Shown: one piece after another, positions 1-64,000 of the stretch
How the letters are laid out: every line of letters begins with the position of its first letter
Numbering within the stretch: position 1 is the first letter of the stretch
Assembly: GCF_004010195.1 (NCBI RefSeq)
Contig: NC_057722.1
Span: 36,372,638 to 36,436,637 of the forward strand
Source: Chiloscyllium plagiosum
Taxonomy: Eukaryota
Length of the DNA: 64,000 nt
Reading direction: 5' to 3'
Notes under the pieces: generated by a model
The model's database searches: none
What the model saw: the letters and a program-made list of their open reading frames with translations, nothing else
Told to the model about the DNA's origin: nothing
Program-made: the position numbers and the translations under genes

Positions 1-610
1 AATGGAATCAATTTAGGTAAATGGGCAGTACAGAGAGATCTGGGTGTTCTTGTACACTAGTCAATGAAGGCAAGCATGCAGGTACATCAGGTAGTGAAGA
101 AGGCTAATAGCATGCTGGCCTTCATAACAAGAGGAATTGAGTATAGAAGCAAAGAGGTGTTTCTGCAGCTGTACAGGGCCCTGGTGGGACCACACCTGGA
201 GTACTGTGTGCAGTTCTGGTCTCCAAATTTGAGGAAAGACATTCTGGCTATTGAGGGAGTGCAGCGTAGGTTCACGAGGTCAATTCATGGAATGGCTGGA
301 CTACCTTACGTTGAAGGACTGGACTGACTGGGCTTGTATACCCTTGAGTTTCGAAGATTGAGAGGGGATCTGATTGAGACGTATAAGATTATGAAAGGAT
401 TGGACACTCTGGAGGCAGGAAACATGTTTCCACTGATGGGTGAGTGCCGAACCAGAGGACACAGCTTAAAAATACGGGGTAGACCATTTAGGACAGAGAT
501 GAGGAGAAACTTCTTCACCTAGAGAGTGGTGGCTGTGTGGAATGCTCTGCCCCAGAGGGCAGTGGGGGCCCAGTCTCTGGATTCATTTGAGAAAGAGTTG
601 GATAGAGCTC
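1..610 (+). mobile_element. CR1-clade LINE, ORF2 C-terminal fragment
   Basis: YRSKEVFLQLYRALVGPHLEYCVQFWSP and LEFRRLRGDLIETYKI..RTRGHSLK are typical of the CR1 ORF2 C-terminus. Confidence 0.9.
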
Positions 611-990
611 CTAGGATAAATCCCATCCGGCCCAGGGGACTTATCTATTTTCACACTCTGCAGGATTTCTAATACCTCCTCCTTGTGAACCTCAATCACA
701 CCTAGTCTAGTAGCATGTATCTCAGTAATCTCCTCGACAACATTGTCGTTTTCTAGAGTGAATACTGTTGAAAAATATTCATTTAATGCTTCCCCTATCT
801 CCTCTGACTCCACACACAACTTCCCACTACTATCCTTGATTGGCCGTAATCTTACTCTCGTCATTCTTATATTCCTTAAATACCTATAGAAGGTTAGAGA
901 TAGGGTGAGAGGGTTTGGATGCTCTTTGGATGGTTGGTGTGGACTCTAAGGGTGAATGGCTTGCTTCCACACTGCAGGGATTCTGTGATT
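611..990. mobile_element. Inverted CR1 ORF2 fragment (611 to ~887, minus) joined to a plus-strand LINE/SINE 3' tail
   Basis: Minus ORF EALNEYFSTVFT..KIDKSPGPDGIYPR, then the tail ...tggtgtggactc..gaatggcttgcttccacactgcagggattctgtgatt. Confidence 0.7.
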
Positions 991-2723
991 GGCTGTAACA
1001 TTACTGTCTTATCTTGGAAGCCTTTCCATCTTCTATAAACTTCAGTTGATGCAATTTCTGCTGCCACACCCGATCCTGTATTAAGTCCTGCTTGTCTGTC
1101 ATCCCTGTTCTCAGTTATCTTCATTGACCTCAAATTTTAAAATTCTCATTCTTATGCTTAATTCTCGTCACGACTTTATCTTTCCCTAACTCTGTAACCA
1201 GCTGTAGTCCACTCTTCCCTCCCCTTCCCAATTTTTGTCTTGCTTTTGTGAAATCTTTTTGAATGGCCCCATAGAGGCTGATATTTTGTCACCAAGTCAC
1301 CCTTTATTTATACATATAAAGTTCTTGACACTGATCCTGTTCCTCAGAGCCATTTCTGAGTGAACGGGATGTTTGACTGTCTTGTTCTTGTCTGTCAGCC
1401 AGGGCTCTCTTGATTGGATCAGATTAACAGCCCTACTTAGGGAACTCCTATGATTCAGTCCTGAGGAAGGGTCTCGGCCTGATACGTCGGCATTTCTGCT
1501 CTGATGCTGTCTGACCTGCTGGCTTCTCCAGCTCCACACCTATTGACTCTGACTTCCAGTGTCTGCAGTCCTTACTGTCTCATTCTGAGGTTCACCTGGC
1601 TGACCTCACTACAGTCACTACATCTCTTCCCCTTCTGAGTTCAAAAACATAGGCCAGTCCTTTTTCTTGTAGCTGCTCCTGGAACATTTCAGTATTGGAT
1701 TCAGTTTTTTCTGACTCTGCCTTAGATGCAAAGGAGTATAATGCTGCTGATGGTCCATCATGCTTCATGGATACCCAGTTTTGATTTGCTCGATCTGTTT
1801 GTAGTTAATCCCATTTACCACAGTGCCACATACCACAAAAAAAAGGCTGTGAGACAACTTCACCATTCAGTAAGATCATAGCTGATCTGACCTTGGCATC
1901 ACTCCACTTTCCTGACTGTTCTCAACAACCCTTGACTCTACTATAGATCAAGAATCGATCTGTAGAAATGGAATACAATTTTCTATTGGTGTGGGCAAGG
2001 GCAAGGAAGGTCAAAAATACATTGAGAATTAAAGGATCTGAATTTCAACAGCAAGAAAGATTCTCCCTATTATCCCCTTAAACCTCAAACAACAACGTCT
2101 GAATTTAGCTATTAAGCAGCAACAACCTTATTTCCACGCATTGTATCTCATTGTTAGCCCAACTCAACTCATATATACACCGTGTCTGCTGGTCCTCTTC
2201 TTCCCTGAGAAAATAAATTGCACCAATCCTGAAAATCGGAGCAGTTACCTGGTGGCCATAACTCAGTGCATCCTGCTTTGGGCCTTCATCCAACTCTGTT
2301 TTCATTACAATGTCACTGTATACTCTATGGACACTGTGTCTTCCTCCCCTTTCACCCATGCAAGGCTGTGTCACCAAATCATTGACCTTACTACATCCTC
2401 ACATCTGCTTTTGGACCAACTCGCACACCATTTCAGCTCTTCAGCACTTCACTCTGAAGCTCAGGGACACCTACAACTTGCGTGCTTCTGCTGGGTCACT
2501 TTGTGCATAGGAACACGATCATTTCCTGTGTCTACATAGAATGCATGTTAGGACTGTTAGTTTAATTTCCTGCTGTTCTTTCACTTTCAGCATGCTTGGA
2601 TGATGCCTGGCTCTCTGTCATGCATTGGCTTTTAGCTCAAAAGGAGAGGCAGGCAACTTGACATGATTTGGAGCATTGAACAGTTAGGAGTGTGGAGGTG
2701 TTGCTGTACACCATTGAAGTATT

Positions 2724-3459
2724 TATTATGACACAGGGTAACCCCCCCCCCCCCCAATTTACACCAGTACCACAGAAAAGATTTATCTGGTGCAATAATC
2801 TGTGAATATTGGCGAGGCCGAGAGCTACCCCAAAGGTCACTATGTAAAGTAAAAATTAACAACTTTATTTCTTAAAGTGTAACAGAGAATAATTAATTAA
2901 CAACTATTTACAACTCCTTTCTCTAACCTATCTTTTACCTACCCCTTCTACGAAACTAGTACGATAAAACACCCGATTTTAGATTTACCAAAAATTCAAA
3001 TTTCAAAACTAGCCAGTTGTTGAGTCTTCTGTTTATATCTTCCTCTGTCATCTTTTCTTCTTCTTAGGGATTTCTGTTTTATAGGTCACAGATCGCTAAG
3101 GGTACCTTTAAGAGAGCTATTCTCTGGGCAATCTGCATGTGTCAGTGGATTGGCAGTTCTCTCTCAACTGTTCAAGTTTTCCCAATTTATACCCCCAAAG
3201 CATCTGATTGTGTCATTTGGGTTTTAATATTGTCAATATACTAAGTTCAAATTTGATTGGAGTCTGGTATATTTTTGGGGGTATAATTTAAACTGATTGG
3301 CCCAATTCAAATTTGTTTTTGTCTCCTGGGAACCAGCTACACTGGCTGCTGGACCAAAAGACTCCACTGTATCTTGTTCAGAACAGTTGCTGCTGTCAGG
3401 TAGTTTTGCTAGCATTTAACTCTCTTAAAGGTACAGTACACTTCTACACCTTCATTATA
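2724..3459. mobile_element. Solo LTR, copy 1 (decayed termini)
   Basis: Ends tattatga...tcattata, perfect 4-bp flanking duplication TATT, and colinear similarity with 39190-39888. Confidence 0.7.
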
Positions 3460-4729
3460 TATTGCACTTGTAGTATATGCCAGTAGTTTGTGAGGCCAAC
3501 ACACTGCTGCTAGAGCCCTTGCCAAGATGACTTTTGTTCTCTGGGGAACGACCTATTTTAGAAGGAAAACAGACCAAACCTCTTTTGCTCATTTATGTCT
3601 GGAAGTTAATTGCAGCTTGGATCCTGATCACCAAGGAAGCATTATGTTTAAACCAATAACAAAAGTTGGCTATTATCAAAGTCTATCAGGGAGTGGTCAA
3701 AGATTTGGATTGTGTTTTCTGAGAAGAGAAATCTGGCTGTCAGTGTTACAGCATGAAGTTTGAAAACTCCATTCCTAACCGCTCATGAGCAGCTCTTGGA
3801 AGCTGATCGAATAGAAAACCAAGTTATACGTTTTCCTGCCTTTATCTATGTGAAGTGAAAAGGTGATCCTAATCAAGATCATCAGAAAAATCATGAAAAC
3901 TTAAGTAATATGTCCAGTTTATTTTTATTTATCCCTTAACTGTGTTTGTGTTTTTAGTGTGAATGGGTCTGAAAACAAAAGATTTTGGGGATTTTAACAT
4001 AGACCAATTCGATTAATATTTAATTTTTGTTCTGTTAAAGTTACTATATTTTTTTATAAAGGACTAAGTCTTTTGTTTAAATACAAACCAGTATCTTGAA
4101 TTGATTATTTGTAGTGTCTGGGATTGATTATTTAAAAGTCTGGCTAGGAACCATTGGAGTTAATTTTGAGAGTCTTTGGTTTTAGTTTTACTGAGTTGTG
4201 AATACAAATGTTGAAAGATTGATTTGGTTCAGCTGTCTGTCTTTGAGTTGTAATACTACATGTGCTGCAGTTGATTTGGATCTACTGGCTAATGTGGAAT
4301 TTGAAAATGCAGATACCCTCATGCTGCAATGAAGGTGTAGGAGAGCCACAATCGCTTGTCTACCATGGAATGTTTTGCAGATGAGAGAAGGGCAGTGGCG
4401 CTATACTCTATACAGACGTGGAGGACAGAATGCCATGTCATAGTGTCAGCATGTCTGCAATGAACCATCTTTTTCTATCGGGGCCAATGAGGACATGTCA
4501 TGTCTCAGGATTTGTCTAGTACTATCCATGCATAGGATGCTGCTTAAATGTCAATCTTTGCTCTAGATCTGTAAGAGCCTTAGCTGTGATGAAAGGGTCT
4601 TTCTTCAAATCAAACAGCTCCTTCATCTTAAATCACAGCAGCTTTGACCATAGTAACAAAGGAAGGATACCTTGTAAACATCATTTCATGAAATTGAATT
4701 GCATGAAGCAATTGTTCATTGTCTGCTAA

Positions 4730-6895
4730 TATTTTGAGGCTAGCATCTCCGACAAGTGCAGCTCCTGGGAAATAGGAGCAGGTATAAGCCATTCAGCACA
4801 TTTGAGTGCAGAATCTATAGAATCTTGAAAGGTGACCATCTGGAATGTAGATTATCAGGCCACAAGAATTTATCGTACTTTAATCCCATCAATTTTCCTC
4901 TCATTATTTCCCAGCTGCTACAGATTTCCTTCAGATCTTCCCCCTCACCTGACCCTGTACTCCCCAACATTTTCAAATGTTATTTGTGTGTTTGTGAAGA
5001 CAGAACCAAAATATGTATTCAGTTGGTTTGTCATCTTTGTTCCCCATTATGACTTCTCCTGTTTCTGATTGAAAGGGACATTTGTCTTCATCTTTTCTCT
5101 TCACGTAACTATAGGAGCTCTTGCAATCAGTTTGTATGTTCTTTGCAAGCTGACTCAATTTTCCATCTCTTATTCAATGACTTTGTCTTCTGCTGAAATC
5201 TGAACTATTCCCACACCGCAGATCTGTTGCTTTTTTTATTTGCCAATTTGTATGCCCTTCCTTGGATCAAATACTATCCCTAATTTCACTTGTTAGCTAT
5301 GTTCAGGCCCTATTTCCTGATTTATTTTTGAACAAGATCAGTGAAAAATTATGCAGTTCCTCCTTGCACTTTTTAAATGTTTGTCATTTCCTGTCCACTG
5401 TCATCCCTTTAAGGTTCCCCAATTTATCATTGCCAGCTCATGCCTCATACCGGTGGCATGGTGGCTCAGTGTTTAGCACTGCTGCCTCCCAGCACCTGGG
5501 TCCCAGGTTCAATTCCAGCCTCGGGCAACTGTCTGTGTGGAGTTTGCACATTCTCCCTGTGTTTGCTTGGGTGCTCTGGTTTCCTCCCACAGTCCAAAGA
5601 TGTGTAGGTTAGGTAAATTGGCTATGCTAAGTTGCCCATTGTGTTAGGTGCATTAGTCAGAGGGAAATGGGTCTTGGTGGGTTACTGTTCGGAGGGTCGG
5701 TGTGGACTTGTTGGGCCGAATGGCCTGTTTCCACACTGTAGGGAATCTAATCTAATCTAATAAATAATCATAGTTTCCTTTATTTAGATTCAGGACCTTA
5801 GTCTTAGAATCACTATGTCATTCACTATTTTCATTAAAATAATTGTCTCCTATTACAGTATTCTTCCCAAGGGGGTCTCACACAACTAAATTGGCAAATA
5901 CTCCTTTCTCATTACAAAATATCTAGTCTAGGTGACCTGTTCTCCAGGTGGTTTTTCAAAATGTTGATCCAAAAACCATCTCGAACTTTAGGAATTCTTC
6001 CTCTATGGTATTATTATTATTGACTAAAATTTGCCCAATCGGTTTACAAATTAAAGTCTCCCATTATTACAGTTGTACCTTTATTGATTGCATCTCTAAT
6101 TTCCTGTTTAATACCTTCTCCAAATTACTACTAGTTTGGGGATCTATAGACAAATCTCAGTATTGTCTTCTGACCCATGGTGTTTCTAAGCTCTCCCCAT
6201 TAGATTCCACTTCACTGGAGCTAATATCCTTCCTCACTATTGTTTTAAAGTCCTCCTTAGGCAGCAATGCTACCTACCTTTTTTTCCCCCCAATTGTCTG
6301 TCCTTCATAAAAATGAAGTACTCCTGAATATTCAGTTCCCATCTTTGGTCACCTTGTAGCCATGTCTCTGTAATCCCAACCAAATCATACCTATTTATAT
6401 CTATTTGCATGACTAATTCATTCATTTAATTGTAAATGCTGTGCTCATTAAGTTAACAAGGTCCTCTTCTAGAACCAGGATCAGTCCCAATGTCCCATGA
6501 ATCAAATCGTCCCCTTGTATCATCCTTCTAGCCACATATTCATCTGATTTCTCCTGCCATTTCTACTCTTACTAGCCTGTGACACTGGTAGCAACCGTGA
6601 GATCACCACCTTTGAGATCCTACTTTTTAAACTTGCTTTTTAACTCCCTCATACTTTGCTTTGATAATTTCATCCCTTCTTTCTTTACTCAAGTAGTTGA
6701 GACCCTTGTGTACCATGACTTTTGGCTGTTCATTCTGCACTCCAGAACATGCTGAAGTTGCTCCAAGACATCTTACAGGTGGAAGCTGGCATACCATCCT
6801 GGAGTTTCACATACAGCTACTGAAACATCTATCTATTCCTCTTAAGATTGAATCCTGTATTACTATAGTTCTCTCCCAAACTTATTCCACTCTTC
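4730..6895 (-). mobile_element. Degraded CR1-clade LINE (endonuclease/linker region) interrupted by a SINE
   Basis: Minus-strand remnants LAKNIQTDCKSSYSYVKRK and SETGEVIMGNK. Sequence continues on both sides of the 5452-5760 SINE. Confidence 0.65.
5452..5760 (+). mobile_element. HE1-like tRNA-derived V-SINE
   Basis: tRNA-like head (tggctcagtg..ggttcaattcc), V-domain tgtgtggagtttgcacattctccc, LINE-like tail and (tctaa)n end. Confidence 0.85.
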
Positions 6896-6899
6896 CTGA

Positions 6900-7197
6900 G
6901 CAGTATGGTAGCTTAATGGTTAGCACTGCTGCCTCATAGCATCAGGGACCTGGGTTCAATTCCAGCCTTGACTGTTCTTAGTGTTTGTGTGGGTTTCTTC
7001 TGGGTGCTCGGGTTTATTCCACAGTCCAAAAATGAGCAGATTAGTAGACTGGCTATGCTTAAATTGCCCTGTAGCGTCTGGGGAATGTGCAGACTGGGGA
7101 TAGGGTGTGGACTTGGGTCCGGGTGGGATGCTGTTTGATGGGTCGGTGCAGAGTCAACAGGCTGAATGGCCTTTTTCTGCACTCGAGGGATTCCATA
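6900..7197 (+). mobile_element. HE1-like V-SINE (degenerate)
   Basis: ggttagcactgctgcctcatagc..ggttcaattccagcc head and shared 3' tail. Confidence 0.75.
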
Positions 7198-7798
7198 ACT
7201 CTCCTGTGCAGCAAAGCCATTTGTAGGGCAACGAATTTGGTTGTTGCTATTTTCCTCTGAGATGCCCAACAGTATCCAAAATGATGTGGTTTGTAGAGTG
7301 ATCACCAACTTTGTCTGTGCTGTCCCCAGTGCAGACTTGCAGATGCTCCACAGTGTCACCTCTGCTGCTTTAGCTTTGAAACTTGGGCTTCTAGAAGCTG
7401 CAGCTGGAGACACACCCTGCACAAATTCTGTTCTTGAGCACTGGAACTGGACCCACAAAGCATTAGGAGCACACCATTGCCAGGTGAATTTTATAACTCT
7501 TATGAAAAAATATTTAATCCAAAAATGATTAAATAAGAGCTGACAGACTTTTCACTGTATTTCTTAGTGAAACCCAACACTGGAAACACATCTTTGTTGT
7601 TTCCTGTAATTGATCTGAATAAGAAGCAAGCTGCGAAGGAACAAATCACTTAATATTCTGATGCCAAAACTAATTAATGTAAAAAAGGCCCATATTTCCA
7701 AATGTCTGATCACTACTAAAAGCAACTGATGCAAATCGGTTTGAAATTCTATTAGTTAAACTTTACAAAAGCAGTGGAGAAATATGCAGTATCCAATT

Positions 7799-7809
7799 TT
7801 TATTTTATT
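7799..7809 (-). terminator. Candidate distal polyadenylation signal of NCEH1 (tandem AATAAA)
   Basis: Two overlapping AATAAA on the minus strand at the end of a largely repeat-poor AT-rich tract about 3.2 kb past the stop. A proximal AATAAA also lies at 11012-11017. Which one is used is inference. Confidence 0.35.
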
Positions 7810-10800
7810 TGTTGTTTAAAGTGCACTTTACATTGCGTAGAGCCACAATACAATAAAAGAAAAATGAAAAGATTTAATACAGTAAGTCACAGCACATATA
7901 CACAGTCAAATGGAAAACTCTCATTCCAATTGCATAAATTTTCAACTCATATTTGGCTCTTTTGGAAAAAGGAAAGACTTCATTTTGTCCATTGTCCAGC
8001 TACTTTCCACCTGTATGAGCACAGTTTGGTCTTTTGTTGCTATTACCATTTAAAAAATTTAAGTGACCTCTTATTAAAATGACATTTTAAATAATAAATG
8101 GAAAAGTCTAAATGACCATGTGTCTGACTGTGGGATTCACTGATCATTTGTCTGAACAAACTATCTAGTTTAAAGAGATGGAAATAATTTATTGAACCCT
8201 GTCCACTTAAAATAATTTGTCCGGACACCTCAAGTGAGTGGATGGGTCTTTATCTATAGAATCATCTTAGGGGGAGCTCAAAAATCATAAGTTGGAAACT
8301 TGATCCTCAATTTTCAACATATATCCAATATTCAAACAAGATTGCACAATCTTGGGAATATGAAGGTAACAAACTTTCTGATATCGTACATGTGCTTGAA
8401 TTACATAGATAGCTCATTCAAAAAACTCTCACAATTAGTTTGCTTATATTGTTCTGTTGGAACTCCTGTCCTGTCATTAATTTATAAAGCTGAATATAAT
8501 TTTCAAATAATATAACCAGCGGCAAGTTGCAATGATATCTTTCTTACATACTTGATACTGTACAACACTTTCAATAGTTATTTAAAATAATTGTTTTAAT
8601 TTTTTTCCTGGTAGTTAAACCAAATAACACCAAAAGCTTCATTGCTGCATGTGGTTGGTACAAAATGTAAACAGTTACGTTAAATTGATAATAAATCATT
8701 AGAGAGAGAGAGAGACACAGACTTTACTTCTAAACTGTATTTACATTTTATCAATTTTAACATTTCATCTGTTTCCAACCAAAGTAGTCAAATTTAGCAT
8801 TGTAATACTGTTTTACTGTTAGCCACTGAGTTTGACTAGCTGTTTAATATTTGTACTTCACTTGTCCATAAGTCATGTTTCCTAATGTAACCCCATCCTA
8901 AAGGGAAATATTAGGATGTCCAAACTAGGAATTCTGAACAAAATGTAAATCTAATTTAGGGATTTACCACACCCAAGTTTGTTTTGTCAAGAAGTCGAAC
9001 TGCTAAAACAAACACTGACGTCTTTTCAAAAATGTTGTTCTGAAGAAGGGTCACTGGACTCAAAATATGTTAACTTTTTTTTCTTTCTCTCCACTGATAA
9101 CCCCAGACTGCTGACTTTCCTCAGCAATTTCAATGACTGTTTTTAATCCGTTTCAATATGCTGATGTATAGTTCAAGTGATAATTAAAAGTTGATTTAAA
9201 ACTGCCTGAAGACCTAAGCCTACTTAGTAGATTGCTCGCATTATGACTCTGATCTTTAAAGTCAAGGAAGATATCACAATTAAACTTAAGTCAAAAATTA
9301 TCAAAAAATGTTTAGACCCCAGTCTCCTCGACAATAGGAAGCGACTTCTAGATATCCATGAGCATTAGGTGGGGAAATTATCAGCTTGATTGTATTGTCC
9401 CTGTTAATACTGGAATGAGTCACTGCTTTCAGAAGGTGAGGGTGGAGTGGGGTGCAGTGAGGGGAGGTAAAGAAAATGGTTAAATGAGCAAGAACAGTAC
9501 CAAATCTGTTCTAAGCTGTGTAACCTTAACATTAATTAGTCTCAGTAGCAATAAACAATAGACTTTATATTGTAGAGGTTTTCAGTTACACTAATTAACT
9601 GCAACTAATTAACTTGCAATAACCAGTGATCTTTTATGTGCATATATGAGGCACAGATAGTGCAACTATCACAAGGGCAACCATTGCCACCAAGAGGGTC
9701 TTCCTGAGGAGGATTAAACAGAGAACTTGCACCCATTCAAAGCCCAGTGGAATTGTGGAACACCACTGTTTTACCAAACAACTAACACTATAAACATTTT
9801 TCTATACAGCAAATTAGTTGATCATTTTTAAAACAGCATATCAGCATGATCAGAAAAGTAGAGTATTACAAAACAATTTAGAGCAAACAAACTCACAATA
9901 CATTGCTAAATATACTGTGTTTAGTATAACTGATTAAACAATAAAATAATTGAATACTGTAATATAGTGCTGATAAATCCATTTCAAATATTGCCAAGAT
10001 AAAAATATTGTATACTGTGATGGAAAAAGTTGAAAAGAGAGGATACTGAACGTGCAAAAGGTGATTTCAAAGCATAAGTCTTACTAGGTGGTTTGGGTGC
10101 AGAACAAAATAGTGGACTTTCAGTGGTTGTTAAGTCAGTTGAAACATTGAATGAGATTAGTATCATGAAATTACTCAATTTCTGGGGAGAATTTTCTGTT
10201 TAGAAAGCTTTTAACTGCCATTTTATAAAAGAATGAACTACAGCATATTCCACTACAGATCCCACTGCAGTGAAAGATCCTTGAAAAGTGGGTGTTAACT
10301 TACTAGACAAGGCAAATGTAGTTTCTGACAGACACTGTACAGGTTGTTAATGAGGAGATGAGTATTTTTGGCATTTGAAAAAAAAATGTCTAGGTTTATC
10401 GTAATCTATAACTTCAATTAGTAGCTAATCAACATAATTGGTGGATTTTGCATTTAAACTGTTACAGGAAGTAGTCAAGTTCATTTCAAGTAAATTTTCA
10501 TCTGGAGCATGCATCAGACTAATTCTTTTCAAATTTAAAGAATTCTTTTGATTCTGTTAAATTTGATCTTGTGGAAGTTCTACTGCAGTTCCAGCATTTC
10601 AAATAACTATTCTGGTTTGATTATTTTTTTGTTATTCAAATACACATATGGTAAATCTCTATACTATCACAAATAGCCTTTATATATTAAAAGGATTCTT
10701 AATTTTCAGTTTGCCTAAAAGGCAGACTCCATCATTAACAATGAAGATTATCCCAAAACATTGCTGATTTAATGAAGATTTCTTTACACACAAGTAAATC

Positions 10801-11046
10801 TTGGTAAGGTTTTAAATAATCACTTACTAAGAGTTAACAAAGCAATTTCTGCCTATATTAGATAAGATCTGTGGTAGTACTGAGAATATACATGCAATCT
10901 GATCAATCCCAACAAGAGTTTCAGTAATTCTAGAATACAAATTTGCATTGGTTTGTTGCATTGCATAAATATGTAGGTTTATTTTAAAAGACTGGCTTGC
11001 AGTCAACAACATTTATTATTGCAACTTCCCAACCCCAATTAAAGGT

Positions 11047-11664
11047 TTACAAATTTTTGTCCAACCAGTTTATATAGTTGTTCATGATTCTGTTTCCAAC
11101 ATCAAAATTGGTAGGTGGAAGTGCAAATATCATGGCGCCATGAAATCCATCTTCATAATGGTCAAGAGTCACTTCTATTCCAGCATCTTCTAAACGCTTA
11201 GCATACATTATTCCATCATCTCTTAAAATATCATGTTCACAGGTCAAGATGTAGGCTCTTGGTAATAACTGCAGAATTCCTTTATCTGCAATTAATGGAG
11301 CTGCTCTCGGGTCCAGTAATGCTGGCAATGCCTTTATAACCTGTGGACTTCCCATTACCTGGATAACAGGTTTGTAGTTTTTTATAAGAGATTGTGGTAG
11401 AAGGTTTGTCCAGTTTAAGTGAGCACGGACAGAAGTCAACTGACTTAGGTTTGAAGCAGTGTGGTTGTTCACCAACATTGCCTGGACAAAACTTGGGTCA
11501 CCATTCAGATATTCTAGCCAAAAACGGGCCATGACATGTTTGTATAGGATAGGTGTAGCCATATTCTGTTGGTAGGAAGGAGTATTGAAGTCAAGAGCTT
11601 GAAGCACTGGATATATAAGAGCTTGAACCTTGAGCTGGAATTTGATACTGCTGTCCACAACAAG
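11047..11664 (-). CDS. NCEH1: NCEH1 exon 5 (terminal coding exon), containing catalytic Asp and His
   Basis: ttgtag acceptor, LVVDSSIK...[21 protein letters not shown]...[11 protein letters not shown]...GFHG...WLDKNL-TAA. 618 nt. Exons total 1227 nt = 408 aa plus stop. Confidence 0.97.
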
Positions 11665-11964
11665 CTACAAACACAAAACAAGAATTGAAAGATTTGTTTT
11701 ATGTGTTTGGAATATTTTAGAGGGACTGGATACTACTAAAGCTTTCAGCCACGTTACAATGTTTGCAGTGTTGTCGAAGTCAACAGAATCCAATATTTTC
11801 TCAGAACTTATCGAACACTCACCTTTATAATGTTGATAGTATTGCTTAAATAATTTAAAAGTATACATACTATTAAATAGTAGATTTATACTGCATTAAT
11901 CAAAATCACTAAGCTACAGATAATAGACAGATGAAGGAATAAATCAAAGATAGAACAGAGAAAA

Positions 11965-12520
11965 ATTTTCATTCTTAGAATGCCTTTCACAACTTCAGGA
12001 CATCTGAAAGCTCTTTACAGCCAATGAATTACTTTTTGAAATGTAGTCGCTGCTGAAACATATTATATATAATATAACATATATTATGTTATTGCACATA
12101 GCAAGATCCCACAAACATCAAAGTGATAATAACCAGATCCTTTTTTTAAGCAATGTTAAATGAATGATGAATTCAGGCTGGACTGCAGGGAAAACAGCCC
12201 CACTCTCCCGTGAAGAGCAATACTGCATCTTTTACCTTTTTCTGACAGCAGTTAGAACTTTGACCTACCAAACACACAAGTTCTGGACCGATAACAGAAC
12301 TGAAACATTGTTGTGTCTCACTCCACAGATACTGCCATCTGTTTGGTTTTCCAAAATTTAATATTTCTTATTATCATTTTAACATTTCATTTGGAAGACA
12401 GCACAACATTCCATCAGTAATGTGCTACGGTTTTGCCCTAGATTTTTGTACTCAATTGGAATGGGATGTGAACCCAGAACCTTCTAAGAGATAAGAGCAC
12501 TACCAACAGAGTCACAGCTG
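11965..12520 (-). mobile_element. DeuSINE/SacSINE1-like element, interrupted by a Penelope-end fragment (~12280-12370)
   Basis: ttacagccaatgaa..gcaagatcccacaaac..accagat Deu-domain-like core with a tRNA-like head at the right end. Similar to 31255-31800. Confidence 0.65.
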
Positions 12521-12945
12521 TCAGACCAAATGACGACATTAGAGTCATAACTAATGTCTTTTGCTATAAGCCTTGAAGTTCCATCATGAAAAAGCAACAG
12601 ATTTTTTAAAGCTGCAAATTATTATTCAATTTTAATTATAATAAAAATATTGCGACCTGTTACTTCTCTGCAGCACATCTGGGAAAAATATTAGCATTTG
12701 TTTACATTTAAAAAAATCTAATTTTGCAAGAATAGCTTTCTTCAGATGTGCACTCAATTTTATAAACGTTGAGTTGCTTTCCTCTTCAATATCATATGCA
12801 TCTGCATTTTCCTGAAAAATTGATTAGTTCTCATTCTAAGTTTGATCACAACATTGGGAAGTAGCATGTTAATTAATAAGAGGTTATCAGATAATATTTT
12901 GTTCCAATTAGTGTAAATTGATCAATCCATAATGAAAAATATTAC

Positions 12946-13117
12946 CTGCTGGGTTACAGCAGCAGCTAAGTTTCCTCCAGCGCTGTCACCAGATACTGCA
13001 ATTCGATTTGGATCCACTGAATACTGGGACAAAACCTCAGGCTGTAGGAAATACTTGGTAGCATTGTAAGCATCATTTAACTGCTCAGGAAAATGAACTT
13101 CTGGGACAAGACGGTAT
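12946..13117 (-). CDS. NCEH1: NCEH1 exon 4, containing the catalytic serine motif GDSAGG
   Basis: tttag acceptor, [12 protein letters not shown]...[20 protein letters not shown], gtaat donor. 172 nt. Confidence 0.96.
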
Positions 13118-13554
13118 CTAAATTTAAGACCACACAATATAATTAATTTCAATAATAATCAACTTATAAAAGCTTGACCTGTTGCATTTTTTTTCTGAAT
13201 GACACTAACAAAATAGGTTATTTTGTATTACGAAGTTTAACCCCAATATTCAAAATATCATATCCAAATGAAGAAGTTTTTTTTTTGTCTATAGCAGTGT
13301 CAATAGCTGTTTTGATCATAAGCATCAGTCGATTTTCTTCCCTGCCACATATGATTGGTTTTCTTCTTTGCTAGGTTTCCAAATGAACAATATTAGACCT
13401 TGTTGCAGGGGGAAACAGGTCATAGTCCTAAAGAAGCTGATCACATTTTGGAACTCCTTTTGGAAACTATTCAGCATTGAGTAGAGCATGTGTTGGCTAT
13501 GCTTTGTCAGGGTTGCTGTTCTTGCAGTGGCCTAAGCAGAGAGCGTCAGATAGA

Positions 13555-13890
13555 ATCATAGAATTCTAAAGGCCAGAATGAGGCCATTCATGCCTTTATT
13601 GGCTCCCAATAGAGGTACCCAGCTCGTCCAACTCTCCATCCTACCTCCATAGCCCTGTAACTTCACTTTCAAATATATATCTATCTAATTCGGTTTTTGA
13701 AACCTTGCATGGAACCCACCATCACCACTCTCTAAGGTAGCATATTTCAAATCTTAACAACTCTGAGTAAAGAAATTTCTCCTTGTCTCACTCCTAGCTC
13801 TCTTGCCCAATCCTGAAACTGTGAGCCCTAGTTCCTGACATGCCAACTAGTGGAAACAAAATATCCTTCTTTACCTCATGAAAATTGTTC
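13555..13890 (-). mobile_element. CR1-clade LINE 3' end fragment
   Basis: catagaatcatagaat tail and aagaaatttctcc block typical of the reverse-complemented 3' end. Confidence 0.65.
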
Positions 13891-14365
13891 ACAATTAGCT
13901 ATGTTATTTGCCTCAATCCCTGCTGACCAAAAATTATACTGGAAATCTTCCTCAACTAGTTAACATTTACAGAAAAGTTATTTTTGAAATGAAAACTCAA
14001 CTTCTGTCTATTTGTTTCCTAAACCTGTAGTGGTATACAGCTGAGCAGAAAAGGGCCAAAGCCCATGCATCAGACAGTGAGAATGTAGATAAGTGTTATC
14101 ATTGCTGTGTTATATCCAGCCACAACAAATCTCTTAGTATTGTTAAGTTGAACATGTCACATGAGAAATCTACAGTTGTTGAAAGTTTCACTCCCTTTCA
14201 TGAGAGTGAAAATAGTCTAATCACAAAACATAAGTTTTAATTCGAATTTTGAATAACTTGTGATTGGAACTTGATATATAGTATATAATATTCAAAATAA
14301 CAGATACTGAATTATCCCAAAAAATGCATCAACAAGGATAAAGCTGTTAGTTTTCAATTACTTAC

Positions 14366-14435
14366 TCAATAGAGACAAGAACAGCATTCATATCTTTTGC
14401 CATCTTCCGACAAAGGTGATCATATGATCGCATTC
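14366..14435 (-). CDS. NCEH1: NCEH1 exon 3 (70 nt, not in ORF track)
   Basis: tacag acceptor, (R)MRSYDHLCRKMAKDMNAVLVSI(E), gtaag donor. Phases 1 and 2 fit the flanking exons exactly. Confidence 0.93.
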
Positions 14436-15633
14436 CTGTAATAAGACAAAAATGGTAACATTCTTCACAGTCATTTGTATAGCTAACCAAACTTTGTTGG
14501 AGGTTGTTACGGTGTGGGATTTCTTACACAGATGTTACAGTAAGTCTCGGAAACCTGTAGAAGCAGCTGTTGTAGAACTATTTCCTTAGTTCAAAGCTTT
14601 TAGTTGATACAATGTGTGTAAGTGGCCATGCTACTTGAATACATGAATAAATTCCTTTTCCACTAAGTCCTACAGTCCCTCTGTCTACATTAGAAAACCA
14701 GGGTCAATGCTAAAAAACCCAGCAAATTGAGAGATCATGGGCAAAATTTTCTGGGCCTACTTAAAGCTTTTAGAAATGGGAACTTTATTAGATGGAAGGT
14801 AAAAATTCAGTTTTTCTGTTTTAGGGTAAAGGTTTCTTATCAAGTTTTCAGGTGAGTTAGTTTTCCCAATCTTCATGCTTTGCATTAGTTAATAAAATTA
14901 ATAACACCGAACCTGCTAGAACTGTGTTGATAGGCAGAATTTGTTCAGTCAAAAACAGGAAATGTGTATTCACAAATCTGACTATAATACTAGAGATGCA
15001 CTAGACAGTGGAGACTGCCTCCTCCAAGCTCCTTCATAAACAAGCTGTTGCTTTGCACAAATGCTTACAGTTTTAGGAACAAAGTTTTCCATGTTGTTCA
15101 ACTCAGCAGACGTAGGTCACTTGCAGTCTGGCTTGTTGTTATTAAAAATTTACACTGTAGGGATTGAAGCTTGATCAGGGAAAATAGCCTGCCCATATGA
15201 CACAACCACACTGGCTAACACCAGCATGTCAGAAAGGCCAGGTAAGCAAGGTTAAACTCAAAAGAAGGCATAACTCAGTTTTCCATCTTTTGTGTTTCTG
15301 TTCTTGTTCCATGCAAGCATTTCATGGAAACCTATCAGATAATTAGGTTCTTCTACTCGTGATGAAAAATCAGTGACCTGATGATGTATAAGCTGCTGAG
15401 TTTTTGAGCTCCTTTTCTGGTTTAAGTGTAAACCATAAGTATAAGAGGCAATGCTACTGTGGTGCAAGGAATGCCATTTAGACAGACATTGATTGCTTGA
15501 GGTGTCTGATGGTGCCATCTGGATCCCAAACTTCTTTGACAGTTCAATAGTCCTCTGCAGTAGCACCTTACAATGCTAACCCACAGTCAGAAGCATGAAA
15601 CACCGAGTAGACACAATGATACACACTTACAGA

Positions 15634-15834
15634 TTTGGGGATGCCAGTGTTGGAATGGGGTGTACAAAGCTAAAAATCACAACACCAGGTTATAGTCCAA
15701 CAGGTTTATTTTGGAAGCAGTAGCATTCGGAGTGTTGCGGCCACCTGATGAAGGAGCAGCACTCCGAAAGCTAGTGCTTCCAAATAAACCTGTTGGACTA
15801 TAACTTGGTATTTTGAGATTTTTTAATTTTGTAA
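15634..15834 (+). mobile_element. Fold-back Penelope-like terminal insertion with hammerhead core
   Basis: Inverted arms (gttatagtccaacaggtttat / ataaacctgttggactataac), CTGATGA..GAAA core at 15745-15769, TSD acttacaga/acttataga. Confidence 0.75.
15745..15773 (+). ncRNA. Minimal type I hammerhead ribozyme motif
   Basis: CUGAUGA-A-GGAG-cagca-CUCC-GAAA-GCUA with palindromic AGCU helix III, CUA triplet and 3-bp helix I (cac/gug). Confidence 0.6.
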
Positions 15835-16547
15835 ACTTATAGAGAACAGGAGATCACTCAGCCTCTTGTGGCACTGAGCCAGGTTCTCTTGAGTTGCACA
15901 TGGGAACTGACCTCTCCAGCCAGGATGCCTTCATCATTTGGGATGGCCTTGTTAGTATACATAGGGAAATGAACTTCATTTCTGTCTTGAACAGCCTTTA
16001 AAAGAATCACTAGGGAGACACTGCAAAAGCACGGCACTTTATTTTGTGTGGTCTCTGATATTTCTGGGGGTAGGTGAAGATAATGAACAGATGTGAGATG
16101 CTGTTGGGTTTCAGAGAGTGAACTACTGCCTGGGTATCTAACTATGCTGCCTGGATGGTGGAGGCCAGAAGGTCCTCATTGAGGCCAAAACCTGCGGACT
16201 CTCACCCATAAAATCTGACAGTGCAACGACACGTGAATATGTAATGACCTTAGAAGAATATATGTTTTCTTGAATTCCCACTTGGCTCCTGAACAGAAGT
16301 TTCTCCAGCTTTTGAGCCTGTGTCCACACTTAACTCACAAAAAGAATTCTGCTGAATGTTTCAATCATTTCGATGTAACTTCCTGCACGTGGGCAGGAGA
16401 TTTTTTTTTCCCCAATGGGGGAGGGGCAAAATATCAAGTTTGCCCACCAGAAAACAAATGGGATAGGAAGGCCTTAGCCCATGAATAAATGGAATTCTCA
16501 TTATACCATATATTTAAAGGATCTAGTGGTCCATACCTGTGATCAGA

Positions 16548-16750
16548 GCTGAAAATGTGTTGCTGGAAAAGTGCAGCAGGTCAGGCAGCATCTAGGGAAC
16601 AGGAGAATCGACGTTTCGGGCATAAGCCCTTCTTCAGGAATCCTGAAACGTCGATTCTTCTGTTCCCTGGATGCTGTTTGACCTGCTGCGCTTTTCCAGC
16701 AACACATTTTCAGCTCTGATCTCCAGCATCTGCAGACGTCACTTTCTCCT
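16548..16750. mobile_element. Fold-back Penelope-like terminal insertion with hammerhead core
   Basis: Inverted arms of about 75 bp. 16-bp TSD catacct(g/a)tgatcaga at 16532-16547 and 16751-16766. Confidence 0.8.
16610..16637 (-). ncRNA. Minimal type I hammerhead ribozyme motif (sense in NCEH1 intron 2)
   Basis: Minus strand CUGAAGA-A-GGGC-uuau-GCCC-GAAA-CGUC with palindromic ACGU helix III and GUC triplet. Confidence 0.65.
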
Positions 16751-17575
16751 CATACCTATGATCAGACTTCTATCCATAATTTGTCTAAGAACTGGATGAA
16801 GCGCTTCAGCTAGGTTTCCGAGAAGAGCACAGATATCTTTTAAATATGTTTTGAACAGACTGTTGTTTTGAACACGGAGGAAACCTGTCCTGGATACAAA
16901 TATGGCATACTGTCAGTTCATGTCAGCAAGGAAATGTAATGAAGGCATGCGGGGTAAAATCTTACGTTCTCAGCCATATTTTACAAATTACAAGTGGTTA
17001 GTGGAACCTTGAGATGCAACAAGTTTTGTGATTTATTATTCCAAGCTATGGTTACCCTTAATTTTATACATTTAATAAGTGCACAAGGCTGCTGAGGAAA
17101 ATAAGGATATCAACAAGTTTTGTAACAGCAGAAAAATATCCTCCACTGCAAAAGGAATGAATACCCAAAGAATAAACAAGAAAATTGTTTTGAAAACAAA
17201 ATTAAACTTGCCAATCAACATTCCAAACTTTTAAGAACTTGAATGCTATAGCCCAGGCCAGTTACATAAGATACCTTACTGCCATAACCCACAATGTGAG
17301 AAGTCTGTCAATGCACTGTTACCATCAATGGGCTCCAGTGAAAGTGGCCTTCTTCCTCAATATAAATATATAGGCATTACCTACAAACACAATTCTTGAT
17401 CAATCACCACAAAATTGGGATTACACTTTAAGTATGCCTTTGCAAAGTAAATGGGCTTCTATATCATTTGTCTTTAAACTCCAGCAGCTGAGGTAACTTA
17501 AATTAAATTAAAATGGTCTGTAAGAATATTTGACAGGAATAGTAAGTTCACTACTCCCATTTGCAATATACTTAC

Positions 17576-17801
17576 TTGCACTTCCTAAAGCCCAGCCTCC
17601 ACCGTGTATGTAAATAATACTTCGCTTTAGTTCACCATCGACCTTCTTGGGTTCAAACACTCTGACTTGCACTCCATCAAATGATGTATCCGAAACTTCA
17701 ACTGTTTCACTTGATTGAGGGGCAAGCATCTCAAACATTGTAATGACAAAATTCAGAGCCTTTAGGTGATGACCAAGTCCTACTTGCTGCGCCAGATGAC
17801 A
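17576..17801 (-). CDS. NCEH1: NCEH1 exon 2, containing the HGGG oxyanion-hole motif
   Basis: tttccccag acceptor, CHLAQQVGLGHHLKALNF...DTSFDGVQVRVFE...IYIHGGGWALGSA, gtaag donor. 226 nt, ends in phase 1. Confidence 0.95.
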
Positions 17802-20007
17802 CTGGGGAAATAAAATAATGGAATTTCATCATTAATTGTATCCAAATTTAACCTTCCTCACATTTAGATGTGAAGCCAAAAACTACTTTAAATTTCATTT
17901 AAAACTATGCACTAATTATCCAACTGTCCATAAATAAAATTAATCAAAAATAAATTCAGTTTAGGGATTGTGCAGATATTTCACAGTAATTCATTAAACA
18001 TACATATTTTGTTTCAACGGAAATGTTTGCTAAAAAGGTTTTCTGTCAACATAATCTAGACTGAAAGATATGAATGGTCACGTGAACTACATGGAAGACT
18101 CAGTTATTTGTTTTCAATTCAAATCACCTTGTCTTTCTTCACTCAATGTAAGAAAACATGTTTACGAACACTTAACCTTTAATCAGATATCCTCAGGCGA
18201 GGATAGGTACAGACCTTGATTTTAGTAAACACTGCAATCGAAGGCAGGTTTGTCTACAAGTCGCTACATAAAACCTGACTTGTTCTTTATGTCTTTGTAA
18301 TTGACATTAAACCCACTCAAAGAAAATACTTCAATCAAGTGGTCAATTAAATAATTTGCAAAGTGAACTGTACATCTTAAAACTTTGGAATTCAGAACAC
18401 AATTATGATATAGCCCCACAAAGTGAATCAGCGAGCTATTTAAAAAATAATTTGTTATGGTTGGTCACCTATAAGATTTGGTGCCACTTCTAAACATGAA
18501 CTTATTCTGTGCAGGTATAACAATATTCGTGCATATTTATGAACTTGCAAAAACGTGACACTAAGCTGGATAGATGGATAAAGAGTTATTCAACAGAGAT
18601 TTAAAAAGAATATCTGAAAATTGTGTGAAATGTACACTTACTTTAATTATCTTTATTCAGGATCTCTAAGCTCACAAGTTTGTAAGAATGTTAAGTGAAT
18701 GATGTCTTGATTTAAGTCAGTGACATATTCAATTGATTCCTAAAATGAAACATTTGCTCAAATCAAGCTAAGGTAGAATTTTCTCCAACTTCCAGGCATT
18801 ACCAATCCATTTCCCAACTGCTGAGCTGAGATGATCCAGGACTACAAGTCAGACTTCATAGTTAATTTATACTTCAGGTTATAGGGAAATGTATTTTATA
18901 GATGACACAATGACACAACTGGAAATTAAATTTAATAAGCAAAACTCATTGGTGGGTTGATCCAAAACCAACAGCTAGGGGTAAAACTATAACAGGAAAA
19001 TAAGTGCTATTTGATCTCCCCTCAAGCACTTTGCTTAGTTTCACAGATAGTACAGTATTCAAGTACTAATTCTCTTGACAGGACTGGACTGGTCTTACAC
19101 TGAACTGTTATGGAATAAACAAACAAAAGTCGTGTTGTTCCACAGATCTTGAAATTTGCTAAAAGCAGACATGTTGCTCAAACCTTTGATCTTGCATTAG
19201 TCAGGACAAATGCAAGAATTTCAAATTTTAAAAAAATCAAATGAATTTATATCACTAATGAAAAGGGTGACTGTTCGATTGGCAGTCTGATTAGCTAAGG
19301 CTCTGCCATGAGAAAACAATGGGGATCTATAAATGCCAAATCTTCTGGGTAATTCAAAGCAAGCATGTGTCTGGAACGTATGCCCTTAGGTATAGACTTT
19401 TGTGATTGTTTTAAAGAAGTGACATATTTATCCTGATTAGTGCAAGACAAAAAACAACTTTGGTACAGAATTGTACAGTAAGGATGGTGAAATCACACAG
19501 TGTGAAACTCAACAATTATGCACTTCAAAAGAACTTGAATATCAAAATATTCAATGTACATGCATATTTCAGAATTGAGTGGATATCAATTCATTTTCTG
19601 TTCGTTGGATTTTCAGATCATTGCCATCCTAAGGTCCCTTTCCACTGAGGGATAGATGGCCTGGTTTTGGCATCTGCAATGTTGACACGCTGTACCATTA
19701 CGAGAGAAGTTTTAAAGCCAGGAGATCACACTTAAGCCACTGAATAGAGGAAACCAAATATTACAACACTATAATGTAGCATCAACATGACATTGTTGGA
19801 ACAGATGTGACAGAAACTGTAAAATAGAATGCAGAGCTTCCAGGAAGCAGGACCTGAGGAAGTGTACTCAAAAAAACCATGGTGGGATCTATTTTGGATA
19901 CTAATGGAGAGCTCTTATATCCCCTGAAATGAAAACAGAGAAATCAAGTAAACAGAAAGGGAATGGAGGGATGTGGACAATATGTAGGCAGATAGGATTA
20001 GGTTTGA

Positions 20008-20300
20008 GTGGCACGGTGGCTCAGTGGTTAGCACTGCTGCCTTACAGCACAAGGGACCAGGGTTCAATTCAAGCCTTGGGCAACTGTCTGTGGGGAGTTT
20101 GCACATTCTCTCCGTCTCTGTGTGGGTTTCCTCCCACAGTCCAAAGATGTGCAGGTCAGATGAATTGGCCGTGTTAAATTGCCCATATAGTGTTAGGTGC
20201 ATTCGTTAGGGATAAATGTAGGGGAATAGGTCTGGGTGGGTTACTCTTCAGAAGGTCAGTGTGGACTTATTGAGCTGAATGGCCTGTTTCCACACTGTAG
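20008..20300 (+). mobile_element. HE1-like V-SINE
   Basis: Colinear with 5452-5760. Confidence 0.85.
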
Positions 20301-20916
20301 GAACAAGACAGCCCCTGATTGGGGCTGTTAATCTAGTCCAATCAGGGAGCCCTGGCTGACACAAAAGAGTTGATGTCAGGGATATTGTGACCTTTAATGC
20401 CTGAGTAAGTACCATTGTGAAATACTATGTATTTCATAGAATCCCTACAATGTGGAAACAGGCCCTTCTCCCCAACAAGTCCATACTAATCCTCCGAAGA
20501 GTATCCCACCCAAACCCATTCTCCTATCCTACTAACCTATAGTTACCCCTGACTAATGCACCTAACCTACACATCCCTGAACATTATGGACCTCAGTAAG
20601 AATTCCCTGACTAGATTAACAGTCCCAATCAGGGAGCCTCTTTGCTGACTATGATGCCATTCTAAATCTTAGATTAAAGAGGTTTAATCTAAGTACACTG
20701 TCTTCCATTTTGAATATTCCCCCTCCTCCCCATCTTGAAATGTCTTGGTTTTCTATTTTCTGTGATTCACACCTACCATTTGAAATAATCTTCAGAGGAC
20801 AGCATCCCATTACCAATCAGCCTTCATTTAGTGGCTCTGTAACTCAGTGATTACAGCATTGAACTTGTATACCAGGCGTCATGAGTTTGAGTCTCACTGG
20901 GGCATGTATACATTTT

Positions 20917-21264
20917 GGGATGGCACAGTGGCTAAGTGGTTAGCAATGCTGCCTCACAGCACCAGGGACTACGGTTTGATTCCAGCCTCGGGTGACTGTG
21001 TGGAATTTGCACATTCTCCCCTGTGTCTGCGTGGGTTTCCTCTGGGTGCTCCAGTTTCCTCCCACAATCCTAGGGTGTGCAGGTTAGGTGAATTGGCCAG
21101 GCTAAAATTACCCATAATGTTCAGGGATGTGTATTAGGTGCATTATTCAGGGGTAAATATAGGTTAGTAAGGTAGGGGAATGGATTTGGGTGGGTTACTC
21201 TTCGGAGGGTTGGTGTGGACTTGATGGGCCAAAGGGCCTGTTTTCACACTGTAGAGATTCTATG
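20917..21264 (+). mobile_element. HE1-like V-SINE
   Basis: Colinear with 5452-5760, ending gattctatga. Confidence 0.85.
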
Positions 21265-21340
21265 AAATACATAGTATTTCACAATGGTACTTACTCAGGC
21301 ATTAAAGGGCCACAATATCCCTGACATCAACTCTTTTGTG

Positions 21341-21481
21341 GATCAGTGGTGCTGGAAGAGCACAGCAATTCAGGCAGCAGCCGGGGACAGGTGCCTGTCC
21401 TCGGATGCTGCCTGAATTGCTGTGCTCTTCCAGCACCACTGATCCAGAATCTGGTTTCCAGCATCTGCAGTCATTGTTTTT
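21341..21481. mobile_element. Fold-back Penelope-end insertion, hammerhead region absent
   Basis: Near-perfect palindrome 21340-21445 plus tail ccagcatctgcag. Perfect 15-bp TSD atcaactcttttgtg at 21326-21340 and 21482-21496. Confidence 0.8.
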
Positions 21482-22103
21482 ATCAACTCTTTTGTGTCAG
21501 CCAGGGCTCCCTGATTGGACTAGATTAACAGCCCTAATCAGGGAACTCTTACTGAGGTCCAGCTAGCTGACCTTGTAAATGGTGTTGTCATTGTAACATC
21601 TACTCTGCATCAATATGCCCCTCTGCTACTGTTAGCATTCCCTTGATATCCCTAGATAACTCCACCATCTGTTCGGTTTGCTTCTCTTGGCCTTTTGTCA
21701 ATAGCATTAAAAATGCTACTTAGGGGTCTTGTAGTGCAATGTCCTTACCTACGAACCAGGTGGCCTGGGTTCAAGTGCCAGCTGCTCCAGAAGTGTATAA
21801 CATCTCTGAACACATTGATCAGTTCTGAAATCATCTCTGACTCAAAACATTTCTCTCTCCACAGATGCTATCAGACTTACTGAGGTTCTCCAGTACCCTC
21901 TGTTCTTAATTCAGGTTTATAACATCCAAAGTACATTGCTTTTAGGACAACACTGGCATTGGTGTTAGCAGCTCCTCTTTGCTGTTGTAAACACCTGATT
22001 CTTTTCAAATATTTATATCTTTCCTTTTCATCCTAAATATTAGGTAATAGCCGCATATGGTGAAGGATCACACAGGATTTTGGTCCCCGGTTTAATAACA
22101 ATC

Positions 22104-22316
22104 CAAAACAACAAAGAACTGTGGAGGATGAAAATCTGACACGTAAGCAGAAATTGCTGGAAAATCTCAGCAAATCTGGCAGCATCTGTGGAGAAAAATA
22201 AGTTAGCATTTCAGGTCCAGTGACCCTTCTTCAGAACAGTCACCCGAAACGCTAACTGATTTCTATCCACAGATGTTGCCTGACCTGCTAAGATTTTTCA
22301 GCAATTTCTATTTTTG
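22104..22316. mobile_element. Fold-back Penelope-end insertion with mutated hammerhead core (minus, 22204-22234)
   Basis: Inverted arms. Minus strand CTGAAGAAGGGTCactgGACCTGAAA. 12-bp TSD ttaataacaatc at 22092-22103 and 22317-22328. Confidence 0.75.
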
Positions 22317-22828
22317 TTAATAACAATCTACTGGGTTCTTCATATTACATTGAGCTAGGAAACCTTATATGACGATCGCCATGTAAGGTAAGACACAGCA
22401 TTCTTGAGACCTGTACCCCACTTTAAGAGATTCCAGTGCAATTCCTGGTGTTAAGGAAGGGGAGTTATCTATCTAGCATCCATTGCAATAGAGTCACCAT
22501 AGTCCTACCGGACAATACATTTGTGTCTCATTAGAGACAGAGAAACAAGAAGAGAAACAAGATGTGGTTGTCAGTGAGTCACAACACCTCAGGCGAAGAG
22601 AGAGGTTGAGAAGACAACTCCTTCATGTTAACTTTCAGCTCATGCGGAAACTGAACTCATGCTGTTGGCAATACTCTGCATTGCAAACCATCTACCCAGC
22701 TAACTGAGTTAACTAACTCTCTACAAAAACTCCCCTACCCCTGGAACAGCGATGTAAGCATGTAATCCCATTAAAACATTTGTTCATTGAATGTGTGTGT
22801 TGCACCTAGGCTAGTACTTCGTGCCCAG

Positions 22829-23105
22829 AGGGCAGTTAGGAGTAAACCACATTGTTGTGGGTCTGGAGCTACATGCAGGCCAGACCTGGAAAGGATAGCA
22901 GACTTCCTTCCTTAAAAGCACATTACTAAATCAGATGGGTTTTTGCAACAAATGACAATGGTTACACAGTTATCATGAGGCTAGCTTTTAATTCCAGAAT
23001 TTCATTGATTTCAAGTTTCACCATCTGCCAATGGTAGGATTTGAGCCCATGTTTCCAGAACATTCATCTGGGATTCTGGATTATTCAACCAATGATGTTA
23101 CCACT
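22829..23105 (-). mobile_element. tRNA-derived SINE related to 29340-29590
   Basis: Reverse complement shares tggtg(a/g)aa.ttgaa.tcaat, ccatctg.tt and ttaactgccctctgggca blocks with the plus-strand copy. Confidence 0.55.
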
Positions 23106-25779
23106 TTTTGATAGAGATCTTAAGTCCACAAATAACCTTTTTTAAAAAAAGATTGTTGTCTATAGTTTTTCATTTGTGATCATCTGTGATTTTAAAAGGT
23201 CAATTATAATAAATCGTGGATATTACATTAGGTTTGTCAGCAAGTTTTTTTTGGTCTGGTATCACTTTGTTGACATTTTACTGTATTCTTCTGAACAGAA
23301 GTTTGAAGGACATGATTTTTGTGTGACCAAACTCTGCCTGAAATCTACACACAAATAATCTGGAATTTAGATTTGTAATAGTCTCCAGTTCAAGACATTT
23401 TGCCACACAAAGGCAAAATTGGACCCTTATGTTGCTCAACTTTATTTTGTTTTCATGACACAACACTCTCTTTAAATAATTAATGATCTTGCAAAAAGTG
23501 CAATTGAGATAAAGTACATATTCAACAGATTGTGCTGTGCTATGCTTAAGTAACATTATACTACAAAAGCGTTAAATGTATGACCAATTCCAAATGTTTC
23601 CTTCCTCAACACGTGAACAAATACTCTAAGATATTCAGTCCCCTTACAACTGCTTAATTGCCATAAAGTGCAGGAGTCAGCTGAATACTGCTGAATGTAG
23701 AGGAAAGTTCAAACTGTGACGTTATGTGTAACCTCAAAATTGAGAAGCTGGTTGACAAGATTATGCAAGGATGCAGATGAAAGGTCAGCCAACTGTTCTC
23801 TTTCAATTTTCAAAACAAAAATAAAAAATAAAATTTGAAGTGTATAACAATAAAATAAAGATTTAACTTCACATCCATCCCAGTCATAATTCTAATGGAA
23901 ATATATTTTCCCCAGCAGATGAAAACTACAAAATCTCATTCAGAAACAGCAGTGGTTTCTCAACAATTTCAGTCACATTTGTGTGCAGACATTTTCTATT
24001 AAAGCAAATGACTTATTGGAACTAAATTCTTCAGTTAATAGTTAATTGGTAAATAATTATTATAGTAAAGCTGTAAATTGAAAGCTTATTTATTGGACAC
24101 TTTATCACATTGCCTAGTAATCCTAATAAACATGCTTATCAAATTTGGTACATGAATAATTTATTTGTAGTTCAAACAAGCTTTAAGTTTCATTCAAGAA
24201 AACGGTCATAAATTATAAGCCCTGAAATTCCTTCTTTCATGCACAAACATCAGGCAATCTTGGTGATGGAGGAGATATTTGGTGTCACTGAATCATCACT
24301 CCTCTTACCTAGAATGCAAAAGTCCAGTAAAAAGAAAACAAAACAGGCAGAATAACATCCTCATCAAAATCCAGTGTTCTTCCTATCCAATGACTAACAA
24401 TACACCTAGATCAAGCAGAAATAGTTACTGTACAGGAGTATAAGTGAATCCCACAATACAGTTTTCCTGTAATGAATGATTACAAATAGGAATTGGGCAA
24501 CAGAACATTCATTTGAACTTTGATAGAAAGGGAAACCTGTTGCAAAGACTTTTCATTTAGCACTCATCGGGACTAATACAAGAATGACAAAATTTCAAAC
24601 AAACAATCACAAAAATTTACACCACGCTGAAAAGGATGTTTAAACTCTGATAAGGCATGGAGAAAGCAACAAGGAACTGAAGGTTCCCCAGGTAAATCAA
24701 AACAACACGACATTTGGACATATTCCTTATATTTGCAGAGAATATGGCTGAGTATTAATCAATGTTGTTTCTTGAAAATATAAATGAACCACCTTGACTC
24801 AATTACATTAAGTTGTCTGTTCATATAACGTTTGAGATGGATCAGAATACGTGCTCTCTCACCTCAATGAGCTAGTTGAAAAATCTGCAAGTGGATTCCT
24901 CACAGCTGTCTGCCACAAGCATACCTTTGCCAGTCAACATATGTGCTATGATTCATATAGTCCAAACACTAAGACTGGACTCCTCACTAAATTTGTATAA
25001 AAGGATCTTCACAATATTCTCACCTTGTAATTTACCAAAAATATCATGTTATATTTAATGTATTATTCTCCAAAATTAGTGATAGAGATAGGCCTAATAA
25101 AGAAGGGAAAATAAATTCCAAATGAATTCAATAAAAACTTTCAGAAAAGATATGCAACAATTGGAAGGGTACTCATAAATTAGATTTTAAGTGAAAATAG
25201 AATAGAATAGTAAAAGAAAAAGCTAAACAAACCCAATGTAAAATACCTACATGAACAAATATTTCGGTTGCTGGGAAAATGAAGCACAAAGCAGCTGGAA
25301 ACAGTTAGCAGGTCAGGTAATACACCAGAAGAGAACAAACTGAAGTTCTCTTGAAAGATCTAAATTCAAAAGTACTTAGTCTGTTCCCTCAATGTTTGTT
25401 GAAAGAATTGCTGAGTGTTTCCGGAATATTCTATTTAAAATATTTACCAGTTTGGTTTTAGTTGAATACAATTTTTTATCGCAAGGTAGTGCTCTCAATT
25501 ATTCGAGGATCTCAAACCATGGTTTATGTCATGATTTTACTCATGGCAGGCCAGAGTCGTATCTCAGCCAGAATACGAATCAACCTTCTGCTGCTGGTGC
25601 TTTTTTGAGTCACATGTTAGATAATAATTATATGCCGTGACTGGTTAGCTATGTTAAACATCTTTATTTGTGACCACCTCCTGACTACAAAACCATACTT
25701 CCTCATCAAGTTTGTACGAATTATTGCTCAGTAAATTCAGATTGTCTACATTTGTAAGGAAAACTGCCGATGCAAACTG

Positions 25780-26120
25780 GTCACCTATTGAAGTATTTCT
25801 GCAGAATCTTATTAGGGTGTATACTTAAGAGGGAAAACAGGAGGGCAAAAAGGGAACATGAGATAGTTTTGACAAATAGGGCTAAGAGGAATCCAAACAA
25901 ATTCTCCAAATAGATTAAGGGCAAAAGAGTAATTAGAGGCCCTTTACAGATTAACAAGGTAATCAGTGTGTGGATGCATAAGATACTAAACAAGTATTTC
26001 ATGTTAGTATTTACTGTGGAGAAGGGCATGAAAGCTAGAGAACTTAGGGATATAAATAGTGAACAAAGTGTCCGTATGACAGAAAAGGAGGTACTGGACT
26101 TTGTAAAATAAGTCATAGTG
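25780..26120 (+). mobile_element. CR1 ORF2 linker fragment
   Basis: Reads like REIRRAKREHEIVL..KRNPNKFSK.IKGKRV..ILNKYFMLVFTVEK. Confidence 0.65.
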
Positions 26121-28769
26121 AACTTTCAATTATCTCTTTTAAAGGCAGTACTCCAGGTGTGTCCACAAAACTTCAAATACATTTCTTTTCTCACAATCCC
26201 ATAAGTAATCCAAATAGTATTAAAACAGAAATATCTGGTTTTCCAGAAAACAAACAAACCTGTTTTGGAAAAAATAATTACTGGACTCTACCAGAGTTAT
26301 AATAGATCTATGTCTATTTCTTCACTTTTTGATGGGTCAATATCCTGGAACACTTTCTAATGGTGTTGTGGCTGTACTTGAACATCTGTGGGAGCTCATC
26401 TAGTATACAAGGTGCAGCTCATCAACTTCTCAAGAGCAATTAGGGATGGCAACAAATGCTGACCTTCCCAATCACACTCACATTCCAAGTAAACAAAAAG
26501 ATAAAAATGCCAATGAAATTCACTCACTGAAAACAATTTGAGATTTCAGCATTTTTAACTCACAGTTCCAATTTAATATTAGTTGGATGCAATTTTCCTA
26601 AATAAATATAGTTTCTAACACAATAGCTTGCTTTCAGTATGTAAAAATCTGATTTTGAAAGAAGTCTCAAAGAACATTCAATTTTCCATACTATTATTCT
26701 ACACTGTGTTTGCTATCTCTGTTATTAGAATAGATATTATTTTCTCAGATGATGGTAGGAACAAGAATTAAATACACTAGTCATTCTCAATATTTAATAG
26801 ATGCAAAATGTGTCTCAGACAAAAAGGTTGCAATTTACTAGGAGTGGAATAGCTATTCATGCAGAAGTTCTCCCTGGAATTTTCTTCTGTAATGGGAAAA
26901 GTCTAAACACATCCAAAGCAATTGGTTGGAAAGGTATTTAAAAATGGCTGATAATACATCCAAGGTTCCTGGATGCAAATAAAAACTGGGTATAAATTTC
27001 CTGATTTATTTTTAACATCATCAGGTCCACTGTTTCCTGTTCCATTCACCTATTTGTTTTTCTCTCATTAGACTTCTGATTTTGATTGATGTTCATTCTT
27101 TACTGAAATTCATCAGCTCCGTCTAGACCTCATCAACTTTGTCCTAGACACTATGAAAGACATTAAATTGAATCACCTTTTCATCTCTACTTTTGAACAC
27201 ATTCTTTCAAGGAATTTTGTGATGGTAATTGGATAGCATCAGCTGTGAAATTATATGGGAGATCACGATCAAAAACTTTATTATTGAAATTTTCCAATGC
27301 TTGTCCATATCCCTCATTTCCTCATTCAGATCTTTCAATTTACTTTTACCTCCAATATTTCCATCACCTAAAACTTGTTCAAATATTCAATAAACAGTTT
27401 AATTCCTTTCAATAAACGTATCTACTGACTGCTTTTTCTTTCCCCTGAGCTTCCTCTCTCCAATCTTGGTCTCTCTTTTTCTCAAGGATTTCCACTCAAC
27501 TTCTCATTATATATTTATGATTGCTCACTTCATCTTATTGTTACTGACAGACCAACTGACTTGTATTCCCTTAGGCAACCAAGTTCTACTTCAACTTCTT
27601 TCATATGCTGACTTAAGGCAGAAAACAAAATAAATAAAATATACAATAGGAAAAAAACAAGATAATATCGAGACTGAAATGCATGAAACAGGTAAGCCTG
27701 CTGCAACACAATTTTAAGGTTAAAGATAAAATAATGGCACTACGCTTTCTCAAACATTCCCCAGTTCAGCTCTTTAAAATCTCCATAGTTTTCTAGCAAA
27801 GGGAGGACTTTTAAGCTATGGAACAGAGGGAATAAACTCATTCTATAAAGTTTCCAGATATAGATTATTTAAAAGAAGTTGAATGCATGATTGATGGGTG
27901 AATTGTTGGTCATTAAAATCTTCCCAAGTAACAAAATTATAATTTTAAAAAGGGCTGTGAATTGTGTAAGTACCCACCATTACATGATACAAAATGCATG
28001 TGTGCATATGTAAAGAGGAAACCAACATCATTCAGAAGTGATGGCAAGCAGCAACCAATCTGAAAGATGGCACTGCGCGAAGTATCTACAATCACAGGAA
28101 CAGAATGCAATGCCATCCAACATTCTGGTCCCTACTCTTCAAGTGAATTAAAATGCAGCAAAGTCAAGCTAGGTTGTAACAATGTTTAGCAACGATCAAT
28201 AAACTACTTGACTGTGTGTTAAACAATTCATACAAATCCTTTTATGCATTAACATGTCAGCTAGAATTGATGCAGTCATTTCTTCTGTGAAGTGCTCACA
28301 GCATTCAAGATGCTTTATTGTTTGACTAAGTGCAATTGAAATCTTTGTTTTGCATTTTTAATTTTTCCTTTGCTGGATTGTGTGATAAAAGCATTTTGAT
28401 TGTTAAAGTAACTGTGCAATGCTTTTCTGTTAAGTTTTATTAATAAGTGTTCACACAACAGTGGGTGACAGAAGTCCATAACACTATGTTAAAACTACAC
28501 ACAACATGACCATTTCTAGAGTGTATTGTCAATTATAGATCTGTAACTTGCGAGAATTCCAAACATTACTAAGAATTGCTATTGAGTTTAATTAAGGTCT
28601 AATTTTCTGCCAGTCTCTAGTGAACTCTCTCCCTGACCTTTTCACAATATCTAATTGAAAAGTAAGCACCAATTGCACTGCAACCTTCGCCAGGATTAGT
28701 AACTGCTAACCAAGAGGGAACAGTGCTTCACTTCCATGGCAAGTGGTGACATTGTGGACATGACCATAG

Positions 28770-29210
28770 AACCACAGAATTGTTACAGGGCAGGTGGTTG
28801 CCATTTAGCCCATTGTGTCTGCGCTGGCTTCATTAACTAGTGCCAATCTTGTGCCTTTTACCCCATACACCTTCACATATTTCCACCAAATAACCATGCG
28901 ATGCCATCTTGAATGCTTCAATTAAACCTATCACATTCTCAGGCAGTGCATTCCATATCCTAATTACTCGCTGTGTGAAAATGTTTTCTTACAACACTCT
29001 TGCTTCATTTGTACATCACTTTAAATCAATGCTCTCTTGTTCTTTTATGAATGGGACCAGCTTTTCACTCTCTACTTGATCCAGCCCGCTCACGTTTTTG
29101 AAAACCTCTATCAAATCTCCTTTTTTGATCCTTCGTTTCTCCAAAGGGAACAGTCCCAACATCTTCAATCTATCCTCATAACTAAAGTCCCTATTTCCTA
29201 TAATCACTCG
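28770..29210 (-). mobile_element. CR1 3' end fragment
   Basis: DFSYEDRLKMLGLFPLEKRR..GDLIEVFK on the minus strand. Confidence 0.75.
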
Positions 29211-29339
29211 TGGTTCCATTAAAAATAATTCTGCAAGAATGTCAAAGGTGATAGTTTGAACATATACTACAAAAAGCTGTTGCTGTGCAATTTTCAGCTT
29301 GAACTGATTTTCCAGAATAAGATACTGTAGAAAAGCAAG

Positions 29340-29590
29340 GGGAGGCAATGGCCTAATGTTCTGGGGACCAGGGTTCATCCTGCCATGACAAACGGTGGAA
29401 TTTGAATTCAATAAAAATCAGGATCATCGATTGTTGGAGGAAAAATCCATCTGGTTCACTCATGGCCTTTAGGAAAGGAAACCGCTGTCATTATCTGGTC
29501 TAGTCTATATGTGACGCACAGCAATGTGTCTGTCTCTTAACTGCCCTCTGGGCAATTAGGGAGAGACACTCATATTTCATGAATAAATAA
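29340..29590 (+). mobile_element. tRNA-derived SINE with L2-like 3' tail
   Basis: ggtggaatttgaattcaat core and gggcaattaggg..gaataaataaaa tail. A similar tail lies at ~26330-26500. Confidence 0.55.
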
Positions 29591-30224
29591 AAGTACATCT
29601 GCAAATCCACTCACCCACTGGTAGGATAGGCACTCTAATAACAGTGTCCTCTTTCAGGTCAACATTTCCAGAATCAGAGCACTAATTACAATTAAATCAG
29701 CTGCATTGGCTGAGCTAAGTTCTCAGGATGCTGGAAACAATACTTCCAAAACAAGGCTTTTAGTGTAAGTTTCGACATTACATGTGGTTGGGGCAGTGCA
29801 GAAGAAATGCTTCATGCATGTCATCAAATTTCTTCCCAGGAGCTTTAATACGCCTACCAACTCTTGGGAATATCTGGCCCAAGGCCACTCAAATTGTAGA
29901 ACAAACATCTGCAAATGTGTCAACTGTTTCAATTATCTCCAATAGACCAAGATGGAAGTACAAACAGTATACTAGCGTTCAAAAACATGAGCTTTGCAAT
30001 CCCTGGCTTCAGCAAAGACCACCTCCCCCAACCATGGCAGGGTTTGTATATCTAGGAATAGACTACTCAGTCACCTTAGGACCCATAACAATAGAATGAA
30101 AGAAAGTCATTCTCGATCCCTCAGGCCTGCCAGAGAGAGACAAGCAGACATAGATTTGGTTGCTTGAACTAATCTGGAGTATGCCAAGCTTCACTGTTTG
30201 GTTAAGAATGTACTAGCAAATAAT

Positions 30225-31110
30225 ATCACAGAATCATACAGCTTGGAAAAAGTCTTTTTGGTCCAACTAGTCCATGCCAACCCAGTTCCTAAAGCAAACT
30301 AGTTCCACTTGCCTGCATTTGACCTATTACCCTGTAAATTTTTCCTATTCATTACTTATCCAAATATCTTTTAAAAATATTCTAACTTTACCTGCATACA
30401 CCACTTCCTCTGGTAGTTCAATCCACATACAAATCATGTTCAGTGTAAAAAGGTTGCTCCTCATGTCCCTTTTAAATCTTTCTTCTTTCAACTTAAAAAT
30501 ATGCCCCTAGTTTTGAGCTCCCCCACCCTAGGGAAACGACCTGGCTGTTCACCTTATCTATGCTCCTCATGATTTTATAAGTTTCTATTAAAAAAAAAGT
30601 CAACCCCTCAACCTCCTACTCTCCAGTGGAAAAAAAGTTACAGCTTATCTTTATAACTCAATCCTTCATTCCCAGCATCATCTTTTTGGAAAACTCTTCA
30701 ATTTAATAATATCCTTCCTATAGCAGAGTGACCAGAACTGTATATAGTACCCCAGAAGAGGCCTCACCAATATGACATGCCAGCTACTATATTCAAAAGG
30801 TCTGAGCAATGAAGGTGTGAGCTAAATACCTTCTTAATCACCCGATTAAACTCTGTCTGCCACTCCACAGCCCATTGCCCCAATTGATCAATATTTCTTT
30901 GTAATCTTAGATAACCTTCCTCATTGTCAATTATATCATGAAGCTTGGTATCATCCACAAACTTACAACATCTTCTAAAATTTTATCTAAATCATTTATA
31001 TAAATGACAAACAAAAGTGGACCCATTACCAATCCCTGTGGAACATTATTGGTTACAGGCCTCAAGTCTGAAAAACAATCCTCCTCCTCCACCCTCATGC
31101 CACTATCTTG
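30225..31110 (-). mobile_element. CR1 RT to 3' end fragment
   Basis: [30 protein letters not shown], and EEGYLRLQRNIDQLGQWA. Confidence 0.85.
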
Positions 31111-31254
31111 ATATAAATTCAAATTTTACTAACTTTTTAAAAATTATCAAATATTCAAAAGCAGTGTACTAAATCTTGCTTCCTATTGAATCAATTAATA
31201 TAGCAATACAAGATACAAATTTATTACCCATACAATAAATTCCATTTCCTAAAA

Positions 31255-31800
31255 AAAAGAGCATTTATATATTTTCCTTCACAACCTCAGGCGATCAAGT
31301 CCTCTACAGCCAAACATTTGTAAATTGTCACAGTTGTAATATAGGAAATAGGGCAGTAAATATGTGCACAGCAAACTTCTACAAATAGAAATGTGAACAA
31401 TGACCAGATAACCTGTTTTTATGATGTTAATTGAGGGATAGATTTTGGCCAGGTACTGGAGATAACTTCGCTACTCTTCTTTGAAGTACTGCTATAGGAT
31501 CACTTTACATCCATTTGAGTGAGCAGATTGCACCTGCTTTACATTCCATATGAAAGATACCACCTCTGATTTTGCAGCACTCTGTCAGTACTGAACTGGA
31601 GTGTCAACCTAAAATTTTGTATTCAAGTCCTGAAGTGGAGTTTTAACAACCTGGTTTTTTTTGTGTCCTGCCTATTCATTTAAAGGCATTGAATCTCTGA
31701 CTTTTTTTTCCTCTGTGTGGTTGCACAGGTGAGAGTGAGCTAGGCGCACAACCTTCTGTATCAGAGCCAAGAGTGCTTCCAACTGAGTTGCAACTGGCAT
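31255..31800 (-). mobile_element. DeuSINE/SacSINE1-like element
   Basis: tgtgcacagcaaac..aatgaccagataa..gagggata..ttggccagg..gcagcactc..cagtactg core and tRNA-like head (gagtgcttccaactgag). Confidence 0.7.
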
Positions 31801-33043
31801 GGCCCTAGTAGAATATTTCCTTAAAAATGATCTTTAATAGATTAGATCTGATAAAAAAACAAAAGAATGCTGTAAATCACAGACAAAAATAGAAATTGCT
31901 GGAAAAGCTCAGAAGGTCTGGCAGCATCTGTGGTCAGAAATCAGAGTTAATGTTTTGAGTTGCGTGACCCTTCCTCAGAACAAGGAACAAAGCTCCATTT
32001 TAAATTTATGGTTGATTGGCTTATTTGTAGCCTCGCAAAAACAGAGTTGTCTAACTTCAAGAAAGACCTAGCTTATATCTATATTTTGTATGTTTTAAAT
32101 CACATTATTGCTTTCTAATCATTGACAACCTTTGCTGAGTAATAAGAAAGAGAATAACACAAATTTAGAAATAGTCAAAGTAACTGCTAAAAGAGGACAA
32201 CAGGTTGGTTAAAACCACCGTTTATCCTTTGCTAAGAAGGTGAATCAAGTAAAACTCGAAAGTGCATACTGAACCCAAAGGCTGACATTTGTGTGTCATT
32301 AGCACCTTCACACCAACCAAACATTTGGAGAAAGAGCCCAGTAGGCTATCAAAATTAAGTTCTAAACAATATTTATATCCCCCATTAACATTAAGCAGAC
32401 AATTCTCTAATTTTCTGAAGGATATTACTTTGTGCAAATTAACTTTTTCTCTGCTGATAGTTATTGGGCGAAAGTGAGTACTTTATTGGGTGCAAGTGCT
32501 TCGGGCATTCTAATAACAAAATGTTGTATTTTATCAGAACTAACTCCTATGCTTTTAAAATTTTATCAAAATTGTAAACAAAAAGTAGAGATACGCAGCA
32601 GGTGCGGCCAAAACTTGATTTTTTTTCAGGGATATTGATGGGGGTGATGCGTACTTCAATTATTTTCGAACCTCACAGTGGTTCAGTAACTACCGCTTGC
32701 CACTCCTTATTTCATCTACATCATTATTTGTAGGACAATCAACGTGGAACTTTTTCTTCAGCTGTGATTTTATTTGTTTTGGAAAATGTTTTTACTTGAG
32801 AGGAATGTAACATGAAAGATTTACTGGAAGTGATATACACGAATAACGCTGTCACAAGCGACTAGCTGACAAGTGAATGGACAATTCTGAAATTTGTAAA
32901 TCTGTGATACTTTGAAACTGCGAACACGCAAACGCTCTACGTATATTACTTCACTTCAGTCTCGAAAACGAACAGCAGTCAATTGTAAATATGCTATAAC
33001 TATTTAGAAAAGCAGCATCAAGAAAGAGTAATTACAGCATTAC

Positions 33044-33184
33044 CATATCCTGTACTCCTCTGAACGTCGCATCTAAGAGCATCAGTTTCCAGGGTTCAGA
33101 AACCGTGTTGGGAATTGGGACGTACACATAATAACCTATCAGGCCGGTAACGATCACCATTACCGAAACTGTTGCCCGCATCAT
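33044..33184 (-). CDS. NCEH1: NCEH1 (neutral cholesterol ester hydrolase 1 / AADACL1) exon 1, N-terminal membrane anchor
   Basis: Translates MMRATVSVMVIVTGLIGYYVYVPIPNTVSEPWKLMLLDATFRGVQDM, matching the NCEH1 N-terminus (YYVYIPLP..PWKLMLLDATFRG). GT donor at 33043-33042, 141 nt, phase 0. A second ATG at 33181 is an alternative start. Confidence 0.93.
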
Positions 33185-33742
33185 GACAAAATGCGGGTCA
33201 AAAACTGGAAATGATCGCAGAAGCACAGACACATATTTCCTCCACTGCTACTACTTAACCCAGCCAGACACAGACCAATCAGCTCGCTGTGGCTTTGTTA
33301 ATCTACATATTGGCTACGGGATGGTGGGAATTGTAGTTTTATTGGGTAGGAACTTTGCACAATGACAAAGTTCGACAAGAAGAGCGAAGCAAAAAAGAAA
33401 ATACAGCCAGCGAGCTAAAAGATTGATATTATTAGGAATTGGTGTTAATTGTGGATACTGAGTTACCGTCGACTAATTAAATGCACCGTAATCTTACAGG
33501 CCTCTAGTTCGGAGCTGTAAAGCAATGGGTGACTGACGTTATTTTTGTAGCATGTCTGAAGGCGATGATATTTGAAATAAAACATTGCTAGGAATGGAGA
33601 TTACATTATAGAATGTGAACGTTGTGTATGTTTTCTCCAGAATTCGAATCCTGGGGCCGGGTTCCAATTGACGTCACAGAGGGCAACCGCCATCTTTCTG
33701 ACAGGCAGACGGGTGGTGGATGCTGGCGGCCGCAGCTAGAAA
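33185..33742. promoter_or_regulatory. Bidirectional promoter and 5'UTRs between NCEH1 and the THAP gene
   Basis: Divergent ATGs 558 bp apart with local CpG enrichment. CCAAT 33275-33279, ATTGG 33309-33313, TGGGAATTGTAGT 33325-33337, TGACGTCA 33669-33676, CCGCCATCTT 33687-33696. Confidence 0.8.
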
Positions 33743-33813
33743 ATGCCAGTCTCCTGTAGTGCACTGGACTGCAAAAACCGCTTCAAGAAAGGGAGCGGTA
33801 TAACTTTCCACAG
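33743..33813 (+). CDS. THAP-domain protein exon 1 (not in ORF track)
   Basis: MPVSCSALDCKNRFKKGSGITFH(R) is the M-x3-C-x4-C start of a THAP C2CH finger. CAG|gtagtg donor after 71 nt, phase 2, the same intron position I recall for THAP1. Confidence 0.9.
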
Positions 33814-34794
33814 GTAGTGTAGCTAGGAGGTCATCTTTTCTTTTTAATGTTACTTGCATTATAATTGTAACTTTAATCTTCTTGCGTGAAAATTTACAAG
33901 GTTTTTTTAACGTGGCTACTAAGTTACGTTGATGTAAGCTTGGAGGCGATTTTAGAATTAACCTCTGGGCAATGATAAAGCTTGTCAATTTTTGGGTCCT
34001 CTTGAAAGCTGTCATTTCTCGCTGCTTTGTATGTTTCTGCATTTCATTTCATTCGTTATTATTTGCGATTAAAAAATCTACAGTAAAATTATTTAGAATA
34101 TTCCTAAAGCATTTTACTGGGGGGTGGGGGTAAACCTGACATTTGGAAGGCCCTTTTTTGTGTGTTCTATTATTCTGTGACTGTTTTACGCCCCCTTACT
34201 CCGTAGGCGGATGGTACAATCTGTTGCATATGTCTGTATTGGCCCACAGCTTCAATCGCATCCCGATTCGTGATATTGTTTATTAAATTTACTTTCTAAA
34301 CTAGCTCGAGCGAAGAAAGTTAGCTTGAAAGGAGTTTAAGAAAATGCCCTTCCCAGAATTAAGAATTACATCAATCACATTTCTGTTTACTTTTGAGCCA
34401 TTGGCATTAGTTGGCCTTGTTTTGTGAACATGCATTGCTACTGACTTCACCAAATAGCGTCGAGTTTATATCAGGCAGGTGCAATTTTATGCTGGAGGGA
34501 AGGGTGCAACAATATATTCCGGCAAAGTCAATCGTAAGAAAACTTTAAGTCTGCACTGAATTATTTCCTTTGCGTCAGCAATAGCCTGATAACATAATAA
34601 ACTTCTTGAGGTGAAGTACGGGGTTATTGCCTGTCCATTGACTTGAGAATGTTGTCTGTTCAGTGTTGGGAGTTTCTACTGCATGACGGGTCTTTGTGTG
34701 ACTGAAATTATTTCCAATCCGAAGAACTTTCAGCATATGAGCAGTGAGATCTTGAGTGTAACACTTGTTTTCCTTTATTGCTCTCCCTCATTAT

Positions 34795-36170
34795 TAGATA
34801 GAAACTAGTAGCAGGAGTAGGCCCTTCAGTCCTTTGAATCTGTTCCACCATTCAGTATGATCATGACTGATACTGTATCTCAATACTATATTCCTGCTTT
34901 CCAGTCCTGTTAAGATATTGCACTTTTCAATCAGATCCCTTCTTATCTTCCTAAACTTAAGTGAATACAGGCCCAGTTGAACTCATCTCTCCCCATAGGA
35001 CAGCCCTGCTACCCTAGTGTCACCCTAGTAAGTCGATGTTGAACTCACTCTGTGGCAAGTATATCCTTTCTTAGATAAGGAGACCAAAACTGCATGCAAT
35101 ATTGTGTGGTCTCACCAGGTTCCTGTACAACTGCAGTAAAATATCCAACTCCTGAACTCAAATCCTCTTGTAATGAAGGTCAGCAGCGTACCATTTCCCT
35201 CATTAATACTTGCTACTGTCTGCTTTCATTGACTGGTGCACCACCCGCCCATGCACATTTTGTACTATATCATCATTTCAATAATACTCAGCTTATCTGT
35301 TTTTCACACCAAAGCATTTAACTCCACTTTGTCACACGTTGCATCTGCCATGTGTTTGCCATCACAGCTTGCCTAATTTGCCGTGAGGCCTCTTACATCC
35401 TCATGACAGTCTCAATCCTGCCTAGTTTTCCAAATTTGGAAATGTTGCAATTGGCTGTCTCATCTGAGTCATTTGTACATATTGTGAATAGCAGTATATT
35501 AAGCACTTGTCCCTGCGCTACTCCACTTAAACTTGACTGTCGTCTAGAAAAAGCCTCACTTATTCCTGCTCTCTGTTTGTATCTGTCAACCAGTTCTTAA
35601 TCCATTCCAATATATTACAATCAATCCTATGTCTTTTAATTTTGTTCACTTATTTCTTAGGTCAGACCTTATTAAAAGACTTGTGAAAATCCAAATCCGG
35701 CACATTCATTTGTTCTCTCTTATCTATTCCAGTTGCATTACCATAACTCCAGTCAATTTTTCAGCTTGATTTGTGTTTCATAAAACCATGCTAACTTTGT
35801 CCAACTCTGTTAATGCTTTCAAACTGTTATGTTATCATGCCTTTTTGTAATAGCTTCTAGCATTTTCCTCACTACTGATGTTAGGCTAATTGATCTGGAA
35901 TTCTGCTTTTTCTTTTCCTCCCTTTCTAAACAGTAGGGTCACATTTGCCACCCCTCTAATTTGTAGTAACTGCTCTGGAGTCTATAGAATTTCAGATGAC
36001 TGCCAATGCATCCAATATTTCCAAGGTTACTTCCTCTAGGGGATATAGGTTATCAGATTTGTCACCCATTAACCTTAGAATTTTCTGTAGCACAGTTCTG
36101 TAGTAATACATATTTCCTTCAATTCCTTCATCTAACTAGAACATTGGCTCCTGAATATTTCTGGAAGGCA
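34795..36170 (-). mobile_element. Degraded CR1 fragment in THAP intron 1
   Basis: ggagaccaaaactgcatgcaatatt (YCxQFWSP on minus) and upstream RT blocks. Confidence 0.7.
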
Positions 36171-37444
36171 GCTGCTCCAAGATTCTGTACATGGCGATTG
36201 GCATCAGTGCAGTATTGTGACATTAAGGTTCAGTTCCAAAAATTGCAGCTGTGCATGGACCTCAGATGCCTAGTGCAGCAAGAAAGAAATTTAGAGGGAA
36301 TGTTGATTGTAAATAGTATGAGGGCTATCACACAGCCATACTTATTACTGGTCTGGATTTGGAATTCATCTGTTTCAGACTTCCCATAACACATTTGCAA
36401 TTACATCATCATGAAGCTGATGCAGGATTGCACTGAAATTTCTCAGTAATTATATAGTTAATGTATTGAGCGCACTGTATACTTGATTGGTAATAAATAC
36501 TTCTAGGTAGCAATGGAAATATGAAAAATTGTGGCTTCTGGTTCAGGACAATGGTTTGGGACTGGTGGCATAATAATGGAGATGATGGTGCCAGCTAAAG
36601 ATGTTTCAGGCATATCAATATATTGACTGGCCTATCATCTATGTGCTCCTGGTTGGCTTTGATTTTATGACTTGTCATTCTGAAATTCAATAATGAGTTT
36701 GGTTGAGTGACGTCATTGAGCTGGGCCTTGTCATGCTGTGAGACGGTGACATTATTTCCTGGACTGTTGAGTTGATGAACTTATTCAGTGACACTCTACA
36801 GTGGGAGTTGGTTCATTTCATAAACCTGAGAAAGTTTTGTAAAAATACAAGTTCAGCTGAGCATGACTCCGATCAGATAAGAACTTGCAGTTAGCAATGG
36901 AGTGCTGGAGGACAACAGTAGAATAGAATATCTAAGAGCTGAGTCCTTCCCAACTTGGGCTAGATTGCAGGCAAGGAAAGGTGAAAAATGATGTTTATGC
37001 GAAGATAACCAGTTTACGAAAAAAGCTTTGTTAAACTTTGGTAAATCTTTTGCTGCCTAATTCACCATCTGGATATTGGTCTGCTTGACGTTCCTATTAA
37101 TGTGTATTTTCTTGCCTATTCATGTATTGTTTTAGCTTTGTAACCTATTGTTGAGTATCTGTTTATTTTCACAGCGAAAGAGTTGGCGTGACTATTCATC
37201 TGCTTTATGTTAAAACCCAACATTCTACATTATTTAACTGACTAAAATTGAATTGTCAAATAATTTTTTAAGATACTTAGAGCAGTTGCAAATCGTCTGT
37301 TATGCCTAGAATTGTGGGGCAGGGGTATTGACTGACAAAGCATCTAAAATTATAAACTTTGAAATGCTATTTAAGACGTTTGCAGTTACAGTAAGTTGTG
37401 TTGAATCCATACTTTTACTTTGTTTTGGATTCTGTTGATTGTAG

Positions 37445-37634
37445 ATTTCCTTTTTCGAGACCTGAGCTCATGGCAAAATGGTTAAAAGCTGTAGCACGGG
37501 AAAACTGGATGCCATCACCAAGAGCAACTCTCTGTAGTGATCACTTCACAAAAGATTGTTTTGAGGAAAGGAATGATAGACGACATTTAAGATTCTATTC
37601 CGTTCCAACAATATTTCCACTGCCGACAAACAAG
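37445..37634 (+). CDS. THAP-domain protein exon 2 (rest of the THAP domain)
   Basis: ttgtag acceptor, FPFSRPELMAKWLKAV...LCSDHFTKDCF...SVPTIF, with the invariant P, W, C-x2-H-F and AVPTIF-type box. AAG|gtagag donor, 190 nt. Confidence 0.93.
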
Positions 37635-37865
37635 GTAGAGTTTCAACCATTATTGTGAGTGTCATTTATTTCAGTAAATTATTGATGGAAATCAAATATC
37701 TGCACTAGACAATCACAGGTTTTCACAAATATGCCTTGTCAGGAGTCTGTCTTTTTATAATGAATTAATGAGCCCTTCCCATTACATATCAAATAATCCA
37801 AATCTTGATTGCTTTAGAAAATTTTATCTTTTAAGTAGCTATTGAGGTCTCAGTGTATTAATAAA

Positions 37866-37893
37866 GACTGACTGACTGACTGACTGACTGACT
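37866..37893. repeat. (GACT)n microsatellite
   Basis: About seven GACT units. Confidence 0.9.
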
Positions 37894-39189
37894 CATAAAG
37901 TGTCCTTTTAAAAGTACAATTTCTATGATTTTGAACTGGTACACTAATGTTAACCGTCACACTTTGAGAAGAATTGTAAGCTGTATGTTGTGTGGAAATT
38001 TTGAATTGTTATGCTTTTACTGACCAGTGAAATTAAGGGTATCACCAAGGAGATCTTTTGACGAATGTTTTTGTTTTCACAAGTGCAGTAGAGTCATACC
38101 ACATCGCAACAGATCGTTTGATCCAACCAGTCCAGGCCGACCATGTTCCCACCGACCTGCTTTTGGATCATATTCCTCCAAACCTTTCCTATTTATGTAC
38201 TCATCCAAATGTCTTCTAAATGTTGTAACTGTACCTACACCCACCCCTTCCTCTGGTACTTCATTCCACATGCTAACACTCCCTTTTTTTTAAAAAAAAA
38301 AGAAACATCCCTCATGTCGTTTTATAAATCTTTCTCCTCTTGCCTTCAGTATGACCCCTGGTTTGAAACTCTGTCACCCCAGGGAAAAGACTCTTGCTAT
38401 TCACTTTGTCCCTCATGATTTTATGAACTTCTATAAGGTCACCCTCATCCTCCTACACTCCAATGAAAAGAAGCCCAGCCTATCCAATCTATTCTTGTAA
38501 CTCAAACCCTCTATTCCTGACAACATCCTGGTAAATCTGTCCTGAACCCTCTCCAGCTTAATATCACTCCTATAACAGTGCAACGAGAACTGCGCACAGT
38601 ACTGCAGAAGCTGTCTCAGCAAGGTCCTGTACAAATTCAACATAACTCCCAACTCTTATACTCAAGTACTCTGAACAGTGAAGGCAAGTGTGCTAAATGC
38701 TGCCTTAACCATCCTGTCTATCTGTGACACAACTTTCAAAGAATTATGTACCTGAACCCCTAGGTGTCTCTGTTCTACAATACTACCCTGGGCCCTTCCG
38801 TTAATTGTATTAATCTTGCCCTGTTATTTTACCAAAATGCAATACCTTGCGTTTATCCAAATTAAACTCCATCTACCACACTTAAGGCAATTGATCAAGA
38901 TCTCTTTATAATCTTAAATATTCTTCACTGTCAACTATGCCACCAAACTTACTAACCATGCCTTCTAAATTCTCTTTCAAATAATTTAAATGACAAACAA
39001 AAGTGGACCCAGTACCAATCCCTGTGGGACACTGCTGATCACAGGCCTCCAGTCTGAAAAACAACCCTCCTCTACCACCACCCTCTACCTTCAACTGTAA
39101 AGCCAATTTTGTATCCAATTGGCAAGCTCACCCTGGATCCCATGTGATCTACTTTACTAATTAGTTTACCATGTGGAACCTTATCAAAA

Positions 39190-39888
39190 TGTTATGACAT
39201 GGGTTAAACCCCTCTGCTAATTTAATCCCGACACACAGCAGCTCACCTCGAGCCATAAAATCTGTTAAATTTCAAAGCAAAGAACTATCCCAGATTTCAC
39301 TAATTAAAGTAAAAATGAACCTTGAAATCTAACAGCGAGCATTTAAAACCACAGCTATTTGCAACTCCTTTCTCTTAAACCTATGTTTTACCTCCCACTC
39401 TACAATACTGGTCCGATAAATTCCCTCTTAGGTTTACAGCAAATCAATTTCAAACCAAGTTGTCATCTTCAGATGTCAAACTTTCTCTGTAGCTTTCTCT
39501 AGGTTGGCTTTGGTCTTCTGCACAAATTTCTTATGGACGGGTACCTTTCAGAGAGCTATTCTGCTGGCAGTCTTGGTGCTTGCTTTGCTGTTCTCGGCAG
39601 TTCTACCCCCAACTGTTCAAAGTGTCTGGTCTTCTAGCCCCAAACATTGGATAATTTCATTGGTTCGATGTCATGAAAACATTAAATTCAAATTCGATTG
39701 AATTTTGGTATCTGGGGCACAATTCAAACATGCCAGATTTTGAATTTGTTTTTGTACCATGGCAACACAGCGCCAGCTGTTGAGTCAACCAAATATTACA
39801 TTTTTAAATGGTTCAGCACACTCTGCTTTCAGTCCTTGCCAGCTTCCTCTCTCTCTTAAAGGTACAGTACACCTATACCTTCATAACA
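39190..39888. mobile_element. Solo LTR, copy 2, inserted into a CR1 fragment
   Basis: TGTTATGA...TCATAACA inverted termini (TG..CA), flanks aaaa/aaag. CR1 sequence resumes across the insert (ccttatcaaa|ggctttact). Confidence 0.75.
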
Positions 39889-40755
39889 AAAGGCTTTACT
39901 AAAGTCCAAGTAAACAACGTCTATCAATTGGTTACTTATTCAAAGAAATTCAATCAAGTTTGCGAGACACTATTTCCCTCACACAAAACCATGTTGACTA
40001 TCCCTAGCCAGTCCTTGCCTCTCTAAATGCATATAAATCCTATCAGAATCGCCAACAACTTAGCCACCACTGATGTCAGACTCTCGGGTCCATAGTTTCC
40101 AGGCTTCTCCTTGCAGCCTAACTTAAATGTACAATGTTTCTCACCCTGCAGTCCTCTGATACCTTACCCATGGTTATGGATGATACAAATACTTATGTTC
40201 AGAGCCCTGGCAATTTCCTCCCTAACTTTCCACGACATCCTGGGATACATTTGATCAGGTTCTGGAGATTTATCTATCTTTTGTTTTCTAAGATCTCCAG
40301 CACTACTTCTGTAATGTGAACTCTTTTCAAATTATCTATTTATTTCCCTGAGTTATCTAACCTCCATTTCTTACTCCACAGTAAAAACCTACACAGAGTA
40401 TTTATTTAATATCTCTCCATCTCCTGACATTCAACACAAAAATTACCTCGTTGATCTTTAAGGGGCCCTACTGTCTTTAGTTACCCTTCTGCTCTTTATG
40501 TACGTGAATTCTCTGGATTATCCTCAACCTTATCTGCTAAGACTATCTCATATTCCCTATTTTTTTGTCCTCCTGGTTTCCCTTTTACGAATGCCTCAAC
40601 ACTTCTTTTTATACTCTTGAAGAGATTCATTTGATCGCAGTTGTCATTATCTGATGCATGATTCTCTCTTTTATTCTTGACTAAACATCTTACTCCAGTC
40701 AACAACTTTTAACTTTTATGGAAGTCTTATCCCTTTCTGTATCTATTTTAAAACT

Positions 40756-40880
40756 GAGTTGGAGGTGCCAGTGTTGGATTGGGGTGGACAAAGTTAAAAA
40801 TCACACAACACCAGGTCATAGCCCAACTGGTTTAAATGGAAGTACAAGCTTATGACGTAGTGTTGTGTGACTATTAATTT
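40756..40880. mobile_element. Truncated fold-back Penelope-end insertion inside CR1
   Basis: Same gccagtgttgga..aaaaatcacacaacaccagg sequence as 15640 and 60490. Perfect 12-bp TSD tattttaaaact at 40744-40755 and 40881-40892. Confidence 0.75.
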
Positions 40881-41395
40881 TATTTTAAAACTAGTGAAAT
40901 TATGATCTCTATTCCTAAAGTGTTCTCCTACTAACACTTAAGTCACCTGCCCTATCTTTTTCCCCAAGAGAAGGTTAAGTTTGACTCGAGAGTCAAAAAT
41001 TTACATGTTAAATTTTTTTTAACACTGGCATTCCCAGTCAATATTATAAAATTAAAATCTCCTAGTATTACAATACTATTATTCTTACAGATATCTGAGA
41101 TCTCTCTACATATTACCTACCTTAGGATTTAATTTGTGACAAAGGGCAGTGGTAAGGAGTTAGGGAGAGAATGTTTTGGAGGGGGTATCGAGGATTTGGG
41201 GGGGGTTTGAGGTGTGGGGTGATGGTAGAATGGTATTGGCTTGATTTAGTCTAAGAGTATCCATCTTGAATGGCCCATGAAGTTTATTCTAGCACTAGGT
41301 AAATTGAGTGAATCCAGGATACCAAGATCCAGGTAAAAATGCATTTTGTTTTATAAATATAGTGGAATAGAACATTAGAAATAGATGTAGGTAAG

Positions 41396-42230
41396 AGAGT
41401 CATAGAGATGTACAGCACGGAAACAGACCCTTCGGTCTAACCCATCCATGCCGACCAGAGATCCCAACCCAATCTAGTCCCACCTGCCAGCAGCCGGCCC
41501 ATGTCCCTCCAAATCCTTTCTATTCATATACCCATCCAAGTGCCTTTTAAATGTTGCGATTGTGTAAAAAAAATTGCCCCTTTGGTCTCTTTTATATCTC
41601 CCCTCTCACCCTAAACCTATGCCCTCTAGCTCTGGACTCCCCGACCCCAGGGAAAAGACTTTGTCTATTTATCCTATCCATGCTCCTCATAATTTTGTAA
41701 ACCTCTATAAGGTCACCCCTCAGCCTCCGATGCTCCAGGGAAAACAACTCCAGCCTGTTCACCCTCTCTATAGCTCAAATACTCCAACCCTGGCAACATC
41801 CTTGAAATCTTTTCTGAACCCTTTCAAGTTTCACAATATCTTTCCGATGGGAAGGAGACCAGAATGGCATGCAACATTCCAACAGTGGCTTAACCAATGT
41901 CCTGTACAGCCGCAACATGACTTCCCAACTCCTGTACTCAATACTCTGATCAATAAAGGAAAGCATACCAAACGACGCCTTCACTATCCTATCTACCTGC
42001 AACTCCACTTTCAAGGAGCTATGAACCTGCACTCCAAGATCTCTTTGTTCAACAAAACTCCCGAGGGCCTTACCATTAAGTGTATAAGTCCTGCTAAGAT
42101 TTGTTTTCCCTCGCATTTATCTGAATTAAACTCCATATGCCACTTCTCAGCCCATTGGCCCATCTGGTCAAGATCCTGTTGTAATCTGAGGCTAACCCTC
42201 TTCGCTGTCCACTACACCTCCAATTTCCTT
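41396..42230 (-). mobile_element. Relatively young CR1 3' fragment
   Basis: DLGVQVHSSLKVELQVDRIVK..LYRTLVKPLLECCMPFWSP. Highly similar to 49591-50433. Confidence 0.9.
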
Positions 42231-42686
42231 CAGTCTTTCATGTCTACTCCCATTCAGTGAGCATAGCTGATCTTATACTTGAATACCATTTTCTTACATT
42301 ATCCTATGTATTCCCTGGTGATTTTAATATGTCAGAATCTATCGGTATCAGTCTTAAACATACAGAAAAACTGAACCTCCACAGTCCTTTGGGTTAAAAT
42401 TGACCACTTCCTGAATAGATTCCTCTTCATTTCAGTCTGAATTACTTTCCCCTTATTTTGAGACTGTGTACCCACTGGCTGTAGATGCCACAAAGAAAAT
42501 ATCCTTCTTGCATCAACCCTATCAATCTTTGTAAGAAGTTTATGTACGTATGTTTAAACGTGATCACCTCTCATTCTTCAAATCTGTAGGGACTGTAGGC
42601 ACAGTTTATTATAAGTCAGTACCCTTATTTAAGAAATTAAATTGGTGAACCTTTTGCTCCAATCATTAATTTTATCTGTTTTGCAG

Positions 42687-43634
42687 ACGACAAGCTCTCA
42701 AAGATCACATAAGGCAAAAGTTTCTGGTGGACATAAGAGAATTTCGGAGATACAGAAGCCCCATTTGGAATCACAAGCTAATTCAGTATCTGATGCACTC
42801 TGCGAGCCAACTGAGCCAACCAACATCACAGATTTACAGCCTACATTAGCCACAGAGACTCTCAACACAGGGAAGCTAGCTCAACTAGCAGCTGCAGCAG
42901 TCCTGAATTTAGCAGAATTTTCTCAAGTGTTGGAAGTTCCTCTAAAACCTGAAGTAGAGTCTTCAGAAGTCCCCATGTTTTTTAATTGCAGTGCACAAAC
43001 TCAAACGTACACAACAGAAGCAAAGATGGAATCGGTTTCAAGTGAGTTAGTAACTATTCATTCAGAGAATCAATCTCAAGATTCAGCTGCAGCTCTGAGT
43101 TCAGATACCCTCCATTGGACAGCCAATGTATTATCTGCACCTGAAGTACTATCGGATACATCTACTGTGCTTGTGAGTTCAGTAGATGTTCCTACAGTGC
43201 CGGCTAATGTTGTGCCCTGTTTATTTACAACATCTGCAGAACTAACATCTGACCAAGTAACTATATCGGAAGAAACTACTTGGATATCTGCAGAAGTGCT
43301 TATTCCAGAAACACAAACTCATTTATCAGCTCCAGTTTTGGGTTCTGAAGAACTGCAATACTCCTCTGCAGGAGGAAAACTGCTTTCATCTCGTAATGAT
43401 CAGGATTTGCCAGGAATGACATTTCCCCAAGATCACAGTTATTTTATGAGTCCTTGCCCTGATATCATCAGGAGAACTCTAGGAAAGAAGCTTGCGTGGG
43501 AGAGAAAGAAGAATGAAGAGCATCGGCAAAAGTTCAGAGTACTCCAACAAAAACTGAAAAGAAAAGAGCAGAAAATTGACAATCTGACAAAAATTATCAG
43601 CCAGCTGAGAGAAAGTAAGATTTGGAATCTGTAG
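42687..43634 (+). CDS. THAP-domain protein exon 3: S/T/E-rich linker, HCF1-binding motif DHSY, C-terminal coiled coil
   Basis: tctgttttgcag acceptor in phase 0, inside the 330-aa ORF. QDHSY is followed by the heptad-rich KLAWERKKNEEHRQKFRVLQQKLKRKEQKIDNLTKIISQL. AATAAA at 43651-43656. Confidence 0.85.
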   Translation, partial: TTSSQRSHKAKVSGGHKRISEIQKPHLESQANSVSDALCEPTEPTNITDLQPTLATETLNTGKLAQLAAAAVLNLAEFSQVLEVPLKPEVESSEVPMFFNCSAQTQTYTTEAKMESVSSELVTIHSENQSQDSAAALSSDTLHWTANVLSAPEVLSDTSTVLVSSVDVPTVPANVVPCLFTTSAELTSDQVTISEETTWISAEVLIPETQTHLSAPVLGSEELQYSSAGGKLLSSRNDQDLPGMTFPQDHSYFMSPCPDIIRRTLGKKLAWERKKNEEHRQKFRVLQQKLKRKEQKIDNLTKIISQLRESKIWNL

Positions 43635-43859
43635 AGCACTAATGTATAGTAATAAATGGAGGCAAGCTATTTATGTATGTGGGCAGTTGCAGAAATTAAA
43701 AGTTATGTTTAGTGCACATTTGAATAGCATGAACGGGTGAAATTTTAGTCTTCACTGAATAGTTGTGGTCATTTAATATTGTTAAATCTTTCAGGTATCC
43801 GTTGAAGTTAGACTTGACATGGCTTTATACTGCAATGATGGTTGCTGCAAAATGATTCT

Positions 43860-45380
43860 AAATATATTATGTAAATGTCAGACCACACCTGAAACACTGA
43901 ACAGTTTTGGACCTCTATCTAAGCAGAGATATATAGGCATGGGCAGAAGAAGTTCAGTAGTCTGTTCCAGGATATGCAATCTCTTCTGAGTAGAGATTGT
44001 GTAGGTTAGAACCGTATTTGCTGGAGTTCAGAAGAATGAGAAGTGACCTTACTGAAAAAAATAAGATTCTTGAGGGAACTTAACAGGCTAGAAGCAAATG
44101 GTTATTTTCCAAGAGTCTAGAACCAGAGGCCATCATGTCTGAATAATACATCACCCATTTAAGTTAGAGGTGAAAAGGTATTTCTCATCTGAGAGGGGAA
44201 AATATTTATAGAATTCTTTACTGCAGATGGTGTAGAGGTTTAGTCAATAAATATATTCAAGTCTGAGAGAGACTGATTTTTAATTCAGGGAGGAACTCCA
44301 GGGTTTTGGAGGGGAAAAGGCAGGAAATACAGTTGAGGGTTATCAGTTCATCCATGTATTTATTGAATGGTAGAGCTGACTCAGTAAGCTGAATGGCCAA
44401 CTTGCTTGTACATTTTATGGTCTGTGAAACTAGGGCTCGAATGTACATTAAATAATTTTACTGTAGTGGACAGTATAACCTGGTTTTATATAATGCTTTT
44501 GGTACATGGACAAAGCAGGTGGTTGGTCTGTTGATATTAAGTTGAATCTGTTGGATCCCTGGGGCATTTCTGAACCTGACAAGATTATATTTTGTATTTT
44601 AAGAATGAATATGCTGTCACTGTTATTCTATAAAATTCTAAATTTTAGTTTTCGGGGAAGAATTTTACACACCAGCAAAATTCTAAGTCTAAGAATACCA
44701 CATCAGGAAGTATCACCAAGTTATTAGTAAGCTGGAAACAATTCTACAGCTACTGGCTCAGGCTGATTTACGACAGTAAAAATTCACGACATTTGTCTTG
44801 ATAATTTTCTGACAGCCTTTTTGTTTCTAAACAATCAGTATGTGAATGTACCAACTAGACAAGGTGCAAAACCTTGACCTACTCTTGGGAAATAAGGCAG
44901 GGCAGGTGACTGAGGTGTCAGTGGGGGAGCACTTTGAGCCAGCGACCATAATTCTATTAGTTTTAAAATAGTGATTGAAAAGAATAGACTGGATCTAAAA
45001 GCTGGAGCTCTAAATTGGAGGAAGGCCAATTTTGATGGTACTAGGAAAGAATGTTCAAAAGCTGATTGAGGGCAGATGTTTGCAGGTAAAAGGACACCTG
45101 GAAAATGGGAAGCCTTCAAAAATGAGAAGGGTCTGGAAAGAGTGTATTCCTATTAGGGTGAAAGGAAAGATGAATAGGTGTAGGAAATCTGGATGACTGG
45201 AGAGACTGAGGTTTTGGTTAAGGTAAGGAAGCATATGTCAGGTATTGACAGCAGAGACTGAGTGAATTCTAACAAGAGTATACAGGCAAGAGTATACATA
45301 AGAGGGAAATCAGCAGGGCAAAAACGGGACAGGAGAGCGCTTTGGCAAATAGAGTTAAGGAGAATGCAAAGGGTTATTTA
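43860..45380 (+). mobile_element. Two degraded plus-strand CR1 fragments (~43860-44420 3' end; ~44835-45380 endonuclease/linker)
   Basis: gtcagaccacacctg, ctggagttcagaagaatgagaagtgacctt; and QYVNVPTRQGAKPxLLLGN..DHNSISFKI. Confidence 0.7.
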
Positions 45381-45719
45381 CTTCAGTGGTCCTCCCTACT
45401 ACCTTCTAATGCTTTGCCCAACTTCCTTGTTTTTAATTTGTGCCCTGCTTTGCAAATCCTTCAACATAATAAATGATTTACCAGCATATGTTTTAGACAG
45501 TCTCTTCTGGCAATCACATCCACCACTGAAAGTTAGCAGATATAATGTTTCCACACTCGTCTCTGCCTGAAAAGCTGTCTCCAAAACTGAAAAGAGATTT
45601 CAGTGACACTTGGTGCATACAGTATTATTGAAGAAAGAATTGATATATTTTTTATGAAGATCCTGTCCTCTCTTTTTTAAAAGGATCTCCTAACATTCAG
45701 CGAAATAAAAAATAAAATC

Positions 45720-48190
45720 TTGCCCTTCAGATTCCCATTTATTTTTTCCCCTCTGACCTTCAACTGATGCCATCTAGTCCTCGATTACCCAATTCTGGAA
45801 AAAAGACTGAGAGCATTCACCTTATCCATGCCTCTCATGATCTTTCTTACTTCTGTAAGACTCCCCCGCTCAGTCTCCTACACTCAAAAGAAAAAAGTCC
45901 TCGTTTGTCCGACCTCTCCCAATAACTTAGTCTCTACAGTCTTGGCAACATCCTTGTAAATCCCTTATGCACACTTTCCAGTTTAATAACATCTTTCCTT
46001 TAGCAAGGTGATCAAAACTGAACACAATACTCCAAGTGTGGCCTCACCAACGTCCTGTACAACTGTAACATAACATCACAACTTCTATATTCGATGTCCT
46101 GATTGAGGAAGGCCAGTGTGGCAAAAGCCTCCTTCACTGCCCTGTCTACTTGTGACTCCACTTTCAGAGAACCATGCACCTGAACTCCAAAACCACTCTG
46201 TTCCACTACGCTCCTTAGGTCCCAACCATTCACCATGAAATTCCTACCTTGATTTGACTTTCCAAAATGCCACACGTCACACTTATCTATATTAAACTCC
46301 ATTTGCCATTTCTCAGCCCACTTCTCCAGCTAATCAAGGTTCTGCTGCAATTGCTGATAACCTTCCTCACTGTCCACAATACTGCCTATTTTTGTCTTCT
46401 GCAAATTTATTATTCATGCCTTGAACATTCTCATCCAAATCAGTGATATAGATAACAAATAACAGTGGTCCCAGTGCCACTCCCTGAGGCACAGCACTGG
46501 TCACAGGCCTCCAGTCTGACAAGCATTCTTTCACTATTACCCTCCTCTTCCTACCAACAAGCCAATTTTGCATCCAATTTGCCAGTTCCCCCAGATTACA
46601 TGCCGTCTAATCTTCCACAGCAGCCTACCATGCAGAAAGTTATCAAAGGCCTTACTGAAATCCACATAGACTACATCAACTGCCCTGCCCTCATAAACCT
46701 TCTTGGTCACTTCATCAAAGAAGTCTAACAAATTTCTTCTGCTCCTCGCATGCTGCCTGACCTGCTGTGCTTTTCCAGCATCTCGGTTTGACTCTGATCT
46801 CTAGCACCTGCAGTCCTCACTTTCTCCCAACAGATTTGTGAGGCATAATCTCCCAAGAACAAAGCCATGCTGTCTACTCTTAATTAAACACTGTCCTTCC
46901 AAATGAATGTGTATCTTATCCCTCTGAATATTCTCCAGTAACTTACCTACCATAGATGTTAAATTTACTGGCCTATAGTTCCAGGCTTTTCTTTGCAGCC
47001 CTTCCTGAATAAGGGCACAACAATCGCTACCCTCCAGTCTTCCAGGACTTCACTTCTGGCAAACAATGATACAAATACATCAGCCAGAGCCTCCACAATT
47101 TTTTCTCCAGTCTCTTATAGGGTTCTTGGATATATCTGGTCAGTACCAGGATATTTATCCACCTTCATACATTTTAATATGTCCAACACCATCACCACTA
47201 ACTTTCCCAAGTTCCCAAGTCATCTCGTCTTTCTCCACGGTAAACACAGGAGAAATATTAATTGAGCACCTTGCCCAGTTTCTGCAGTTCCACATATAGG
47301 TGTCCACTTTGGTCCTGGAGGGGTCCTATTCTCTCTTTAGATATTCTTTTTCCTTTAATATGCTTAAACAATCTCTTTGGATTCACCCTCATCTTCTCTG
47401 CAAAGGCTATTTTGTGCCCCATTTTCACCCTCTTGATTTCCTTCTTCAGTAAACTCTTGTATCCTCTGTATACCTCCCTGGGATTGTTTTGATCCCAGTT
47501 GCCTGTACCTGCGCCATGCATCCTATTTTCTGGTCAAAGCCTCAATATCTCTTGTCATCCAAGGATACCAACTTCTGCCAACCTTGCCCTTCACCCTCAC
47601 AGGAACATATAAACCTTAAATTCTAGCTATCACACTTTTTTAAAGGCCTCCCACTTGCCAGAGGTCCCTTTGTCAGTAAACAAACAATTCCAAACAACCC
47701 CTGCAAGCTCCTGTCAAATTTCATCAAAATTCGCCTTGCCCCAATTTAGAACTTGAACCTGTGAAGCAGTTTTATCCCTCTCTATAAGTACTTTAAAACT
47801 AATATAACTATGGTTACTGGTCCCAAAGTGCTCACCCACTGTCACTTCAGTCACTTGTCCTGCCCTATTTCCCAGGAGTAAGTAAAGTTTTGCCCCTTCC
47901 TGAGTAGGACCCTTTATCTACTGCTTGAGCAAACTTTCCTGAACACTTAACAAATTCCACCCTATCAAAGCCCTTAATGCTATGGCTGTCCCAATCTATG
48001 TTAGGAAAATTAAAATCCCCAACTATGACAAATCAATTGCTCCTGCAAGTCTCCCCAGTCTCCCTGCATATTGACTGTGGGCATATAGTACAACCCCAAT
48101 ATCGTCACCATCCCCATCTTATTTCTTAGCTCCACCCACAAAGCTTCACTCTATGATCTCTTGGTTATTTCATCTCTGACTACTATTGTT
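45720..48190 (-). mobile_element. Long CR1 ORF2 remnant (endonuclease + RT), with a small Penelope-end insert at ~46736-46828
   Basis: [26 protein letters not shown] and LYRTLVRPHLEYCVQF on the minus strand. Confidence 0.9.
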
Positions 48191-49590
48191 TTATTTAGAA
48201 TGTTGTGAATTGTCTCAGTTGCTGTGGTAGAATTGATGATAGGTGTTGAAATATCTGCCATGTTTTCAGACACCTTGTTGGATTATCCTGAAGCATCCTC
48301 CATGAGATGGAAGCTTCTAATAAAGATGTTTCAGTTTTGTAGGTACAAAGCATCTTCCAGGTAGGAGAAACCTGAAGAGCTATACACTGAAGCCAACACA
48401 GAACTGTGGAGGTATGCACTCTAATAGAGTGTACTCCTCATTTCTCTTAAACATGTCCCTGTCACATCTCAATTTTTTTTAAACTTGCCTTTGCAACATA
48501 AATTGAGTTAAAACATTAGTCAGATCTCATCCAGAACATTGTGCACCCATTATTGTAGTGCTTTTTAGATTTAAAAATAGTCCCAATGCAATATGTAAAA
48601 CATGGCATTAACAATCTAGATTATTTTAAAGAATGGAGAAAACAAAGGGCAGAAAATGTGCTTTTCAAATTTATTTACGAGCTACAAAAATCAACTTCCT
48701 ATGTTTCTTCAGCTTTTTCAGTTACTCTTAAAACCTAAGTTATCTTTTGACCCATAAACAATCACAAAACATGTACATTAATTGGACAAAAAGTAAATTC
48801 TTACAATGTGGTCCGAATGAGGTACCAGCCTAAAATATTGCATACAAAAACAACAATTGGCATTTAACATAGTGAAACATCTTTAGGAGCTTTATGGGAA
48901 TGCAATACAACTAAATTTGACACCAAGATCCATAAGGAGTTAACAGATTGTCTGACCCAACCTTCATGAGGTAGGTTTAAGCAGCATTGTAAATAAAGAA
49001 TGAGAGATTGAGATATTTAAGAAGGGAATTCCAGAGCTGAGGCCTAATTAGCTAAAGGCATGCCCTCTATTTGGTGGACCACTGAAAAAATTGAGACCAG
49101 AGTCCAGAGGTTGAAGGAGATTGTGGTTTAGAAGGACTTTACAGTAAAAGAAACAAAAAATCAGACTACACAGAGGAGTTAGGAGAGGTGGTCGTGTGGT
49201 AGACAGAGATTGTCAACATTCTTGTGTAAACTGATGTGTGTTTTAAAAAACTAGCCAGTGGTGTTGTTGCAACTAATTCCATAAACTAAATTAGGTTGAA
49301 GAAACTGCAGCTCCGTGAAATTGGACGCTTCTAGGATAATGGTACTCACGTTACCATTTGAGTCTGCTAGAAATTCCCTCTAACAGACAATGGCCCAGTC
49401 ACTAAGTGGTCTATGTAAAAAGAAACTACAGGAGGTTATGAACATTTCCCTCTCTCTCACTCGTAGGTTAGCTTAGCATAGATAGGTATTTTCTGCATGT
49501 CAGCTTCTTCAATCCTTCAACCATATTTGTGATGAGGGAAGATATAAATCATTAATGATTTATGCTGTACATCAGTTGTAATCACAATCG

Positions 49591-50433
49591 CATAGAGTCA
49601 TAGAGATGTACAGCATGGAAACAGACCCTTCGGTCCATGCGGACCAGATATCCCTACCCAATCTAGTCCCACCTGCCAGCACCCGGCCCATATCCTTCCA
49701 AACCCTTCCTATTCATATACTCATCCAAATGCCTCTTAAATGTTGCAATTGTACCAGCCTCCACCACATCCTCTGGCAGCTCATTCCATACATGTACCAC
49801 CCTCTGCATGAAAAAGTTGCCCCTTATGTCTCTTTTATATCTTTCCCCTCTCACCCTCAGCCTCCGAAGCTCCAGGGAAAACAGCCCCAGCCTGTTCAGC
49901 CTCTCCCTGTAGCTCAAATCCTCCAACCCTGGCAACATCCTTGTAAATCTTTTCTGAACCCTTTCAAGTTTCACAACATCTTTCCGATAGGAAGGAGACC
50001 AGAATGGCATGCAATATTGCAACAGTGGCCTAACCAATGTCCTGTACAGCCGCAACATGACCTCCCAACTCCTGTACCCAATACTCTGATCAATAAAGGA
50101 AAGCATACCAAACGCCTTCTTCACTATCCTATCTACCTGCAACTCCACTTTCAAGGAGCTATGAACCTGCACTCCAAGGTCTCTTTGTTCAGTAACACTC
50201 CCTAGGACCTAATCATTAAGTGTATAAGTCCTGCTAAGATTTGCTATCCCAAAATACAGCACCTCGCATTTATATGAATTAAATTCCATCTGCCACTTCT
50301 CAGCCCATTGGCCCATCTGGTCCAGATCCTGTTGTAATCTGAGGTAACCCTCTTCGCTGTTCACTACACCTCCAATTTTGGTGTCATCTGCAAACTTACT
50401 AACTGTACCTCTTATGCTCACATCCAAATCATT
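49591..50433 (-). mobile_element. Relatively young CR1 3' fragment
   Basis: SKFADDTKIGG and a 169-aa ORF of the ORF2 C-terminus, with catagagtcataga tail. Confidence 0.9.
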
Positions 50434-51989
50434 TTCTTGATTTAATCCAGACTATTGTGTAACACCATAAAATAGCACTCCTACAGAACTGTGTTGCCTT
50501 GTACCGTGGCATCCAGCATTTCTTATCTCAGTCTCCACTAAAGCAGTTTTCTCTGCTTTAAATAGCATCTCTTCTAGTCTCTAAACTCTATTTTTCATAC
50601 ACACTAAAAGAAAAATAAAACTTTAATATAGCGCACTTTTTTTATTTCGATAAATGAGAAATTTATTATTATTAGCAGCTACTTATTGTTTCAGCAATTT
50701 TTAAACTTGTCTTAAATAATTGAACTTTTTGCAAAAAATGGGTTTTGGGAAAATAGCTAAAACAATTGCAAAACATAATTATTCTCCTGGTAAATGTATT
50801 TGGCAAGTACCTAACATATATACTTTTTTGTACACTTAGAGCATGATGAAAATGAAAATGAAAAAGAAGAATTGGACCAAACACAGCAATGCTACTGAAG
50901 TGAAGGACTTGCGTCTGTAGGAACAGTCAGTCAGTGGCCATGTGACTGAAAAGACAAGTGAAATTCTGTACTTCATTGACAAAAGAGATGCAAAGGAAGA
51001 ACTGATATACTATGAATGAAAATTTGAAACTTTTACGGATTGTTTCTGGGTTTCAGCATAAACGCTGAGCAAAATAATAAAACCTATTAATTGTTCCAAT
51101 ATTTAATAGAATTATTTTGTTCATATTTAGAACATTGTACATTACATATCATAATGCCAATCAGTGCTGTTCATGGCTTCTCATTGACACAAAGAAATGA
51201 ATGTATTAGTTAAATAAGTAGAGATGTGATCTGTCAGACTTTGAGCACTGAGTAATGCAGGTACAGATCAGCGAAGTACTTAATATCATGTTGACCAGGG
51301 TAAATTGCAGGTGCTGTACATCCTTGTGTTGTAATTGGGAAAACTTAAGAATACAGGTGAGTTTGGGTGTCTACAGTCTGTAATGATTCTGGGATGCTCA
51401 TATATGTTGTGCTTGTAGGCACAAAGGAGAGGACGATTGAACAACAGTAGTATTTAATACCCTATTAGCTCTGAGTGCATAATTTAATGGCATAATTAAA
51501 TGAGGCATCTTCACTGCTGCAGTGGAACTAATTTGAAACTTTAAAATGAGTTCAAAACTATTATTTGAATTTTTTTAAACTGCAAAAAGCAGACTGTCCT
51601 GTCAGTTACTCTTAAACATTTGATTTGTTCTTTAACAGATGGAACAAATCTACTGGTGTTATCCTCTCTACCCTACCCTTATATAGACCAACCAAATAAT
51701 GTCCTACTTAGGGATTGCAAACTAGTTGCCTTTCCAGAGCATAGCTCGCCTGCTTCCATGTAGAAGCAAACTCTCAGTTTTTGTTTGTCTATTGTCCTCA
51801 GCCTTTCACTCTTTCCTCATTTTCTTCTTCCGTTCCCTTCTCTTTTGCTCCTATTATGACCACTTTTAATGATTTCCTCATTCTCCAATTCCCCTTGCCA
51901 CCTTAAACTTAAACTCTAACCCCTTCAGCTGCTGCATTTCAGTTTATTGCCTTTCTTAACACTTCCTTCACCCTCTCATTTCCTCATTC

Positions 51990-53740
51990 ACGTTTATAAA
52001 AATCACAGAGCAGAGGTCTCAGAACAGATTCCTGCGGTACACCACTGGTTACCGAGTTCCAGGCTAAATACTTTCCATTCTACTACCAACCCTTGTCTTC
52101 TATGAGCTAGCAAATTCTATATCCAAACAGCGAAATTTCCCTGTATCTCATGCCTCCTTACTTTCTGAATGAGCCTACCATGGGGAACCTTATCAAATGC
52201 CTTGGTAAAAATGGCACACACCACATGCACTATTCTACCTTCATCAATGTGTTTTGTCACATCGTGAAAAAGTTCAGTAAGGCTTGTGAGGCATGACCTG
52301 CCCCTCTCAAAGCCATGCTGATCTATCTCTAATCAAACTGTGCTTTTCCAAATAATCAAAAATCCTGTCTCTCAGAAATCACTCCAATAATTTGCCTACC
52401 ACCTACCTAATTGCCAGGGTTATTCTTATTCCCTTTCTTGAACAAGGGAATAACATTTGCCACCCTCCAATCATCTGGCACTACTCCAGTGGACAGTGAG
52501 GATGCAGCAGTCTCTTTCCTCGCTTCCCAAATTTACCTTGGGTATATCCCATCTGGCACAGGGAACTTATCTATCCTAATGTTTTTCAAAATTTCCGACA
52601 CATCCTCCTCCTTAACATCAACCTGCTTGAGCATATCAGCCTGTTTCACGCTGTCCTCACAAACAACAAGGTCTGTCTCACTAGAGAATACTGAAGCAAA
52701 GTATTCATTAAGAACCTCCCCTACCACCACCTATTCCAGGCACAAGTACCCACCACTATCCATGATTGGCCTTACTATCACGCTGGCCATCTTCTTGTTG
52801 CTCACAGAAGTATAGAACGCTTTTGGGGTTTTCCTTAATCCTAACCACCAAGGCTCTTTCATGAACCTTCTAGCTCTCTTAAGTCCATTCTTCAGTTCCT
52901 TTCTGGCAACCTTGCTATGTGATCCTTGCTTCCTCAACCTGAAGTAAGCTTCCTCCTTCGTCTTGCTAGATGTTCCACATTTCTTCTCCCCTAAAGGTTC
53001 CTTCACTCTATCATCCTTCCCTTGCCTCAGTGGGACAAGCTTATCCAGCATTTGCAGCATGTGCTCCCTAAACAACCTCCACATTTTTGTCATGTATTTC
53101 CCTGAGAATATCTGCTTCCAATTTATGAACCACAGTTCCTGCCTAATAGCATTGTAATTCCCCCCCAATTAAACACTTTTCTATACTGTCTGCTCCTATC
53201 CCTCTTTATGACTATAATAAAGGTCAGGAAGTTGTGATCATTATCAGTGAAATGCTGTCCCGCCAAGAAATCTGACACCTGTCCTGGTTCATTGCCAAGC
53301 ACCAAATCCAACATGGCCTCCCCTCTCGTTGGCCTATCTACATATTGACATCCCTGACAAAACCTGCTGCATATGAAGTTGTTGCACTGAGGTGGTTCCA
53401 ATCAACATTTGAGAAATTGAAGTCACCCATGACAACAACGGTCTTATTTTTGCACCTTTCCAAAACCTGCCTCCCAATCTGCTCCTCAGTTTCTCTGTTG
53501 CTATTGGTGGGATCAATAGAAAACCCCCAACAAAGTGGCTGTTCCTTTACTGTTTCTGACTTCCACCCATAATGACTCAGTAGACAAGCCTTCCTCAATA
53601 ACCTACTTTTCTGCGGCTATCCTTGACTAGCAATGCCACTCCCCCACCTCTTTTTACCTCCCTCTCTATTCCTTTTGAAACCTCTAAACCCTGGAACATT
53701 CCTGTTCCTGTGATATCCAAGTCTCTGTACTGGCCACAAC
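51990..53740 (-). mobile_element. CR1 ORF2 remnant (endonuclease to RT)
   Basis: VVMGDFNFSNVDW, PTRGEAMLDLVLGNEPGQV, DNDHN and KFPVPDGIYPR. Confidence 0.85.
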
Positions 53741-53744
53741 ATCA

Positions 53745-55150
53745 TAGCTACAGGAATAGTGCCAGAAGACTGTAGGATAGCAAATGTTGTTCCCTTGTTC
53801 AAGAAGGGGGTTGACCCAACCCTGGAAAGTATAGTCTACTTCAGTTGTGGGTAAAGGGTTGGAAAGGATAAGAGCGGACTTATTATCACCTAGAAAGGAC
53901 TAAGTTGATTAGGGATAGTCAACACTGTTTTGTGAAGGGTAGGTCATGCCACACAAACCTTATTGAGTTCTTTGAGAAGGTGACAAAACAGATGATGAGA
54001 GTAAAGTGGTTGATGTGGTGTATATGGATTTCACTCAGGCATTTGATAAGGTTCCCCATGGTAGGCTATTGCACAAAATATGGAGGCACAGGATTGAGGG
54101 TATTTTAGCAGTTTGGATCAGAAATTGGCTAGCTTAAAGAAGGTGGTGGTGGTTGATGGGAAATAATCATCTTGGAGTTCAGTTACTACTGGGTACTACA
54201 AGGATCTGTTTTGGGTCCATTGTTTTATAAATGACCTGGTTGAGGGCATAGAAGGATGGGTTGGTAAATTTGCGGATGACACTAAGGTCGGTAGAGTTGT
54301 GGATAGTGACGAAGGATGTGTAGTTACAGAGAGACGTAAATAAACTGCAAAGCTGGGCTAAGAGGTGGCAAATTGAGTCTAATGTGGAAAGGTGTGAGGT
54401 GATTCACTTTGGAAGGAGTAACAGAAATGTAGAGTACTGGGCTAATGGTAAGATTCTTGATCGTGTGGATGAACAGAAGGATCTCTGTGTCCAGGTACAT
54501 AAATCCTTGAAAGTTGCAACCCAGTTTGATAGGGTTGTTAAGAAGGTATATGGTGTGTTAGCTTTTATTGGTAGAGGGTTTGAGTTTCGGAAACATGAGA
54601 TGATGCTGCAGCTGTACAAAACTCTGGTGTGGCCCCATTTGGAGTATTGCGTACAGTTCTGGTCACCGCATTATAGGAAGGATGTGAAAGATTTAGAAAA
54701 GGTTCAGAGGAGATTTACTATGATGTTGCCTGGTATGGAGAGAAGGTCGTATGAGGAAAGGTTGAGGGACTTGAGACTGTTTTTGTTATAGATGAGAAGG
54801 TTGAGAGATGACTTAATTGAGACATACAAGATAATTAGATGGTTAGATAGGTTGGACAGTGAGAGCCTTTTTCCTTGGATGGCAATGGCTAACACATGGG
54901 GTCATAGCTTTAAATTGAGAAGTGATTGGTATATGACAGATGTCAGAGGTAGTTTCTTTACTCAGTAGTAGGGATGTGGATGGCATTGTCTGCAACACTA
55001 GTAGATTCGCCAACTTTAAGGGCATTTAAATGGTCATTGGATAGACATATGGACGAGAATGGAATAGTGTAGGTTCGATGGGCTTCAGATTAGTTCCACA
55101 GGTTGATGCAACATTGAGGGCCGAAAGTGCTGTGCTGTAATGTTCTAAGT
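53745..55150 (+). mobile_element. CR1 RT to 3' end
   Basis: SQHCFVKGRSCHTNLIEFFE, FADDTK and LYKTLVWPHLEYCVQFWSPHY. Confidence 0.9.
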
Positions 55151-55249
55151 ACTCATCCATGCTGTAAGTTCATCACCCTTATTCCTGACAATTCTTGTGT
55201 GAAAAGAGCCACACTTCACACTGACTGCAACTTTGCGTTATCAATTGTC

Positions 55250-56450
55250 TATCTTTTCTCACAGACTCTCTGTATACTGTATCTGCCTATTCAACAGATA
55301 CCTCATCCACTGATCTGTAGTTCCAGTTCTCATTCCCCTGTCAAATTAAACCCTCGCAAAGATTTCTAGCATACCTCTCACCCAGGATATTGGTACCCCT
55401 CCAGGCTTACTAACCCTTGGTACTAGTAGTAACCCTGAGATTACTACTCTGCTCATCCTGCCTTTTAGCTTACAACCTAACTCGCTATATTCACCTTTCA
55501 GTTCTAATGTCGAAAGGTTGGGAGTGTTTTGGAAAGTAGCAAAGGGCTACCACAGGATTGATTAAAAATGGAATGACAGCAAACCAACCAGAAATCTCAA
55601 AACCATTAAGAGCTTTTACAGGTATGCAAAAAGGAAAACAATAGTTAAACTAAGCACTAATCCCTTAAATGCAGAGACAGGAGAAATTACCCTGAAGATT
55701 CAGAAACAGCAGAGACATGGAACAAATATTTTTTCTGTCTTCACAATAGAAGACCTGTTATAAAACAGAAATAAAGTGAAATCTAGGGCTATTAAGAGTG
55801 ACTAATAAGGTAGACAAGGGAGACCAAAAGCTGTAGTACACTTGAATTTACAAAAGACATTTGATAAGGTACGACACAAAAAGTTAATAGGCAAAATAAG
55901 GACTTGGGGAGTTTGGGGTGTTAAAATGAATATATTAAAATGAATAGAGATTGCTTAATGGACAGGAGAAGAAAATGGCCATCAATGATATATATTCAGG
56001 TTGGCAGGCTAGGATCAGTGCTCTATAAAATCTATGTATGAGTCAGAAAAAGACTTGATATATCTGGTTGCTGATGATTCAAATCCAGGTGCCAATGCAA
56101 GGAAATCATAGAGTCTGCAAAGAGGTAAATACAAGTGAGTGGGAAATAGTGGCATATGTCAAGTGTAATGTGGAGGTTTATGAGGTTATTTGCTTTGGCC
56201 GTAAGAACAAAAAAGCAGAATTGTTTTTAAGAAGTGTGGATCTTGTACATGTTACTGTTCAGAAACTTGTGTATCCCCATATTGGGGAATACCATTAGTA
56301 GGTAAATACATCAAGCAATTAGGAAAGTAAATGGGATATTAGCCTTTATTTCCAGTGGACAAGAGGTCCTGAATAAAGAAATATTGATGCACATGTGCAG
56401 GACTTTGGTGACACTACACTTTAAATATTGAGTCCAACTTGGTTATTTAA
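55250..56450. mobile_element. Old CR1 remnants
   Basis: ttgaatttacaaaagacatttgataagg (LDFxKAFDK-like) and aagtgtaatgtggaggtttatgaggtt blocks. Confidence 0.55.
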
Positions 56451-56569
56451 AGAAAAGAAACAATCTTTGGAAAGTTTTAAACACTGCCAGACAAAAATTT
56501 AATCGTGGTCACTTCTATATCTAAACTGACTGTCATGCACATGTATATTTACAGCATGCAATTGACTAT

Positions 56570-56810
56570 CATTTTCTACCCTACACCAGATTTGCAAACT
56601 ATTCTTGATCTCTTCAATTCTGCATACAAAAAAAACTCACGTTGTCCTTGAATGTTGCCAAAACAAAAAACATTTCAACCTAAGCCTGGTCAATCAAATA
56701 TTCCATCCAAATATGCTGAAATGGAAACTCTGGAATATGTTGAGTACTTCCCATTGCTTGGCAGCCACCTCTCACAAAAGACTGCCATTGGTGAGGAGTA
56801 AGGCATTTGA
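56570..56810 (+). mobile_element. Probable RTE-clade LINE RT fragment
   Basis: Reads with frameshifts as LSLNVAKTK...ETLEYVEYFPLLGSHLSQKTAIGEE, resembling the RTE RT motif LExVxxFxYLGSxLS. Confidence 0.5.
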
Positions 56811-57409
56811 CTTCGATATCTATTATATCCCTGGTACCTCAGACATACCAAATTATTAAATCTGAATAAAATTGCTATAAGTTTCATTAGCACCGCACAT
56901 AACCCTCTGCACCCTCACGAGCTTCCATCGTTCTCATGGTGCAAAATCACAGTAGATTTAGTCACTATTCATGGTGATGATTTTCTCCTAGACAATGAGT
57001 ATTTCTCCAAATTTCCGGTTGTCTTTAAAGAAGATGTAAGTTAAAGAATATTTTGTGTGCATTAGTGGTAGATGCAATGTGTACACTATTCAGTATACTT
57101 AATAATTGGATCCCAAATGTTTGAAACGTTTTGCCACAATAAACAACATTCTCATGGTTCAATATCCCTCGTGAGTTGATTCAACAAAATACATTCCCTG
57201 GAAGAACAATTGGTGTCAGATTATTCTCCAGATTTGGGGCAAAATGTAGTGGCATCGAGAGCCAGGATTTGTGATTTTCCAATTGTACATATATCAATCT
57301 TGAATTTTTTGGTGCTGATCTATTCCTCTTTTGCCCCTTAGGTTTACATAATGTGTGTGAACACATTAGCATAATTGCTCATCTTTACTCACCAGTGCCA
57401 AAATGCTTA

Positions 57410-57555
57410 AAAACCGAAAAAATTGCAGATGCTGTAAATCAGAAACAAAAACAGAAACTGAGGAAGAGTCACCTGACCCGAAACGTTAACTTTGATTTTT
57501 CTGCATAGGTACTGCCAGACCTGCTGAACTTTTTCAGCAACTTCTGTTTTTGTTA
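57410..57555 (+). mobile_element. Fold-back Penelope-end insertion with hammerhead-like core 57458-57487
   Basis: CTGAGGA-AGAGTC-acct-GACCC-GAAA-CGTT, and inverted termini aacaaaaacagaa/ttctgtttttgtt. Confidence 0.7.
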
Positions 57556-58239
57556 CAGAATGTTTTTAAAAAGTTGTTAATTTAAAGGGACACTCTTCAG
57601 CAGGCTTTATGACTACCAGGAGCTGTCTTATTCTTGAACGGAGTCGTTTTTAAAAGTACAAAATAATTATTCTCTGGTAACTGTAGCAAACTCTAAATCC
57701 CGAATTAGAGACGTGCTGTCCCCAATTTACTGTTGGGGACATCTGGCCTATTTAAAGGTCATTGCACACGTGAAGTGGTTTACTCCATTCTTTTAAAACT
57801 AAAGGAAACAAGAACAGAAATTGCTGGAGAAAATCAGCAGATCAGCCAGTATTTGTTGACAGATCTAAGAGCAGCGTGAACGTTAATGTTTTTAATCCAG
57901 TGACCCTTCTTCAGAACGAGTTTAACAATTTCCGCTTTAGTTTCCGATCTTCAGCATCTGCAATTACTTGTTTTATTATAATCGAAAAATAAAGAGAATT
58001 TCAGTTCTGTAGTTTAAGTTATAAACAGCGTCGAAGTAGTATATAATAGGCTGAGATTGTGTGGTGTCGACTTTTCAAACTGAATTGGATATTTGAATAT
58101 GTTTCACAAGTTAATGAACCTGAACAAAGGAGGTTTCTTTCAATACAGTGTTTAGCACTCAGTGATAGCTCACTACACTTCGAATTACAGATGTTATGAA
58201 ATATTCACTATTCCAAATTTCCAGCATGTCAAAGTTTGG

Positions 58240-58627
58240 ATTTTCCGAATGCCGTGGGGGGGGTCATCTTTATCGGATCGGGAGGGTACGACGGTTCACC
58301 GACCAATCAGGTACGGCCTTGGTGCCCCCAGCTCCAATCATCGGCCGCAGAATCTTAACTGTTCATGGGATGACCAATCAGAATAGGACTTTCCAATTAT
58401 CTCCTTGCGTCTTCGTAGACCAATCAAAGAGGCGTTTAGAAGGGTGGCCCGAATTTTGAATTTGGTTGTTGAGGACGCGGTGGGCTCAGGTTCCAAAGCC
58501 GTTATAAGGCGAGAGAAAGCGCCAAATTTAAACCGGAGCTTTGCTTTTTTTTTATTCGCGATACCTGTCCGCGGTTTTGTGGGTCGCTTGGATTGAGACG
58601 CAGCCACGACTTACTGCCGGCGTGACA
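58240..58627 (+). promoter_or_regulatory. ECT2: ECT2 promoter/5'UTR: CpG-rich, multiple CCAAT boxes, CHR and E2F sites
   Basis: CCAATCA at 58303, 58334, 58374 and 58420. TTTGAA at 58455-58460 preceded by GC-rich TGGCCC and a 4-nt spacer. GCGCCAAA 58519-58526 followed by TTTAAA 58527-58532. Confidence 0.8.
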
Positions 58628-58757
58628 ATGGCCGAGTGGGGTTCAGTGGCCGTTAGCGCCGGCAATGTTCTGGTAGATTCATCCGGTTTCGATTCCAGAC
58701 TCGCCGATTCCTCCAAGGAGCACCTCCTGATCGAGACTGTATCGGACGCTGTGGAAG
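58628..58757 (+). CDS. ECT2: ECT2 (RhoGEF, cytokinesis) first coding exon; gene presumably continues beyond the window
   Basis: ACAATGG Kozak context. MAEWGSVAVSAGNVLVDSSGFDSRLADSSKEHLLIETVSDAVE resembles the human ECT2 N-terminus (MAENS...LADSSIFDSKVTEISKENLLIGSTSYVE). G|gtaacg donor. ECT2 neighbours NCEH1 in human. Confidence 0.8.
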
Positions 58758-59164
58758 GTAACGCGAGTGTTTGACAGAGGTTCCAGTTCCAATGCCCGAA
58801 AGCATGTTACTTTCCAATCCCCTGGGCCTCATTAGTACCTGATAACGATCCAAACTCCATCAGTAGTCATCTTCAACGGAAGAGGCTACAACGGCTATTC
58901 TGACGATAAAATATAATCTTATGACTCCATCTCTTCAAGATACAGCACAACGCTTAGTTTAGTATTCATATTGCCCGATGTAAATCTTTGTAGCAAGTTG
59001 ATTAATGCATACCCAGGCTGAGGTTACTGCAATGTTTACTGTAGGCAAGTATTATATGTCACTTTATGCTGTTAGAATAATTAAAGCTTGCTTGTCAAAA
59101 AGCCACTTAGCTTTTGGTGCCTACGTCAATCAAGAAACCATCTAAACAAACTCCACTTTTCAGT

Positions 59165-59600
59165 AATATAGAGCCTGAGATGTATAGCACGGAAACAAAC
59201 CCTTTGGTCCAACTCGACCTTGCCCAAATATCCTAAATTAATCTGGACGCATTTGGCTCTAAACCCTTCCTATTCATTTACACACTGAGATGCCTTTTAA
59301 ATGTTGTAATTGTACCCGCCTCCACCACTTCCTTTAGCACCTCATTCCATATAGGCACCACCCTCTCTGTGAAAAAGTTGCTCCTGAGGTCCCTTTTAAA
59401 TTCCACCCCAATCCCCACCTTAAACCTATGCCTTCTTGTTTTGGACTTCTCTGCTTTGGGGAAAAGAGCTTGGCTATTCACCACATCTAAGCCCTGCATG
59501 ATTTTACGAGCCTCTGACGCTCCCATCCTATTCAGCCCCTTTTAGCTCAAGCTCTCCAATCCTGACATCCTTGTAAATCTTTTCTGAGCACGTTTCAGAA
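59165..59600 (-). mobile_element. CR1 3' fragment in the ECT2 intron
   Basis: FFTERVVPIWNEVLKEVVEAGTITTFKRHL. Confidence 0.85.
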
Positions 59601-59769
59601 AATAAAGCAGTTTCCATGCTGTAAAACTCTATAACTGAGTGTGCTAGAAATTTGAAACAAAGACAGAAAGTACTGGAGAAACTTAGCAGGCTTGGCAGTA
59701 TGTTTAGAGAGGAAAACTTAACAATGCTGCCAGATATGTTTTCCATTACATTCTGTTTTTAAGCACTTT

Positions 59770-60420
59770 AGTGTTTAGCCAGTAAACACGTGGCTAAGGG
59801 ATTGGTGTGGGAAAGAGGGATTCCACGTTGTGGGGCATTGGCATCAGTTTTGGAACCGGGGGATCTGTACCGTTGGGACGGTCTCCACCTGAACCGATCA
59901 GGTACTAATGTTCTAGCAAAAAGGATAAATAGGGTGGTCAGTAGAACTTTAAACTTCTGAGTTGGGGGAAAGTGAAAGCGAAAGCGACAGGGAGTATGGA
60001 GTTAAATGGAAAGATAAGTGGCAGGATAGCATATGTGCAGGCAGATTTAAACTTGAGACAGACTGGCAATGCAGCAAAAAGGAAGGATAACTTAGGACAT
60101 CTTATGACTTCCAATATCTCGAATGATAAGAAAGTTAATATTAAGGCACTTTACCTGAATGCTCGTAGCATTCATAACAAAACAGACGAACTAATGGCAC
60201 ATAACTTAGGACATCTTATGACTTCCAATATCTCTAATGATAAGAAAGTTAACATTAAGGCACTTTACAAATGCTACGAGCATTCTGGTAACAAAGCAGA
60301 CGAACTAATGGCACAGATCATCATGAATAATTATGATGGGGTAGGCATCACAGAGACGTGGTTACAAGGGGGTCAGGACTGGCAGTTAAACATCCAAGGG
60401 TTTTCAACTTATCGAAAAGA
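59770..60420 (+). mobile_element. CR1 fragment spanning the ORF1 esterase end and ORF2 endonuclease start
   Basis: WLRDWCGKEGF..DGLHLNRSG (SGNH-type esterase), then LYLNARSIHNK..DEL..VGITETWL. Confidence 0.85.
60087..60314 (+). repeat. 114-bp tandem duplication
   Basis: ataacttaggacatcttatgacttccaatatctc... begins at both 60087 and 60201. Confidence 0.9.
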
Positions 60421-60489
60421 CAATGGTCCATGTCGGTACCAACGATATAGATGAAAGAGGAAAGAGATTATAATGAGGAAATCATGTGA

Positions 60490-61455
60490 AGGAGCCAGTG
60501 TTGGACTGGGGTACACAACATTAAAAATCACACAACACCAGGTTATAGTCCAACAGGTTTATTTGGAAGCACTAGCTCCTTCATCAGGTAGGAGTGGGAC
60601 AGAATCTAAATACACAGAATTGATAGCAAAAGATCTCAATGTCATGCAACTGAAATAATATATTGAACAAACCTAGATTGCTGTTAAGTCTTTCATCTTT
60701 TAGAATGGGTTGCAGGTTTCGGTTCATTAATATGTAAATCCCAGAACTTCTCTTAAGTCACATTCACAAGATAACTTAAGGTTTTATAAAAAAAAAGTGA
60801 CATCTCAGCTCAGACAATGCATTAAATGTGTGAGGTCTATATCCCAATCTTGAGTCAGACTGTTTCTATTTCAAAAATAGGAATTCATAAAATATTACAT
60901 GGATTGACTGCCTGCAGATTGTGCATTTTTTGAGCAAAATAGAATGTATCTGCTAATATAATTCTGCAAATGCAAATTCACCCCATAGACTTATATGCGT
61001 GTGTGCGCGTACATGAGAGAGAGAGGGTGTTAGTGTGAGCATGTGACTGTGTATGTGTGAGTGTGAGAGCGCGAGAGAGTGTGTGTTTGCGTATGTGCGT
61101 GCGTAAAGTGGGTGTGGGTGTGATGGAGTATATGCCTGTGAGAAGATGTGTGTGTGGGTATGAGTGTGGGCGGTATATGTGCGTATGTGTATGAGCGAGC
61201 GCGTGTGTATGGGAGAGGGTCTGCATGAGTGTCTGAGTATGTAAGAGTGTGTATGTTTGAGAGAGTGTATAGTGTAGTGGGGTCACCTCCTAAGGTACCG
61301 TTTGAGGTAATCCTAATGGGTACCAAACTTGGCTATCAGCCTCTGCCCTGCCATTCTGCTTTGTTACATATCCCAAAATCCACTCGGGGGGATGGTCACC
61401 CGAAGATCCAAGGCCGAATGTCCCTGACTGTGTAGTGTTCCCTGATTGGCAGGGC
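60490..61455 (-). mobile_element. Penelope-like retroelement 3' portion: GIY-YIG C-terminal remnant, CA-rich tract and pseudo-LTR
   Basis: Minus strand 61455-61310 reads, with frameshifts, LPIREH..SQGHSALDLRVTI..QRLIAKFGTH, resembling the PLE endonuclease C-terminus. It ends in cctgatgaaggagc..tagtgcttccaaataaacctgttggactataac, shared with 15634-15834. Confidence 0.7.
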
Positions 61456-61539
61456 ATGGTGAGCAGCTAGACACTAAATTGAAAAGCAGAACCAAACAAA
61501 AATAATCTCCAGACTATTGACTAAACCACAAGCTAATTG

Positions 61540-61740
61540 GCACCGGGTCAAGGTTAAAGATGTAAACACATGGCTTAAAGATTGGTGTAGGTAGAACAGG
61601 TTCAATTTAATGGGATGTTGGCACCAGTATTGGGGACGGAGGGAGCTATTGTAATGGGACAGGCTTCACCTGAATCATGCGGGGACCAGACTCCTGATAA
61701 ATTACCTAACTGGAGCTGTGAATAGGGCTTTCAACTAAAT
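61540..61740 (+). mobile_element. Second CR1 ORF1 esterase remnant
   Basis: VNTWLKDWC..WHQYWGRREL..WDRLHLNHAG with in-frame stops. Confidence 0.7.
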
Positions 61741-63025
61741 AGTGGAGAGAGGGGGTTTCTGTTGGATAGAAAATTTAAAAATCGAAAGTAAACGAGCAGA
61801 TTGGATTGCAGGTTCGTGACGGGACTGATTGTTAGCAGAAAATAAAAGGGAGGAAACAGAATGTGTGAATGTCAACTTACACCAAGGAATCACAGAGTGG
61901 AAGGAAGTTAGATAGTAGAACAAGGCTACAGAGGATCAGTGTGCAACTCACAATACATAGGTAATTTGAGGGATATGCTACTATTCGAAAGGTGAAAATG
62001 TTTTACTCCTTCATTCAATCATACAGAGGAAACAATTTTATTTAAAATTCCAATGATCAGTGTAGTTTCCTAATGTTTAGGAACTAAATGAATATGCTAG
62101 CTACACTTCACCAGAATATCTTTCTGCTAAAATCTGAATGGGATGTCAGATGGAGGACAGGATGGCCTAGGATGGCCTCACAATACAACTATGATCAGAA
62201 GCTGAGGTTATCTCTATAGGTGCACCCTCACTGCTGATCATTTTCAGAATGTTGTGTTTTTGATTCCAATGTTAATCCACAGTTTAACCAATATATTGAC
62301 TTCTGTTTCACAACTTGGCATTCTAGAATTTGAATTCACAAGTGCTCAGGTATCAAATGATTTTAAATTGGTCCAACTCTACCCCCTCAGCTTTTTCTGT
62401 ATGTTATATGGGGTCCTCACACTCTGATCGATCAACTTTCTCCTTTCATACCAACCCATGATTTTTGGATTTGACAGTTAATTTTGAAGGCGGATGACCT
62501 TCTCTCTGCTTAACAGTTTCATTTAATTTTCATTTCCCTTTTACAAATTCAGTTTTGTAAACTAGTTTAGCACTCGGGCTGCTTTTCAAAAGAATATTAT
62601 TTTAAGAGCTGGTTCTGTCGCTAAACTATTATTAACCTTACATTTTGAAGTTACAACATTTTGTCCAGGCTACTGGAGAAATAACTTCTGAAATGCTGCA
62701 AAACATCAGAGGGCATGAAAACCAACATATTTATTGGACTAAAATCTTTACAGAATATTGAGAAGAGGAAATGACATCAACTACTATTTTGAAGAACGAC
62801 TTGTGGTTGTAATGTGCGACTTGAGGACATTCTGTCTGTGTAACTTGTAAATGTAAACATACATTCTTGCAAAGACTGAACAAACAGTTTTATTTCAATT
62901 TGCTTCAATGAGATGTTCTCACTCTAAGTTGCTCTCTTCTTGTTCAGAGAGATGGGACGTCCTGGCCCGTTGAATCTTGCATGTTTCTTTCTCTTGGTAG
63001 AGGCGCGAGCAACCATATTTGGGTT

Positions 63026-63288
63026 TAAGACCATAAGACATAGGAGTGGAAGTAAGGCCATTCGGCCCATCGAGTCCACTCCGCCATTCAATCATGGCTG
63101 ATGGGCATTTCAACTCCATTTACCCGCATTCTCCCCGTAGCCCTAAATTCTTGATGTCACAAGGAATTAAGGGCTATGGGGAGAATGCGGGTAAGTGGAG
63201 TTGAAATGCCCATCAGCCATGATTGAATGGCGGAGTGGACTCGATGGGCCGAATGGCCTTACTTCCGCTCCTATGTCTTATGGTCTTA
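63026..63288. repeat. Near-perfect 263-bp palindrome made of two LINE 3' ends
   Basis: Arms of about 128 bp, loop about 63154-63159, about 5 differences by eye. Confidence 0.95.
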
Positions 63289-63289
63289 T

Positions 63290-64000
63290 AGTCTGAATGT
63301 ATGCATGTTGCAGATTTGAAATGCATCTCCAGAGATCTTTTTTAACATGAGGGTTTCTGCCTCTGGTATTCTTTCTGGTAGTGAGTTCCAGACACTTGCC
63401 CTTTGGGTGAAAAATCCTTCTTTTCTACTTGTGCCCCACTCCAATATTGTTACTTTAAATCTATACCTCTTAAACACTGCCCATGCTCCATGCTTTCCTA
63501 GCCACTTTATTGAGCCCTTCACTATTTTCTATATTTCCATCAAAACTCTCCTCAGCTGAAGAATAACTCCAGTTTCCCAAATCTGTCTTCATATGTGCAT
63601 TTTTCCAGTCTAGGTAAAATCCTAGCAAATGTGTGTGGCATTTACTCTAGTGCAGTTACTGAGTTCTTTTTTAAAAAATCACTGTTGAGGCATGATATGA
63701 TACCTCTGGAGCCTTTAAAATTCTTTATGCAATGAGGTGACCAGAATGCACACATTATAAATTGTTTAATAGGTGGAACTTGAGTAGATTTCCAGGCTAG
63801 CCTGTCTACTCTTATTCTATACCTCATGCTCATAAAAGAAAGCATTCCACATGCTGCCTTGAACATCTACTTGACCTGATCTGCTACCTTCTGGGATCTG
63901 TCGCCTTTCACCCTGAGGTCCTTAATTTCCTCTGCACCTTTTTGATATATTCCTGTTAATTGTGCATTTCTTTGCCCATGTGCATCATCTTGCAGTTCTC
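63290..64000 (-). mobile_element. Degraded CR1 3' fragment
   Basis: FFTQRASVWNSLPE and CAFWSPHC. Confidence 0.7.

What the first reader, a model, noticed from the sequence alone, without database searches (positions are those of the whole stretch)
15634..61455. Dispersed fold-back insertions with minimal hammerhead-ribozyme cores, from several Penelope-like families
Seen: more than ten short (90-220 bp) elements share Penelope-type terminal sequence. Many fold back on themselves and have 9-16 bp target-site duplications (15634, 16548, 21341, 22104, 40756, 46736). CUGAnGA-A-stem II-GAAA cores are recognisable at 15745(+), 16610(-) and 57458(+), and are decayed at 1461(+), 9040(+), 22204(-), ~31960(-), ~57890(-) and 60575(-). 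Helix III is a loopless palindrome (ACGU or AGCU). Established: Penelope-like elements carry minimal type I hammerheads in their pseudo-LTRs, thought to cleave as dimers, and often have an inverted 5' pLTR. Inference: this genome carries a dense population of tiny ribozyme-bearing hairpins. They are either severely truncated PLE insertions or a non-autonomous retrozyme-like class.
Basis: partly seen in the sequence, partly recalled or inferred. Interest (0 to 1): 0.7.

Follow-up and report, generated by a model that had tools for sequence, protein, structure and literature searches.

The report
Penelope hairpins marking the RNA start
These 100-300-base hairpins are real, very common one-off leftovers of three Penelope-type jumping-gene families rather than a self-copying ribozyme family, and their inner ends pile up at the element's predicted RNA start, so they likely record how these poorly understood elements insert.

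Summary
The elements are real, but only 7 of 14 insertions in the window fold back, and only the core at 15745 passes a strict minimal-hammerhead descriptor. They are 3' ends of three autonomous Penelope-like families (A, B, C), each linked to GIY-YIG coding sequence, and A and B also to RT. In 1.55 Mb sampled without regard to content, 128 of 392 insertions were fold-backs (about 280,000 genome-wide by extrapolation). Of these, 123 junction classes were distinct, 116 had exactly one tailed arm and 73 had TSDs (null 2 of 122). They are therefore made afresh, not amplified. Inner ends pile up at an Inr-like A 30-31 nt below a TATA-like box, 4-8 nt before the ribozyme core, with an excess untemplated G (cap-like). 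The ribozyme cut site shows only a 1.4-fold excess. Best model (inferred): both target nicks prime inside the mRNA's 5' UTR, both cDNAs run towards the capped end and are joined head to head. The inverted-pLTR-plus-tail anatomy is published; I found the run-off model in no held paper. This scan noted it before on other DNA (731 notes, at least 49 genomes).

The parts
15633..15835 (+). Family A fold-back: inverted tailed arm (ends at about +15) joined to an untailed sense arm starting at about -4; intact minimal hammerhead at 15745; TSD 8-9 bp with 1 mismatch
16548..16750 (-). Family B fold-back: sense arm starts at the Inr-like A (-4), core at 16637(-); tailed partner arm joined through a CAGG-ATTCCTG palindrome; 16-bp TSD
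21341..21481 (.). Family B fold-back joined at about +35, no hammerhead core; 15-bp TSD
22104..22316 (-). Family C fold-back; tailed arm starts at -3, decayed core at 22234(-); 12-bp TSD
40756..40880 (-). Family A fold-back: tailed arm from +23 plus a 30-nt second arm, no core; 12-bp TSD
57408..57554 (+). Family C fold-back: short tailed arm plus a sense arm starting at the core (57458); no TSD found
57804..57978 (-). Old family C fold-back: arm from -3 on the minus strand plus a short tailed arm on plus; decayed core
46736..46827 (+). Family B single tailed arm from +30, no core, 9-bp TSD with 1 mismatch; lies inside another (LINE-like) repeat
1454..1585 (+). Old B-like single tailed arm from -7, decayed core at 1461
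9037..9131 (+). Old family C single untailed arm from -3, decayed core
31854..31984 (-). Family C single tailed arm from -3, decayed core
21850..21950 (+).
59633..59716 (-).
60481..61456 (-). 5'-truncated family A Penelope-like element: broken GIY-YIG C-terminal coding stretch, 3' UTR, TATA-like box, core at 60587 with stem II deleted, tail

Best explanation
The hairpins are one-off insertion by-products of three endonuclease-bearing Penelope-like retrotransposon families, each likely made when both nicked target strands prime reverse transcription at two start sites inside the 5' UTR of the element's mRNA, and the two short cDNAs likely run towards the predicted capped RNA start just upstream of the hammerhead and are joined head to head. 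SHOWN: family membership, copy-specific junctions, one tail per hairpin, 10-17-bp TSDs, the pile-up of inner ends at an Inr-like A 30-31 nt below a TATA-like box, the G excess before that A, and an ORF that begins about 37 nt after the tail (family B). ESTABLISHED (PMC11167929): a PLE protein cleaves and extends both strands and initiates at two internal sites that delimit the tail. INFERRED: that the Inr-like A is the transcription start, that the G is copied from the cap, that the two arms are separately primed, and that microhomology in the hammerhead stems helps joining. The ribozyme is a passenger in these copies and is predicted to be unable to fold in hairpin RNA.
For: Link to PLE ORFs: A, B (relatives of the RT stretch carry PF00078 and several also PF01541), C (GIY-YIG only). 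Long EN-bearing copies also carry inverted ends at many distances. Sample of 160 x 10 kb: 128 fold-backs, 123 junction classes, 116 with exactly one tail, TSD in 73 of 128 versus 2 of 122 in re-paired flanks. Per-base stopping hazard at Inr +/-2: A 0.077, B 0.105, C 0.139, versus 0.012-0.018 across the core-to-stem III stretch and 0.004-0.014 from 8 nt above the Inr upwards; the peak persists in 248 junction-confirmed arms (0.16-0.17). TATA-like modes at -38 (A), -35 (B), about -34 (C) in long copies. Whole-genome exact counts for young B: 21,160 start at or before A(-4); the preceding base is C 15,396, G 3,444, A+T 2,320. Without the 1,054 AGG-palindrome junctions G is 51% of non-template bases versus 26% expected. 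In independent RNA reads of a coded organism, 100 loose ends and 2 of 4 opposite-strand joints fall exactly at that A (passenger copies). Tailed arm reaches further in 36 hairpins, untailed in 57, tie in 23, which a single self-primed cDNA cannot give. The hammerhead fold costs 21-29 kcal/mol in hairpin RNA versus 3-4 in a lone arm.
Against: No RNA 5' end was observed: both read lays report no place where many molecules begin or end. The Inr positions were first picked by eye from related data, so the peak test is partly post hoc. Only 63 of 128 hairpins have an arm within 3 nt of the Inr, and more than half of their arms end further downstream. The B box (TTTATC) is not a canonical TATA, and D. 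virilis Penelope has a TATA-less internal promoter (PMC2377424). Microhomology can bias junction bases (control rows are mostly A), so part of the G excess may not be cap. One shared RNA template is not shown: shared rare variants are B 17 of 173 (null mean 2.1, but minor subfamilies could explain it; no A>G dominance) and A 0 of 84. Family C has only 12 long reference copies and 15 fold-backs.
Confidence: 0.72

Rival explanations
1. Ordinary random 5' truncation with inversion; the pile-up reflects RT stalling or microhomology annealing in the hammerhead stems rather than the end of the RNA.
For: Many junctions use 1-11-nt microhomology in stem II or the AT/ATT palindromes. The hazard inside the ribozyme (0.012-0.018) is already 3-6 times that downstream of it (0.002-0.005).
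Against: A structure stop is expected at the 3' side of a helix (about +31), not at its 5' edge (own reasoning). The hazard falls about tenfold or more just upstream of the Inr-like A in all three families, 30-31 nt from a TATA-like box, with a G excess.
Confidence: 0.13
2. Self-priming: one cDNA (or an antisense template, as proposed in PMC3846280) folds back at a palindrome and copies itself.
For: Short palindromes at junctions are common (1,054 AGG-ATTCCTG junctions). B arms share rare variants more than re-paired arms (17 versus 2.1).
Against: The unpaired centre should then always belong to the tailed (first) strand; it does in 36 hairpins and belongs to the untailed arm in 57. A arms share 0 of 84 rare variants.
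Confidence: 0.07
3. The templates are hammerhead-cleaved RNAs, so the cDNAs stop at the cut site.
For: 20 of 520 arms end at cut+0..+2 versus 8.6 expected (p=6e-4, window chosen post hoc). Genome-wide 391 starts at +28 versus 275 at a control position.
Against: The excess is not significant in junction-confirmed arms (8 versus 4.4, p=0.08) and is small in young B arms (1 of 169 at +28, 3 at +29). CpG decay breaks alignments there. Many +28 junctions read AGG-AATC or AGG-ATTC, which is stem I microhomology. Most arms run through the cut site. PMC11167929 found unprocessed RNA the dominant substrate.
Confidence: 0.04
4. A self-amplifying, non-autonomous retrozyme- or MITE-like hairpin family.
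For: Very high copy number, narrow size (median 193 bp), and a few recurring junctions (4 classes shared by 2-3 copies; repeats among the top hits).
Against: 123 junction classes in 128. The same junction occurs on different subfamily backgrounds. There is a continuum to kb-long inverted copies. Most arms lack the upstream box, each transcript strand has at most one sense core, and 69 of 128 have none.
Confidence: 0.03

Closest known systems
EN+ Penelope-like element insertions with an inverted 5'-truncated pLTR and a 30-40-bp tail (Pen2a_Av, PMC3846280; overview in PMC8557442)
   Same: Head-to-head inverted pLTR, tail on one end, TSD, palindromes at the junction, TATA plus Inr-like motifs in the pLTR, RT plus C-terminal GIY-YIG.
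   Different: Here about a third of insertions are reduced to two pLTR arms alone (125-290 bp), at about 83 per Mb, and their inner ends pile up at the Inr. The passages I read explain inversion by self-priming on an antisense template, which the orientation count does not fit.
PAc (Poseidon of Anolis) in vitro mechanism, PMC11167929
   Same: Two internal RT start sites delimiting the tail; both strands cleaved and extended; hammerhead not needed for insertion.
   Different: In PAc the ORF starts in stem II and the start sites lie in the ORF; in family B they lie in the 5' UTR (ATG about 37 nt after the tail). The main text read does not address inverted copies or 5' run-off.
Minimal hammerheads of metazoan PLEs, PMC4209133
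   Same: CUGAnGA, bulged base before stem II (37 of 38 hits), palindromic helix III, mostly solo copies attributed to truncated PLEs, and pairs 100-700 bp apart on opposite strands.
   Different: Here stem I begins at or within a few bases of the predicted first nucleotide of the mRNA; activity was not tested.
Non-LTR retrozymes (bioRxiv 10.64898/2026.07.22.740005; PMC7229834, listing only)
   Same: PLE-derived, non-coding, type I hammerhead.
   Different: Retrozymes are head-to-tail tandem units with a ribozyme in each unit; these are head-to-head, copy-specific and usually lack an intact core.
L1 twin priming and retroviral minus-strand strong-stop DNA (both recalled, not from a call)
   Same: Two primers on opposite strands giving an inversion with a TSD; a short cDNA that runs off the RNA 5' end.
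   Different: Priming here is at two fixed internal sites about 35 nt apart, with neither a poly(A) nor a tRNA primer; the product is integrated directly.

Membership tests
EN+ Penelope-like element | RT coding sequence upstream of the same pLTR | tested here: met
   A: RT fragments in L034, L057. B: L128 stretch with YIDD; 59 relatives, many with PF00078. Not shown for C. Direct Pfam scans of the RT fragments gave no hit.
EN+ Penelope-like element | C-terminal GIY-YIG endonuclease | tested here: met
   tblastn links for A, B, C; PF01541 on L128 at E=0.0017, below the gathering cut-off; no hit on 3 other EN peptides; PF01541 on relatives.
EN+ Penelope-like element | Optional 30-40-bp tail and inverted 5' pLTR | tested here: met
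   Bimodal 3' ends; 116 of 128 fold-backs have one tail.
EN+ Penelope-like element | Intact full-length ORF in this genome | not tested
   Only broken or partial copies were read.
Neptune clade | Zn-finger-like Cys motif between RT and EN, and RT phylogeny | tested here: inconclusive
   C-x4-5-C-x2-C motifs precede GIY-YIG in A and B peptides; no tree was built.
Minimal type I hammerhead | CUGAnGA / GAAA core, stem II, palindromic helix III, short stem I | tested here: met
   38 descriptor hits versus 0-1 in shuffles; stems change in a compensatory way between families (GGAGC/GCUCC, GGGC/GCCC, GGGUC/GACCC; CAC/GUG, AUUC/GAAU, AGUU/AACU). In the window only 15745 passes.
Minimal type I hammerhead | Core better conserved than flanks | tested here: inconclusive
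   Non-CpG core versus downstream match to modal base: B 1430/1467 versus 4700/5024; A 463/488 versus 1616/1754. Subfamily differences and post-insertion decay were not separated.
Minimal type I hammerhead | Self-cleavage (dimer or protein-assisted) | not testable with these tools
   Folding only: hairpin RNA disfavours the fold by 21-29 kcal/mol.
Non-LTR retrozyme | Head-to-tail tandem units, each with a hammerhead | tested here: not met
   Head-to-head arms; at most one sense core per strand in 128 of 128 fold-backs. No genome-wide tandem search was run.
Non-LTR retrozyme / MITE-like family | Shared fixed structure amplified from master copies | tested here: not met
   123 junction classes among 128 fold-backs.
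Non-LTR retrozyme | Circular RNA intermediates | not testable with these tools
   The poly(A) single-cell library cannot show them; only 3 and 5 reads with go-back joints.

The most novel reading that the evidence does not exclude
The Penelope pseudo-LTR works like a retroviral U3-R-U5: TATA-like box, cap site, hammerhead and (in family A) a used poly(A) site at +55/56, followed by the two RT start sites. RT primes only near the mRNA's 5' end, makes a strong-stop-like cDNA and must jump to the RNA's 3' end to copy the rest of the element. The hundreds of thousands of tiny hairpins are integrated strong-stop products whose jump failed. Supporting hints: poly(A) on 587 reads upstream of both start sites and same-strand jump junctions, two of five near the Inr. 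Read-through of tandem copies explains long insertions equally well.
Probability: 0.3. Interest if true: 0.8.

Novelty: new variant of a known kind. Interest (0 to 1): 0.5.

Why it matters
How Penelope-like elements make their inverted ends and one-sided tail is an open question (PMC8557442 and PMC11167929 both say further steps are unvalidated). If the model holds, this genome stores roughly 280,000 natural single-event records that map the RNA start to the base and favour two-strand priming over self-priming, and the existing PAc in vitro assay can test it directly. It also warns that dense hammerhead or microRNA-hairpin hits in such genomes are mostly passive Penelope debris, not ribozyme genes.

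Tried and rejected
Rfam scan: no hammerhead hit, only microRNA look-alikes below gathering. Best-hit genome searches select copies like the query, so they were not used for breakpoint statistics. Nucleotide all-versus-all extension to find long copies was confounded by other repeats. Pfam missed 6 of 7 PLE peptides. The PDB sequence search gave 2 chance hits. Cut-site stop as the main route: rejected. Splice acceptor at the pile-up (as for the D. virilis intron, PMC4209133): considered because C has CAG|TT and a second peak at -2, but B has no AG there; not excluded for C. Single-RNA origin from shared A>G changes (lead from e1-10280452): not reproduced. Run search: no RNA holder listed. Run X20 laid 0 reads, so no test. 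Neither lay showed a transcript start. Rows dropped: 12 of 555 arm hits unresolved and further overlaps collapsed, leaving 520 sample arms; 14 of 83 long copies excluded as references because of deletions, N runs, duplication or false calls. Singles include arms of long inversions counted twice, so 392 is an upper bound on detected insertions. The sample could not be enlarged beyond 160 stretches.
Full report
Numbering: position 0 is C3 of the CUGAnGA core, on the element's sense strand. An 'arm' is one copy of the element's terminal region.

1. Observation. The window (G000:C13:36372638-36436637, in a 3.56-Gb genome) holds 14 insertions of three terminal-sequence families, here A, B and C. 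Seven fold back and seven are single arms. Cores start at 15745(+), 16637(-), 22234(-), 57458(+) and 60587(-). A strict descriptor (core, stem II, 2-nt palindromic loop, U-H, at least 3 bp of stem I) accepts only 15745 in the window. It gives 38 hits in the 1.55-Mb sample against 0,0,0,0,1 in five dinucleotide shuffles, so the motif is far above chance. The host is likely a shark: the closest proteins to one RT stretch are from carpet sharks (inference).

2. Source elements. 60481-61456(-) runs from a broken GIY-YIG C-terminal stretch through a 3' UTR into the family A end. Thirty genome hits to that stretch extend into RT fragments, and many carry an inverted pLTR at their 5' end at varied distances. 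Family B arms sit 150-360 nt downstream of GIY-YIG coding sequence, and L128 continues into an RT stretch whose 59 relatives mostly carry PF00078 and in several cases PF01541. Family C arms link to GIY-YIG sequence in L044, L148 and L182. Direct Pfam support is weak: 1 of 7 peptides, below cut-off. Three B copies continue past the tail into shared sequence, with an ATG 37 nt later in L067, so both 3' end classes lie in the 5' UTR of the next unit.

3. Unbiased sample. I took 160 stretches of 10 kb at round coordinates of large contigs (1,546,835 non-N bases). They hold 520 arms in 392 insertions, 128 of them fold-backs (A 27, B 86, C 15; median 193 bp, 5-95% 125-290). Extrapolated to 3.4 Gb this is about 860,000 insertions and 280,000 fold-backs (rough, and singles are over-counted). 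3' ends are bimodal (about +85-95 and +120-130). TSDs, mostly 10-17 bp, occur in 73 of 128 fold-backs versus 2 of 122 re-paired flanks. 116 of 128 have exactly one tailed arm, and there are 123 junction classes.

4. Inner ends are not random. Long copies show a TATA-like box with modes at -38 (A, TATAAA), -35 (B, TTTATC) and about -34 (C), followed by an Inr-like A at -8, -4 and -4. Per-base stopping hazard within 2 nt of that A is 0.077, 0.105 and 0.139, against 0.012-0.018 across the ribozyme and 0.004-0.014 further upstream. In 248 arms whose 5' junction is confirmed by an adjacent inverted arm or a TSD the peak is 0.16-0.17, so it is not an artefact of poor upstream references. 63 of 128 hairpins have at least one arm within 3 nt of the Inr; the other arms mostly stop earlier. 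Exact whole-genome counts for the young B motif: 21,160 copies include A(-4) and 8,077 match one subfamily's sequence to -10 (subfamily variation contributes to this drop). The base before the A is C (template) in 15,396, G in 3,444 and A or T in 2,320 by subtraction. 1,054 of the G cases are AGG palindromic junctions and 1,064 are TG. Without AGG, G is 51% of non-template bases versus 26% expected from composition. An extra G is what copying a cap gives (recalled from L1 and R2 work); microhomology may supply part of it. RNA reads of coded run X19 (same species label as DNA runs that hold 90% of the query's words; not shown to be G000's species) are 95% passengers. Their loose ends (100 reads) and two of four opposite-strand joints fall at L177:5949, which is A(-4). 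This confirms the genomic breakpoint, not the transcription start.

5. Cut site. 20 arms end at cut+0..+2 versus 8.6 expected, but only 8 versus 4.4 among confirmed arms. Genome-wide there are 391 starts at +28 versus 275 at a matched control position, many of them stem I microhomology joints. Cleaved RNA is at most a minor template, in line with PMC11167929.

6. One cDNA or two. A self-primed hairpin would leave the unpaired centre always on the tailed strand. Among 116 one-tail hairpins the tailed arm reaches further in 36, the untailed in 57, with 23 ties. Two separately primed cDNAs fit, as does the in vitro finding that a PLE protein extends both strands from two start sites. Shared rare variants exceed the null in B (17 of 173 versus 2.1, maximum 6) but not in A (0 of 84), so a single RNA molecule is not shown.

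7. Ribozyme function in the copies. 69 of 128 hairpins have no intact CUGAnGA...GAAA on either strand, and none has two on one strand. Forcing the hammerhead fold costs 29 and 21 kcal/mol in the two window hairpins tested, versus 3.4 and 4.3 in the lone arms. Compensatory stems across families indicate selection in the source elements; nothing indicates function in the hairpins.

8. Poly(A). On a long family A copy, 587 reads carry untemplated poly(A) at +55/56, about 14 nt after AATAAA/ATTAAA, with strong sense bias; 251 more have A-rich loose ends after the tail. This site lies upstream of both RT start sites, which motivates the strong-stop reading. No such site was among the six loose-end rows shown for B (105 not shown, and that stretch lacks the tail). 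Five copies show ORF-start sequence followed on the same strand by pLTR or 3' UTR sequence, two of them starting at about +2 and -8: likely template jumps.

9. Literature. Seen: PMC4209133 parts 1-2 of 4, PMC11167929 parts 1-2 of 4, bioRxiv 10.64898/2026.07.22.740005 parts 1-3 of 5, passages of PMC3846280, PMC8557442 and PMC2377424; other papers as search listings only. No supplements were read; Fig. S2 of PMC11167929 (genomic end coverage of PAc) could already show a 5' pile-up. The inverted pLTR, tail, TSD, TATA/Inr motifs and minimal hammerheads are all published. Searches returned no PLE-centred paper that uses 'strong-stop' or 'twin priming' (0 occurrences in the PLE papers listed) or describes these shark families; subscription papers and Repbase/Dfam are not covered. 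Earlier notes of this scan reach the same reading on other genomes; they are not counted as evidence.

10. Verdict. Real and abundant; members of a known class in a miniature, transcription-start-bounded form that I did not find described. Confidence: PLE origin 0.97, made afresh 0.95, two-strand priming about 0.8, run-off at a capped start about 0.7.

Noticed in passing
window 60423-62956 and L032 (G000:C13:17.35 Mb): At least 2,534 bp are 99.96% identical at a second place on the same contig: a recent duplication or an assembly duplicate.
   Followed up: partly
window 11047-11664 (-): Last exon of an alpha/beta hydrolase (PF07859, E=6e-19), resembling arylacetamide deacetylase (name recalled).
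   Followed up: partly
window 42633-43634 (+): 333-aa stop-free, Ser/Thr/Glu-rich frame ending in a coiled-coil-like stretch; no Pfam hit.
   Followed up: partly
window 63026-63288: Near-perfect 263-bp hairpin (125-nt arms, 97%) not matching families A-C; possibly an inverted insertion of another repeat.
   Followed up: no
window 20008-21561: Nest of SINE-like copies in inverted and direct orientation, with a duplicated segment (20360-20589 / 21112-21340, 91%) into which the 21341 hairpin is inserted.
   Followed up: no
L137:4984-4985 (family A, +55/56): Used poly(A) site inside the pLTR, downstream of the hammerhead and upstream of both RT start sites.
   Followed up: partly
family B and C tail ends, e.g. 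L128:7631, L133:3519: The tail often ends in a pyrimidine tract plus CCTAG or TTTAG, resembling a 3' splice site just before the ORF; no intron was tested.
   Followed up: no
L047:1870-2160, L050:1-360, L199: A fourth PLE-like GIY-YIG family (IPCKDC...HYIGQTGR) unrelated to the A-C ends.
   Followed up: no
L044: Kb-long family C fold-back with GIY-YIG sequence on both arms, into which family A sequence is inserted or joined.
   Followed up: partly
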